From: Tubulanus polymorphus
Taxonomy: Eukaryota; Animalia; Nemertea
DNA length: 64,000 nucleotides
Direction of reading: 5' to 3'
Assembly: GCF_964204645.1 (NCBI RefSeq)
Contig: NC_134033.1
Location: 2,934,131 to 2,998,130, forward strand
Shown here: positions 1-64,000 of the stretch, in pieces
Layout: the number at the start of each line of letters is the position of its first letter
Position numbering within the stretch: the stretch's first letter is position 1
Notes under the pieces: generated by a model
The model's database searches: none
What the model was told of the DNA's origin: nothing
The model's input: the letters and a program-made list of their open reading frames with translations, nothing else
Translations under genes and position numbers: made by a program

Positions 1-1206
1 TCTATATCGGTTCTCGGTGAAAATGTATTTAAAGGTTTATCCGCATTACAGTCGTTAAATATCAGCAGTAACAGAATACATTATATTTCCAGCTATGTTT
101 TTTACGGATTGGTTGGACTTGAAATTCTAGATCTCGTCAACAATTCCGAAGTAATATCCGTACAAAGAAACGTTCTGGGCGATCTTACATCATTGAAATA
201 CCTCGCTTCGGATGCTTACAAATTTTGCTGCATGGCACCGAATGTTGACCGATGTCTTCCCGAAGCTGATCAATTTTCCACCTGTTCTGACCTGATGGGT
301 AACACTGTACTGAGGGCCATCATCTGGATGATCGCATCTTTCAGTTTTCTCGCTAACAGTATCGTTATTGTATTTCGCATTCAAGCTTTGCGGATGGAAT
401 CCACCGGAACACGTAACACATCTTCAGATATCCTCATCATAAACATTGCCGGTTGTGATTTTCTGATGTCGGTCTATTTGTTTTTGATCGCAGGAGCTGA
501 CCACGCATTCAAAGGCGTTTATTATCTGAATTCTGAAACCTGGACGGATAGCTCATTATGTCGTCTCGCCGGGGTTATTGTCACCGTGTCGTGCGAAGGT
601 TCCTTAACTTTCCTCTTAATTCTAACGCGTCAGAGATATTCGAATATCGTCAACCCGTTTTCCAGAAGTCCGATTATAACTCCGAAATACGTTACCGGTA
701 TTTGTTGCATCTGTTGGCTCGTTATAAGCACAGTTTCTATTCTACCGCTGTCATCGTCGTCTTACTTCGGAGACAATTTTTACGGTACAACCGGAGTTTG
801 TTTGCCTATGAATTTACTGACGATCGACGTCAATGGCTGGCACTATTCATTCGCTATTTTTGCCGTGTTTAATCCGGCCATATTGGCTACGATAATGACG
901 ACGTACGCTCAGATGTATAGACTCGTATCTGGGAGTAGGTCGGGTTCGGGTAGAGCCGATCCTACCGAACTGGTTTTAGCACGAAGGAGTTTAGTAATCA
1001 ATCTTTGTAATCTATTTTGCTGGCTACCGATAATAATCGTCCAGTTTTGCGCCGTATTTTCGGTCGAGATACCGAACCAGGTGGCCGCTTGGCTGGCCGT
1101 TCTATTTTTACCGATCAACTCGTCTCTGAATCCGCTTCTTTATACAATACTGACGATCGATATGAAATCAATTAGAACGAGATATAAACGTCAACAAAAG
1201 AAGTAG
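1..1206 (+). CDS. GRL101-like LRR-GPCR, copy A (3' part only: last LRRs, hinge, 7TM; 5' end outside window)
   Basis: Frame is open from base 1 (SISVLGENVFKG...) to TAG at 1204-1206. LRR, hinge SDAYKFCC...DQFSTCSDLM, CWLP (TM6), NSSLNPLLY (TM7). Near-identical to the 3' end of the complete copies. Confidence 0.93.
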   Translation, partial: SISVLGENVFKGLSALQSLNISSNRIHYISSYVFYGLVGLEILDLVNNSEVISVQRNVLGDLTSLKYLASDAYKFCCMAPNVDRCLPEADQFSTCSDLMGNTVLRAIIWMIASFSFLANSIVIVFRIQALRMESTGTRNTSSDILIINIAGCDFLMSVYLFLIAGADHAFKGVYYLNSETWTDSSLCRLAGVIVTVSCEGSLTFLLILTRQRYSNIVNPFSRSPIITPKYVTGICCICWLVISTVSILPLSSSSYFGDNFYGTTGVCLPMNLLTIDVNGWHYSFAIFAVFNPAILATIMTTYAQMYRLVSGSRSGSGRADPTELVLARRSLVINLCNLFCWLPIIIVQFCAVFSVEIPNQVAAWLAVLFLPINSSLNPLLYTILTIDMKSIRTRYKRQQKK

Positions 1207-2199
1207 ATTAAGAACACTTCAATAGCAATAAAGGAGCTTTTAAACGAATCGTTTTAGCGTTCATGGTCGCGCACCAAACTCTAGTAATGAATCTAAAGAA
1301 CAAAGAACAGATATTAACGATGACCTTTGGGCCCGTGGTCCATTCAGTTTTTATATCACTACTTTATCTACACAATTCATATAAATTAATGTTTTTTTCG
1401 TAGCTATTAAATTCATTGTAGATTGTTTGTTGAATGCAATAGTATTTACTTCAGGATGTGGATTTAAGGGGCTCGGTGAGCCCTTTACTGTCCAGTGTAA
1501 TTGAAATAGACGATTACATAGATGACGACGTATTAATCTATGAATGTATTCACTGATGTAGTGTGAGCGTGTGTGTAAGAGTGATTGGTTTGATTTTTCT
1601 TTTAGGGCAGCACGGCTCCGATAGATCTTTGTGATCTCTTCGTGTAGCCCACATTTTCTTGTTACATTTTGTCACTGTATATCATGCGATATCAATAATG
1701 TAATAATGCAACGACCTAATGAAAAATAAACACTATACTACTTTACTAAATGTGCCACCGGATGAAAGTATTTTTCAGCCACCACCGAATCGTATGGTGA
1801 CCGATTCGGGTTAACGAAATTGCCAAGTAAAATAGAGTGCAATATACCTCATGCAAAATATCATAAGCATTGAATATCATGATTGAAATATGCAATTAGA
1901 ATTTTCAATAGAATACGAAGTCAAGTTTACCGCTAAAAAGACTATATATATTCACTATTTTATCTACTTGCTCTTTCCTGGCATGATTAAATCCTTGAAA
2001 AAATCCTTGAAAATCAAATGTTTTATTTCAAGGTCATATTATCAAAGTATCAAAAACTGGTATGCACTTGGGTAATATGATCGCTACCGATGAGACAGAC
2101 TCTCAACGGATATACCACGCAATGATGTGATTTAAACAGAATAATAGTAGATTTATTTCTCTCACAATTTAATCATGTTTTATCAGATTTAATTCCGAA

Positions 2200-2716
2200 A
2201 GTTGACTATTTTCGAGTATATTGGGGCGTTGCTCGCCACAGTTACATTTTCGGTAATCGGGTGATGATTCGAAGCGTTCAGATTCAACAGGTTTAAGGTT
2301 TATGATTATTTGTCCTAGTTTAATTCCGGTCACGATACAGTTGGATTGACAGATACTTTAGTTCATCACGCGTAATCAGTTATCAGAATAGAACACCAAC
2401 TCTCCATCTATCCACTAATTCTGGACGATGAACAATTTGAAATTTGTTTTTTAATGGCTCACAGAATTGAGTCAAAACGTCTCTTGGTTTTTCTTCTAAC
2501 TGTGGGTTTATCAACTAACAGTATGAAGAGTTGGCCTATAGATAATGCTTTGGTACGATCCTCAGGAAATGACGGAAATCGTTTTTCCATATCAACCACT
2601 TTTGAGGGTAGGTGCCGAATGGATGCTCCATCTTTTAGTTTTATGTAGGACCCAGTTTCATTAACTGAATATTTTGGTTTAATCGCTTTCAATGCGGAAA
2701 AAAAATTCAAACTCAA
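2200..2716 (-). mobile_element. Possible decayed LINE ORF2 fragment (also at ~13620-14080, ~48315-48760, and partly 27139-27400, 52170-52500)
   Basis: Minus-strand LKAIKPKYS...KLKDGASI...FPEDRTKA...RRFDSIL loosely follows the pre-RT LK..KS.GPD...LKD....FP..WK.A...YRPISIL pattern. Weak. Confidence 0.4.
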
Positions 2717-3089
2717 CCGCGATTTAAAGTTAGAACTTTTTCATACATCTCTTGCCGTTTTCGTATAAGCAACTGAATTCCTTTAGGTAAGCGAAGTTGT
2801 TATTCAGCCATATGAACTGTTCAAACCCGTCAGTTTTACGGTACCGAGTATCCATTGTATTAAGTACGCTTAATGCGGGTATCAGTTTGTATCCATGGAA
2901 CCACATCGCTTCAAGCGATCACTATTGAAAGGCTGCTGATTGAATGTATCTTATGTCTGGTGTAGTTCATTTTTTCCGGGGTGACCTCTGGTTCAAAAAT
3001 ATATTAGATTTTTAATTTTAGAAATATAACAGATTCAAAGTTCTAAATTCTAACATTCATTTGTTCATAGATTTGATCATAGCAAAAAG

Positions 3090-3243
3090 CCCCTGCCCCT
3101 GCCTCTGCGCCTGCCCCTGCGCCTGCGCCTGCCCCTGCCCCTGCCCCTGCCCCTGCCCCTGCCCCTGCCCCTGCCCCTGCCCCTGCCGCTGCCCCTGCCC
3201 CTGTCCCTGTCCCTGCCTCTACCTCTGCCTCGGCCTCTGCCCC
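3090..3243. repeat. (CCCCTG/CCTCTG)n hexamer microsatellite
   Basis: Direct reading; homologous tracts of different length at 24184-24246 and 49133-49275. Confidence 0.95.
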
Positions 3244-3725
3244 CTCTCCCTTTCCCTCTCCAATAATAAATATGACAGCTAGTGATAAACATCACGGTTA
3301 GATACATCGTTTCATAGCGATGTATAAATATTACAAGAATATTCGTCTCGCATCCAAATATGTGTAAAATCTAATGGTTTTAGTCTCAGACAATAGAGCG
3401 GGTTACAACTAATACATGTAGTTTGTAAGATCTAATATGCAAAGTCAAGTTGTTTATATACCGATAAAACGTAAGACTCTTCGTAACTCTTGGAAATAAA
3501 CACTTCGAACACAATAATTAGAATCATTACATCCAAAGATGCCAGTCTAATTTCTATGGTTTAATTTGAATTCAAACACAAAACACTGGTCACATTTGAT
3601 TCGAGTTCAGATTGAGCCTACCGTATTTCAGTTTGCTATAACGAGGGTCCATCTGTTTAAAACTAATATCAAACCAAACCTAACCTCAGTTTCCTAAAGA
3701 GATACAATTTAAAATCTCTACTCAC

Positions 3726-4394
3726 CGATTTATGTGAGCGGTTTTTCGATTATCATTCAGCTCACAGGAGTTCTCTATCAGACCAGGTTGTTTTAGTCAG
3801 CACACACTTGATGCAATCAGGTCCTGATGAAGTGAGGAAGGTCTGGAATCTGGAAACTGTATTTGTCGGTTTAGTCAACACGCATTGGCGGCAATCAGAT
3901 CCTGCACAGGACGGTCGTCTCTGAAAAAGCAACCAAAGTTTAATTAGACTCGAATCAGCTTGAATCCGACCTAAGTTAAGTTTTACATTTAGATTTGAAG
4001 TTAAATTGTCTGCTCACCAATTCATGTGTGGAACTGCATGGATTATTTCGATCAGTTATCGTTTCCTTGGGAGATGTGACACTCAAGCTTACAGCACTAA
4101 TATCTGTCCGGCCTTGTTGTTTTAGTCAGCAAAAATTGACAGCAATCAGATCATGAGAGAAGTAGAGCTTATCTGAAAAACAGATCTTTGATCTCAATGA
4201 TAATTTTTAATTTGCCTCGATACATGCACATTGTAATCTGTTATAGCCAGTATTAAAAACCTACAAATCTACTCACCACCAATTTCTGTGTGGAGCATCA
4301 TGGATTATCTCAAAAATGTCTGGAGTTCACAGCGTCGGTTTAGTCAGCCTTGTGGTATTGGCAGCAATCAGGTCCTGAGTGAGGAATGGCTGAT
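3726..4394 (-). ncRNA. Candidate spliced non-coding (or decayed) minus-strand unit, exon-like blocks 4394-4277, 4172-4018, 3920-3726
   Basis: Each block is bounded by TTTTTCAG| and |GTGAG(T/C) on the minus strand, with 104- and 97-nt introns, and blocks share an internal motif. No expression evidence. Confidence 0.45.
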
Positions 4395-5313
4395 CTGAAA
4401 AACAACAATTTCATATTTCAGTTCTGACTGGAAGAATCAATGTTTAAGTTTAGGTTGGATGCCCGAGTGAGATCCCAGAGGCAGGGAGTCAACTAGACTA
4501 ATTTATACACGAGATGTGAACTGTCGAAAGCATCCCTCGGCAACTTCCCAAATAAGTCTTTAAATAAGTGGAAAAAAACTTATAGATCTCCCTTTTCACT
4601 AACCAAACCTCACGTAAGGACTGGACATATATGCGCGTGTATAGTGAGTTCAACGTGTTTTAAGAATTAATCCTATGAACTGGTTCAATTCAAATCGAAA
4701 CGTATTCATTGATTTCAAAGACCGAGGACAATAACAGGACACAATATGAACTGAGTTTGTCATAATGCGGTTCAATGGACACGAGAACCACTGGCTAGAT
4801 AATACCGGACTGACCCTGTTAATATTTTATCTTCAGAAACCTAATTAATATATGAAGTAGATATAATGTCAGATATTCTCTAACAGTCCTCATTAAAATG
4901 ATAGTTCTATGCAGTAATTTAAATCCTTTCAAAATCGAATTGAAAGAAAAATCAGTTTGCAACACAATTTATCAATCACATTTCCATTATCTATGACGCA
5001 AATTGTCACTGGAATCTTAGAACTATTTGTAGTTGATTATTAGATAAGATGAATTAAGATGATATCACCATAGGAAATATGCAAAATATGCAATAAATTC
5101 AATTAATCAAATCTTCATTGTCCGTAATATAAATTGTCTATAACTTGAATTGTCACTGAAATTAAACACGAATCTTATCATAAACAAATAAAATTAAGAC
5201 GATACCATCATAGTAAATATGCAATAAATTCAATTAATCAAATGTCCATTGTCTGAAACTCGATTTTCTTAGTACTATCGCAGCAGCAGCTAGCGTATAT
5301 ATCTAAATATCGT

Positions 5314-5675
<362 letters not shown>

Positions 5676-5766
5676 CAGTTATTTTCATTCATTGATTCAA
5701 ATCATCAAGAGTGATGAATAGAGGCTGCTTTAACATATCACTCAATTCTAAATATCGTATATATCT

Positions 5767-5892
5767 AAATATCGTCAACCCGTTTTCTAAAAGTCCGATG
5801 ATAACACCGAAATACGTTATCGGTATTTGCTGCATTTATTGGCTCGTTATAAGCACAGTTTCTATTCTACCGCTGTCATCGTCGTCTTACTT
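5767..5892 (+). pseudogene. Orphan fragment of the receptor's own ICL2-TM4 coding sequence upstream of copy B
   Basis: Matches 12069-12194 (NIVNPF...LPLSSSSY) with few substitutions. Confidence 0.9.
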
Positions 5893-6418
5893 GGTTGGTG
5901 TTGGTTCTCCGTGTCAGCACCGAACAAGTCCTTACTCACCACAATCAGATATCCACGCGCTTCACGTAGCTTTAACTCAGTTATTATATTGACTGTAGAG
6001 TGTGAATTGTCAAAACAGATATTGACGAAGTGTTTTACAGAGACGCAGAATATTTTGAGGTAAAGATAGAAAATGTCATCGAATATTATCACAAACTGAA
6101 CGCAGTTCGGGAGCGACTGTAAAATTTTATAGAGAAATAATTGCACACGATTATAAACACGATATATTAAAACACGTCTAAATTTAGAAACCGCGGTAAT
6201 TACAGCGAAACCGAGAACAGATGAAAGTTTTACAAATACGAGACTGGCGCCAGTTTGATGGGCGGATTTTTTTACAAAATAATTGGACTCTGGATCAATT
6301 CGTCAACTTCTGCCATTTGCGAATTCGTCATTACTTTGCAGCGACTCTTATGAGAAATGTCGTTCAAACTTGGAAATAGTGAGAAACGGTTTGTTTTGAA
6401 GCGTGAATTGTGTTCAAT

Positions 6419-9400
6419 ATGCAGCGAATGAAAGCGTTGTTCGTAGTTTTACTGATCGCTTGCGAAGACTGTATATTTACGCGGGCTGATCGCGCAAACT
6501 CTGTCCAGGAAGCCGCGTCTGTTACAGTCAGTTCATCTTGTAACAACACTCAATACTCCGTCGATTCTACGTCTGGTTACATCGTTTCACCGAACTATCC
6601 GTCGTTAGTGCGCGGTGTCGAATGTCGTTGGTTCGTCAACAGCTCTTTACCGGGAAGTTTTCTCGTTCAAGTTTACTACGACATCGAGCCGTCGATATTC
6701 TGTAACGAAAACTATCTTGTCGTCGGTGAGTCCGACAACAAACTCTGCGCTACCGGAAGAAAACAACTAGATATCCGCAGTAACGGGTTGATTTCGTTGT
6801 TGTTTAGGAGTAACGTCGATGGAGCGCGAGGTAGTCGGGTTTATATCATATATCGTTTTGAAGAACAGAGTCGCTTGAAAATCTTACATACATGTCACAA
6901 GCATGCAGTAAAAGAATTACCAACTCAAACAGGTTATGAATTTACGATTTCTGTCTGGCGATGTAAATTGTTGTTAGAATGGATCGGGATGCCAGACGGG
7001 TTTGCAATGAATTTAACGTTTATACAGATAGATTTCAGATTATATCCAGGTGAGGATCCGATGAAAACTCGTCCTCAAATTTACGACGGATGGAACAGCA
7101 CCAGTGAACCTATAGCTCTTATACGAGAACAAACCGGACATCCACCTTCATCGTTTTATACTAAAACTAATAAAGCACGTATTGAATTCATTTCAACTAG
7201 ATCTTGGTTTAAGTCGCAGTTACTCGTGCAAGTTTACAAAATATCAGATTGGAACATCTATAACCCGTTAATTCAAGTCTATAATAAATCAGGACTGCTC
7301 ACTACAATTGATGGAATACCACATATAGTAACTCAGTCTAAACACTTATACTGCTGGTCTATCACAGTCGATGTTCTGCAGTACGTCGTCTTCAACTGGA
7401 CACGTGATCTCGTCTCGTCACCAGGTGTCGTTGGTGTATATAAACAGGAAGGGTTACGTATTGTGAGAACTGATATTTTACTCAGTTTTAACTATCTAAA
7501 ATCTCTGAGTGTAAAATCAGACGGATTTCTCGTGATTCTGTGCGTTTTAACGACATCAGATTTTTTAAGATCGAATTTGAAATTAGAATTTGAAGTGAAA
7601 TCGATGACAATATCAGACGTCTACGTCAACAAGCCACGGATATTGGTAAGTTTATTACAGTGATTTGTAAATTAGGTTCGTGTAATAGAATCATTGTAAT
7701 TATCTATGATTTTGATGGCGATTTTGACCAGTGAAACTTTACCGAGAAACTTGGAATAACAACGTTATGTGTGACCCAAATTTCAATATATTCGGACGCA
7801 CATGTTTTGTACCCAGACTAATTATGATGATTTGTGGAAGTTAGGTTTTGATTGCAACATTTTGAACTTTTATCAATATATCGAGGTCGTACAGAGTTTT
7901 AAATTGTTGTATTGTAAACGTTCAATACTGTAATCAATTCTCTTATATTTCAGAATTCTAACACAAAATCAATATCAGCTTATCGATTGTTCCCGAGATC
8001 AAAGAATACATTGTATCGTGTAACTACATTACAACTAAACTGGAAAGTGAACATCTATGAAGAACAGTTAGAACTAACAGTGCTATCAGAAAACTGTGAT
8101 CGAGCTGGTTTTTATATATTTGATGGTAGTAATTTCACAGCTAGACGCTATGGTCCGTATTGTCCTGGTTCATTCTACGGTCGATCTGTCGTCAGTCTGA
8201 TTACATCAGGTGGACCGGTTACTGTAGTAGCATACGCTTATTACTATAACAATCAGTTAACAGTTGGTAGCTCATCTCTTCAATTTGTTCCTACTGATTG
8301 TGACAGGTATGTTCTACAGGAAGAACAACGTCAGATCAATATGACGTCACACTGTCTCGTGATTACACCTGAAAATCGACGCTTTCGCTTGAAAAAAATT
8401 CACACATTATCAGAACACGAATATCAAATTGACCGATGTTTTCTCAAGATGTCATTGCCATGTGATCAGTTTTTGAGTTTGAGTAATCAGTTTCTTAATA
8501 ACAGTCTCGTATTAAACACTGTAGATTTCACAGATAATGGGTTTGGATTCTGGCGGCGACCACTAATAGTTAAACTACGTCGTAAATGTCTAGGAGTTAA
8601 AAAAGCGGATAGTTTGGGACTTGCCGGTTCCCGTCTCCCAGTTACTACTAAAGATAAATGTGGACTCGTGCAGTCACCGAACTATCCAGGTCGGGCAGGA
8701 CGTACATCAAAATCTATTTCATATAGATTTGAAAACCCGATACAACAAAATATATTTCAATATTACAGATTTATTGTCAAATCTATTGGACCAGTTTCAT
8801 GTGAAAAATACAACAATAAAGCGAATGATCCGATTATTCTAATACAACTAATGAATTATAAACCTTTTCATAATGGTGAATATTTCAAAACTATTGACTC
8901 TCAATATGATACTAAAATATGTGATAACAACGCGGTTCGTGGACTTATATTTTATAGTTTAACAGATAATACTTTGCGTTTTGAAGTAAACAATTTCATT
9001 CCGACATTTCAAATACAATACACTTTACACGAGTCGTTACCGATTAAACATTTCGATGATTTCTACTGTAAACAAGGATTTCTGGATTCCGGAATTTCCT
9101 GCATCAGATTCATCAGAGATGAACGTCTGAATTGGGAGAACGCTGAAATATACTGTAGACAGAAGTACGCGGGACATCTACTCAGTATCAACTCAGAACA
9201 GGAAATGATTTCAATCAAAAGATTATTCGCTACAGAACTTCTCCGAATGGCTTATACATTAAAAGCGCTCATAATGATGATTGGATTAAAATGGAAGGTA
9301 AGACTAATGTATTCTAATATGAATTAAAATCGAAAGATTTTTAAAGAAGTGATATATTTCATTTTCTTCACGAAACAGAATGATGGTTATTACACGTGGA

Positions 9401-12400
9401 CTGACGGTAAACCATTGAGCTACACAGAGTGGTATAAACCTGTTATTAATGAAACGATACCAGAAGTTATTCGAGGATTGATATCTCCGCTAAGAAAACA
9501 ACCGATAAATGACGTCAATATGCCGTGTACGGTGATGATACTGAATAATCCACGAGGATCGGCGAACTGGGTTCGATTCCCGTGTCAAATCGAGGAGACG
9601 CACACGACATTCATTTGTGAATCCAAGAGAATCAACATCAAAAACGAACACAATTCAACGATTAACGACGCGAACAATTCAACAAATACAGACTTAAATA
9701 AAACCATAGATCAAATTATTCCCGATATTACTTTGATTAATTCAACCTGTCCAAGAGGTTGGGTAACTATTTCCGGACGATTTTATCAAATACTAACCGA
9801 CTGGAAAAGTAATCGAGGTTTGAATATTCGGAGTGCTAGAGAAATGTGTCACAGTTTCCGCGCCGAAATAGTAAAAATCACCTCAAATACAGAAAGTGAC
9901 GTGAAAAACTTGGTCAGCGAATTTCAATATCGACATCAATATGGCGCTATACTGACAATGGACCGCGACGGATTTAAAGTTATCAAACCATTGGTGACCA
10001 GAAATGAAATTACTTATATTCAATCAGTGAAATGGTTATTGAAACCTTTCGATGATACAAAACATAAAGTTCATTCCGTGTTGTGTACCTTTAATGTAAC
10101 TGGTGAAGAGTTAGCTTCTATAAGCGGCTGTAAATCGTGGCAGTTTGAATGTAACGATCAAAGATGTATCAGCGACCATCGCGTATGTGATACCAGACAC
10201 GACTGTCAACACGGTGAAGATGAACTCGATTGTAGGGATATCAATTTACACAGTCAGTTCCGCTGTAACGATGGACAGGTTATATCGATTAGCGGTTTCT
10301 GCGACTTTATGAGAGATTGCGTCGATGGCTCGGATGAGAACTCGTGCTATCATCCACCGTGTTTATCTACGCGATATCGCTGTTCCAATCACCAATGCAT
10401 CGATAGTTATAAACGATGTGACGGACTAGCCAACTGTAAAGACGGTTCCGATGAAATCGGATGCACTGGCGAACTTTGTCAGGGGTTCTCGTGCGCGGAC
10501 GGTGAATGTATTAGTTTTCAGTTGTATCGGGATGGTGTCGTGGATTGTAGCGGAAGTCTCGAAGAAGACGAATTGGTTACTAATATGACAGTGAATCCCG
10601 AGGTTTACTGTAATGATGACAATCAATGTTCGACTCGTTTCACAGATCTGTGTAAGGAATCGGATGAACAAAGATGTTCGTTCAATTCTCCTCGCTGTTA
10701 TTCCCGACACGAAAGGTGTATTTTAGAAAGGATGCCGATTGGTTTCCCGGTATGTCGAAATCTTGAACATATACTCGCGTGTAGTGACTTCGAATGCGCG
10801 GCTGGTACTGTAAAATGTCCGGCATCTTACTGTATACCGATCAGACACGTTTGTGACGGTCGATCCGATTGTCCTAATTCAGAAGATGAACGAAACTGCG
10901 AGACTTGGTCGTGTCCGGGAATGTTTAAATGTGGCCAGGAAAATCGATGTATTCCGCAATCTGAAGTTTGCGACGGAGTCGTAAATTGTAAACATAACTC
11001 GGATGACGAGTCATACTGTAAGGTCACGTGTCCTGAACGTCGTAATTGCCGGGGTCATTTCATCGATTGTGAAAATGCTCTTTTATCAGATATTACCGGC
11101 CGTTTTATAGAATCAACTCGGGTTTTGATTTTGTCGAATAACCGAGTCGTATTTAACGAGTCGACGTTCAACTCTTTCATTTATCTTCGTTTTCTCGATA
11201 TTTCGGGCAATAATTTGTCTTACATCGTTCAAAACGCGTTTTCTAATCTAAACAATCTATACACATTAGACCTTACTCACAACCGCATAACATCATTATC
11301 TGCTAATACATTCGCAGGTTTGATCGGTTTAAAAGAACTATTTCTTATCGGAAATCCGCTGCAACATTTAGAAGACGGTAGTTTCCGAGGTCTGACGTCA
11401 CTTACTGTTCTCGATCTTCACGGACTTTCTATATCGGTTCTCGGTGAAAATGTATTTAAAGGTTTATCCGCATTACAGTCGTTAAATATCAGCAGTAACA
11501 GAATCCATTACATTTCGACATCTGCTTTTTCTGGATTGGTTCGACTTGAAATTCTAGATCTTGTCAAAAATGCCGAAGTGATATTTGTAAAAAGAAACGT
11601 CATTGGCGATCTTACATCATTGAAATACCTCGCTTCGGATGCTTACAAATTTTGCTGCATGACACCGAATGTTGACCGATGTCTTCCCGAAGCTGATCAA
11701 TTTTCGACCTGCTCTGACCTGATGGGTAACGCTGTACTGAGAGCCATCATCTGGATGATCGCATCTTTCAGTTTTCTCGCTAACAGTATCGTTATTGTAT
11801 TTCGCGTTCAAGCTTTGCGGATGGAATCCCCCGGAACACGTAACACATCTTCAGATATCCTCATCATAAATATTGCCGGTTGTGATTTTCTGATGTCGGT
11901 CTATTTGTTTTTGATCGCAGGAGCTGACCACGCGTTCAAAGGCGTTTATTATCTGAATTCTGAAGCCTGGACGGATAGCTCATTATGTCGTCTCGCCGGG
12001 GTTATTGTCACCGTTTCGTGCGAAGGTTCCTTAACTTTTCTCTTAATTCTAACGCGTCAGAGATATTCAAATATCGTCAACCCGTTTTCTAGAAGTCCGA
12101 TTATAACTCCGAAATACGTTATCGGTATTTGCTGTATTTGTTGGCTCGTTATAAGCACAGTTTCTATTCTACCGCTGTCATCGTCGTCTTACTTCGGAGA
12201 CAATTTTTACGGTACAACCGGAGTTTGTTTGCCTATGAATTTACTGACGATCGAAGTCAATGGCTGGCACTATTCATTCGCTATTTTTGCCTTGTTCAAT
12301 GCGGCCATATTGGCTGCGATAATGACGACGTACGCTCAGATGTATAGACTCGTATCTGGAAGTAGGTCGGGTTCGGGTAGAGCCGATCCTACCGAACTGG

Positions 12401-12633
12401 TTTTAGCTCGAAGGAGTTTAGTAATCAATCTTTGTAATTTATTTTGCTGGCTACCGATAATAATCGTTCAGTTTTGCGCCGTATTTTCGGTCGACATACC
12501 GAACCAGGTGGCCGCTTGGCTGGCCGTTCTATTTTTACCGATCAACTCGTCTCTGAATCCGCTTCTTTATACAATACTAACTATCGATATGAAATCAATT
12601 AGAATGAGATATAAACGTCAACAAAAGAAGTAG
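6419..12633 (+). CDS. GRL101-like giant LGR, copy B: SP-CUB/CUB-like-CTLD x2-LDLa x~7-LRR-7TM, ~1941 aa; exons 6419-7645, 7954-9297, 9379-12633
   Basis: Donor TTG|GTAAGT (7646), acceptor TATTTCAG| (7953), donor AAG|GTAAGA (9298), acceptor AAACAG| (9378). Both introns phase 0 and join the three ORFs in frame. Intron 2 splits a C-type lectin domain (MIGLKWK|NDGYYTWTDG). CUB signature GYIVSPNYP..C.W; LDLa C..CD...DC.DGSDE repeats; LRR; NPLLY. Confidence 0.9.
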
Positions 12634-14617
12634 ATTAAGAACACTTCATTAGCAATAAATGAGCTTTAAAAGGAATCGTTTTAGTTTTCATCGTCGCGCA
12701 CCAAACTCTAGTAATTAATCTAAAGAACAAAGGACAGATATTAACGGTGACCTTTGGGCCCGTGGTCCATTCAGTTTTGTTTTTCATCACTTCTTTATCT
12801 GAACAATTCATATGAAATAGTGTTATTTTCGTAGCTATTAGATTAATCGTATATTCTTTGTTGAATGCAATAGTATTTACTTCAGGATGTGGATTTAAGG
12901 GGCTCGGTGAGGTCTTTACTGGCCAGTGTAATTTAAATAGACGATTACATAGATGACGACTTATTAATCTATGAATGTATTCACTGATGTAGTGTGAGCG
13001 TGTGTGTAAGAATGATTGGTTTGATTTTTCTTTTAGGGCGGCACGGCTCCGATAGACCTTTGTGATCTCTTCGTGTAGCACACATTTTCTTGTTACATTT
13101 TGTCACTGTATATCATGCGATATCAATAATGTAATAATGTAACGACCTTATGAAAAATAAATACTATACTACTTTACTAAATGTGCCACCGGATGAAATT
13201 ATTTTTCAGCCACCATCGAACCGTATGGCGACCGATTCGGGAAAACGAAATTGCCACGTAAAAGAAAGTGCAATATACCCCATGCAAAATATCATAAGCA
13301 TTGAATATCATGATCGATATATGCAATCAATTTTCAATAGAATACGAAGTCAAGTTCAACGCTAAAAAAAGACTATATATATTATCTACTTGTTCTTCCC
13401 TGGTAGGATCAGAATCATTGATAATCACAGTGTTTTATTTCAATCATCAAGACCACATTATTTAAGTATCAAAAACTGGTATGCACTTGGGTAATATGAT
13501 CGCTACCGATGAGACAGACTCTCAACGGATATACCACGCAATATGTGATTTAAACAGAATAGTAGATTTATTTCTCTCACAATTTATTCATGTTAACCCC
13601 TTTATCAGATTTAATTTCGAAAGTTGACTATATTCGAGTATATTGGGGCGTTGCTCGCTATACAGGTATATAGTTTATGATTATTTGTCCTAGTTTAATT
13701 CCGGTCACCATACAGTTGGATTGACAGATACTTTCGTTGATCACGCTTAACCAGTTATCAGAAAAGAACACTAACTCTCCATCTATCTTCTAATTCTGGA
13801 CGATGAACAAATTGAAATTTGTTTTTTAATGGCTCACAGAATTGTCGAAACGTCTCTTTTCTTACTATGGGTGGGTTTATCAACTAACAGTTTGCAGAGT
13901 TAGCCTATAGATAATGCTTTGGTACGATCTCGGGAAATGACAGAAATCGCTTTTCGATATCAACCACTTTTGCGGGTAGGTGCCGAATGGATGCCCCATC
14001 TTAAGTTTTATGTAGGACCCAGTTTCGTTAACTGAATATTTTGTTTTAAATCGCTTTCAATGCGGAAAAAAATTCAAACTCAACCGCGATTTAAATTTAG
14101 AACTTTTTCATAAATCTCTTGCCGTTTTCGTATAAGCAAGTAAATTCCTTTAGGTAAGCGAAGTTGTTATTCAGCCATATGAACTGTTCAAACCCGTCAG
14201 TTTTACGGTACCGAGTATCCATTGTATTACGTACGTTCAATGCGGGTATCAGTTTGTATCCATGGAACCACATCGCTTCAAGCCATCACTATTGAAAGGC
14301 TGCTGATTGAATGTATCTAACGTCTGGTGCAGTTTGTCAAGTCGTTTATATACCGATAAATCGTAAGACTCTTCGTAACTCTTGGAAATAAACACTTCGA
14401 ACACAATAATTAGAATCATTACATCCAATGATGCCAGTCAAATTTCTATGGTTTAGCTTAAATTCAAACACAAATCACTGGTCACATTTCATCCGAGTTC
14501 ATATTGAGTCTACTGTATTCGAGTTTGCTATAACGAGGGTCCATCTGATTAAAACTATGATTAAACCTAACCTAACGTCAGTGTCCTAATGAGAAACAAT
14601 TTAAAATTTCTACTCAC

Positions 14618-15270
14618 CGATTTATGTGAGCAGTTTTTCGATCATCATTCAGCTCACAGGAGTTTTCTATCAGACCAGGTTGTTTTAGTCAGCACACACT
14701 TGATGCAATCAGGTCCTGATGAAGTGAGGAAGGTCTGGAATCTGGAAACTGCAGTATTTGTCGATTTAGTCAACAATCAGATCCTGCTCAGACAGGTCGT
14801 CTCTGAAAAAGCAACCAAGCGTTTAATTAGACTTGAATCAGCTTGAATCTGACCTTGTATGGCAGATTTGAAGTTAAATTGTCTGCTCACCAATTCATGA
14901 GTGGAACTTCATGGATTATAACGATCGGTTATCGTTTCCTTGAGAGATGTGACATCCAAGCTACAGCACTAATATCTGTTCGGCCTTGTCGGTTTAGTCA
15001 ACAAACATTGACAGCAATCAGATCCTGAGAGAAGTAGAGTTTATCTGAAAAACAGTACCAGTATAAATCTCAATGATAATTTTTAATTTGCCTCGATACA
15101 TGCACATTGTAATCTGTTATAGCCAGTATTAAAAACCTACAAATCTACTCACCACCAATTTCTGTGTGAAGCATCATGGATTATCTCAAAAATGTCTGGA
15201 GTTCACAGCGTCGGTTTACTCAGCTTCGGAGTATTGACAGCAATCAGGTCCTGAGTGAGGAATGGCTGAT
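14618..15270 (-). ncRNA. Second copy of the candidate spliced minus-strand unit
   Basis: Colinear with 3726-4394; splice-site-like boundaries retained. Confidence 0.4.
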
Positions 15271-16060
15271 CTGAAAAACAACAATTTCATATTTCAGTTC
15301 TGACTGGAAGAAACAATGTTTAAGTTTAGGTTGGATTCCCGAGTGAGATCCCAGAGGCAGGGAGTCAACTAGACTACTTTATACACGAGATGTGAACTAT
15401 CGAAAGCGTCCCTCGGCAACTTCGCAAATTAGTATTTAAATTACTGGACCTAATAATTGATACAAAGCTTATAGATCTTCCTTTTCACTTATGTAACCTC
15501 ACGTAAGAACTGGACATATATGCGCGTGTATAGTGAATTCAACGTATGTTACTAATAAGTATTCAATTATTTCAAAAACCGAGGACAATAATAGGACACA
15601 ATATGAACTGAGTTTGCCATAATATGCGGTTCAATGGACACTGGCTAAATAATACCGGACTGACCCTGTTAATATTTCAACTTCAATTCCCTAACTGATA
15701 TATGAAGTAGATATAATATCAGATATTCTCTAACCGTCCTCGTTACAATGATAGTTCTATGCAGTAATTTAAATCCTTTCAAAATCGAATTAAAAGAAAT
15801 ATCAATTTGCAACACAATTTATCAATCACATTTCCATTATTGAATTGTCACTCGAATTTTCACAGGAATCAAGCACGAATCTTAGAGCTATTTGCAACTG
15901 CTTATTAGATAAGATAAACTACGATGATATCATCATAGGAAATATGCAATAAATTCAATTAATCAAATGTCCATTGTCTGTAACTCGAATTATCACTGAA
16001 TTCGAAGAAATGTCTTAGAACTATCTAACTATCTCTTAATTCTAAATATCGTATATATCT

Positions 16061-16186
16061 AAATATCGTCAACCCGTTTTCTAGAAGTCCGATTATAACT
16101 CCGAAATACGTTATCGGTATTTGCTGCATTTATTGGCTCGTTATAAGCACAGTTTCTATTCTACCGCTGTCATCGTCGTCTTACTT
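16061..16186 (+). pseudogene. Orphan ICL2-TM4 fragment upstream of copy C
   Basis: Same fragment, same 3' junction TCTTACTT|GGTTG. Confidence 0.9.
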
Positions 16187-16698
16187 GGTTGATGTTGGTT
16201 CCCCGATTAAGTCCTCACCCGCCAGAATCAGATTTCAATGGGCTTCGCTTAGCTTCAACTCAGTTATCATATTGACTGTAGAGTGTGAATTGTCGAAACA
16301 GATATTGACGAAGTGTTTTACAGAGACGCAGAATATTTTGAGGTAAAGATAGAAAATATTATCGAATATTATCACAAACTGAACGCAGTTCGGGAGCGAC
16401 AGTAAATGATTTTAGAGAAATAATTGCACACGATTATAAACACGATATATTGAAACACGTCTAAATTTAGAAACCGCGGTAATTACAGCGAAACCGAGAA
16501 CAGATGAAAGTAACAGAAATACGAGACTGGCGCCAGTTTGATGGGAGATCTTTTTACAAAATAATTGGACTCGATCCATTCGTCAACTTTTGCCATTTGC
16601 GAATTCGTCATTACTTTGCAGCGACTCTTGTGAGGAATGTCGTGCGAACTTGGAAATAGTTAGAAACGGTTTGTTTTGAAGCGTGAATTGTTTTCAAT

Positions 16699-19600
16699 AT
16701 GCAGCGAATGAAAGCGTTGTTCGTAGTTTTACTGATCGCTTGCGGAGACTGTATATTTACGCGGGCTGATCGCGCAAACTCTGTCGAGGAAGCCGCGTCT
16801 GTTACAGTCAGTTCATCTTGTAACAACACTCAATACTCCGTCGATTCTACGTCTGGTTACATCGTTTCACCGAACTATCCGTCGTTAGTGCGCGGTGTTG
16901 AATGTCGTTGGTTCGTCAACAGCTCTTTACCGGGAAGTTTTCTCGTTCAAGTTTACTACGACATCGAGCCGTCGATATTCTGTAACGAAAACTACCTTCT
17001 CGTCGGTGAGTCCGACAACAAACTCTGCGCTACCGGAAGAAAACAACAAGATATCCGCAGTAACGATTTGATTTCGTTGTTGTTTAGGAGTAACGTCGAT
17101 GGAGCGCGAGGTAGTCGGGTTTATATCATATATCGTTTTGAAGAACAGAGTCGCTTGGAAATCGTACATACATGTTACAAACATGCAGTAAAAGAATTAC
17201 CAACTCAAACAGGTTATGAATTCATGATTTCTACCCGGCGATGTAAATTGTTGTTAGAATGGATCGGGATGCCAGACGGGTTTGCAATGAATTTAACGTT
17301 TATAGAGATAGATTTCAGATTATATCCCGGTGAGGATCCGATGAAAACTCGTCCTCAAATTTACGACGGATGGAACAGCACCAGTGAACCTATAGCTCTT
17401 ATACGAGAACAAACCGGACATCCGCCTTCATCGTTTTATACTAAAACTAATAAAGCACGTATTGATTTTTTGTCAAGTAGAGTTAAGTCGCAGTTACTCG
17501 TGCAAGTTTACAAAATATCAGATTGGAAAATCTCTAACCCGTTAATTCAAGTCTATGATAAATCAGGACTGCTCACTACAATTGATGGAATACCACATAT
17601 AGTAACTCAGTCTAAACACTTATACTGCTGGTCTATCACAGTCGATGTTCTGCAGTACGTCGTCTTCAACTGGACACGTGATCTCGTCTCGTCACCAGGT
17701 GTCGTTGGTGTATATAAACAGGAAGGGTTACGTATTGTGAGAACTGATATTTTACTCAGTTTTAACCATCTTAAATCTCTGAGTGTAAAATCAGACGGAT
17801 CTCTCGTGATTCTGTGCGTTTTTACGACATCGGATTTTGTAAGATCGAATTTGAAAATAGAATTTGAGGTGAAATCAATGACAATATCAGACGTCTACGT
17901 CAACAAGCCATGGATACGGGTAAGTTTGTTATAATGATTTGTAAATTGGGTTCGTGTAATAGAATCATTGTAAATTGTTGTATTGTTTAACGTGATAAAA
18001 CTACGCAATAAATCGCGAGAGACGAATGAAATATAAGTCCCACAATCACAGCATCAAAACAGATTTTAAAACTACTAAAATTTATTCAAAACCTCAAATT
18101 TTCGGTTTTATGCTAAAAACTATTTTCAAGAATGTACATAAAAACTAGGTGATATTGACCAGAGAGGAAACAGGGACAAACATTTTATTATGGGGGGGGA
18201 TTGTAAACGTAAAAATTGATAGTAAACGTTCAATGCTGTTATCAATTCTCTTATATTTCAGAATGATGCAGGCGTGACATCAATATCGGCTGTTCACTTG
18301 TTCCCGAGATCAAAGAATACATTGTATCGTGTAACTACATTACAACTAAACTGGAAAGTGAACATCTATGAAGAACAGTTAGAACTAACAGTGCTATCAG
18401 AAAACTGTGATCGGGCTGGTTTTTATATATTTGATGGTAGTAATTTTACAGCTAGACGCTATGGTCCGTATTGTCCTGGTTCATACTACGGTCGATCTGT
18501 CGTCAGCCTGATTACATCAGGTGGACCGGTTACTGTAGTAGCATACGCGTATTACTATAACAATCAGTTAACAGTTGGTGATCCTGCCTGGTCATCTCTT
18601 ATATTTGCTCAAACTGATTGTGATGGTTATGTTCTACAGGAAGAAGAACGTCAGATCAATATGACGTCACACTGTCTCGTGATTACACCTGGAAATCGAC
18701 GCCTTCCCTTGAAAAATATTCACATATTATCAGAACACGAATATCAAATTGACCGATGTTTTCTCAAGATGTCATGGCGATGTGATCAGTTTTTGAGTTT
18801 GAGTAATCAGTTTCTTAATAACAGTCTGGTATTAAACACTGTAGATTTCACAGTTAATGGGTTTGGATTTTGGCAGTATCCACTAATTGTTAAACTACGT
18901 CGTAAATGTCTACGAGTGAAAAAATCGGATAGTTTTGGACTTGACGGTTCATTTCTTCCAGTTACTACTAAAGACAAATGTGGACTCGTGCAGTCACCGA
19001 ACTACCCGGGTCGGGCACGACGTACATTAAAATCTATTTCATATAAGTTTGAAAACCCGATACAACAAAATATATTTCAATATTACAGATTTATTGTCAA
19101 ATTTATTGGATCAGTTTCATGCGAAACAAACAGCAGGGTCGAGAAAGATCCGATCATTTTGATACAATCAATAAATTACGACCTCTTTCTAAATGGAAAA
19201 TATTCCAAAACCATTTTAATCCAACATGAAACTAAAATATGTGAAAATAACGCGGTTCGTGGACTTATATTTTATAGTTTAACAGATAATACTCTGCGTT
19301 TTGAAGTAAAGAATGGTATACCCATCTTTCAAATACAATACACTTTACACGAGTCGTTACCGATTAAACATTTCGATGATTTCTACTGTAAACAAGGATT
19401 TCTGGATTCGGGAATTTCCTGCATCAAATTCATCAGAGATGAACGTCTGAATTGGGAGAACGCTGAAATATACTGTAGACAGAAGTACGCGGGACATCTA
19501 CTCAGTATCAACTCAGAACAGGAAATGATTTCCATCAAAAGATTATTCGCTACAGAACTTCTCCGAATGGCGTACACATTAAAAGCGCTCATAATGATGA

Positions 19601-22600
19601 TTGGATTGAAATGGCAGGTAAGACTAATGTATTCAAATATGAATTAGAATAGGATGATTTTTAAAGATTATGATATATTTCATTTTCTTCACGAAACAGA
19701 ATGATGGTTATTACACGTGGACTGACGGTAAACCATTGAGCTACACAGAGTGGTATAAACCTGTTATCAATGAAACGATACCTGAAGTTATTCGAGGATT
19801 GATATCTCCGCTAAGAAAACAACCGATAAATTATGTCAATATGCCGTGTACGGTGATGATACTGAATAATCCACGAGGATCGGCGAACTGGGTTCGATTC
19901 CCGTGTCAAATCGAGGAGACGCACACGACATTCATTTGTGAATCTGAGAGAATCGACATCAAAAACAAATACAATTCAACGATAAATGACGCGAACAATT
20001 CAACAAATACACACTTAAATAAAACCATAGATCAAATTATTCCCGATGTTACTTTAATAAATTCAACCTGTCCAAGAGGTTGGGTAACTATTTCGGGACA
20101 ATGTTATCAAATACTAACCGACTGGAAAAACAATCGAGGTTTGAATATTCGGAGTGCTAGAGAAATGTGTCACAGCATCCGCGCCGAAATAGTAAGAATC
20201 AACTTAAATATAGAAAGTGATATGAACAATTTGATCAACAAATTTCAATATCGACATCAATATGGCGCTATACTGACAATGGACCGCGACGCATTTAAAG
20301 TTATAGAACCACTGGTGACCAGAAATGAAATTACTTATATTCAATCAGTTAAATGGTTATTGAAACCTTTCGATAATACAAAAGATAAAGTGCATTCCGT
20401 GCTATGTACCTATAATGTAACTGGTGAAGAGTCAGCTTCTATAAGCGATTGTAAATCGTGGCAGTTTGAATGTAACGATCAAAGATGTATCAGCGACCAT
20501 CGCGTATGTGATACCAGACACGACTGTCAACACGGTGAAGATGAACTCGATTGTACGGATATCAATTTACACAGTCAGTTCCGCTGTAACGATGGACAGG
20601 TTATATCGATTAGCGGTTTCTGTGACTTTATGAGAGATTGCGTCGATGGCTCGGATGAGAACTCGTGCTATCATCCACCGTGTTTATCTACACAATATCG
20701 CTGTTCCAATCACCAATGTATCGATAGTTATAAACGATGTGACGGACTAGCCGACTGTAAAGACGGCTCCGATGAGATCGGCTGCACTGCCAAACTTTGT
20801 CAGGGGTTCTCGTGCGCGGACGGTGAATGTATTAGTTCTCAGTTGTATCGGGATGGTGTCGTGGATTGTAGCGGAAGTCTCGAAGAAGACGAATTGGTCA
20901 CTAATATGACAGTGAATCCCGAGGTTTACTGTAATAATGACAATCACTGTACGACTCGTTTCACAGATCTGTGTAAGGAATCGGATGAACAAAGATGTTC
21001 GTTCAATTCTCCTCGCTGTTATTCCCGACACGAAAGGTGTATTTTAGAAAGGATGCCGATTGGTTTCCCGGTATGTCGAAATCTTGAACATATACTCGCG
21101 TGTAATGACTTCGAATGCGCGGCTGGTACTGTAAAATGTCCGGCATCTTACTGTATACCGATCAGACACGTTTGTGACGGTCGATCCGATTGTCCTAATT
21201 CAGAAGATGAACGAAACTGCGAGACTTGGTCGTGTCCGGGAATGTTTAAATGCGGTCAGGAAAATCGATGTATTCCGCAATCTGAAGTTTGCGACGGCGT
21301 CGTAAATTGTAAGCATAACTCGGATGACGAGACATACTGTAAGGTCACGTGTCCTGAACGTTGTAATTGCCGGGGTCATTTCATCGATTGTGAAAATGCT
21401 CTTTTATCAGATATCACTGATCGTTTTATAGAATCAACTCGGGTTTTGATTTTGTCTAATAATCGAGTCGTATTTAACGAGTCGACGTTCAACTCTTTCA
21501 TTTATCTTCGTTTTCTCGATATTTCGGGAAATAATTTGTCTTACATCGTTCCAAACGCGTTTTCTAATCTAAACAATCTATACACATTAGACCTTACTCA
21601 CAACCGCATAACATCATTATCTGCTAATACATTCGCAGGTTTGATCGGTTTAAAAGAACTATTTCTTATCAGAAATCCGCTGCAACATTTAGAAGACGGT
21701 TGTTTCCGAGGTCTGACGTCACTTACTGTTCTCGATCTTCACGGACTTTCTATATCGGTTCTCGGTGAAAATGTATTTGAAGGTTTATCCGCATTACAGT
21801 CGTTAAATATCAGCAGTAACAGAATACATTATATTTCCAGCTATGTTTTTTACGGATTGGTTGGACTTGAAATTCTAGATCTCGTCAACAATTCCGAAGT
21901 AATATCCGTAGAAAGAAACGTTCTGGGCGATCTTACATCATTGAAATACCTCGCTTCGGATGCTTACAAATTTTGCTGCATGGCACCGAATGTTGACCGA
22001 TGTCTTCCCGAAGCTGATCAATTTTCCACCTGTTCTGACCTGATGGGTAACGCTGTACTGAGATCCATCATTTGGATGATCGCATCTTTCAGTTTTCTCG
22101 CTAACAGTATCGTTATTTTATTTCGCGTTCAAGCTTTGCGGATGGAATCCTCCGGAACACGTAACACATCTTCAGATATCCTCATCATAAATATTGCCGG
22201 TTGTGATTTTCTGATGTCGGTCTATTTGTTTTTGATCGCAGGAGCTGACCACGCATTCAAAGGCGTTTATTATCTGAATTCTGAAACCTGGACGGATAGC
22301 TCATTATGTCGTCTCGCCGGGGTTATTGTCACCGTGTCGTGCGAAGGTTCCTTAACTTTCCTCTTAATTCTAACGCGTCAGAGATATTCGAATATCGTCA
22401 ACCCGTTTTCCAGAAGTCCGATTATAACTCCGAAATACGTTATCGGTATTTGTTGCATTTGTTGGCTCGTTATAAGCACAGTTTCTATTCTACCGCTGTC
22501 ATCGTCGTCTTACTTCGGAGACAATTTTTACGGTACAACCGGAGTTTGTTTGCCTATGAATTTACTGACGATCGACGTCAATGGCTGGCACTATTCATTC

Positions 22601-22954
22601 GCTATTTTTGCCTTGTTTAATGCGGCCATATTGGCTACGATAATGACGACGTACGCTCAGATGTATAGACTCGTATCTGGGAGTAGGTCGGGTTCGGGTA
22701 GAGCCGATCCTACCGAACTGGTTTTAGCACGAAGGAGTTTAGTAATCAATCTTTGTAATCTATTTTGCTGGCTACCGATAATAATCGTCCAGTTTTGCGC
22801 CGTATTTTCGGTCGAGATACCGAACCAGGTGGCCGCTTGGCTGGCTGTTCTATTTTTACCGATCAACTCGTCTCTGAATCCGCTTCTTTATACAATACTG
22901 ACGATCGATATGAAATCAATTAGAACGAGATATAAACGTCAACAAAAGAAGTAG
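16699..22954 (+). CDS. GRL101-like giant LGR, copy C, ~1943 aa; exons 16699-17919, 18262-19617, 19700-22954
   Basis: Same architecture and homologous phase-0 splice sites (GTAAGT 17920, AG 18261, GTAAGA 19618, AG 19699). Confidence 0.9.
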
Positions 22955-24183
22955 ATTAAGAACACTTCAATAGCAATAAAGGAGCTTTTAAACGAATCGT
23001 TTTAATGTTCATGGTCGCGCACCAAACTCTAGTAATGAATCTAAAGAACAAAGGACAGATATTAACGATGACCTTTGGGCCTATGGTCCATTCAGTTTTT
23101 ATATCACTGCTTTATCTACACAATTCATATAAATTAGTGTTTTTTCGTAGCTATTAGATTCATTGTAGATTATTTGTTGAATGCAATAGTATTTACTTCA
23201 GGTGTGGATTTAAGGGTGAGATCTCGGTGAGCCCTTTACTGGCCAGTGTAATTTAAATAGACGATTACATAGATGACGACTTATTTATCTATGAATGTAT
23301 TCACCGATGTAGTGCGTGTTGCGTGCGTGCGTGCGTGCGTGCATGCCCACATTTTCTTGTTACATTTTTGTCACTGTATATCATGCGATATCAATAATGT
23401 AATAATGTAACGACCTAATGAAAAATAAATACCATACTACTTTACTAAATGTGCCACCGGATGAAAGTATTTTTCAGCCACCACCGAATCGTATGGTGAC
23501 CGATTCGGGTTAACGAAATTGCCAAGTAAAATAGAGTGCAATATACCTCATGCAAAATATCATAAGCATTGAATATAATAATCGATATATGCAATCAATT
23601 TTCTATAGAATACGAAGTCAAGTTTAATGCTTAAAAGACTATATATATTCACTATCACTTTTATCTACTTGCTCTTCCCTTGCATGATTAAATCCTTGAA
23701 AATCAAATGTTTTATTTCGAAGTCATATTATCAAAGTATCAAAAACTGATATGCACTTGTGTAATATGATCGCTACCGATGAGACAGACTCTCAACGGAT
23801 ATACCACGCGATATGTGATTTAAACGGAATAGTAGATTTCCCTATTTCTCTATTTATTTCTCTCACAAATTAATCATGTTATATCAGATTTGATTTCGAA
23901 AGTTGACTATATTCGAGTATATTGGGGCGTTGCCGGTACCGAGTATCCATTGTATTACGTACGCTTAATGCGGGTATCAGTTTGTATCCATGGAACCACA
24001 TCGCTTCAAGCGATCACTATTGAAAGGCTGCTGATTGAATGTATGTAACGTCTGGTGCAGTTCATTTTTTCCGGGGTGACCTCTGGTTCGAAAATATATT
24101 AAAGTTATTTTAGAAATATAACAGAATAAAAGTTCATTTAATTCTTACTTTCATTTGTTCATAGTTTTGATGATAGCAAAAAG

Positions 24184-24246
24184 CCCCTACCTCTGCCTGC
24201 CCCTGCCTCCGCCTCTGCCCCTGCCCCTGCCTCAGCCTCTGCCTCT
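24184..24246. repeat. Short (CCYCTG)n hexamer tract
   Basis: Same flanks as 3090-3243. Confidence 0.9.
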
Positions 24247-25140
24247 CCCTTTCCCTCTCCAATAATAAATATTACAGGCAGTGATAAACATCACGGTTAG
24301 ATACATCGTTTCATAGCGATGTATAAATATTTTACCACATATTATACGAACGCACCAGCGAGCCGACGATCATATCAGCGGATAAATCACTCGTAATAAA
24401 TGCAAATAAAACCGCGATGATGAGTTATAAAATACGTTTTAAACGAATCTGTATCGATACAACACCTCTCCACACATCAGCTCGTATGTACGTATCAGTG
24501 CGCGACGTACTTGAACTTTCATTTTAATCGCGTTTTTCATCAGTGACTGTTTGTCACACAGTTCTGGGATCTAGCTACCAGTTGTACTTTATCATCGCTA
24601 GCATTTCGTTAACTTCGGGAGCCGGTCGAACCCAGTTCCATATTTGCCGTTACAATTTGATTATGTTGAATTTATGAATGTTAAAAAAACAACTTAATTT
24701 CGATCGTATATGATACAAAAAGAACTAAACATTTCTATGGCGACTACATTGGAAACTGGATAATGACGAGAGTGATTCATATATTGAAAACTGGTCGGCA
24801 TCTCGGAGTGAGAATTTGACAACTGATTTTGAATTTATTGCGAAACAATCGGAAGAAACTTAACAGTGACGTGCTAAAACTGATTGTGACATTACAGATA
24901 TTATCGTTGGACAACGATTGTGAAAAATGAAATCTGATCGTAAGTTCTAAATCGATGGAAAATTGAATTTGAAATTCTTTCGAAATTGACACATTGAAAA
25001 CTGATTGTGACTTTCTTGCCAAATCATCGAAAACTAATCGTGATTTTGAAGCGAAATCATTCCAAGCTGATTGCCAGTTCACGATCAGGTTGACACGAAC
25101 TTGTTCAAGCGAACTTTTCAGGAGAAATTATCCGCGAATT

Positions 25141-28100
25141 ATGGAAAGCGATGAAAGGCGTGTAATCCGCGAATTCCGGAACGCCATCAAACGTAACGAC
25201 CTCGGCCTCGTCAAGAAAACGCGCGACGAATTCTTCAAATTTGAGCGAGGATCGGATTTGATCGATTCGGATCTAACCGTAAATCTAACCGATGATTCTA
25301 GCGTCGTCGTTCCCGAGCGGCGCTACCCGGACGAGATAGCCGATGAGTCGGTGGTTTCGAACCCGCTGTTTCTGGCTTGTATTTTCTGCAGCGCGGATGT
25401 CGTCTGGTATCTCATCGCCGAGGGAGCAGACGTGCTGGTCAAGGACGTTAACGGTAACAACGTCGTTCAAGCGCTGGTCTCGGCGGCGGCCGCGTGCCCG
25501 CGTCTCGAGTCGAAACTCGTCGAAATCTACCGTCTCGTAAACCGCCAAATATCGCCGAATATGGCAGTTCTACTGACGGACGAGAATAAACTAGAACTTC
25601 GACCGTTAGAGTTCGCCGCCCGCGTGGGGACGTTCGGTTTGTTTTCGGTTATTTTGAACACGGAGGGCGTCTACCGCACGATGACCGCCGATCACGGCAT
25701 GAAGGTCGTATACTCGTACGATCTCGGGGTTTACGATGCGGACGGCGATCGTTACGATAAATCGCCGCACTGGTTTTTCGTCTTGAACGACGCCGATTCG
25801 GTGCTGGAGAAGATGCACGCCAGCGCCTGTTTGAAGAACCCGTCGATCGAGGCCTGGTCGAAGCTGATTTGGGCTAGGAGTAAATACGTGCACTGTCTGG
25901 GAAGCGCTTTTAGATTGTGTATTTTCATGCTGTTCATGTTGATGCCGCACGTCAGGTTTTACGAATATCAGGAACACATTTCAGCGGATCTCAACAACAC
26001 AGGTAAACAAGAAAACTAATATGAAAGTTTAGACGCATTTAGAAATAACACATATATTGCGTTATATTGTCGACAATGAAAAACATGATATTAAGTTAGC
26101 TAGTATTTAGGATCAATAAAGTCATTTTGGATTAAAAAAAAAATCGATTATCGAATTGACCGTTAACCAGTCCAGTCGCGATATATTGATGACGTTATAC
26201 AGCTTCTACTGGCGCGCTGGAGGTCATCTCTTCCTCGTTGGCGTACCGTAGCTATTGCAGAATAGAATGGAATAAGTATTTTATTTGTCTACATTGCCGA
26301 AACGATAGTATTAACAAGTTAATAGCGATAGTAAATATAGCTGCAAGGCAGCGATAACGGATTTTCTGCACAGCCTTGTTCGTATTATATATAAGACTAG
26401 TTTATTTTCAGGAGAAATTATAACAGATATAAATATGAATAAAGAGTCGACAAGATGTTATAATATCTAGTGAAGGATAGCCCAATAGAAAGCAAGAATG
26501 CTTGTTTGGAGCATTGTGCCACCTTAAAACACACACAAACACACTTCATTCATTCCCCTCGCATACAGATTCATACAAAAAATAACATTAGATCAAAGGC
26601 GGATGGATGTCAAATGTAACAATTACAAGCAGATTACAATCAACAAATAAACTAGTTTCATGATTGATAGTTGTCTATGGTCCACTTTTTAAATCAAGAT
26701 TTCGTTGCATCGATCGAAGTTGAGAGTTTGATGTGTTGGTTTAGATTTTGAATTTTGGAATTAGGCGCGTATTCTTGTTGTTGTACCGTGTTGACCACGA
26801 TAGCGCGCACGCTGACGCATCCGCACCATATCATTGAAAATGAAGGGAATTTAGAATCCTGTTCAACGGTCAACACGGTTTTATAAAAGGAAGGTCTACA
26901 AACAGTCAATCTGGCCTACTTTATCCAAACCATGGGTGACTAGAACAGATGCTTTGACCCTGGTAAATCGACTGATAGGCCTATAGTATTTATGGATTAT
27001 GAAATAGCATTTGATAAGTTACTACATCAGCGATTACTAAACAAGCTATTAGGAAAATCATCATTGTCTAGTGTGGGCAGACATGTCACATTTTGAGGGA
27101 CATACTTCTTTTCAAGGGAGTCTAGTTCGTATTCATGAGTTGACTATATTCGAGTTTATTGCGTCGTTGCCAATATCATTCCGGTTATGATTCCTGTCGG
27201 CGACGTCTAACTTTTTACACACAAAGATACGATGTAACTCGCCACAGTTACATTTTCGGTCATCGGTTCATCTATCCATTAATTCTGGACGATGAACAAT
27301 TTGAATTTTCTTTTTCTTAAATGGCTCATAGAATTGAGTCGTCAAAACGTCTCTTAGTTTTTCTTCTTACTATGGGTGGGTTTATCAACTAACAGTTTCC
27401 AGATGCTATTTAGAATCAAACAGATAGTTTATCAGTAAAATCTGTTTAACTGTTTTTCTAAAGGCGCCGTTTGTCGCGCAGTAGACGAAAAAATTAGCGG
27501 AAGAGTCTAAAACGCTGAGCAGAATCCCTGCTTTACGCATGACCATTAGTTCATCCACAGATAGACCGTGGAGTAGTCCGAAATGCGTTTTGAAGAAATA
27601 CAGCAGACGGTCCAGCGATGCGGGAATTTCACAGATAAAGAATATAGCTACAATTATGAGAACGACTTTTAATATTTTGAGTTCGGTAGATTTTCCACCG
27701 GGCGCCGCTGCGTCCGCGTGAAATTGTTTTTTTCGATTTAGTTTTCTAGATATCATAATTCCGAACAAAGTTAAGTTGATCACGATAAGAGTAATAAAAG
27801 GTAAAAGAACAGTCATGAACATATAGGAATTAATAACGTCACGTCGTGCATTATCAAGCAAATAAACAAAAGGTGTCGGTATTGTGCTCGCGCCGAAAGC
27901 GCCCATTGTATAAACACGTTCGTAACAGCGTTGCGTGCTCCTACCGGGTAAACTCAGCGGAAAATAATACGGCCAGAAACAAACAGCGGAAGATATTGCG
28001 TTCAAAACTGAAAGACAAATGATTTGTTTTTTGTTCCAGAATCGTTTAAAATACAGCGGACTCGCGACGACCAGAAGTCTCTCGAAATTGATTACGACTA

Positions 28101-28642
28101 CGGCCCAATTTTTTGCCATTTGAAACGTATGAAAAAGCGGCAGAACCCAAATTATAATTTCGTGTCCAAAAAACCAGTCGTCGAAACGCCCGAGAACAAA
28201 GTCACTTTGTTGGAAATGTATTATGAGTATCCTAAGCGGATAAAGAAGAAACACTGAAAATACGAACAGTAAATCGAACCAGGCAAGAATGATTATAGTT
28301 TGATAAGTGTCGCGACCGATCTTTCTGAATACTAGAATAGAAACAGAGTTAAGAATCATTCCTAAAACTGAAGCCGGCAAATATCCGTACAAGTAAATCT
28401 TATAGCTGAAAACGTGATCCCATCGTTCTGCTGGTAATAGGCTCGGGTGGCAGGGTTTAAGCGTAGTCGTAGTGATTGTGGTAGAATTCATACTGATGCT
28501 TCTATAACCTGTAATCAGTGACTCGCATATAACCTCTATTTATATATATATGTATGTATATAATTCATGCTGAAGCTTCTATAACCTGTTATCAGTGACT
28601 CGTAGTGAGTCGGTTATCAAATCTACTCTACTCTCAACGCAA

Positions 28643-28712
<70 letters not shown>

Positions 28713-29728
28713 CACTTAGTTCGGTCTGCGCATTGTCTCACGGTTGGAGGATCTTTTTCCAAATCGAAGTTAGCGTTAATTGTGATCTAAACAGCTAGTA
28801 ACAGACCGTGTCAATTAAGACCGTATCTAATTAACTCTCTTTAAATCGCAATCACAATTCGCATACGTTTATTTACATATATTCAAATTTTATATCGATT
28901 TTTTTCTCTGCAGATTACTGCATGGCGAATAAGTCATACATACCGATGCCGCGACCGGTTCGAGTATGCATGCGTGCGTCCGCCTACGCGGTCAGCTTGA
29001 TAGTTGTATTGAAGATACTGGCCTACGTCGCCCTCATCGTCGCCGCGCTTAAACGCAGGCTCGTACTGAAATTCATCTTACGCAACACGTTCGGTCAACT
29101 TCTCCACGATTCGATTCTGGTGACGATCATGCTAGCGAACGCCGTCTACACCAAGAATCGAGTGCCCTACGAGTTCAGCTGGATGTACCTGTTTTTCACG
29201 CCGGTTTTTCTCAGCAACGTCTGCGCGTTTTTTCAAATATTTCCCTCGTTCGGTTTCTACTTCATGAGCTTGCAAAAAATGTTGCAAGCTCTGGCGAGGT
29301 TTTCCTTCATATTCACGGTGGTTTTCATGATCTACTGCACGTGTCTATCGTCGTTGCTGGTGAACGCGAACGTCTGCGGATGGTCCAGCTGGAAAGTGAT
29401 CTACGGCACGTTTCTGAGCATGATTAACATGGCGGACTACGCGCAAATATCGTCGGATCGCCACAAGTTGGTGTTGTTCCAGATTTACCATATGGAAATG
29501 GTTTTCATCGTGGCCATCGTGATGTTGAACTTTCTGATAGCGATTATGACCGGCGTGCACTCGAAACACGACGAGCTGAAGGAGACGATTTCGACGGTGA
29601 CGCGCATGCGCCTGAATACGATGGCGCTCGTGCACGTGGTACAGTGGCGGCGTATGCTGCGTATGAAACCGTTGAACCTCGGTCTCGGCGATATACGAGT
29701 TGTCGTCAACGCGGCGGACGAAATGTGA
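25141..29728 (+). CDS. TRPV-like ankyrin-repeat cation channel, copy 1, ~558 aa; exons 25141-26002, 28914-29728 (further upstream exon possible)
   Basis: Ankyrin motifs NPLFLAC..VVWYLIAEGADVLVKDVNGNN and ENKLELRPLEFAARVG; YSYDL linker; S4-S5 linker FGFYFMSLQKMLQALARF; S6 IVMLNFLIAIMTG. Phase-1 intron ACAG|GTAAAC (26003) ... TTTTCTCTGCAG| (28913) joins the two ORFs (G+AT = Asp). Confidence 0.85.
26885..27060 (+). mobile_element. CR1-like LINE reverse-transcriptase fragment in TRPV intron (copy 1)
   Basis: Translates FDPGKSTD..IVFMDYEIAFDKLLHQRLLNKL, resembling the D.G..VD.IYLDF.KAFDKVPH.RLL.KL RT motif. Confidence 0.7.
27406..28491 (-). CDS. Intronless rhodopsin-family GPCR (FMRFamide/sex-peptide-receptor-like orphan), nested in TRPV intron, copy 1
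   Basis: 361 aa, seven hydrophobic segments, G..LN (TM1), LA..D (TM2), FERL (TM3), FFICEIP (TM6), DSSANFFVYC (TM7), N-terminal NST glycosylation site. Confidence 0.9.
   Translation of the reverse strand: MNSTTITTTTLKPCHPSLLPAERWDHVFSYKIYLYGYLPASVLGMILNSVSILVFRKIGRDTYQTIIILAWFDLLFVFSVFLLYPLRILIIHFQQSDFVLGRFDDWFFGHEIIIWVLPLFHTFQMAKNWAVVVINFERLLVVASPLYFKRFWNKKQIICLSVLNAISSAVCFWPYYFPLSLPGRSTQRCYERVYTMGAFGASTIPTPFVYLLDNARRDVINSYMFMTVLLPFITLIVINLTLFGIMISRKLNRKKQFHADAAAPGGKSTELKILKVVLIIVAIFFICEIPASLDRLLYFFKTHFGLLHGLSVDELMVMRKAGILLSVLDSSANFFVYCATNGAFRKTVKQILLINYLFDSK
28646..28710. repeat. (AT)n microsatellite upstream of nested GPCR copy 1
   Basis: Direct reading. Confidence 0.95.
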
Positions 29729-30693
29729 TTCGTCTAGAAACCGGTGACAAACACTAGATGGCGCGACTAACAGTCGGTTTTGCGACATTCCACATTCAAA
29801 CACATTTAGAAATTTTAATACATTTAAAACCCCAAATTTCCAATTGGCAAAATCACTTTGAAACGGTGTAGATATTTATAGATCGCTGATGTTGTATGTT
29901 AGTAGGTCGTACGTTTGTATAACCTTGTAAATAACCTTGTTATGTTTAAAAGTCTTTACTTTTCTCCTTAATAAACGATTGTAAACAAAATTGTTGGCCA
30001 AGAAACCACCAACCGACATCCACATGACCCGTATTTTCCTGTTCCAAATCATACAGTCGGCTCTAAGCCATCAGTCTGGTTGGCGGCCGTGAAGGTTCCA
30101 AGCTGTGTGGGGTTAGAATCCCGATACTGCGCGGATGTTGTCAGTTTAGATGGAAATAAATGTTCATTGCGTTCAAAAATTTGCTTTATGTTTTACCCGA
30201 AGGCAATTAAAAGTTTAAACGGGAACTTATTCTAATTTCAGTTTCCCCTACGCAAGTTTTGCTAAACGTGATACACGTATTAATTGTAACGCATCAAGTG
30301 AGAAATTCACAATTTTTAAGATATTTTCCAAATCATCACAAATATTGTTATGGAATTTTCATCTCTCATCCAAATAATGGTTTTAGTTAGTCTCAGACAA
30401 TAGAGCGGGTTACAACAAATACATGTAGTTTGTAAGATCTAATATGCAAAGTCAAGTTGTTTATATACTGATAAAACGTAAGACTCTTCTTTACTCTTGG
30501 AAATAAACACTTCGGACACAATAATTAGAATCATTACATCCAATGATGCCAGTCAAATTTCTATGGTTTAGCTTAAATTCAAACGCAAATCACTTCGAGT
30601 TTGCTATAACGAGGGTCCATCTGTTTAGAACTAGGATTAAACCTAACCTAACCTCAGTTTCCTAAAGAGAAACAATTTAAAATCTCTAATCAC

Positions 30694-31363
30694 CGGTTTA
30701 TGTGAGCAGTTATTAGATCACCATTCAGCTAACAGGAGTCCTCTATCAGACCAGGTTGGTTTAGTCAGTACACACTTGATGCAATCAGGTCCTGATGAAG
30801 TGAGGAAGTTCTGGAATCTGGAAACTGTATTAATTTGTCGGTTTAGTCAACGCGCATTGGCAGCAATCAGATCCTGCACAGGACGGTCGTCTCTGAAAAA
30901 GCAACCAAAGTTTAATTAGACTCGAATCAGCTTGAATCCGACCTAAGTTAAGTTTTACATTTAGATTTGAAGTTAAATTGTCTGCTCACCAATTCATGTG
31001 TGGAACTGCATGGATTATTTCGATCTGTTGTCGTTTCATTGGGAGATGTGACACTCAAGCTACAGCACTTATATCTGTCCGGTCTTGTTGGTTTAGTCAG
31101 CAAACATTGACAGCAATCAGATCCTGAGGGAAGAAGAGCTTATCTGAAAAACAGTATTGATCTCAGTGATAATTTTTAATTTGCCTCGATACATGCACAT
31201 TGTTATCTGTTATAGCCAGTATTAAAAACCTACAAATCTACTCACCACCAATTTCTGTGTGAAGCATCATGGATTATCTCAAAAATGTCTGGAGTTCACA
31301 GCGTCGGTTTAGTCAGCCTTGTGGTATTGACAGCAATCAGGTCCTGGGTGAGGAATGGCTGAT
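30694..31363 (-). ncRNA. Third copy of the candidate spliced minus-strand unit
   Basis: Colinear with 3726-4394; last donor reads GTGATT. Confidence 0.4.
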
Positions 31364-32120
31364 CTGAAAAACAACAATTTCATATTTCAGTTTCGACTGC
31401 AAGAATCAATGTTTAAGTTTAGGTTGGATTCCCGAGTGAGATCCCAGAGACAGAGAGTCAACTAGAATAATTTGTCCATGAGATGAAAACTGTCGAAAGC
31501 ATCCCTCGGCAACATCGCAAATTAGTATTTAAATTAGTGGACCTAATAATTGATAAAAAACTTATAGATCTCCCTTTTCACTTACGTAACCTCACGTAAG
31601 GACTGGACATATATGCGCGTGTATAGTGAATTCAACGTATATGTTACGAATAAGTATTCAATTATTTCAAAAACCGAGAACAATAACAGGACACAATATA
31701 AACTAAGTTTGGCATAATATGCGGTTCAATAGACACGAGAACCACTGGCTAGATAATACCGGACCGACCATGTTAATATTTCAACTTCAATTCCCTAACT
31801 GATATATGAAGTAGATATAATATCAGATATTCTCTAACAGTCCTCGTTAAAATGATAGTTCTATGCAGTAATTTAAATCCTTTCAAAATCGAATTAAAAG
31901 AAATATCAATTTGCAACACAATTTATCAATCACATTTCCATTATCGAATTGTCACTCGAATTTTCACAGGAATCAAGCACGAATCTTAGAACTATTTGCA
32001 ATTGATTATTATAAAAGATAAATTAAGATGATATAATCGGCAATTTGACCGTTCTAAACGGGTCCGTGTCCGGAACGGGACAAATTTAGAACGGACCGAA
32101 TCAGAGTGCGCGAGTCAGAT

Positions 32121-32206
32121 TCTCGTCGGGGTTATTGTCACTGTTTCCTAACTAAAGATTCCTAACATTTCAGTTTTGATTCTACCGCTGTCATCCCCGT
32201 CTTACT
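32121..32206 (+). pseudogene. Internally deleted TM3/TM4 fragment upstream of copy D
   Basis: TCTCGTCGGGGTTATTGTCACTGTTTC (TM3 start) joined to ATTCTACCGCTGTCATCCCCGTCTTACTT (TM4 end). Confidence 0.75.
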
Positions 32207-32737
32207 TGGTTGCTATTGTTTCTTCAAAACAATCTGTACCAAACAAGACCTTACTCACCACAATCAGATATCCACGCGCTTCACTTAGCTTCAACTCAGT
32301 TATTATATTGACTGTAGAGTGTGAATTGTCGAAACAGATATTGACGAAGTGTTTTACAGAGACGCAGAATATTTTGAGGTAAAGATAGAAAATGTCATAG
32401 AATATTATCACAAACTGAACGCAGTTCGGGAGCGACAGTAAATATTTTTAGAGAAATAATTGCACATGATTATAAACACGATATATTGAAACACGTCTAA
32501 ATTTAGAAACCGCGGTAATTACAGCGAAACCGAGAACAGATGAAAGTTTCACAAATTCGAGATTTGCGCCAGTTTGATGGGCGGATCTTTTTAACAAAAT
32601 AATTGGACTCGATCAATTCGTCAACTTCTGCCATTTGCGAATTCGTCATTACTTCGCAGCTACTCGTTTGAGAAATGTCGCGCAAACTTAGAAATAGTTA
32701 GAAATGTGTTTGTTTTGAAGCGTGAATTGTGTTCAAT

Positions 32738-35700
32738 ATGCAGCGAATGAAAGCGTTGTTCGTAGTTTTACTGATCGCTTGCGGAGACTGTATATTTACG
32801 CGGGCTGATCGCACAAACTCTGTCGAGGAAGCCGCGTCTGTTACAGTCAGTTCATCTTGTAACAACACTCAATACTCCGTCGATTCTACGTCTGGTTACA
32901 TCGTTTCACCGAACTATCCGTCGTTAGTGCGCGGTGTTGAATGTCGTTGGTTCGTCAACAGCTCTTTACCGGGAAGTTTTCTCGTTCAAGTTTACTACGA
33001 CATCGAGCCGTCGATATTCTGTAACGAAAACTACCTTCTCGTCGGTGAGTCCGACAACAAACTCTGCGCTACCGGTAGAAAACAACTTGATATCCGCAGT
33101 AACGATTTGATTTCGTTGTTGTTTAGGAGTAACGTCGATGGAGCGCGAGGTAGTCGGGTTAATATCATATATCGTTTTGAACAACAAAGTCGCTTTAAAA
33201 TCTTACATACATGTCACAAGCGTGCAGTAAAAGAATTACCAACTCAAACAGGTTATGAATTCATGATTTCTACCCGGCGATGTAAATTGTTGTTAGAATG
33301 GATCGGGATGCCAGACGGGTTTGCGATGAATTTAACGTTCATACCGATGGATTTCAGGTTGAAACCAGGTGAGGATTCAATAAAGACTCGTCCTCAAATT
33401 TACGACGGATGGAACAGCACCAGTGAACCTATAGCTCTTATACGAGAACAAACCGGACATCCACCATCATCGTTTTATACTAAAACTAATAAAGCACGTA
33501 TTGAAATTGAAAGAAGTTGGAAGTCGAAGTTACTCGTGCAAGTTTACAAATTATCAGATTGGAACATCTCTAACCCGTTAATTCAAGTCTATAATAAATC
33601 AGGACTGCTCACTCCAATTGATGGAATACCACATATAGTAACTCAGTCTAAACACTTATACTGCTGGTCTATCACAGTCGATGTTCTGCAGTACGTCGTC
33701 TTCAACTGGACACGTGATCTCGTTTCGTCACCAGGTGTCGTTGGTGTATATAAACAGGAAGGGTTACATATTGTGAGAACTGATATTTTACTCAGTTTTA
33801 ACCATCTTAAATCTCTGAGTGTAAAATCAGACGGATTTCTCGTGATTCTGTGCGTTTTAACGACATCGGATTTTTCAAGTTTGAATTTGAAATTAGAATT
33901 TGAAGTGAAATCAATGACAATATCAGACATCTACGTCAACAAGAAAAGGATATGGGTAAGTTTATAACAGTGATTTGTAGATTAGGTTCGTGTTATAGAA
34001 TCGTTGTAATTATCTATGATTTTTATTGCGATTTTGACCAGTGAAACTTTACCGAGAAACTTGGAATAACAACGTTATGTGTGATCCAAATTTCAATATA
34101 TTCGGACGCACTTGTTGTTTACGCAGAGTAATTATGATGATTTGTGGAGGAATTTAAGTTAAGTTTCGATAGCTACATTTTGAACTATCATCAATATATC
34201 GAGGTCGTACAGAGCTTGAAATTGTTGTATTGTAAACGTTCAATGCTGTAATCAATTCTCTTATACTTCAGCATTCATACACAATTCCAATACCTGTAAT
34301 CAATTCTCTTATATTTCAGAATTCTAACACAAAATCAATATCAGCTAATCGATTGTTCCCGAGATCAAAGAATACATTGTGTCGTGTTACTACATTACAA
34401 CTAAATTGGAAAGTGAACATCTACGAAGAACAGTTGAAACTAACAGTGCTATCAGAAAACTGTGATCGAGCTGGTTTTTATATATTCGATGGTAGTAATT
34501 TCACAGCTAGACGCTATGGTCCGTATTGTCCTGGTTCATACTACGGTCGATCTGTCGTCAGCCTGATTACATCAGGTGGACCGGTTACTGTAGTAGCATA
34601 CGCTTATTACTATAACAATCAGTTAACAGTTGGTAGCTCATATCTTCAATTTGCTCCTACTGATTGTGATGGTTATGTTCTACAGGAAGAAGAACGTCAG
34701 ATCAATATGACGTCACACTGTCTCGTGATTACACCTGGAAATCGACGCCTTCGCTTGAAAAATATTCACATATTATCAGAACACGAATATCAAATTGACC
34801 GATGTTTTCTCAAGATGCCATGGCTATGTGATCAATTTTTGAGTTTGAGTAATCAGTTTCTTAATAACAGTCTCGTATTAAACACTGTAGATTTCACAGT
34901 TAATGAGTTTGTATTCTGGCAGGAACCACTAATAGTTAAACTACGTCGTAAATGTCTAGGAGTGAAAAAAGCGCATAGTTTTGGATTCGCCGGTTCCCGT
35001 CTTCCAGTTACTACTAAAGATAAATGTGGACTCGTGCAGTCACCGAACTACCCGGGTTCGGCAGGAAGTACATCAAAAACTATTTCCTATGAATTTGCAA
35101 ACCCGATACAACAAAATATATTTCAATATTACAGATTTATTGTCAAATTTATTGGATCAGCTTCATGTGAAACAAACAGCAGGTTTGCGAATGATCCAAT
35201 CATTTTGATACAACTAATATATTATAAACCCTTCCTCAATGGGAAATATTTCAAAACTATTAAAACTCAACTGATGATTGGATTAAAATGGAAGGTAAGA
35301 CTAATGTATACAAATAGGAATTAGAATAAGATGGTTTTTGAAGAAGTGATATATTTTCATTCTTCACGAAATAGAATGATGGTTATTACACGTGGACTGA
35401 CGGCAAACCATTGAGCTACGCAGAGTGGTATAAACCTGTTATTAATGAAACGATACCAGAAGTTATTCGAGGATTTATATCTCCGCTAAGAAAACAACCG
35501 ATAAATGACGTCAACATGCCGTGTACGGCGATGATACTGAATAATCCACGAGGATCAGCGAACTGGGTTCGATTCCCGTGTCAAATCGAGGAGACGCACA
35601 CGACATTCATTTGTGAATCTGAGAGAATCGACATCAAAAACAAACATAATTCAACGTTAAACGACGCGAACAATTCAACAAATACAGACTTAAATAAAAC

Positions 35701-38644
35701 CACAGATCAAATTATTCCCGATGTTACTTTAATGAATTCAACCTGTCCAAGAGGTTGGGTAACTATTTCCGGACAATGTTATCAAATATTAACCGACTGG
35801 AAAAACAATGGGGGTTTAAATATTCGGAGTGCTAGAGAAATGTGTCACAGCATCCGCGCCGAAATAGTAAGAATCAACTTAAATATAGAAAGTGATATGA
35901 AAAATTTGATCAACAAATTTCAATATCGCCATCAATATGACGCTATACTGACAATGGACCGCGACGCATTAAAAGTTATCAAACCACTGGTGACCAGAAA
36001 TGAAATTACTTATATTCAATCGGTTAAATGGTTATTGAAACCTTTCGATAAGACAAAAGATAAAGTGCATTCCGTGATGTGTACCTATAATGTAACTGGT
36101 GAAGAGTCAGCTTCTGTAAGCGGTTGTAAATCGTGGCAGTTTGAATGTAACGATCAAAGATGTATCAGCGACCATCGCCTTTGTGATACCAGAAACGACT
36201 GTCAACGCGGTGAAGATGAACTCGATTGTACGGATATCAATTTACACAGTCAGTTCCGCTGTAACGATGGACAGGTTATATCGATTAGCGGTTTCTGTGA
36301 CTTTATGAGAGATTGCGTCGATGGCTCGGATGAGAACTCGTGCTATCATCCACCGTGTTTATCTACGCAATATCGCTGTTCCAATCACCAATGTATCGAT
36401 AGTTATAAACGATGTAACGGACTAACCGACTGTAAAGACGGTTCCGATGAGATCGGATGCACTGGCGAACTTTGTCAGGGGTTCTCGTGCGCGGACGGTG
36501 AATGTATTAGTTCTCAGTTGTATCGGGATGGTGTCGTGGATTGTAGCGGAAGTCTCGAAGAAGACGAATTGGTCACTAATATGACAGTGAGACCCGAGGT
36601 TTTTTGTAATAATGACAATCAATGTTCGACTCGTTTCACAGATCTGTGTAAGGAATCGGATGAGCAAAGATGTTCGTTCAATTCTCCTCGCTGTTATTCC
36701 CGACACGAAAGGTGTATTTTAGAAAGGATGCCGATTGGTTTCCCGGTATGTAGAAATCTTGAACACATACTCGCGTGTAATGACTTCGAATGCGCGGCTG
36801 GTACTGTAAAATGTCCGGCATCTTACTGTATACCGATCAGACACGTTTGTGACGGTCGATCCGATTGTCCTAATTCAGAAGATGAACGAAACTGCGAGAC
36901 TTGGTCGTGTCCGGGAATGTTTAAATGTGGCCAGGAAAACCGATGTATTCCGCAATCTGAAGTTTGCGACGGAGTCGTAAATTGTAAACATAACTCGGAT
37001 GACGAGTCATTCTGTAAGGTCAAGTGTCCTGAGCGTTGTAATTGCCGGGGTCATTTCATCGACTGTGAAAATGCTCTTTTATCAGATATTACTGGTCGTT
37101 TTATAGAATCAACTCGGGTTTTGATTTTGTCGAATAACCGAGTCGTATTTAACGAGTCGACGTTCAACTCTTTCATTTATCTTCGTTTTCTCGATATTTC
37201 GGGCAATAATTTGTCTTACATCGTTCCAAACGCGTTTTCTAATCTAAATAATCTATACGCATTAGACCTTACTCACAACCGCATAACATCATTATCTGCT
37301 AATACATTCGCAGGTTTGATCGGTTTAAAACAACTATTTCTTATCGGAAATCCGCTGCAACATTTAGAAGACGGTAGTTTCCGAGGTCTGACATCACTTA
37401 CTGCTCTCGATCTTCACGGACTTTCTATATCGGTTCTCGGTGAAAATGTATTTAAAGGTTTATCCGCATTACAGTCGTTAAATATCAGCAGTAACAGAAT
37501 ACATTACATTTCGAGATTGGCTTTTTCTGGATTGGTTGGACTTGAAATTCTAGATCTCGTCAAAAATGCCGAAGTGATATTTGTAAAAAGAAACGTTCTT
37601 GTCGATCTTACATCATTGAAATATCTCGCTTCGGATGCTTACAAATTTTGCTGCATGGCGCCGAATGTTGACCGATGTCTTCCCGAAGCTGATCAATTTT
37701 CGACCTGCTCTGACCTGATGGGTAACGCTGTACTGAGAGCCATCATCTGGATGATCGCATCTTTCAGTTTTCTCGCTAACAGTATCGTTATATTATTTCG
37801 CGTTCAAGCTTTACGGATGGAATCCTCCGGAACACGTAACACATCTTCAGATATCATCATCATAAATATTGCCGGTTGTGATTTTCTGATGTCGGTCTAT
37901 TTGTTTTTGATCGCAGGAGCTGACCACGCGTTCAAAGGCGTTTATTATCTGAATTCTGAAACCTGGACGGATAGCTCATTATGTCGTCTCGCCGGGGTTA
38001 TTGTCGCCGTTTCCTGCGAAGGTTCCTTGACTTTTCTCTTAATTCTAACGCGTCAGAGATATTCAAATATCGTCAACCCGTTTTCTAGAAGTCCGATTAT
38101 AACTCCGAAATACGTTATCGGTATTTGCTGCATTTGTTGGCTCGTTATTAGTACAGTTTCTATTCTACCGCTGTCATCGTCGTCTTACTTCGGAGACAAT
38201 TTTTACGGTACAACCGGAGTTTGTTTGCCTATGAATTTACTGACGATCGACGTCAATGGCTGGCACTATTCATTCACTATTTTTGCCTTGTTTAATGCGG
38301 CCATATTGGCTACGATAATGACGACGTACGCCCAGATGTATAGACTCGTATCTGGAAGTAGGTCGGGCTCGGGTAGAGCCGATCCTACCGAACTGGTTTT
38401 AGCTCGAAGGAGTTTAGTAATCAATCTTTGTAATCTATTTTGCTGGCTACCGATAATAATCGTTCAGTTTTGCGCCGTATTTTCGGTCGAGATACCGAAC
38501 CAGGTGGCCGCTTGGCTGGCCGTTCTATTTTTACCGATCAACTCGTCTCTGAATCCGCTTCTTTATACAATACTAACAATCGATATGAAATCTATTCGTG
38601 AACGCAATAAACGACGACTAGGATTGACGACATCCAGTAAATAA
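32738..38644 (+). CDS. GRL101-like giant LGR, copy D, ~1820 aa; exons 32738-33955, 34320 (alt 34272)-35294, 35375-38644; in-frame deletion in exon 2 and distinct C-tail
   Basis: Donors at 33956 and 35295, acceptors at 34319 (and 34271) and 35374 (TAG). Exon 2 is 123 codons shorter than in copy B. Ends IRERNKRRLGLTTSSK. Confidence 0.87.
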
Positions 38645-39441
38645 AGAATAGTTTGACAGGAGTCACTTTATAATGTTTGCCTATCTATAAATCGGGTTTG
38701 AACCTCGAAATCCTAAAACTTGGTTTCGAGTTCGTTTGGAGTCACGTGACCGCATCAGATGAACGAATACTATGAGATAAGTTTACAGCAGAGCAAAATT
38801 ACCCCGATTATCATAACTACCGTAAATTTTGGTATTTGTTATATCTAACTCACAACTTGCTGGAATTGGTAGAAATTTTACCGGAGTCGTGTTTTCCGAA
38901 TTACTAACTCGTAAAAACCTTTAAAATTATTTCTAACTGAGAAGGATTAATATTACACTTAATATCTAATACTTTAACATCTATATCCCCAAGATTCTTG
39001 CGTAAATATAAGCGGGTTTGATTGGAGCGAGAGGGAATCATCCGTTTGAAACTAGGATTTAGGGTTTCATGGATATAAAATTCCCCTAATTTGAAGGCGT
39101 TATATTTCTAAATAGTAATCTACGATTCAACCCTCAAACGTTTGAATAATCTATGAATATTCGTCATTTAGTTCCGAAAGAAGAATTGAGTATAACAATG
39201 ATTTGAGTCACTCGATAAAAATAAAACGGAGTAAAAATTCATGTCTCCCGTGAGGACGCTGATAGTTAGATTTATCAATATAACTGTTTCTACCACGAGA
39301 GACGAAGCACCTTATACCAGAAATATAACATCATAATGCATAAACACAGTTGATTGGGGAATATTGAAATATGTTCTTTTTCACTGACCGTTTATGAATT
39401 ATAGTTCTTTGATATATTTACGTAAAACCTAATATTTATAT

Positions 39442-39766
39442 TTTAAACAACTAGTGAAACCTATGGTACATAGAAATTTTACTGAGAGAGCTTTTAAATT
39501 TGCTGCTCCTGAACTTTGGAATGTTCTCCCTATTCATATTAGATCTAGTTCTACAGTCGAAACTTTTAAATCAAACCTAGAAGCATTCTATTTCAAACGA
39601 ACCTATTTGTCTTAATGTTTATTTCAACAAATCGACAATTTCAGTGATCTCAATGTTTTGCATTTTACCGTGAATTGTATTTTTGATTTTATTTTTTCTA
39701 ATCTTTTGTAAATTGCAAAGATTACTATGTAGATAATTTTCCATATCAAGAAAATAAATTATTATT
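39442..39766 (+). mobile_element. 5'-truncated CR1/L2-group LINE 3' end
   Basis: 39481-39615 translates TERAFKFAAPELWNVLPIHIRSSSTVETFKSNLEAFYF..*, the typical ORF2 C-terminal RAF..AAP.LWN.LP..IR...FK..L pattern, followed by a 3' UTR ending AATAAATTATTATT. Confidence 0.75.
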
Positions 39767-40844
39767 GAAAAGGGCAATTTCGTAGTAGAAGAACAAATTA
39801 TATCAAATACTTAAAAGTAGAATCTACTTTATTGTTGTTAATTTTATGATTTGGAAATTTCGACATTCGTTTTTCTTCTCGCAGTGACATTCGCAAAGAT
39901 ATTATTTCATCGTTTCGAAATGTCTTTTCTAGCTCTTTTCCAATCTATAGGATTTTCGACGCTGAGATTGCTTCAAATGATTCCTTACGATGTAAAGACG
40001 AATCTCATCAGAAACAACAAGCGGTTTAAAAACCGATTAATTGACGATTATTGAAATATGTTCCTTTTCTACGCAATTCCCAGATCACCATGACAGTTGC
40101 TCGTTGCCAAATGTCATTTACCAATTGCTGATTACTGATCGCTGGTTTACGGTTATTTATGTGTTGAATTTTTTGTTCGCCAGCTGGCGCCACCTTATTC
40201 TCATTAAAACATATCTATAAAACACAATAACATCTCCCCAATACCGGTGACCGATCGTATCAGATCATCATCATTTTCGATCATTTATGCAGGCGTTCCA
40301 AAACGGAAGGAGGCAGGAGAAAAAACGAATTTATTTAACACAAACGAAACCTCAAAGGACCGCAGAAAAAAGAACCGAAAATGATTGGAAATTGTGATGA
40401 ATTTGATACAAATGATGGGAAAATTTTTTTTGGATAGTTTTTGCAAATAACGATATAGAAAATTTAGATGAACATAACTTTAACGAATTATTGGATTTAA
40501 AATCAGACAGGCATTACGGAATTTTTTTTTGTTGAAAAATTGTACCGAAAAGAGGAGGGAGGAATAAAACACAATTCAGTGTAAGGAACTTTGCTGAATT
40601 CTTGGCGCGGATTCGTTCTTCAAGTAATCAAAAGCAATGCCTAACGGACTACGATGTACATATTCTATTGAGTCAAATCTAAAGTTTGAAAGTGAAGATC
40701 GGGAGTTTCGGAATTATCAATTTACCTCATTCATTATTGGTTTAACCTATAGCCGCATTCACACTACGAACCAGTTAAACCGTTTTAAACGGGTCCGTGT
40801 CCGGAACTGGGCAAATTTAGAACGGTCCGAATCAGAGTGCGCGA

Positions 40845-41049
40845 GTCTCGCCGGGATTATTCTCCGTTTCTTAATTTGAGCTCCCTTAACTGTTCACTTA
40901 ATTCTAACGCGTCAGAGATATTCAAATATCGTCAACCCGTTTTCTAGAAGTCCGATTATAACTCCGAAATACGTTATCGGTATTTGCTGCATTTGTTGGC
41001 TCGTTATAAGCACAGTTTCTATTCTACCGCTGTCATCGTCGTCTTACTT
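40845..41049 (+). pseudogene. Longest orphan TM3-TM4 fragment, upstream of copy E
   Basis: About 150 bp (40898-41049) reads identical to the copy E CDS at ~47246-47397; the 5' ~50 bp is decayed. Confidence 0.92.
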
Positions 41050-41611
41050 GGTTGGTGTTGGTTCTCCGAAAAGTCAGTACCGAACAAATCCTTACCCGCC
41101 ACAATCAGATATCCACGCGCTTCACTTAGCTTCATCTCAGTTATTGTATTGACTGTAGAGTGTGAATTGTCGAAACAGATATTGAAGAAGTGTTTTACAG
41201 AGACGCAGAATATTTTGTAGTATAGATAGAAAATGTCATCGAATATTATCACAAACTGAACGCAGTTCGGGAGCGACAGTAAATATTTTTAGAGAAATAA
41301 TTGCACTTGATTATAAACACGATATATTGAAACATGTCTAAATTTAGAAACCGCGGTAATTACAGCGAAACCGAGAACAGATGAAAGTTTCACAAATACG
41401 AGACTGGCGCCAGTTTGATGGGCGGATTTTTTACAAAATAATTGGACTCGATCAATTCGTCAACTTCTGCATTTGCGAATTCATCATTACTTCGTCAACT
41501 TCTGCCATTTGCGAATTCGTCATTACTTCGCAGCTACTCGTTTGAGAAATGTCGCGCAAACTTAGAATTAGTTAGAAATGTGTTTGTTTTGAAGCGTGAA
41601 TTGTGTCCAAT

Positions 41612-44600
41612 ATGCAGCGAATGAGAGCGTTGTTCGTAGTTTTACTGATCGCTTGCGGAGACTGTATATTTACGCGGGCTGATCGCGCAAACTCTGTCGA
41701 GGAAGCCGCGTCTGTTATAGTCAGTTCATCTTGTAACAACACTCAATACTCCGTCGATTCTACGTCTGGTTACATCGTTTCACCGAACTATCCGTCGTTA
41801 GTGCGCGGTGTTGAGTGTCGTTGGTTCGTCAACAGCTCTTTACCGGGAAGTTTTCTCGTTCAAGTTTACTACGACATCGAGCCGTCGATATTCTGTAACG
41901 AAAACTACCTTCTCGTCGGTGAGTCCGACAACAAACTCTGCGCTTCCGGAAGAAAACAATTAGATATCCGCAGTAGCGGGTTGATTTCGTTGTTGTTTAG
42001 GAGTAACGTCGATGGAGCGCGAGGTAGTCGGGTTTATATCATATATCGTTTTGAAGAACAGAGTCGCTTGAAAATCGTACATACATGTCACAAGCATGCA
42101 GTAAAAGAATTACCAACTCAAACAGGTTATGGATTCATGATTTCTACCCGGCAATGTAAATTGTTGTTAGAATGGATCGGGATGCCAGACGGGTTTGCAA
42201 TGAATTTAACGTTTATACAGATAGATTTCAGATTATATCCAGGTGAGGATCCGATGAAAACTCGCCCTCAAATTTACGACGGATGGAACAGCACCAGTGA
42301 ACCTATAGCTCTTATACGAGAACAAACCGGACATCCACCTTCATCGTTTTATACTAAAACTAAAAGAGCACGTATTGATTTTTTTTCAAGTAGAGTTAAG
42401 TCGCAGTTACTCGTGCAAGTTTACAAAATATCAGATTGGAAAGTCTCTAACCCGTTAATTCAAGTCTATAATAAATCAGGACTGCTCACTACAAATGATG
42501 GAATACCACATATAGTAACTCAGTCTAAACACTTATACTGCTGGTCTATCACAGTCGATGTTCTGCAGTACGTCGTCTTCAACTGGACACGTGATCTCGT
42601 CTCGTCACCAGGTGTCGTTGGTGTATATAAACAGGAAGGGTTACGTATTGTGAGAACTGATATTTTACTCAGTTTTAACCATCTTAAATCTCTGAGTGTA
42701 GAATCAGACGGATTTCTCGTGATTCTGTGCGTTTTAACGACATCGGATTTTTTAAGATCCAATTTGAAAATAGAATTTGAAGTGAAATCAATGACAATAT
42801 CAGACGTCTACGTCAACAAGCCACAGATATGGGTAAGTTTATAACAATGATTTGTCAATTCGGTTTGTTTAATAGAATCATTGTAATAATCTATGATTTT
42901 GATGGCGATTCTGACCAATGAAACTTTACCGAGAAACTTGGAATAACAACGTTATGTGTGACCCAAATTTCAATATATTTCGACTCACATGTTAACGCAG
43001 AATAATTATGATGATTTGTGGAAGAATTTAAGTTAAGATTTGATTGCAATATTTTAAAGTATTATCAATATATCAAGGTCGTACAGAGTTTGAAATTGTT
43101 GTATTGTAAACGTTTAATGTTGTAATCAATTCTCTTATATTTCAGCATTTATCCAGAAACTCAATATCAGCTAATCGATTGTTCCCGAGATCAAAGAATA
43201 CATTGTATCGTGTAACTACATTACAACTAAACTGGAAAGTGAACATCTATGAAAAACAGTTGAAACTAACAGTGCTATCAGAAAACTGTGATCGAGCTGG
43301 TTTTTATATATTTGATGGTAGTAATTTCACAGCTAGACGCTATGGTCCGTATTGTCCTGGTTCATACTACGGTCGATCTGTCGTCAGCCTGATTACATCA
43401 AGTGGACCGGTTACTGTAGTAGCATACGCTTATTACTATAACAATCAGTTAACAGTTGGTTACACCGGCAACTCAATTCTTAGATTTGCTCCTACTGATT
43501 GTGATGGTTATGTTCTACAGGAAGAAGAACGTCAGATCAATATGACGTCACACTGTCTCGTGATTACACCTGAAAATCGACGCCTTCGCTCGGAAAATAT
43601 TCACATATTATCAGAACACGAATATCAAATTGACCGATGTTTTCTCAAGATGTCATTGTCATGTGAACAGTTTCTGAGTTTGAGTAATCAGTTTCTTAAT
43701 AACAGTCTCGTATTAAATATCGTAGATTTTACAGTAAATGGGTTTGGATTTTGGCAGTATCCACTAATAGCAAAACTACGTCGTAAATGTTTAGGAGTGA
43801 AAAAATCGGATAGTTTTGGATTTGCCGGTTCCCGTCTTCCAGTTACTACTAAAGATAAATGTGGACTCGTGCAGTCACCGAACTACCCGGGTTTGGCAGG
43901 ACGTACATCAGAATCTATTTCATATAAATTTAAAAACCCGATGCAGCAAAATATATTTCAATATTATAGATTTATTGTCAAATCTATTGGACCAGTTTCA
44001 TGCGAAACAAACAATGTGGTTGAGAATGATCCGATCATTTTGATACTGCGGATAAAGTACTACCTCTTCCTAAATGGAAAACTGTTCAAAACTATTAGGA
44101 CCCAACACGAAACTTTAATATGTGAAAATAACGCGGTTCGTGGACTTATATTTTTTAGTTTAACAGATAATACTCTGCGTTTTGAAGTAAAGAATAATAT
44201 ACCAACCTTTCAAATACAATACACTTTACACGAGTCGTTACCGATTAAACATTACGATGATTTCTACTGTAAACAAGGATTTCTGGATTCCGGAATTTCC
44301 TGCATCAAATTCATCAGAGATGAACGTCTGAATTGGAAGAACGCTGAAATATACTGTAGACAGAAGTACGCGGGACATCTACTCAGTATCAACTCAGAAC
44401 AGGAAATGATTTCCATCAAAAGATTATTCGCTACAGAACTTCTCCGATTGGCGTACACATTAAATGCGCTCATAATGATGATTGGATTGAAATGGCAGGT
44501 AAGACTAATGTATACAATTATGAATTAGAATATAAAGGTTTTTTAAAGATTATGATATATTTAATTTTCTTCACGAAACAGGATGATGGTTATTACACGT

Positions 44601-47600
44601 GGACTGACGGTAAACCATTGAGCTACACAGAGTGGTACAAACCTGTTATTAATGAAACGATACCAGAAGTTATTCGAGGATTGATATCTCCGCTAAGAAA
44701 ACAACCGATAAATGACGTCAATATGCCGTGTACGGCGATGATACTGAATAATCCACGAGGATCGGCGAACTGGGTTCGATTCCCGTGTCAAATCGAGGAG
44801 ACGCACACGACATTCATTTGTGAATCTGAGAGAATCGACATCAAAAATGAACACAATTCAACGATAAACGATGCGAACAATTCAACAAATACAGACTTAA
44901 ATAAAACCATAGATCAAATGATTCCCGATGTACCTTTAACTAATTCAACCTGTCCAAGAGGTTGGGTAACTATTTACGGACAATGTTATCAAATACTAAC
45001 CGACTGGAAAAACAATCGAGGTTTAAATATTCGGAGTGCTAGAGAAATGTGTCACAGCATCCGCGCCGAAATAGTAAGAATCACCTCAAATACAGAAAGC
45101 GACTTGAAAAATTTGATCAACGAATTTCAATATAGACATCAATATGGCGCTATTCTGACGATGGACCGAGACGGGTTTAAAGTTATCAAACCAATGGTGA
45201 CCAGAAATGAATTTACTTATATTCAATCGGTTAAATGGTTATTGAAACCTTTCGATGATACAAAAGATAAAGTACATTCCGTGTTATGTACCTATAATGT
45301 AACTGGTGAAGAGTTAGCTTCTATAAGCGGCTGTAAATCGTGGCAGTTTGAATGTAACGATCAAAGATGTATCATCGACCATCGCGTATGCGATACCAGA
45401 AACGACTGTCAACACGGTGAAGATGAACTCGATTGTACGGATATCAATTTACACAGTCAGTTCCGCTGTAACGATGGACAAGTTATATCGATTAGCAGTT
45501 TCTGTGACTTTATGAGAGATTGCGTCGATGGCTCGGATGAGAACTCGTGCTATCATCTACCGTGTTTATCTACGCAATATCGCTGTTCCAATCACCAATG
45601 CATTGATAGTTATAAACGATGTGACGGACTAGCCAACTGTAAAGACGGCTCCGATGAGATCGGCTGCACTGCCGAACTTTGTCAGGGGTTCTCGTGCGCG
45701 GACGGTGAATGTATTAGTTCTCAGTTGTATCGGGATGGTGTTGTGGATTGTAGCGGAAGTCTCGAAGAAGACGAATTTATCACTAATATGACATTGAATC
45801 CCGAGGTTTACTGTAATAATGACAATCACTGTACGACTGGTTTCACAGATCTGTGTAAGGAATCGGATGAACAAAGATGTTCGTTCAATTCTCCTTGCTG
45901 TTATTCCCGACACGAAAGGTGTATTTTAGAAAGGATGCCGATTGGTTTCCCGGTATGTAGAAATCTTGAACATATACTCGCGTGTAATGACTTCGAATGC
46001 GCGGCTGGTACTGTAAAATGTCCGGCATCTTACTGTATACCGATCAGACACGTTTGTGACGGTCGATCCGATTGTCCTAATTCAGAAGATGAACGAAACT
46101 GCGAGACTTGGTCGTGTCCGGGAATGTTTAAATGCGGCCAGGAAAATCGATGTATTCCGCAATCTGAAGTTTGCGACGGAGTCGTAAATTGTAAACATAA
46201 CTCTGATGACGAGACATACTGTAAGGTCACGTGTCCTGAACGTTGTAATTGCCGGGGTCATTTCATCGATTGTGAAAATGCTCTTTTATCAGATATTACC
46301 GGCCGTTTTATAGAATCAACTCGGGTTTTGATTTTGTCGAATAACCGAGTCGTATTTAACGAGTCGACGTTCAACTCTTTCATTTATCTTCGTTTTCTCG
46401 ATATTTCGGGCAATAATTTGTCTTACATCGTTCCAAACGCGTTTTCTAATCTAAACAATCTATACACATTAGACCTTACTCACAACCGCATAACATCATT
46501 ATCTGCTAATACATTCGCAGGTTTGATCGGTTTAAAAGAACTATTTCTTATCGGAAATCCGCTGCAACATTTAGAAGACGGTAGTTTCCGAGGTCTGATG
46601 TCACTGACTGTTCTCGATCTTCATGGACTTTCTATATCGGTTCTCGATGGAAATGTATTTAAAGGTTTATCCGCATTACAGTCGTTAAACATCAGCAGTA
46701 ACAGAATACATTATATTTCTAGCTATGCTTTTTCTGGATTGTTTCGACTTGAAATTTTAGACCTTGTCAACAATTATGAAGTAATATCCGTACAAAGAAA
46801 CGTCCTTGGCGATCTTACATCATTGAAATACCTCGCTTCGGATGCTTACAAATTTTGCTGCATGGCACCGAATGTTGACCGATGTCTTCCCGAAGCTGAT
46901 CAATTTTCGACCTGCTCTGACCTGATGGGTAACGCTGTACTGAGAGCCATCATCTGGATGATCGCATCTTTCAGTTTTCTCGCTAACAGTATCGTTATCT
47001 TATTTCGCGTTCAAGCTTTGCGGATGGAATCCTCTGGAACACGAAACACATCTTCAGATATCTTCATCATAAATATTGCCGGTTGTGATTTTCTGATGTC
47101 GGTCTATTTGTTTTTGATCGCGGGAGCTGACTACGTGTTCAAAGGCGTTTATTTTCTGTATTCTGAAACCTGGACGGATAGCTCATTATGTCGTCTCGCC
47201 GGGGTTATTGTCACCGTTTCGTGCGAAGGTTCCTTAACTTTTCTCTTAATTCTAACGCGTCAGAGATATTCAAATATCGTCAACCCGTTTTCTAGAAGTC
47301 CGATTATAACTCCGAAATACGTTATCGGTATTTGCTGCATTTGTTGGCTCGTTATAAGCACAGTTTCTATTCTACCGCTGTCATCGTCGTCTTACTTCGG
47401 AGATAATTTTTACGGTACAACCGGAGTTTGTTTGCCTATGAATTTACTGACGATCGACGTCAATGGCTGGCACTATTCATTCGCTATTTTTGCCTTGTTT
47501 AATGCGGCCATATTGGCTACGATAATGACGACGTACGCTCAGATGTATAGACTCGTATCTGGAAGTAGGTTGGGCTCGGGTAGAGCCGATCCTACCGAAC

Positions 47601-47836
47601 TGGTTTTAGCTCGAAGGAGTTTAGTAATCAATCTTTGTAATCTATTTTGTTGGCTACCGATAATAATCGTTCAGTTTTGCGCCGTATTTTCGGTCGAGAT
47701 ACCGAACCAGGTGGCCGCTTGGCTGGCCGTTCTATTTTTACCGATCAACTCGTCTCTGAATCCGCTTCTTTATACAATACTAACTATCGATATGAAATCA
47801 ATTAGAACGAGATATAAACGTCAACAAAAGAAGTAG
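41612..47836 (+). CDS. GRL101-like giant LGR, copy E, ~1942 aa; exons 41612-42832, 43146-44498, 44582-47836
   Basis: Homologous phase-0 splice sites (GTAAGT 42833, AG 43145, GTAAGA 44499, AG 44581). Full domain set intact. Confidence 0.9.
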
Positions 47837-49132
47837 ATTACGAACACTTCAGTAGCAATAAAGGAGCTTTTAAACGAATCGTTTTAGTGTTCATGGTCGC
47901 GCACCAAGCTCTAGTAATGAATCTAAAGAACAAAGGACAGATATTAACGACGACCTTTGGGCCCATGGTCTATTCAGTTTTTATATCACTACTTTATCTA
48001 AACAATTCACATGAAACAGTGTTTTTTTCGTAGCTATTAGATTAATTGTAGATCGTTTGTTAAATGCAATAGTATTTACTTAAGGTGTGGATTTAAGGTG
48101 CTCGGTGAGCTCTTTACTGACCACTGCAATTGAAATAGACGATTACATAGATGACGACTTATTAATTTATAAATATATTCACTGATGTAGTGTGAGCGTG
48201 TGTGTAAGAGTGATTGGTTTGATTTTTCTTTTCGCAATATGTGATTTAAACAGAATAGTATTTATTTCTCTCACAATTTAATCATGTTAACCCCTTTATC
48301 AGATTTAATTTCGAAAGTTGACTATATTGCTCGCTATACAGGTATATAGTTTATGATTATTTGTCCTAGTTTTCCGGTCACGATACAGTTGGATTGACAG
48401 ATACTTTCGTTGATCACGCTTAATCAGTTATCAGAAAAGAACACTAACTCTCCATCTATCCACTTATTCTGGAAAATGAACAATTTGAAATTTTTTTTTT
48501 AATGGCTCACAGAATTGTCGAAACGTCTCTTTTCTTACTATAGGTGGGTTTATCAACTAACAGTTTGCAGAGTTAGCCAATAGATAATGCTTTGGTACGA
48601 TCATCTGGAAATGACAAAAATCGCTTTTCGATATCAACCACTTTTGTGGGTAGGTGCCGAATGGATGCCCCATCTTAAGTTTTATGTAGGACCCAGTTTC
48701 GTTAACTGAATATTTTGTTTTAAATCGCTTTCAATGCGGAAAAAAAATTCAAACTCAACCGCGATTTAAAGTTAGAACTTTTTCATAAATCTCTTGCCGT
48801 TTTCGTATAAGCAAGTAAATTCCTTTAGGTAAGCGATGTTGTTATTTAGCCATATGAACTGTTCAAACCTGTCTGTTTTACGGTACCGAGTATCCATTGT
48901 ATTCCGTACGCTTAATGCGGGTATCAGTTTGTATCCATGGAACCACATCGCTTCAAGCGATCACTATTGAAAGGCTGCTGATTGAATGTATCTAACGTCT
49001 GGTGCAGTTCATATTTTCCGGGGTGACCTCTGGTTCGAAAATATATAAAAGTTTAAATTTTAGAAATATAACAGAATCAAAGTTCATTTAATTCTTACTT
49101 TCATTTGTTCATAGTTTTGATGATTGCAAAAA

Positions 49133-49216
49133 GCCTCTGCATCTGCCGTTGCCTGCCCCTGCACCTGCCCCTGCCCCCTGCCCCTGCCCCTGCCCCTGCC
49201 TCTGCCTCTGCCTTTC

Positions 49217-49247
<31 letters not shown>

Positions 49248-49275
49248 CTCTGCCTCTGCCTCTGCCTCTGCCTCT
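49133..49275. repeat. (CCCCTG/CCTCTG)n hexamer microsatellite
   Basis: Same flanks as 3090-3243. Confidence 0.93.
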
Positions 49276-50156
49276 TCCTTTCCCTCTCCAATAACAAATA
49301 TCACAGCCAGTGATAAACATCACGGTTAGATACATCGTTTCATAGCGATGTATAAATATTTTACCACATATTATACGAACGCACCAGCGAGCCGGCGATC
49401 ATATCAGCGGATAAATCACTCGTAATAAATGCAAATAAAACCGCGATGATGAGTTATAAAAACACGTTTTAAACGAATCTGTATCGATACAACACCTCTC
49501 CACACATCAGCTCGTATGTACGTACCAGTGCGCGACGTACTTGAACAGTCATTTTAATCGCGTTTTTCATCAGTGACTGTTTGTCACACAGTTCTGTGAT
49601 CTAGCTACCAGTTGTACTTTATCATCGCTAGGATTTCGTCAACTTCGGGAGCCGGTCGAACCCAGTTCCATAGTTGCCGTTACAATTTGATTATGTTGAA
49701 TTTATGAATGTTAAAAAAACAACTTAATCTCGATCGTATATGATACAAAAAGAACTAAACATTTCTATGGCGACTACATTGGAAACTGGATAATGACGAG
49801 TGATTCATATATTGAAAACTGGTCGGGATCTCGGAGGGAAAAATTGACAACTGATTTTGAATTTATTGCGAAACAATCGGAAGAAACTTAACAGTGACGT
49901 GCTAAAACTGATTGTGACATTACAGATATCATCGTTGGACAACGATTGTGAAAAATGAAATCTGATTGTAAGTTCTAAATCGATGGAAAATTGAATTTGA
50001 TATTCTTTAGAAATTGACACATTGAAAACTGTGTGACTTTCTTGCCAAATCATCGGAAACTAATCGTGATTTGGAAGCGAAATCATTCCAAGCTGATTGT
50101 CACCTCGCGATCAAGTTGACCCGAGCGAACTTTTCAGGAGAATTTATCCGCGAAAT

Positions 50157-53100
50157 ATGGAAAGCGATAAAAGGCGTGTAATCCGCGAATTCCGGAACGC
50201 CATCAAACGTAACGACCTCGGCCTCGTCAAGAAAACGCGCGACGAATTCTTCAAACTCGAGCGAGGATCGGATTTGATCGATTCGGATCTAACCGTAAAT
50301 CTAACCGATGATTCTAGCGTCGTCGTTCCCGAGCGGCGCTACCCGGACGAGATAGCCGACGAGTCGGTGGTTTCGAACCCGCTGTTTCTGGCTTGTATTT
50401 TCTGCAGCGCGGATGTCGTCTGGTATCTCATCGCCGAGGGAGCAGACGTGCTGGTCAAGGACGTTAACGGTAACAACGTCGTTCACGCGCTGGTCTCGGC
50501 GGCGGCCGCGTGCCCGCGTCTCGAGTCAAAACTCGTCGAAATCTACCGTCTCGTAAACCGCCAAATATCGCCGAATATGGCAGTTCTACTGACGGACGAG
50601 AATAAACTAGAACTTCGACCGTTAGAGTTCGCCGCCCGCGTGGGGACGTTCGGTTTGTTTTCGGTTATTTTGAACACGGAGGGCGTCTACCGCACGATGA
50701 CCGCCGATCACGGCATGAAGGTCGTATACTCGTACGATCTCGGGGTTTACGATGCGGACGGCGATCGTTACGATAAATCACCGCACTGGTTTTTCGTCTT
50801 GAACGACGCCGATTCGGTGCTGGAGAAGATGCACGCCAGCGCCTGTTTGAAGAACCCGTCGATCGAGGCCTGGTCGAAGCTGATTTGGGCTAGGAGTAAA
50901 TACGTGCACTGTCTGGGAAGCGCTTTTAGATTGTGTATTTTCATGCTGTTCATGTTGATGCCGCACGTCAGGTTTTACGAATATCAGGAACACATTTCAG
51001 CGGATCTCAACAACACAGGTAAACAAGAAAACTAATATGAAAGTTTAGACGCATTTAGAAATAACACATATATTGCGTTATATTTTCGACAATGAAAAAC
51101 GTGATATAAAGTTAGCTAGTATTTAGGATCAATAAAGTAATTTTGGATTTAAAAAAAAAATCGATAATCGAATTGACCGGTAACCAGTCCAGTCGCGATA
51201 TATTGATGACGTTATACAGCTTCTACTGGCGCACTAGAGGTCATCTCTTCCTCGTTGGCGTACCGTAGCTATTGCAGAACAGAATACAGTGGAATAAGTT
51301 TACTTTATTTGTCTACATTGCCGAAACGATAGTATTAAGAAGTTAATAGCGATAGTAAATATAGCTGCAAGGCAGCGATAACGGATTTTCTGCACAGCCT
51401 TGTTCGTATTATATATATACTAGTTTATTTTCAGGAGAAATTATAACAGATATAAATATGAATAAAGAGTCGACAAGATGTTATAATATCTAGTGAAGGA
51501 TAGCCCAATAGAAAGCAAGAATGCTTGTTTGGAGCATTGTGCCACCTTAAAACACACACAAACACACTTCATTCATTCCCCTCGCATACAGATTCATACA
51601 AAAAATAACATTAGATCAAAGGCGGATGGATGTCAAATGTAACAATTACAAGCAGATTACAATCAACAAATAAACTAGTTTCATGATTGATAGTTGTCTA
51701 TGGTCCACTTTTTAAATCAAGATTTCGTTGCATCGATCGAAGTTGAGAGTTTGATGTGTTGGTTTAGATTTTGCCATTTCAATATTGGAATTAGGCGCGT
51801 ATTCTTGTTGTTGTACCGTGTTGACCACGATAGCGCGTACGCTGACGCATCCGCACCATATCATTGAAAATGAAGGGAATTTAGAATCCTGTTCAACGGT
51901 CAACACGGTTTTATAAAAGGAAGGACTACAAACAGTCAATCTGGCCTACTTTAAACCATGGGTGAATAGAACAGATGCTTTGACCCTGGAAAATCGACAG
52001 ATAGGCCTATAGTATTTATGGATTATGAAATAGCATTTGATAAGGTACTACAGCAGCGATTACTAAACAAGCTATTAAGAAAATCATCATTGTCCAGTGT
52101 GGGTAGACATGTCACATTTTGAGGGAAAATTATTATACTTCTTTTCACGGGATTCTAGTTCGTATTCAAAAGTTGACTATATTCGAGTTTATTGGGTCGT
52201 TGCCAATATCATTCCGGTTATGATTCCTGTCGGCGACGTCTAACTTTTTACGCACAAAGATACGATGTAACTCGCCACAGTTACATTTTCGGTCATCGGT
52301 TCATCTATCCACTAATTCTGGACGATGAACAATTTGAATTTTTTTTTTCTTAAATGGCTCATAGAATTGAGTCGTCAAAACGTCTCTTAGTTTTTCTTCT
52401 TACTATGGGTGGGTTTATCAACTAACAGTTTGCAGAGTTAGGCTATAGATAATATTGCTTCGGTCCGATCCTTTCAGGAAATGACAGAAATTGTTTTTTC
52501 CAGATGCTATTTAGAATCAAACAGATAGTTTATCAGTAAAATCTGTTTAACTGTTTTTCTAAAGGCGCCGTTTGTCGCGCAGTAGACGAAAAAATTAGCG
52601 GAAGAGTCTAAAACGCTGAGCAGAATCCCTGCTTTACGCATGACCATTAGTTCATCCACAGATAGACCGTGGAGTAGTCCGAAATGCGTTTTGAAGAAAT
52701 ACAGCAGACGGTCCAGCGATGCGGGAATTTCACAGATAAAGAATATAGCTACAATTATGAGAACGACTTTTAATATTTTGAGTTCGGTAGATTTTCCACC
52801 GGGCGCCGCTGCGTCCGCGTGAAATTGTTTTTTTCGATTTAGTTTTCTAGATATCATAATTCCGAACAAAGTTAAGTTTATCACGATAAGAGTGGTAAAA
52901 GGTAAAAGAACAGTCATGAACATATAGGAATTAATAACGTCACGTCGTGCATTATCAAGCAAATAAACAAAAGGTGTCGGTATTGTACTCGCGCCGAAAG
53001 CGCCCATTGTATAAACACGTTCGTAACAGCGTTGCGTGCCCCTACCGGGTAAACTTAGCGGAAAATAATACGGCCAGAAACAAACAGCGGAAGATATTGC

Positions 53101-53654
53101 GTTCAAAACTGAAAGACAAATGATTTGTTTTTTGTTCCAGAATCGTTTAAAATACAGCGGACTCGCGACGACCAGAAGTCTCTCGAAATTGATTACGACT
53201 ACGGCCCAATTTTTTGCCATTTGAAACGTATGAAAAAGCGGCAGAACCCAAATTATAATTTCGTGTCCAAAAAACCAGTCGTCGAAACGCCCGAGAACAA
53301 AGTCACTTTGTTGGAAATGTATTATGAGTATCCTAAGCGGATAAAGAAGAAACACTGAAAATACGAACAGTAAATCAAACCAGGCAAGAATGATTATAGT
53401 TTGATACGTGGAGCGACCGATCTTTCTGAATACTAGAATAGAAACAGAGTTTAGAATCATTCCTAAAACTGAAGCCGGCAAATATCCGTACAAGTAAATC
53501 TTATAGCTGAAAACGTGATCCCATCGTTCTGCTGGTAATAGGCTCGGGTGGCAGGGTTTAAGCGTAGTCGTAGTGATTGTGGTAGAATTCATACTGATGC
53601 TTCTATAACCTGTAATCAGTGACTCGTAGTGAGTCGGTTATCAAATATATACAA

Positions 53655-53710
<56 letters not shown>

Positions 53711-54750
53711 TTGTATATATTTGATAACCGATCTTTTTGCAAATCGAAGTTAGCGTTAATTATGATATCTAAACAGCTCGTAAGAGCCTATGGTTAAACC
53801 GTGTCAATTATGACCGTACCTAATTAACTATCCGAAACTCGAGAATCCTATCTTCACATCTCTCAAATCGCAACCACAATTCGCATACGTTCATTTACAT
53901 ATATTCAAATTTTATATCGATTTTTTTCTCTGCAGATTACTGCATGGCGAATAAGTCATACATACCGATGCCGCGACCGGTTCGAGTATGCATGCGTGCG
54001 TCCGCTTACGCCGTCAGCTTGATAGTTGTATTGAAGATACTGGCCTACGTCGCCCTCATCATCGCCGCGCTTAAACGCAGGCTCGTACTGAAATTCATCT
54101 TACGAAATACGTTCGGTCAACTTCTCCACGATTCGATTCTGGTGACGATCATGCTAGCAAACGCCGTCTACACCAAGAATCAAGTGCCCTACGAGTTCAG
54201 CTGGATGTACCTGTTTTTCACGCCGGTTTTTCTCAGCAACGTCTGCGCGTTTTTTCAAATATTTCCCTCGTTCGGTTTCTACTTCATGAGCTTGCAAAAG
54301 ATGTTGCAAGCTCTGGCGAGGTTTTCCTTCATATTCGCGGTGGTTTTCATGATCTACTGCACGTGTCTATCGTCGTTGCTGGTGAACGCGAACGTCTGCG
54401 GATGGTCCAGCTGGAAAGTGATCTACGGCACGTTTCTGAGCATGATTAACATGGCGGACTACGCGCAAATATCGTCGGATCGCCACAAGTTGGTGTTGTT
54501 CCAGGTTTACCATATGGAAATGGTTTTCATCGTGGCCATCGTGATGTTGAACTTTCTGATAGCGATTATGACCGGCGTGCACTCGAAACACGACGAGCTG
54601 AAGGAGACGATTTCGACGGTGACGCGCATGCGCCTGAATACGATGGCGCTCGTGCACGTGGTACAGTGGCGGCGTATGCTGCGTATGAAACCGTTGAACC
54701 TCGGTCTCGGCGATATACGAGTTGTCGTCAACGCGGCGGACGAAATGTGA
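50157..54750 (+). CDS. TRPV-like ankyrin-repeat cation channel, copy 2, ~558 aa; exons 50157-51018, 53936-54750
   Basis: Near-identical duplicate of copy 1, same exon lengths (862 + 815 nt) and splice sites (51019, 53935). Confidence 0.85.
51915..52085 (+). mobile_element. CR1-like LINE RT fragment in TRPV intron (copy 2)
   Basis: IVFMDYEIAFDKVLQQRLLNKL; duplicate of 26885-27060. Confidence 0.7.
52507..53592 (-). CDS. Intronless rhodopsin-family GPCR (FMRFamide/sex-peptide-receptor-like orphan), nested in TRPV intron, copy 2
   Basis: 361 aa; differs from copy 1 by three residues in the ORF track (D>S, S>G, I>T). Confidence 0.9.
   Translation of the reverse strand: MNSTTITTTTLKPCHPSLLPAERWDHVFSYKIYLYGYLPASVLGMILNSVSILVFRKIGRSTYQTIIILAWFDLLFVFSVFLLYPLRILIIHFQQSDFVLGRFDDWFFGHEIIIWVLPLFHTFQMAKNWAVVVINFERLLVVASPLYFKRFWNKKQIICLSVLNAISSAVCFWPYYFPLSLPGRGTQRCYERVYTMGAFGASTIPTPFVYLLDNARRDVINSYMFMTVLLPFTTLIVINLTLFGIMISRKLNRKKQFHADAAAPGGKSTELKILKVVLIIVAIFFICEIPASLDRLLYFFKTHFGLLHGLSVDELMVMRKAGILLSVLDSSANFFVYCATNGAFRKTVKQILLINYLFDSK
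53634..53731. repeat. Perfect 98-bp palindrome centred on (AT)n
   Basis: TCGGTTATCAAATATATACAAGC-(AT)n-GCTTGTATATATTTGATAACCGA. Confidence 0.93.
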
Positions 54751-56643
54751 ACGACTCGTCGAGGAACCGGTGACAAACACTAGATGGCGCGACTAACAGT
54801 CGGTTTTGCGACATTCCGAATATAAAAAAATTTGAAATGTTTTATATATATAGATCTGGGGTAGAGATAATTAATTAATTAATCTAGATAATTAAAAATC
54901 CATAGCAGCAAAAACAGTACAAATCTCATTTCTTATTTATTATAGCGAACGTTTTCGGGAGTTACATCATCCCCTCTTCATGCATAGCGCAAATGATTAA
55001 ATTTACATATCATACTGGTATTTATATAGAATAAGACGAAGCTAATTACTAACGATTTCAAATTACTGAGTGACAAGAATATCATAATATCGTCAAACAT
55101 CGTCTGCGTTTCCGGTGTCGCTGTGAGCACGTGATCTAAAACGAATCGGGTCAATGTCGTACGCGCGACAATAGAGTTTACTCTTATCTGGAGACAAACA
55201 AATAAACAACGGTTCAACGATGAAGAATGTTTGTCAGATACTCGGAGTCCCTGTTCATATACCTTAACCGGTGGATCCAAAAGCTGTCCCAATAGTCCAA
55301 ATTGTACCGCCCCAAGTCGCGTCATCGCGTCAAAAGTCGCTTTACTAATTATATATAGGAATCGACCTTCAAGTCGAACCCACGAATCGAACCGATACTG
55401 GACATATTGACAATATAAGCGGCAACTTAACGATCGATCAAATTCTTAGCCACGACCTTCAAAATACAAGAAACAGAAATTACGAACGTTGATGTAAATA
55501 CGTGAGAAGTGTTGTTTGTTGACTGTTTAAATATGCGAGAAGTGTTGAATCACGTGACTGTTCAAATATGTGAGAAGTAAGTTTTTGATCACGTGTTTTG
55601 ATCATAAAATAGGGATTGTCCACGTTATATATTTGTTTGGCTGGTAAATTTCGTTTGATGTTTCGAATGAGTGTCGTTAACAGACCCACCACACCTGCCG
55701 GGAGCGAAACAGGGGGTTTGATTTTAAAATCGAAAATCGAAGTACAGATATAGTTGTGTGATCGGCGATCGAGTTCAAAGATTTTGTTTTGTTCAAATCG
55801 AAGTACAGTATTGGTAATTGGTTACCTGAGTTACGTTAATCACTGATTTTACGTTCACGTTTCATCGTGCTAGGAATGATAAAATTAGAGGATATTTAAT
55901 CTAATTACCTCATACAAACATTGAAACATTATTGATGAAATATAGATTAAGTAATGTACAAGAATTTCTAAATTAAGCTAAAAGAAAAAAAAAATTTTCA
56001 AATGTAATCTTTGGATCGAAATTAATACGATTGGATCAGTTAGCGATATACATGTATGTACGTACTTTTCTGAGACGGGCTCTCTTAAGAAAATGCACGT
56101 ACTAAGAGGAATCAAAAATCATGTTATACAATTACAGAATCCTAATGTCATCGTCGCTATTGAATTCTAGCATTAAACGTCCGAGATTTCCGTTCTGGTG
56201 GGTACATGAGAGCTCATATTTGAATAATTTTTCTGTTGATGATACAATGCCATTGAGGTTATCTCTGGTCTAAGAACGGATCCAGATGTTTCACCACCTA
56301 AGGGCGGATAGGTTAACTGGATAGTCACCTACATCATGGCCAAATATGGAGGATCTGGGGGCACTCCCAAGAAAATTCTGAATGTCAAGGCCCTGAGATG
56401 CGATCTTTGAGTACATTCGGGTCATTTTCAATTAATGGTAGGTCAACAATTTGAAAAATAACCTCATACAATTCGTCGATTGATGGGAATAGGCTTCAAA
56501 ATGAACGTATGGTTGGTCAATAAAGTAAGTACACCTCTAGATTCGGGATTAATGCCATAAGGGGGGTGTGCTCACGACCGACGAGAAAGCCGGGTATTCA
56601 GCTAGTATGTATATAAAAGTGGAAAAGCACCATGGGACCGGTC

Positions 56644-57734
56644 TTACAGCATATTCGAATCACAAAAATAATTCATCAGTAAAATCTGTTTAGCTTTTTT
56701 TCTAAAGGCGCCGTTTGTCGCGCAGTAAAGGAAGAAATTTACGGAAGAATCTAAAACACTGAGCAGAATTCCTACTTTACGCATGATCATTAGTTGAGCC
56801 GTAAATAGGCCGTTAGGTATCCAAACTCCTTTCTGAAGTAACCTAGCAGACGGTCCAGTGATGCGGGAATTTCACAGATAAAAAATATAGCTACAATTAT
56901 GAGAACCAATTTTAATATTTTGAGTTCGGTGGATTTTTCACCGGGCGCCGCCGCGTCCGCGTGAAATTGTTTCTTTCGATTTAGTTTTCTAAATATCATA
57001 ATTCCGAACAAAGTTATATTGATCACAATTAGAAAAATAAAAGGTGCAAGAATAGTCATGAACAAATAGGAATTAGAAACAAAGCTGGATGCTCGATTAC
57101 TTTTATAAATAAAAGGTGTTCGAATTATTTTCGCTCCAAAAGGTCCCATTGTAAATAAACCTTCAAAACAGCGTCGCGTAGCCCTTCCGGGTAAACGTTT
57201 TGGAAAATAATACGGCCAGAAACAAACGGCGGAAGAAATTGCGTTCAAAACCGAGAAAAAGATGATTTGTTTTTTGTTCCAGAATCGTTTGAAATACAGC
57301 GGACTCGCGACGACCAGAAGTCTTTCAAAATTGATTATAACTACGGCCCAATTTCTGGACATGTGGAACGTGTGAAACAGCGGTAGAACCCAAATTATAA
57401 TTTCGTGTCCAAAAAACCAATCATCGTAATGGCCAAAGAACACAGCATCTATTTGACCAGAGATAATTATTATCCGAAGTGGATACAGAAGAAACACTGA
57501 AAATACGAACAGTAAATCAAACCAGGCGAGAACTATGATAGTTTGATAAATAGCGCGACCGATCTTTCTGAATACTAGAATGGAAACGAAGTTTAGAAAC
57601 ATTCCGAAAACTGAAGCCGGCAAATATCCGTACAAGTACAGATTATAGCTGAAAACGTGTGTCCATTGTTCTGGTGGGAATCGGCTGGCGAGGCAGCGCT
57701 CAATTTTAGTCGTGGAGATTGTGGTAGAATTCAT
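56644..57734 (-). pseudogene. Third, more divergent paralogue of the nested GPCR with a 1-nt frameshift at ~56818 (recent pseudogene or sequencing error)
   Basis: ORF 57734-56790 ends before TM7. Restoring one base after ...KEFG gives PNGLFTAQLMIMRKVGILLSVLDSSVNFFLYCATNGAFRKKAKQILLMNYFCDSNML* with stop at 56644-56646. Confidence 0.8.
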
Positions 57735-57906
57735 GTTGAAACTCAGAGAGACCCGTAATCAGTTGCTCTGCAGTAACACAACCTCTCTCTCTCTCTCTCT
57801 CTCTTTCTTGCTCTCTCTCTATATCTGACACCCTGATGATGGATCTGTGCAATAAAATAACACCCATCGTTCTCCGCGTCTCTCATCCCAACCCCTATCA
57901 TCAAAC

Positions 57907-58319
<413 letters not shown>

Positions 58320-58679
58320 GATAGTATAGAGCGCTGCTGTTGTATGTTAGTAAATAGTACATTTGTATAACCTTGTAAATAACCTTGTTAAAAGTCTTTA
58401 TTTTTCTCCTTTTCGATTGTAAGCAAAATTATTGTTCCCTACATATATACCATTACTATCAAAATGGTAGGAAAATAAATCAATTTATCTATCTTTACAT
58501 TTAGGCAAAATCATTTTTGCCTACCGTCAGTTTACGTTCAGTCAACCTTAACCAGACAATGGATCAGATTAACTGCTCGGTGTTTGGTAAAGTTAAACTT
58601 CAAGCAAAAAAGAATAAATTATCCGATTTCAGTTGAATGAAATGTAGAAGGAATTAAAGCGCGGAAGACCAAGTAACTA

Positions 58680-59506
58680 CTAGCGACACCCGCTGGATCC
58701 TCACTTGCCACAAGTGGAATTTTCTTGCCGCAGTAGTTGATGTCCTACTGCACACTAGCGACACCTGGTGGATCCTCACTTTCCACAAGTGGAATTTTCT
58801 TGCCGCAGTAGTTGATGTCCTACTGCACACTAGCGACACCCGCTGGATCCTCACTTGCCACAAGTGGAATTTTCTTGCCGCAGTAGTTGATGTCCTACTG
58901 CACACTAGCGACACCTGGTGGATCCTCACTTTCCACAAGTGGAATCCTCTATTGTCGCAGTAGTTGATGTCCTACTGCACACTAGCGACACCTGGTGGAT
59001 CCTCACTTTCCACAAGTGGAATCCTCTATTGTCGCAGTAGTTGATGTCCTACTGCACACTAGCGACACCTGGTGGATCCTCACTTTCCACAAGTGGAATC
59101 CTCTATTGTCACAGTAGTTGATGTCCTACTGCACACTAGCGACACGTGGTGGATCCTCACTTTCCACAAGTGGAATCCTCTATTGTCGCAGTAGTTGATG
59201 TCCTACTGCACACTAGCGACACGTGGTGGATCCTCACTTTCCACAAGTGGAATCCTCTATTGTCGCAGTAGTTGATGTCCTACTGCACACTAGCGACACG
59301 TGGTGGATCCTCACTTGCCACAGGTGGAATTTTCTTGCCGCAGTAGTTGATGTCCTACTGCACACTAGCGACACGTGGTGGATCTTCACTTTCCACAAGT
59401 GGAATCCTCTATTGTCGCAGTAGTTGATGTCCTACTGCACACTAGCGACACGTGGTGGATCCTCACTTGCCACAGGTGGAATTTTCTTGCCGCAGTAGTT
59501 GATGTC
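58680..59506. repeat. Minisatellite, ~11 units of 75 or 77 bp
   Basis: Units start (CTAGCGACAC) at 58680, 58755, 58830, 58905, 58982, 59059, 59136, 59213, 59290, 59365, 59442. Confidence 0.95.
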
Positions 59507-61189
59507 AACTGTTGATAGATCGACGTTGTTCGTGTTTGGCGTCGCTATATCTAAAACAAATTCGGATCTATGGTTTCGTTGTATTCGTCGAAATGTAAAT
59601 AATGTATTGTCAAGATAAGCGCAGCAGCAGATAACACAGTCAGATGAGATCGTGATATGTCAGCATGGTTATGATTTCATAGATCTCTTTTTGACATACG
59701 CATGATTATCCTACTATTTATTCTATTGATTGATTTGAATTCTTCGTCTACATAGTTGTCGGGTGTCCCGAGTGAAGGGGCGTAGCCTCCATGTACCACT
59801 CTCCCACACATTTTTGGGCAAGATCATTATTTTGTTCCTTTAGTTCAAATACATAAACTAGCTGGACGGGTTTCCGAGTGCATTTAAAAGTGATATCGAA
59901 ATAATAAAGTGACCTTGGCCTTGGGCAAAATGTCTCTTAAATTACAGTTATTTCCGAAATCTCGATGTATTAAATTAGGCGGCCAACATAATTAACCCCA
60001 GTCAGTCGCTTGCCTGTTCAGGTTAGTTGGAAGATTGGTTGAATGAACCGGAATCGACATTTTACAATTATGCACTTCGATATGTACTTCGATTTAAACA
60101 AAAAGAATTTGTAAATTCGACCGCCGATGCTATTTCTATTGTATCTGTGCTTCAATTTCCAATTTTAAAATCAACCCCCCTCCCCCTCCCTCCCCCGTTT
60201 GTTTCGTTCCCGACACGTGTCGATGGTCTGTAAGGGACACCGAATAAAAACAGAAAAGAATCAAAATCTATCAATTAAATAAATAACATGTTCAATCCCT
60301 ATTTTTAGGTAGAAAAATACATTTCACATTTTCGTGGCTGCTACTTTTAGAATCCTGACTTGGTAACCAGTATTGGGAACGTGACATCTGGTTTGTTTTT
60401 TTTAAACAGAATAAATAGTTCAATAAATTTCTATATACTATCATTACGAACATGTTCGGCATATTCTGGATTTTAGCAGTTTTCCGCTGCACTGGAGGTA
60501 AAATTTAATGAATAATCTCTTCTTTTTACCAATTCATTTTTGATGAAATCAATATTACCAATTTGACATTGGATTCGGTTGATTTGTTTTCAAGGAGTTA
60601 AATCCAAAATACCACAATTTAAGAATAAATATCTATCAGCCATCATCAAGTGGATTGACGATGGCTTTTTAGGGAACAGTTTGGCTTTTAGGGAACAGTT
60701 GAAGTGTTGTGACATAATCAACTTTTCAATCCTTGATTATCTCTAATTTTTTTCAATTGCGGAATCTTGCTCAATTTTTTTACTGATTTACGCGTCTGTG
60801 GTAACTATTGATGGCAAATTCAAAAATTCGTTCCAACATAACTTTAAAAACTTATCTTTAGTCTGTGAGCTATCTAAACTATGTTCAACTTCTTTGTGGG
60901 ACTGGGCCCTGTTTGAATCATGAAATGAGCGTTCATTTTATTTTGGAGTAATCTATAAGACGAATTAGACGATTGCTCCAAAGACGATTTCTTCAAAATT
61001 TCATCAATAGCATTCATCTATGTTTACAGCGTTCAAGATTCCTTACGAGGATCCGCTTTATAAAGATGGTAGGTTCATTTTGTACGATTCATATACGGAA
61101 ATGAAAAAGATTCCTTTCAATTAATTGAACAGACTTTAATCAATTGCATTTGTAAAAAGGTAGCAAAAAAATTAAACCAAAAATACTCG

Positions 61190-61261
61190 TTCCCACACAG
61201 GGAATCGAACCCGGGCCGCCTGGGTGAAAGCCAGGAATCCTAACCACTAGACCATATGGGA
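61190..61261 (-). tRNA. tRNA-Glu(TTC): tRNA-Glu (anticodon TTC)
   Basis: Reverse complement TCCCATATGGTCTAGTGGTTAGGATTCCTGGCTTTCACCCAGGCGGCCCGGGTTCGATTCCCTGTGTGGGAA: 72-nt cloverleaf, A and B boxes, T5 terminator at 61179-61183. One T-stem mismatch. Confidence 0.93.
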
Positions 61262-61451
61262 ATCATGCATTGCCGTAGAGCGCACGTGGTTTTTATCGCA
61301 TATTTGATATTTCAAGTATAATCTCATATTTTAACTATTATTATATTCTCCAAGATTGAATCAGTTACACTTACAGACGAATAGTACTTTGAAAGTTAAC
61401 TAGATTCATTTGCAGTACTTCACCTGAATATCTAAATCACCATATGCACTA

Positions 61452-61620
61452 AAGTGGAACCTCGTTATAACGAACTCGGATACAACGATTCATCGGATAT
61501 AACAAATATGAAATTGTGTGCCGAGTAAGAAAATTCACTTCATACTGGATATAACGAAGAATCGAGTATAAGGAACAGATTTTCTGGTCCCGTGAAGTTC
61601 GCTGTAACGAGATTCCACTG
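61452..61620. mobile_element. MITE, Tc1/mariner (pogo/Tigger-like)
   Basis: 25-bp TIRs AAGTGGAACCTCGTTATAACGAACT / rc CAGTGGAATCTCGTTACAGCGAACT (21/25 match), TA on the left flank, internal GGATATAAC subrepeats. Confidence 0.75.
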
Positions 61621-61897
61621 AAGTAGCGAAAGTCTTACTCTGAATAATACATAGTGAACCTTCAAAGTCGATCTTTACATTTTGCCGGCTTGACATCGGC
61701 GTCGGGTATCGAAGTTAAAGCTTACAAAGCGGTTCAGTTTGGATCGTTGCCGACATTGTAAACACGTACCAGTCACCAGTACAGCAACTAGACCAATAAT
61801 AGAGTCTTGCCAAACACTAATTATTTACTCACTCGCCAATTTACTCAATTAACCTGTCCTCCTCTGTATATATACCCCTGTTTTTAGTCTAAATCTC

Positions 61898-61939
61898 ACA
61901 CCTGACGATAATCTCTAGGGTGAGATCGAAACGTCGTGT
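61898..61939 (+). ncRNA. Minimal type I hammerhead ribozyme motif (Penelope-like element terminal-repeat type)
   Basis: ACAC-CTGACGA-TA-ATCTC(tagggt)GAGAT-C-GAAA-CG-TC-GTGT: both core boxes, helix I ACAC/GTGT, helix II ATCTC/GAGAT, palindromic ACGT in place of helix III. Confidence 0.65.
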
Positions 61940-62311
61940 CTTATATATATTTTAGATTTAATGAATAAATTCTTGTTTTTAAAATCTTTTAATCTGTAGA
62001 TAGTGGGTTTTTATCTTATTATCCGTTCATCACGTTTAAGTGCGGTTATCGTTCTAATGGAGTCTTTTTCGCGACAGGTTAACAAGACTTCATCACAGCT
62101 GCCTCTCTGCTAGATTGGACTAATCTAAATTGAGTCAAATTAAACGTTTTTAAATGATGATCAGAAGTTTCGGAATTATCAATTCACCTCATTTATTATT
62201 GGTTGGAATTTCGTCGCGTTCACACTACGAAGCAGTTAGACCATTCTAAACGGGTCCGGGTCAGGAACGGGACAAATTTAGAACGGATCGAATCAGAGTG
62301 CGCGAGTGAGA

Positions 62312-62401
62312 TTCTCGCCGGGGTTATTGCAACAGTTTCCTAACTAAAGATTCCTAACATTTCTCTGTTTCTATTCTACAACTGTCATCCCCGTCTTACT
62401 T
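62312..62401 (+). pseudogene. Internally deleted TM3/TM4 fragment upstream of copy F
   Basis: Same deleted form as upstream of copy D, same 3' junction. Confidence 0.75.
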
Positions 62402-62933
62402 GGTTGCTGTTGTTTCTTCAAAACAATCTGTACCAAACAAGACCTATTACTCACCACAATCAGATATCAATGCGCTTCACTTAGATTCAACTCAGTTATT
62501 GTATTGACTGTAGAGTGTGAATTATCAAAACAGATGTTGACGAAGTGTTTTACAGAGACGCAGAATATTTTGAGGTAAAGATAGAAAATGTCATAGAATA
62601 TTATCACAAACTGAACGCAGTTCGGGAGCGACAGGTAAATATTTTTAGAGAAATAATTGCACATAATTATAAACACGATATATTGAAACACGTTTAGATT
62701 TAGAAACCGCGGTAATTACAGCGAAACCGAGAACAGATGAAAGTTTCACAAATACGAGTCTGGCGCCAGTTTGATGGGAGAACTTTTACAAAATAATTGG
62801 ACTCTGGACCAATTCGTCAACTTCTGACATTTGCGAATTCGTCATTACTTTACAGCGACTCTTTTGAGAAATGTCGTGCGAACTTAGAAATAGTTAGAAA
62901 AGTGTTTGTTTTGAAGCGTGAATTGTGTTCAAT

Positions 62934-64000
62934 ATGCAGCGAATGAAAGCGTTGTTCGTAGTTTTACTGATCGCTTGCGGAGACTGTATATTTACGCGGG
63001 CTGATCGCGCAAACTCTGTCGAGGAAGCCGCGTCTGTTACGGTCAGTTCATCTTGTAACAACACTCAATTCTCCGTCGATTCTACGTCTGGTTACATCGT
63101 TTCACCGAACTATCCGTCGTTAGTGCGCGGTGTTGAATGTCGTTGGTTCGTCAACAGCTCTTTACCGGGAAGTTTTCTCGTTCAAGTTTACTACGATATC
63201 GAGCCGTCGATATTCTGTAACGAAAACTACCTTCTCGTCGGTGAGTCCGAAAACAAACTCTGCGCTACCGGAAAAAAACGACTAGATATCCGCAGTAACG
63301 ATTTGAATTCGTTGTTGTTTAGGAGTAACGTCGATGGAGCGCGAGGTAGTCGGGTTTATATCATATATCGTTTTGAAGAACAGAGTCGCTTGAAAATCTT
63401 ACACACATGCTACAAACGTGCAGTAAAAGAATTACCAACTCAAACAGGTTATGAATTCAGGATTTCTACCCGGCGATGTAAATTGTTGTTAGAATGGATC
63501 GGGATGCCAGACGGGTTTGCAATGAATTTTACGTTTATACAGATAGATTTTAGATTAAGACCAGGTGAGGATCCGATGAAAACTCGTCCTCAAATTCACG
63601 ACGGATGGAACAGCGCCAGTGAACCTATAGCTCTTATACGAGAACAAACCGGACATCCGCCTTCATCGTTTTATACTAAAACTAATAAAGCACGTATTGA
63701 ATTCATTTCAAGTACAGAGTGGTTTAAGTCACAGTTACTCGTGCAAGTTTACAAAATATCAGATTGGAACATCTCTAACCCGTTAATTCAAGTCTACAAT
63801 AAATCAGGACTGCTCGCTACAATTGATGGAATACCACATATAGTAACTCAGTCTAAACACTTATACTGCTGGTCTATCACAGTCGATGTTCTGCAGTACG
63901 TCGTCTTCAACTGGTCACGTGATCTCGTCTCGTCACCAGGTGTCGTTGGTGTATATACACGGGAAGGGTTACGTATTGTGAGAACTGATATTTTACTCAG
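62934..64000 (+). CDS. GRL101-like giant LGR, copy F (exon 1, runs off the window end)
   Basis: ATG CAG CGA ATG AAA GCG at 62934, colinear with exon 1 of the other copies (signal peptide, CUB). Missing from the ORF track because no stop is reached. Confidence 0.9.
   Translation, partial: MQRMKALFVVLLIACGDCIFTRADRANSVEEAASVTVSSSCNNTQFSVDSTSGYIVSPNYPSLVRGVECRWFVNSSLPGSFLVQVYYDIEPSIFCNENYLLVGESENKLCATGKKRLDIRSNDLNSLLFRSNVDGARGSRVYIIYRFEEQSRLKILHTCYKRAVKELPTQTGYEFRISTRRCKLLLEWIGMPDGFAMNFTFIQIDFRLRPGEDPMKTRPQIHDGWNSASEPIALIREQTGHPPSSFYTKTNKARIEFISSTEWFKSQLLVQVYKISDWNISNPLIQVYNKSGLLATIDGIPHIVTQSKHLYCWSITVDVLQYVVFNWSRDLVSSPGVVGVYTREGLRIVRTDILL

Follow-up and report, generated by a model that had tools for sequence, protein, structure and literature searches.

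The window analysed here, a 64-kb stretch of contig C9 of Tubulanus polymorphus (2.93-3.00 Mb), forms part of a larger tandem receptor array. Self-BLASTN of the window recovered six LGR paralogues (A-F), all on one strand and 91-96% identical in nucleotide sequence, together with two copies of a cassette in which a TRPV-like channel gene holds a class-A GPCR gene within its intron (Table 1). The order along the window is A-B-C-[TRPV+GPCR]-D-E-[TRPV+GPCR]-GPCR(psi)-F; this order, and the number and shared orientation of the paralogues, agree with a preliminary description of the locus. Copy A, whose gene starts upstream of the window, is 95-98% identical to the remaining LGR copies at the nucleotide level and retains a clear 7TM domain (Pfam 7tm_1, E 2.7e-23). 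Copy D has lost ~126 aa through an in-frame deletion, which deprives the second CUB of its C-terminal half and CTLD1 of its N-terminal half, and its C-terminal tail is unlike that of the other copies. No further gene-like open reading frame of at least 110 aa was found in the 64-kb window.

Table 1. Features of the 64-kb window (positions are those of the window)
Feature	Position	Strand	Details
LGR copy A, repeat match	1-1206	+	3' end only; self-BLASTN
LGR copy A, exon 3 3' part	1..1206	+	7TM and tail; open to stop codon
TM3-TM4 relic of LGR coding sequence	5730..5892	+	5' edge of copy B unit
LGR copy B, repeat match	5724-13034	+	self-BLASTN
LGR copy B, exon 1	6419..7645	+	signal peptide, CUB1 aa 41-148, ~260 aa orphan all-beta
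LGR copy B, exon 2	7954..9297	+	orphan beta region, second CUB fold aa 217-362, CTLD1 N-terminal half aa 370-430
LGR copy B, exon 3	9379..12633	+	CTLD1 C-terminal half, CTLD2-like, LDLa, LRRs, 7TM, stop codon; exons 1-3 sum to 1941 codons
LGR copy C, repeat match	16026-23314	+	self-BLASTN
LGR copy C	16699..22954	+	exons 16699-17919, 18262-19617, 19700-22954; 1943 codons
TRP+GPCR cassette, two copies	24184-29826 and 49217-54852		self-BLASTN
TRPV-like channel copy 1	25141..29728	+	exon a 25141-26002, exon b 28914-29728; 558 codons
Nested class-A GPCR copy 1	27406..28491	-	intact, intronless, 361 aa; antisense in TRPV-like intron
LGR copy D, repeat match	32171-38596	+	self-BLASTN
LGR copy D	32738..38644	+	exons 32738-33955, 34320-35294, 35375-38644; 1820 codons
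LGR copy E, repeat match	40880-48232	+	self-BLASTN
LGR copy E	41612..47836	+	exons 41612-42832, 43146-44498, 44582-47836; 1942 codons
TRPV-like channel copy 2	50157..54750	+	exon a 50157-51018, exon b 53936-54750; 558 codons; splice sites as copy 1
Nested GPCR copy 2	52507..53592	-	99% aa identity to copy 1
Third GPCR, nested-GPCR family	56653..57734	-	76% aa identity; frameshift near codon 306, TM7 out of frame; probable pseudogene
LGR copy F, repeat match	62367-64000	+	5' end only; self-BLASTN
LGR copy F, exon 1 from its ATG	62934..64000	+	runs past window end

Each LGR gene is predicted to encode one receptor of ~1,940 aa from three coding exons (~1,941 aa in the model) separated by two phase-0 GT-AG introns. 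In the four window copies B, C, D and E, the two introns occupy homologous positions, are in phase 0 and are bounded by GTAAG...(Y)nCAG, and internal stops are absent from every exon. These conserved splice sites, the shared phase and the stop-free exons support the earlier proposal that the three open reading frames per copy would be fused by splicing. Intron 2 interrupts CTLD1, so that a complete domain can arise only if exon 2 is spliced to exon 3. The same three stop-free exons, in unchanged order, were found in 17 sampled paralogues (44-94% aa identity). When the 12 most divergent sampled paralogues (contigs C6, C8 and C12) were scanned crudely, exons 1 and 2 almost always ended in phase-0 donors, but acceptors were seen at only about half of the junctions.

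The predicted protein comprises, in order, a signal peptide, a CUB domain, an orphan all-beta region, a second CUB fold, two weak CTLD-like domains, ~5-7 LDLa modules, LRRs and a rhodopsin-type 7TM. Exon 3 encodes LDLa in five stretches (Pfam Ldl_recept_a, E 3.2e-33; one or two additional degenerate modules can be discerned by eye in the translation), LRRs directly before the 7TM (Pfam LRR_8, E 1.4e-29, three stretches, exon 3 aa 590-745) and the 7TM itself (Pfam 7tm_1, E 6.7e-23, 81.9 bits against a cut-off of 30.5), in which the CWLP and NPLLY motifs are intact and DRY is replaced by QRY. N-terminal to the LDLa stack the ectodomain extends for ~1,100 aa. The CUB of exon 1 (aa 48-107) scores 23.7 bits in Pfam against a cut-off of 21.4, and its profile is matched by 17 of 21 paralogues (best E 2.6e-7). 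The second CUB fold, at aa 217-362 of exon 2, was recognized by structure (VIA Z 10.2-7.5), all 20 of the 20 best matches being CUB structures. The preliminary description had claimed one clear and up to four degenerate CUB domains; the clear CUB and this second fold stand, and the others remain leads from a language model, for which profile-profile comparison (hhalign) found nothing. The CTLD-like parts are weak yet consistent across searches. The N-terminal half of CTLD1 gave a profile match in 19 of 20 paralogues (best E 0.0011) and phmmer matches at E 2e-8, the C-terminal half, searched as a separate exon part, matched C-type lectin weakly, and CTLD2 gave only weak matches to NKG2D and the mannose receptor (E 0.05-0.2). 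AlphaFold predictions for exons 1 and 2 are poor (mean pLDDT 38 and 43), ~650 aa of the ectodomain are without a confident fold, and no relative of exon 2 aa 1-370 was detectable among 1.84 billion representative proteins.

Among the ranked database matches, the best named entries, 28-34% identical, come from crustaceans, insects, a tardigrade, a hemichordate and Aplysia and are GRL101 or GRL101-like proteins; these matches and the domain order suggest that the window genes belong, as predicted, with the GRL101-like (type C2 LGR-like) orphan GPCRs. Both the proposed GRL101/type C LGR identity and the proposed addition of CUB and CTLD-like domains to such a receptor are thus upheld, by the best named matches and the Pfam LDLa-LRR-7TM order in the one case and by Pfam, fold and weak CTLD matches in the other. 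GRL101 of Lymnaea stagnalis and the type C2 LGRs are orphan receptors with many LDLa modules, LRRs and a rhodopsin-type 7TM; to our knowledge, none of the GRL101-type receptors has been matched to a ligand. The Tubulanus proteins share with them the succession of several LDLa modules, an LRR domain and a class-A 7TM, but differ in an N-terminal extension of ~1,100 residues (with two or more CUB folds, a pair of CTLD-like domains and orphan beta sequence), in QRY for DRY and in the low sequence identity given above.

Much of this architecture has been described in molluscs. The SudRes2 region of Biomphalaria sudanica contains 12 CTL-LDL-LRR-GPCR GRL101-like genes in 440 kb (PMC12297450), and resembles the Tubulanus array in the CTLD-like domain N-terminal to LDLa-LRR-7TM, the tandem paralogues and the interspersed other genes. 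Its proteins, however, are described without CUB, it lies in a schistosome-resistance region whereas no phenotype is linked to the Tubulanus family, and the latter is more than 10 times larger and spread over several chromosome-scale contigs. GRL101 genes of apple snails (Ampullariidae) have undergone a tandem, lineage-specific expansion to 29-132 genes per species (PMC6573481), likewise by tandem duplication but independently and in a different phylum, the Tubulanus count being larger (at least 171, perhaps ~375). A CUB upstream of LDLa-LRR-7TM is found in Aplysia californica GRL101 (P0016) and in a metagenomic protein (P0008), each with one Pfam-detectable CUB; in P0008 a CTLD-like stretch follows the CUB, and its single giant open reading frame recalls the very large Tubulanus exons. 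Beyond the CUB and CTLD motifs, neither protein has significant similarity to exons 1 and 2.

The window is not a special locus, a reading that we rejected because the genome contains no fewer than 171 places with exon 1, arranged in arrays that occupy five or more contigs. These places divide into 66 of C9/C22/C8 type and 105 of C6/C12 type, and almost all are stop-free; a few copies bear stops or are truncated. The first-look candidates for exon 1 number 375-381, and several places score identically in pairs, so that recent segmental or assembly duplications are possible and the copy count may be inflated. The annotated T. polymorphus gene LOC141911221 (P0001) maps to C9 at 2.81 Mb. The TM3-TM4 relic listed for copy B recurs at 16026-16190 and 40880-41050, is shortened before D and F, and is 89-95% identical in nucleotide sequence to 12031-12194, 22391-22515, 38059-38190 and 47234-47397. 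It marks an old junction at the 5' edge of each unit, and the family grew by unequal crossing-over of ~10 kb units and higher-order blocks.

Among the window copies dS is 0.03-0.17. The LDLa-LRR-7TM part is under purifying selection (dN/dS ~0.2-0.3; 0.19-0.37 for exon 3), and the CUB/CTLD ectodomain evolves faster (0.5-0.8), with no alignment window in which dN/dS convincingly exceeds 1. Ectodomain variation is patchy and falls on the second CUB and CTLD2. As synonymous divergence is also high in these patches, the pattern points to mosaic gene conversion more than to straightforward positive selection.

The channel gene of the cassette has a single phase-1 intron (GT at 26003, AG at 28913 in copy 1), and its family is mostly intronless in the T. 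polymorphus genome. Single exons gave weak matches only, and Pfam Ion_trans was detected in one paralogue only. A profile of the channel family, window exons included, matched TRPV3/5/6/4/2 over its positions 108-560, which run from the ankyrin repeats into S6 (E 1e-22 to 1e-17), and every channel among the matches was a TRPV; the proposed TRPV identity can be retained as TRPV-like. The S6 motif of TRPV channels is LNMLIALM, which the nemertean LNFLIAxMT resembles. The nemertean profile aligns with vertebrate TRPV3/4/5/6 from the ankyrin-repeat domain through S6, but the nemertean protein is short (558 aa). Intact copies have dN/dS of 0.06-0.36 (only 4-10 substitutions each), which argues that the channel gene is probably functional and makes a local functional link conceivable. 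The frameshift of the third GPCR is also present in the copy at C9 2.84 Mb (L007).

We consider the window to be a slice of a lineage-specific tandem expansion in the palaeonemertean T. polymorphus, with the cassette as a passenger, and give this reading as a whole a probability of about 80%. The preliminary description had instead proposed a receptor-plus-transduction-channel locus, in which LGRs, channel and nested GPCR would stay linked through joint action in common sensory cells, the channel serving as transduction output; the nematode channels OSM-9/OCR-2 are the model for such an output. The claimed co-duplication is real, since the cassette is duplicated in the window and all 10 of its genomic copies lie inside the C9/C22 array, oriented as the LGRs. 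The nearest channel paralogues elsewhere are only 26-37% identical, intact channel copies have low dN/dS, and all three reading frames are intact in both window cassettes. Such linkage is expected of every gene trapped in a growing array, however, and 10 cassettes stand against at least 171 LGRs, with none in or near the C6, C8 or C12 arrays. In five of the 10 copies the first channel exon has in-frame stops. Among the readable cassettes only the two of the window have an intact nested GPCR; it is deleted from two otherwise intact cassettes (L004, L005) and broken in two more (L007, L008), the L006 cassette being partly covered, and its small GPCR family has more than 1,000 first-look candidates across the genome. 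This distribution and decay match the passive hitch-hiking that the preliminary description had named as counting against its proposal. We regard a functional receptor-channel module as improbable; more probably the cassette is a passenger that was duplicated together with some of the higher-order blocks.

Two further readings concern the receptors themselves. The array could be largely dead or artefactual, with young undecayed duplicates, uncollapsed haplotypes or assembly duplications and few functional genes, as the domain-breaking deletion in copy D, the few truncated or stop-bearing copies, the identically scoring pairs and the possible haplotig C22 (139 kb) might indicate. Yet at the dS observed all window exons are open and exon 3 is constrained, and tandem copies 4-9% apart in one contig are unlike haplotigs. 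The C6/C8/C12 subfamilies, moreover, keep three stop-free, full-length exons at 44-79% protein identity, which requires long-term purifying selection, so that we think this reading very improbable. Alternatively, the CUB/CTLD ectodomains may recognize pathogen or parasite molecules, with copies diversifying in host-parasite conflict, as proposed for Biomphalaria SudRes2. CTLD and CUB are common recognition modules of invertebrate immunity, and the fast, patchily variable ectodomain would fit such a role, as would the 12 related genes in a schistosome-resistance region (PMC12297450). The validated Biomphalaria variant, however, is in a neighbouring Zn-RING-IAP gene and not in a GRL101 gene (PMC12297450), the T. 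polymorphus copies give no dN/dS above 1, and GRL101-type receptors are known from sensory organs in three independent reports: from apple-snail tentacles and labial palps, read as environmental sensing (PMC6573481), specifically in the tentacles of Charonia (PMC13403566) and in the sensory tentacles of starfish (PMC6267866). An immune repertoire is therefore possible but not likely.

Under the expansion reading, the array family would be a recognition repertoire, in which variable CUB/CTLD modules may bind diverse extracellular ligands, e.g. glycans or proteins, and the signal may pass via LDLa/LRR to the 7TM and G protein. We infer that a chemosensory or environmental role, to which we give slightly better than even odds, is more likely than an immune one. 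A bolder version, which we hold to be a long shot, is that ~375 LGR genes of ~1,940 aa occupy more than 1% of the genome as the largest known LGR-type family, that their ectodomains form a combinatorial repertoire kept mosaic by gene conversion, and that the C9 subfamily recruited its own TRPV-like output channel. If true, the worm would possess a receptor system for macromolecules or glycans, alongside the class-A chemoreceptors for small molecules. With the architecture largely described already in molluscs, as CTL-LDL-LRR-GPCR in Biomphalaria, CUB-LDLa-LRR-7TM in Aplysia and tandem GRL101 genes in apple snails, the Tubulanus array represents a new, very large nemertean case of a receptor expansion known from snails.

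We have found that the window holds six same-strand copies of a giant GRL101-like (type C2 LGR-like) receptor gene, here called LGR copies A to F, in units of ~7.3 kb spaced at ~10 kb and 91-96% identical in DNA by self-comparison of the window. The same comparison confirmed the gene order proposed in the preliminary description. Beyond the LGR, channel and GPCR genes, the window contains no gene-like ORF of at least 110 aa. Each repeat unit opens with a 125-164 nt coding relic of TM3-TM4, ~0.5-0.7 kb upstream of the ATG and 89-95% identical to exon 3, which is most likely the original duplication junction, with its breakpoint within exon 3. The relic is shortened in D and F, the units that come next after a cassette, a cassette being a TRPV-like channel gene (exons a and b) whose intron harbours an antisense class A GPCR. 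A perfect (CAG)120 microsatellite lies ~750 bp upstream of the copy B start codon, and TRF reported no (CAG)n upstream of other LGR copies. An (AT)n tract of ~190 repeats is also present, and a 77-nt unit is arrayed in tandem (~11 copies, 94% matches) in the stretch that separates copy F from the GPCR pseudogene.

Features of the window and related loci (window positions unless a contig is named; C9 is the contig of the window, and C2, C5, C11 and C22 are other contigs of the genome)
Feature	Position	Remark
LGR copy A	1-1206	3' end only
LGR copy B	5724-13034	
LGR copy C	16026-23314	
LGR copy D	32171-38596	
LGR copy E	40880-48232	
LGR copy F	62367-64000	5' end only
Variable patch, copy B exon 2 aa 200-340	~8550-8970	
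Variable patch, copy B exon 3 aa 90-210	~9650-10010	
TM3-TM4 relics	5730-5892, 16026-16190, 40880-41050	
Cassette, two copies	24184-29826 and 49217-54852	~5.6 kb; 90-99% identity
Channel ORFs	24994-26019 + 28922-29728	
GPCR-bearing intron segment	26410-28722	2.3 kb
Third small GPCR	56653-57734	
(CAG)120 microsatellite	5314-5675	
(AT)n tract	57907-58282	
77-nt tandem array	58679-59506	
LGR copies matching exon 1 aa 1-300 only	C9:4074688, 4030190, 3091117, 3032548; C22:132427	
Dispersed TRPV-like genes (examples L001-L003)	C11 5.81 Mb, C2 29.38 Mb, C5 3.30 Mb	
LINE-like element on metagenome contig L026	11306-14434	

Every complete LGR copy contains three long open frames separated by two phase 0 introns. 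In junction alignments, donors (G/GTAAGTT and AAG/GTAAGAC, the slash marking the junction) and acceptors (TCTCTTATATTTCAG/ and CACGAAACAG/) are conserved at homologous positions. The summed exons amount to 1941 (B), 1943 (C), 1820 (D) and 1942 (E) codons and contain no stops; frames and lengths were checked arithmetically, and all searches were performed exon by exon. Four points, all drawn from sequence, support a single transcript of exons 1-3. Exon 1 has a start that reads like a signal peptide. Intron 2 interrupts CTLD1, so that exon 2 closes with the N-terminal half of the domain and exon 3 starts with its WTDG...FICE half. The three-exon order is kept in 17 sampled paralogues from other arrays (44-94% protein identity), all of which are full length and stop-free, one with a frameshift in exon 3. 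Finally, when the 12 sampled paralogues that diverge most (contigs C6, C8 and C12) were scanned crudely for splice sites, almost every exon 1 and exon 2 was seen to end at a phase 0 GTAAGT or GTGAGT donor, with acceptors at only about half of the junctions. Copy D is probably defective despite its open frame; it has lost ~126 codons in frame, which brings the midpoint of the second CUB up against the last part of the N-terminal half of CTLD1, and it has a C-terminal tail unlike that of the other copies. A search with the 1,114-aa exon-3 ORF under a length ceiling of 1,949 aa returned no full-length RefSeq model of the LGR, a result that carries little weight. Some C9-type copies match only aa 1-300 of exon 1 and have 304-aa open frames, which may represent a recurrent shorter variant or a shared truncation.

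Three features define Lymnaea GRL101 and the type C2 LGRs: multiple LDLa modules, LRRs and a class A 7TM domain. The Tubulanus receptor has all three, and the GRL101/type C2 LGR-like identity was borne out by Pfam matches in exon 3 to LDLa (E 3e-33, five stretches, with 1-2 further degenerate modules by eye), LRR_8 (E 1e-29) and 7tm_1 (E 7e-23). In the 7TM domain QRY replaces DRY, and CWLP and NPLLY are present. A CUB in exon 1 scored 23.7 bits against a Pfam cut-off of 21.4 and was seen in 17 of 21 paralogues (best E 2.6e-7). AlphaFold2 models built on alignments of 20-21 paralogues had a mean pLDDT of 38 for exon 1 and 43 for exon 2, and their only usable part was exon 2 aa 217-362 (pLDDT 60-73). 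When this segment was compared with VIA, the best 20 matches were all CUBs (Z 10.2-7.5, rmsd 2.3-3.8 Å, ~105 residues aligned); as modelled, it is a second CUB that is invisible to Pfam. Of 20 paralogues, 19 show the N-terminal half of CTLD1 (best E 0.0011). In a phmmer search of exon 2 against 1.84 billion representative proteins, this half alone gave matches (E 2e-8 and weaker), the rest of the exon having none. The C-terminal half of CTLD1 and CTLD2 match only CTLD proteins (mannose receptor, CD23, NKG2D), weakly (E 0.05-0.2). A remainder of ~650 aa (exon 1 aa 150-409 and exon 2 aa 1-215) is predicted by AlphaFold2, at low confidence, to be all beta; it has no sequence relatives and no profile-profile similarity to CUBs. 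Its nearest language-model clusters are CUB families for both the exon 1 and exon 2 parts (0.95 and 0.92), and a CUB-like nature is at most a lead. The architecture claimed in the preliminary description therefore stands in outline, with at least two CUBs supported and two CTLDs plausible; its other "degenerate CUBs" are unproven, and an internal CUB repeat series had no sequence support from hhalign among six putative ectodomain modules, where the sole match (D1-D6) was weak (probability 28%, 15 columns).

The window is a small part of a very large family in Tubulanus polymorphus, a palaeonemertean. With copy B exon 1 as the query, a genome-wide search gave 381 first-look candidates. Of these, 102 were scored, all with E <1e-160; at 76-95% identity there were 66 places, on C9 (2.27-5.03 Mb), C22 and C8, and at 62-68% a further 36, on C6 and C12. 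The annotated gene LOC141911221 maps within the same C9 array, at 2.81 Mb. A C6-type exon 1 gave 375 candidates, and the 105 scored lie on C6 (17.9-22.1 Mb), C12 (3.7-8.4 Mb), C10, C11, C4, C32 and C9 at 13.2 Mb; stops are present in only 8 of these 105. The union of both searches is at least 171 places. The true copy number may be near 375, in which case, at ~10 kb per unit, the family would occupy more than 1% of the 268-Mb genome. Identical protein scores occur in pairs at fixed offsets of ~232 kb on C6 (19.8-20.1 Mb) and ~308 kb on C9 (2.83 and 3.14 Mb), which points to large segmental duplications of very recent date or to duplication in the assembly. Among the matches of the searches run there were no annotated nemertean relatives besides Tubulanus. 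The closest foreign matches, the LGR P0002 and the CUB-...-LDLa-LRR-7TM protein P0008, are on short metagenome contigs with uninformative neighbours. The P0002 contig also bears a reverse-transcriptase/endonuclease (LINE-like) element, which marks it as eukaryotic within a metagenome assembly.

Among copies B, C, D and E, dN/dS was 0.53-0.85 in exon 1, 0.46-0.61 in exon 2 and 0.19-0.37 in exon 3, with the lowest value (0.21) in the 7TM domain. Sliding windows over nine C9-type copies located three patches of high dN: exon 1 aa 240-270, exon 2 aa 200-340 at the second CUB, and exon 3 aa 90-210 around CTLD2. In these patches dS is also high, 0.3-0.9 versus 0.03-0.1 elsewhere, giving ratios of 0.3-0.8. 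This pattern suggests a mosaic in which gene conversion homogenises the scaffold and the patches retain older divergence; plain positive selection fits it less well. No robust sliding window exceeded 1, those above 1 having near-zero dS, and positive selection was not supported.

Elsewhere in the genome lie intronless paralogues (~600-680 aa) to which the channel ORFs align over their full length. A canonical phase 1 intron (CAG/GTAAAC ... TTTTTTTCTCTGCAG/A) links the two ORFs into a frame, checked arithmetically, of 558 codons in both window cassettes. Single exons gave weak matches only; a profile of the family matched TRPV3/5/6/4/2 from the ankyrin repeats to S6 (E 1e-22 to 1e-17), with no other channel types among its matches, and on this sequence similarity the name "TRPV-like" is justified. 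At least 20 dispersed intronless TRPV-like genes of ~600-680 aa are 26-37% identical to the cassette channel. The nested antisense gene is an intact class A GPCR of 361 aa (7tm_1 27 bits, below cut-off). A genome-wide search for its family gave more than 1,000 first-look candidates, and the nearest relatives of the nested gene (76-81%) are on C9 just outside the LGR array. This is consistent with the large lineage-specific class A expansions published in nemerteans (PMC11886862). The third GPCR has a frameshift before TM7 that is identical in a copy at C9 2.84 Mb, and so is a pseudogene older than that duplication. A dN/dS figure computed across the three window GPCRs was set aside, as this frameshift puts their alignment out of register.

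The preliminary description read channel and receptor as a co-duplicated receptor-plus-transduction-channel locus. Co-duplication of channel and GPCR with the array held. All 10 copies of the cassette channel lineage lie inside the C9/C22 LGR array, in the same orientation as the LGRs. The module itself was not borne out. A genome search found no cassette channel near the C6, C8 and C12 arrays, 5 of the 10 channel copies have in-frame stops in exon a, and the GPCR is lost or broken in the four cassettes that could be read outside the window. Cassettes at C9 3.83 and 3.99 Mb, otherwise intact, have an intron of ~960 nt without the GPCR-bearing segment; the 4.43 Mb cassette has a GPCR with an internal deletion and stops, and the one at 2.83 Mb combines a frameshifted GPCR with two stops in the channel. 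Of the cassettes read, only the two in the window have all three frames intact. Intact channel copies have a dN/dS of 0.06-0.36, on very few substitutions, and the channel is probably a working gene. A local functional link between channel and LGR is possible, and the distribution and decay of the cassettes gave no sign that the LGRs need the channel. The simplest reading is that channel and GPCR are passengers: a resident TRPV-like gene would already have had a GPCR in its intron, would have been amplified inside higher-order blocks of one subfamily's array, and would now be decaying in most copies.

Elements of this system are on record elsewhere. A C-type-lectin domain is added at the N-terminal side in the 12-gene SudRes2 cluster of Biomphalaria (PMC12297450), and proteins of Elysia and Bulinus have one as well. 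CUBs at the N-terminal side are on record for Aplysia GRL101 and for P0008, a single giant ORF in which a CTLD-like stretch follows the CUB. In apple snails, GRL101-annotated genes have expanded in tandem to 29-132 per species and are expressed in tentacle and labial palp (PMC6573481), and GRL101 is expressed in the sensory tentacles of Charonia (PMC13403566) and crown-of-thorns starfish (PMC6267866). A nemertean neuropeptide-receptor survey explicitly omitted LGRs (PMC8557429), and a lophotrochozoan class A study left LGR, LDL and leucine-rich receptors unmentioned (PMC11886862). Our literature search returned no paper joining LGR, CUB, C-type lectin and LDLa. The Tubulanus expansion is undescribed, independent and unusually large; its principle is already known from molluscs, and it is not a new type of system.

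The TRPV-like channel and its nested GPCR offer a clean case of genes amplified, then decaying, as passengers of an expanding array. Class A chemoreceptor surveys that skip LRR-containing GPCRs miss a large share of the receptor repertoire. GRL101-type receptors are orphans, and they recur in molluscs and echinoderms in clusters that are expanded, tandem, expressed in sensory organs or linked to resistance; the nemertean array is evidence for independent expansion outside molluscs. With at least 171 giant receptor genes, the family has a scale that, like its orphan ectodomain, merits a proper census and expression study, and these largely intact copies, in several diverged subfamilies, constitute a natural series of ectodomain variants for finding ligands.
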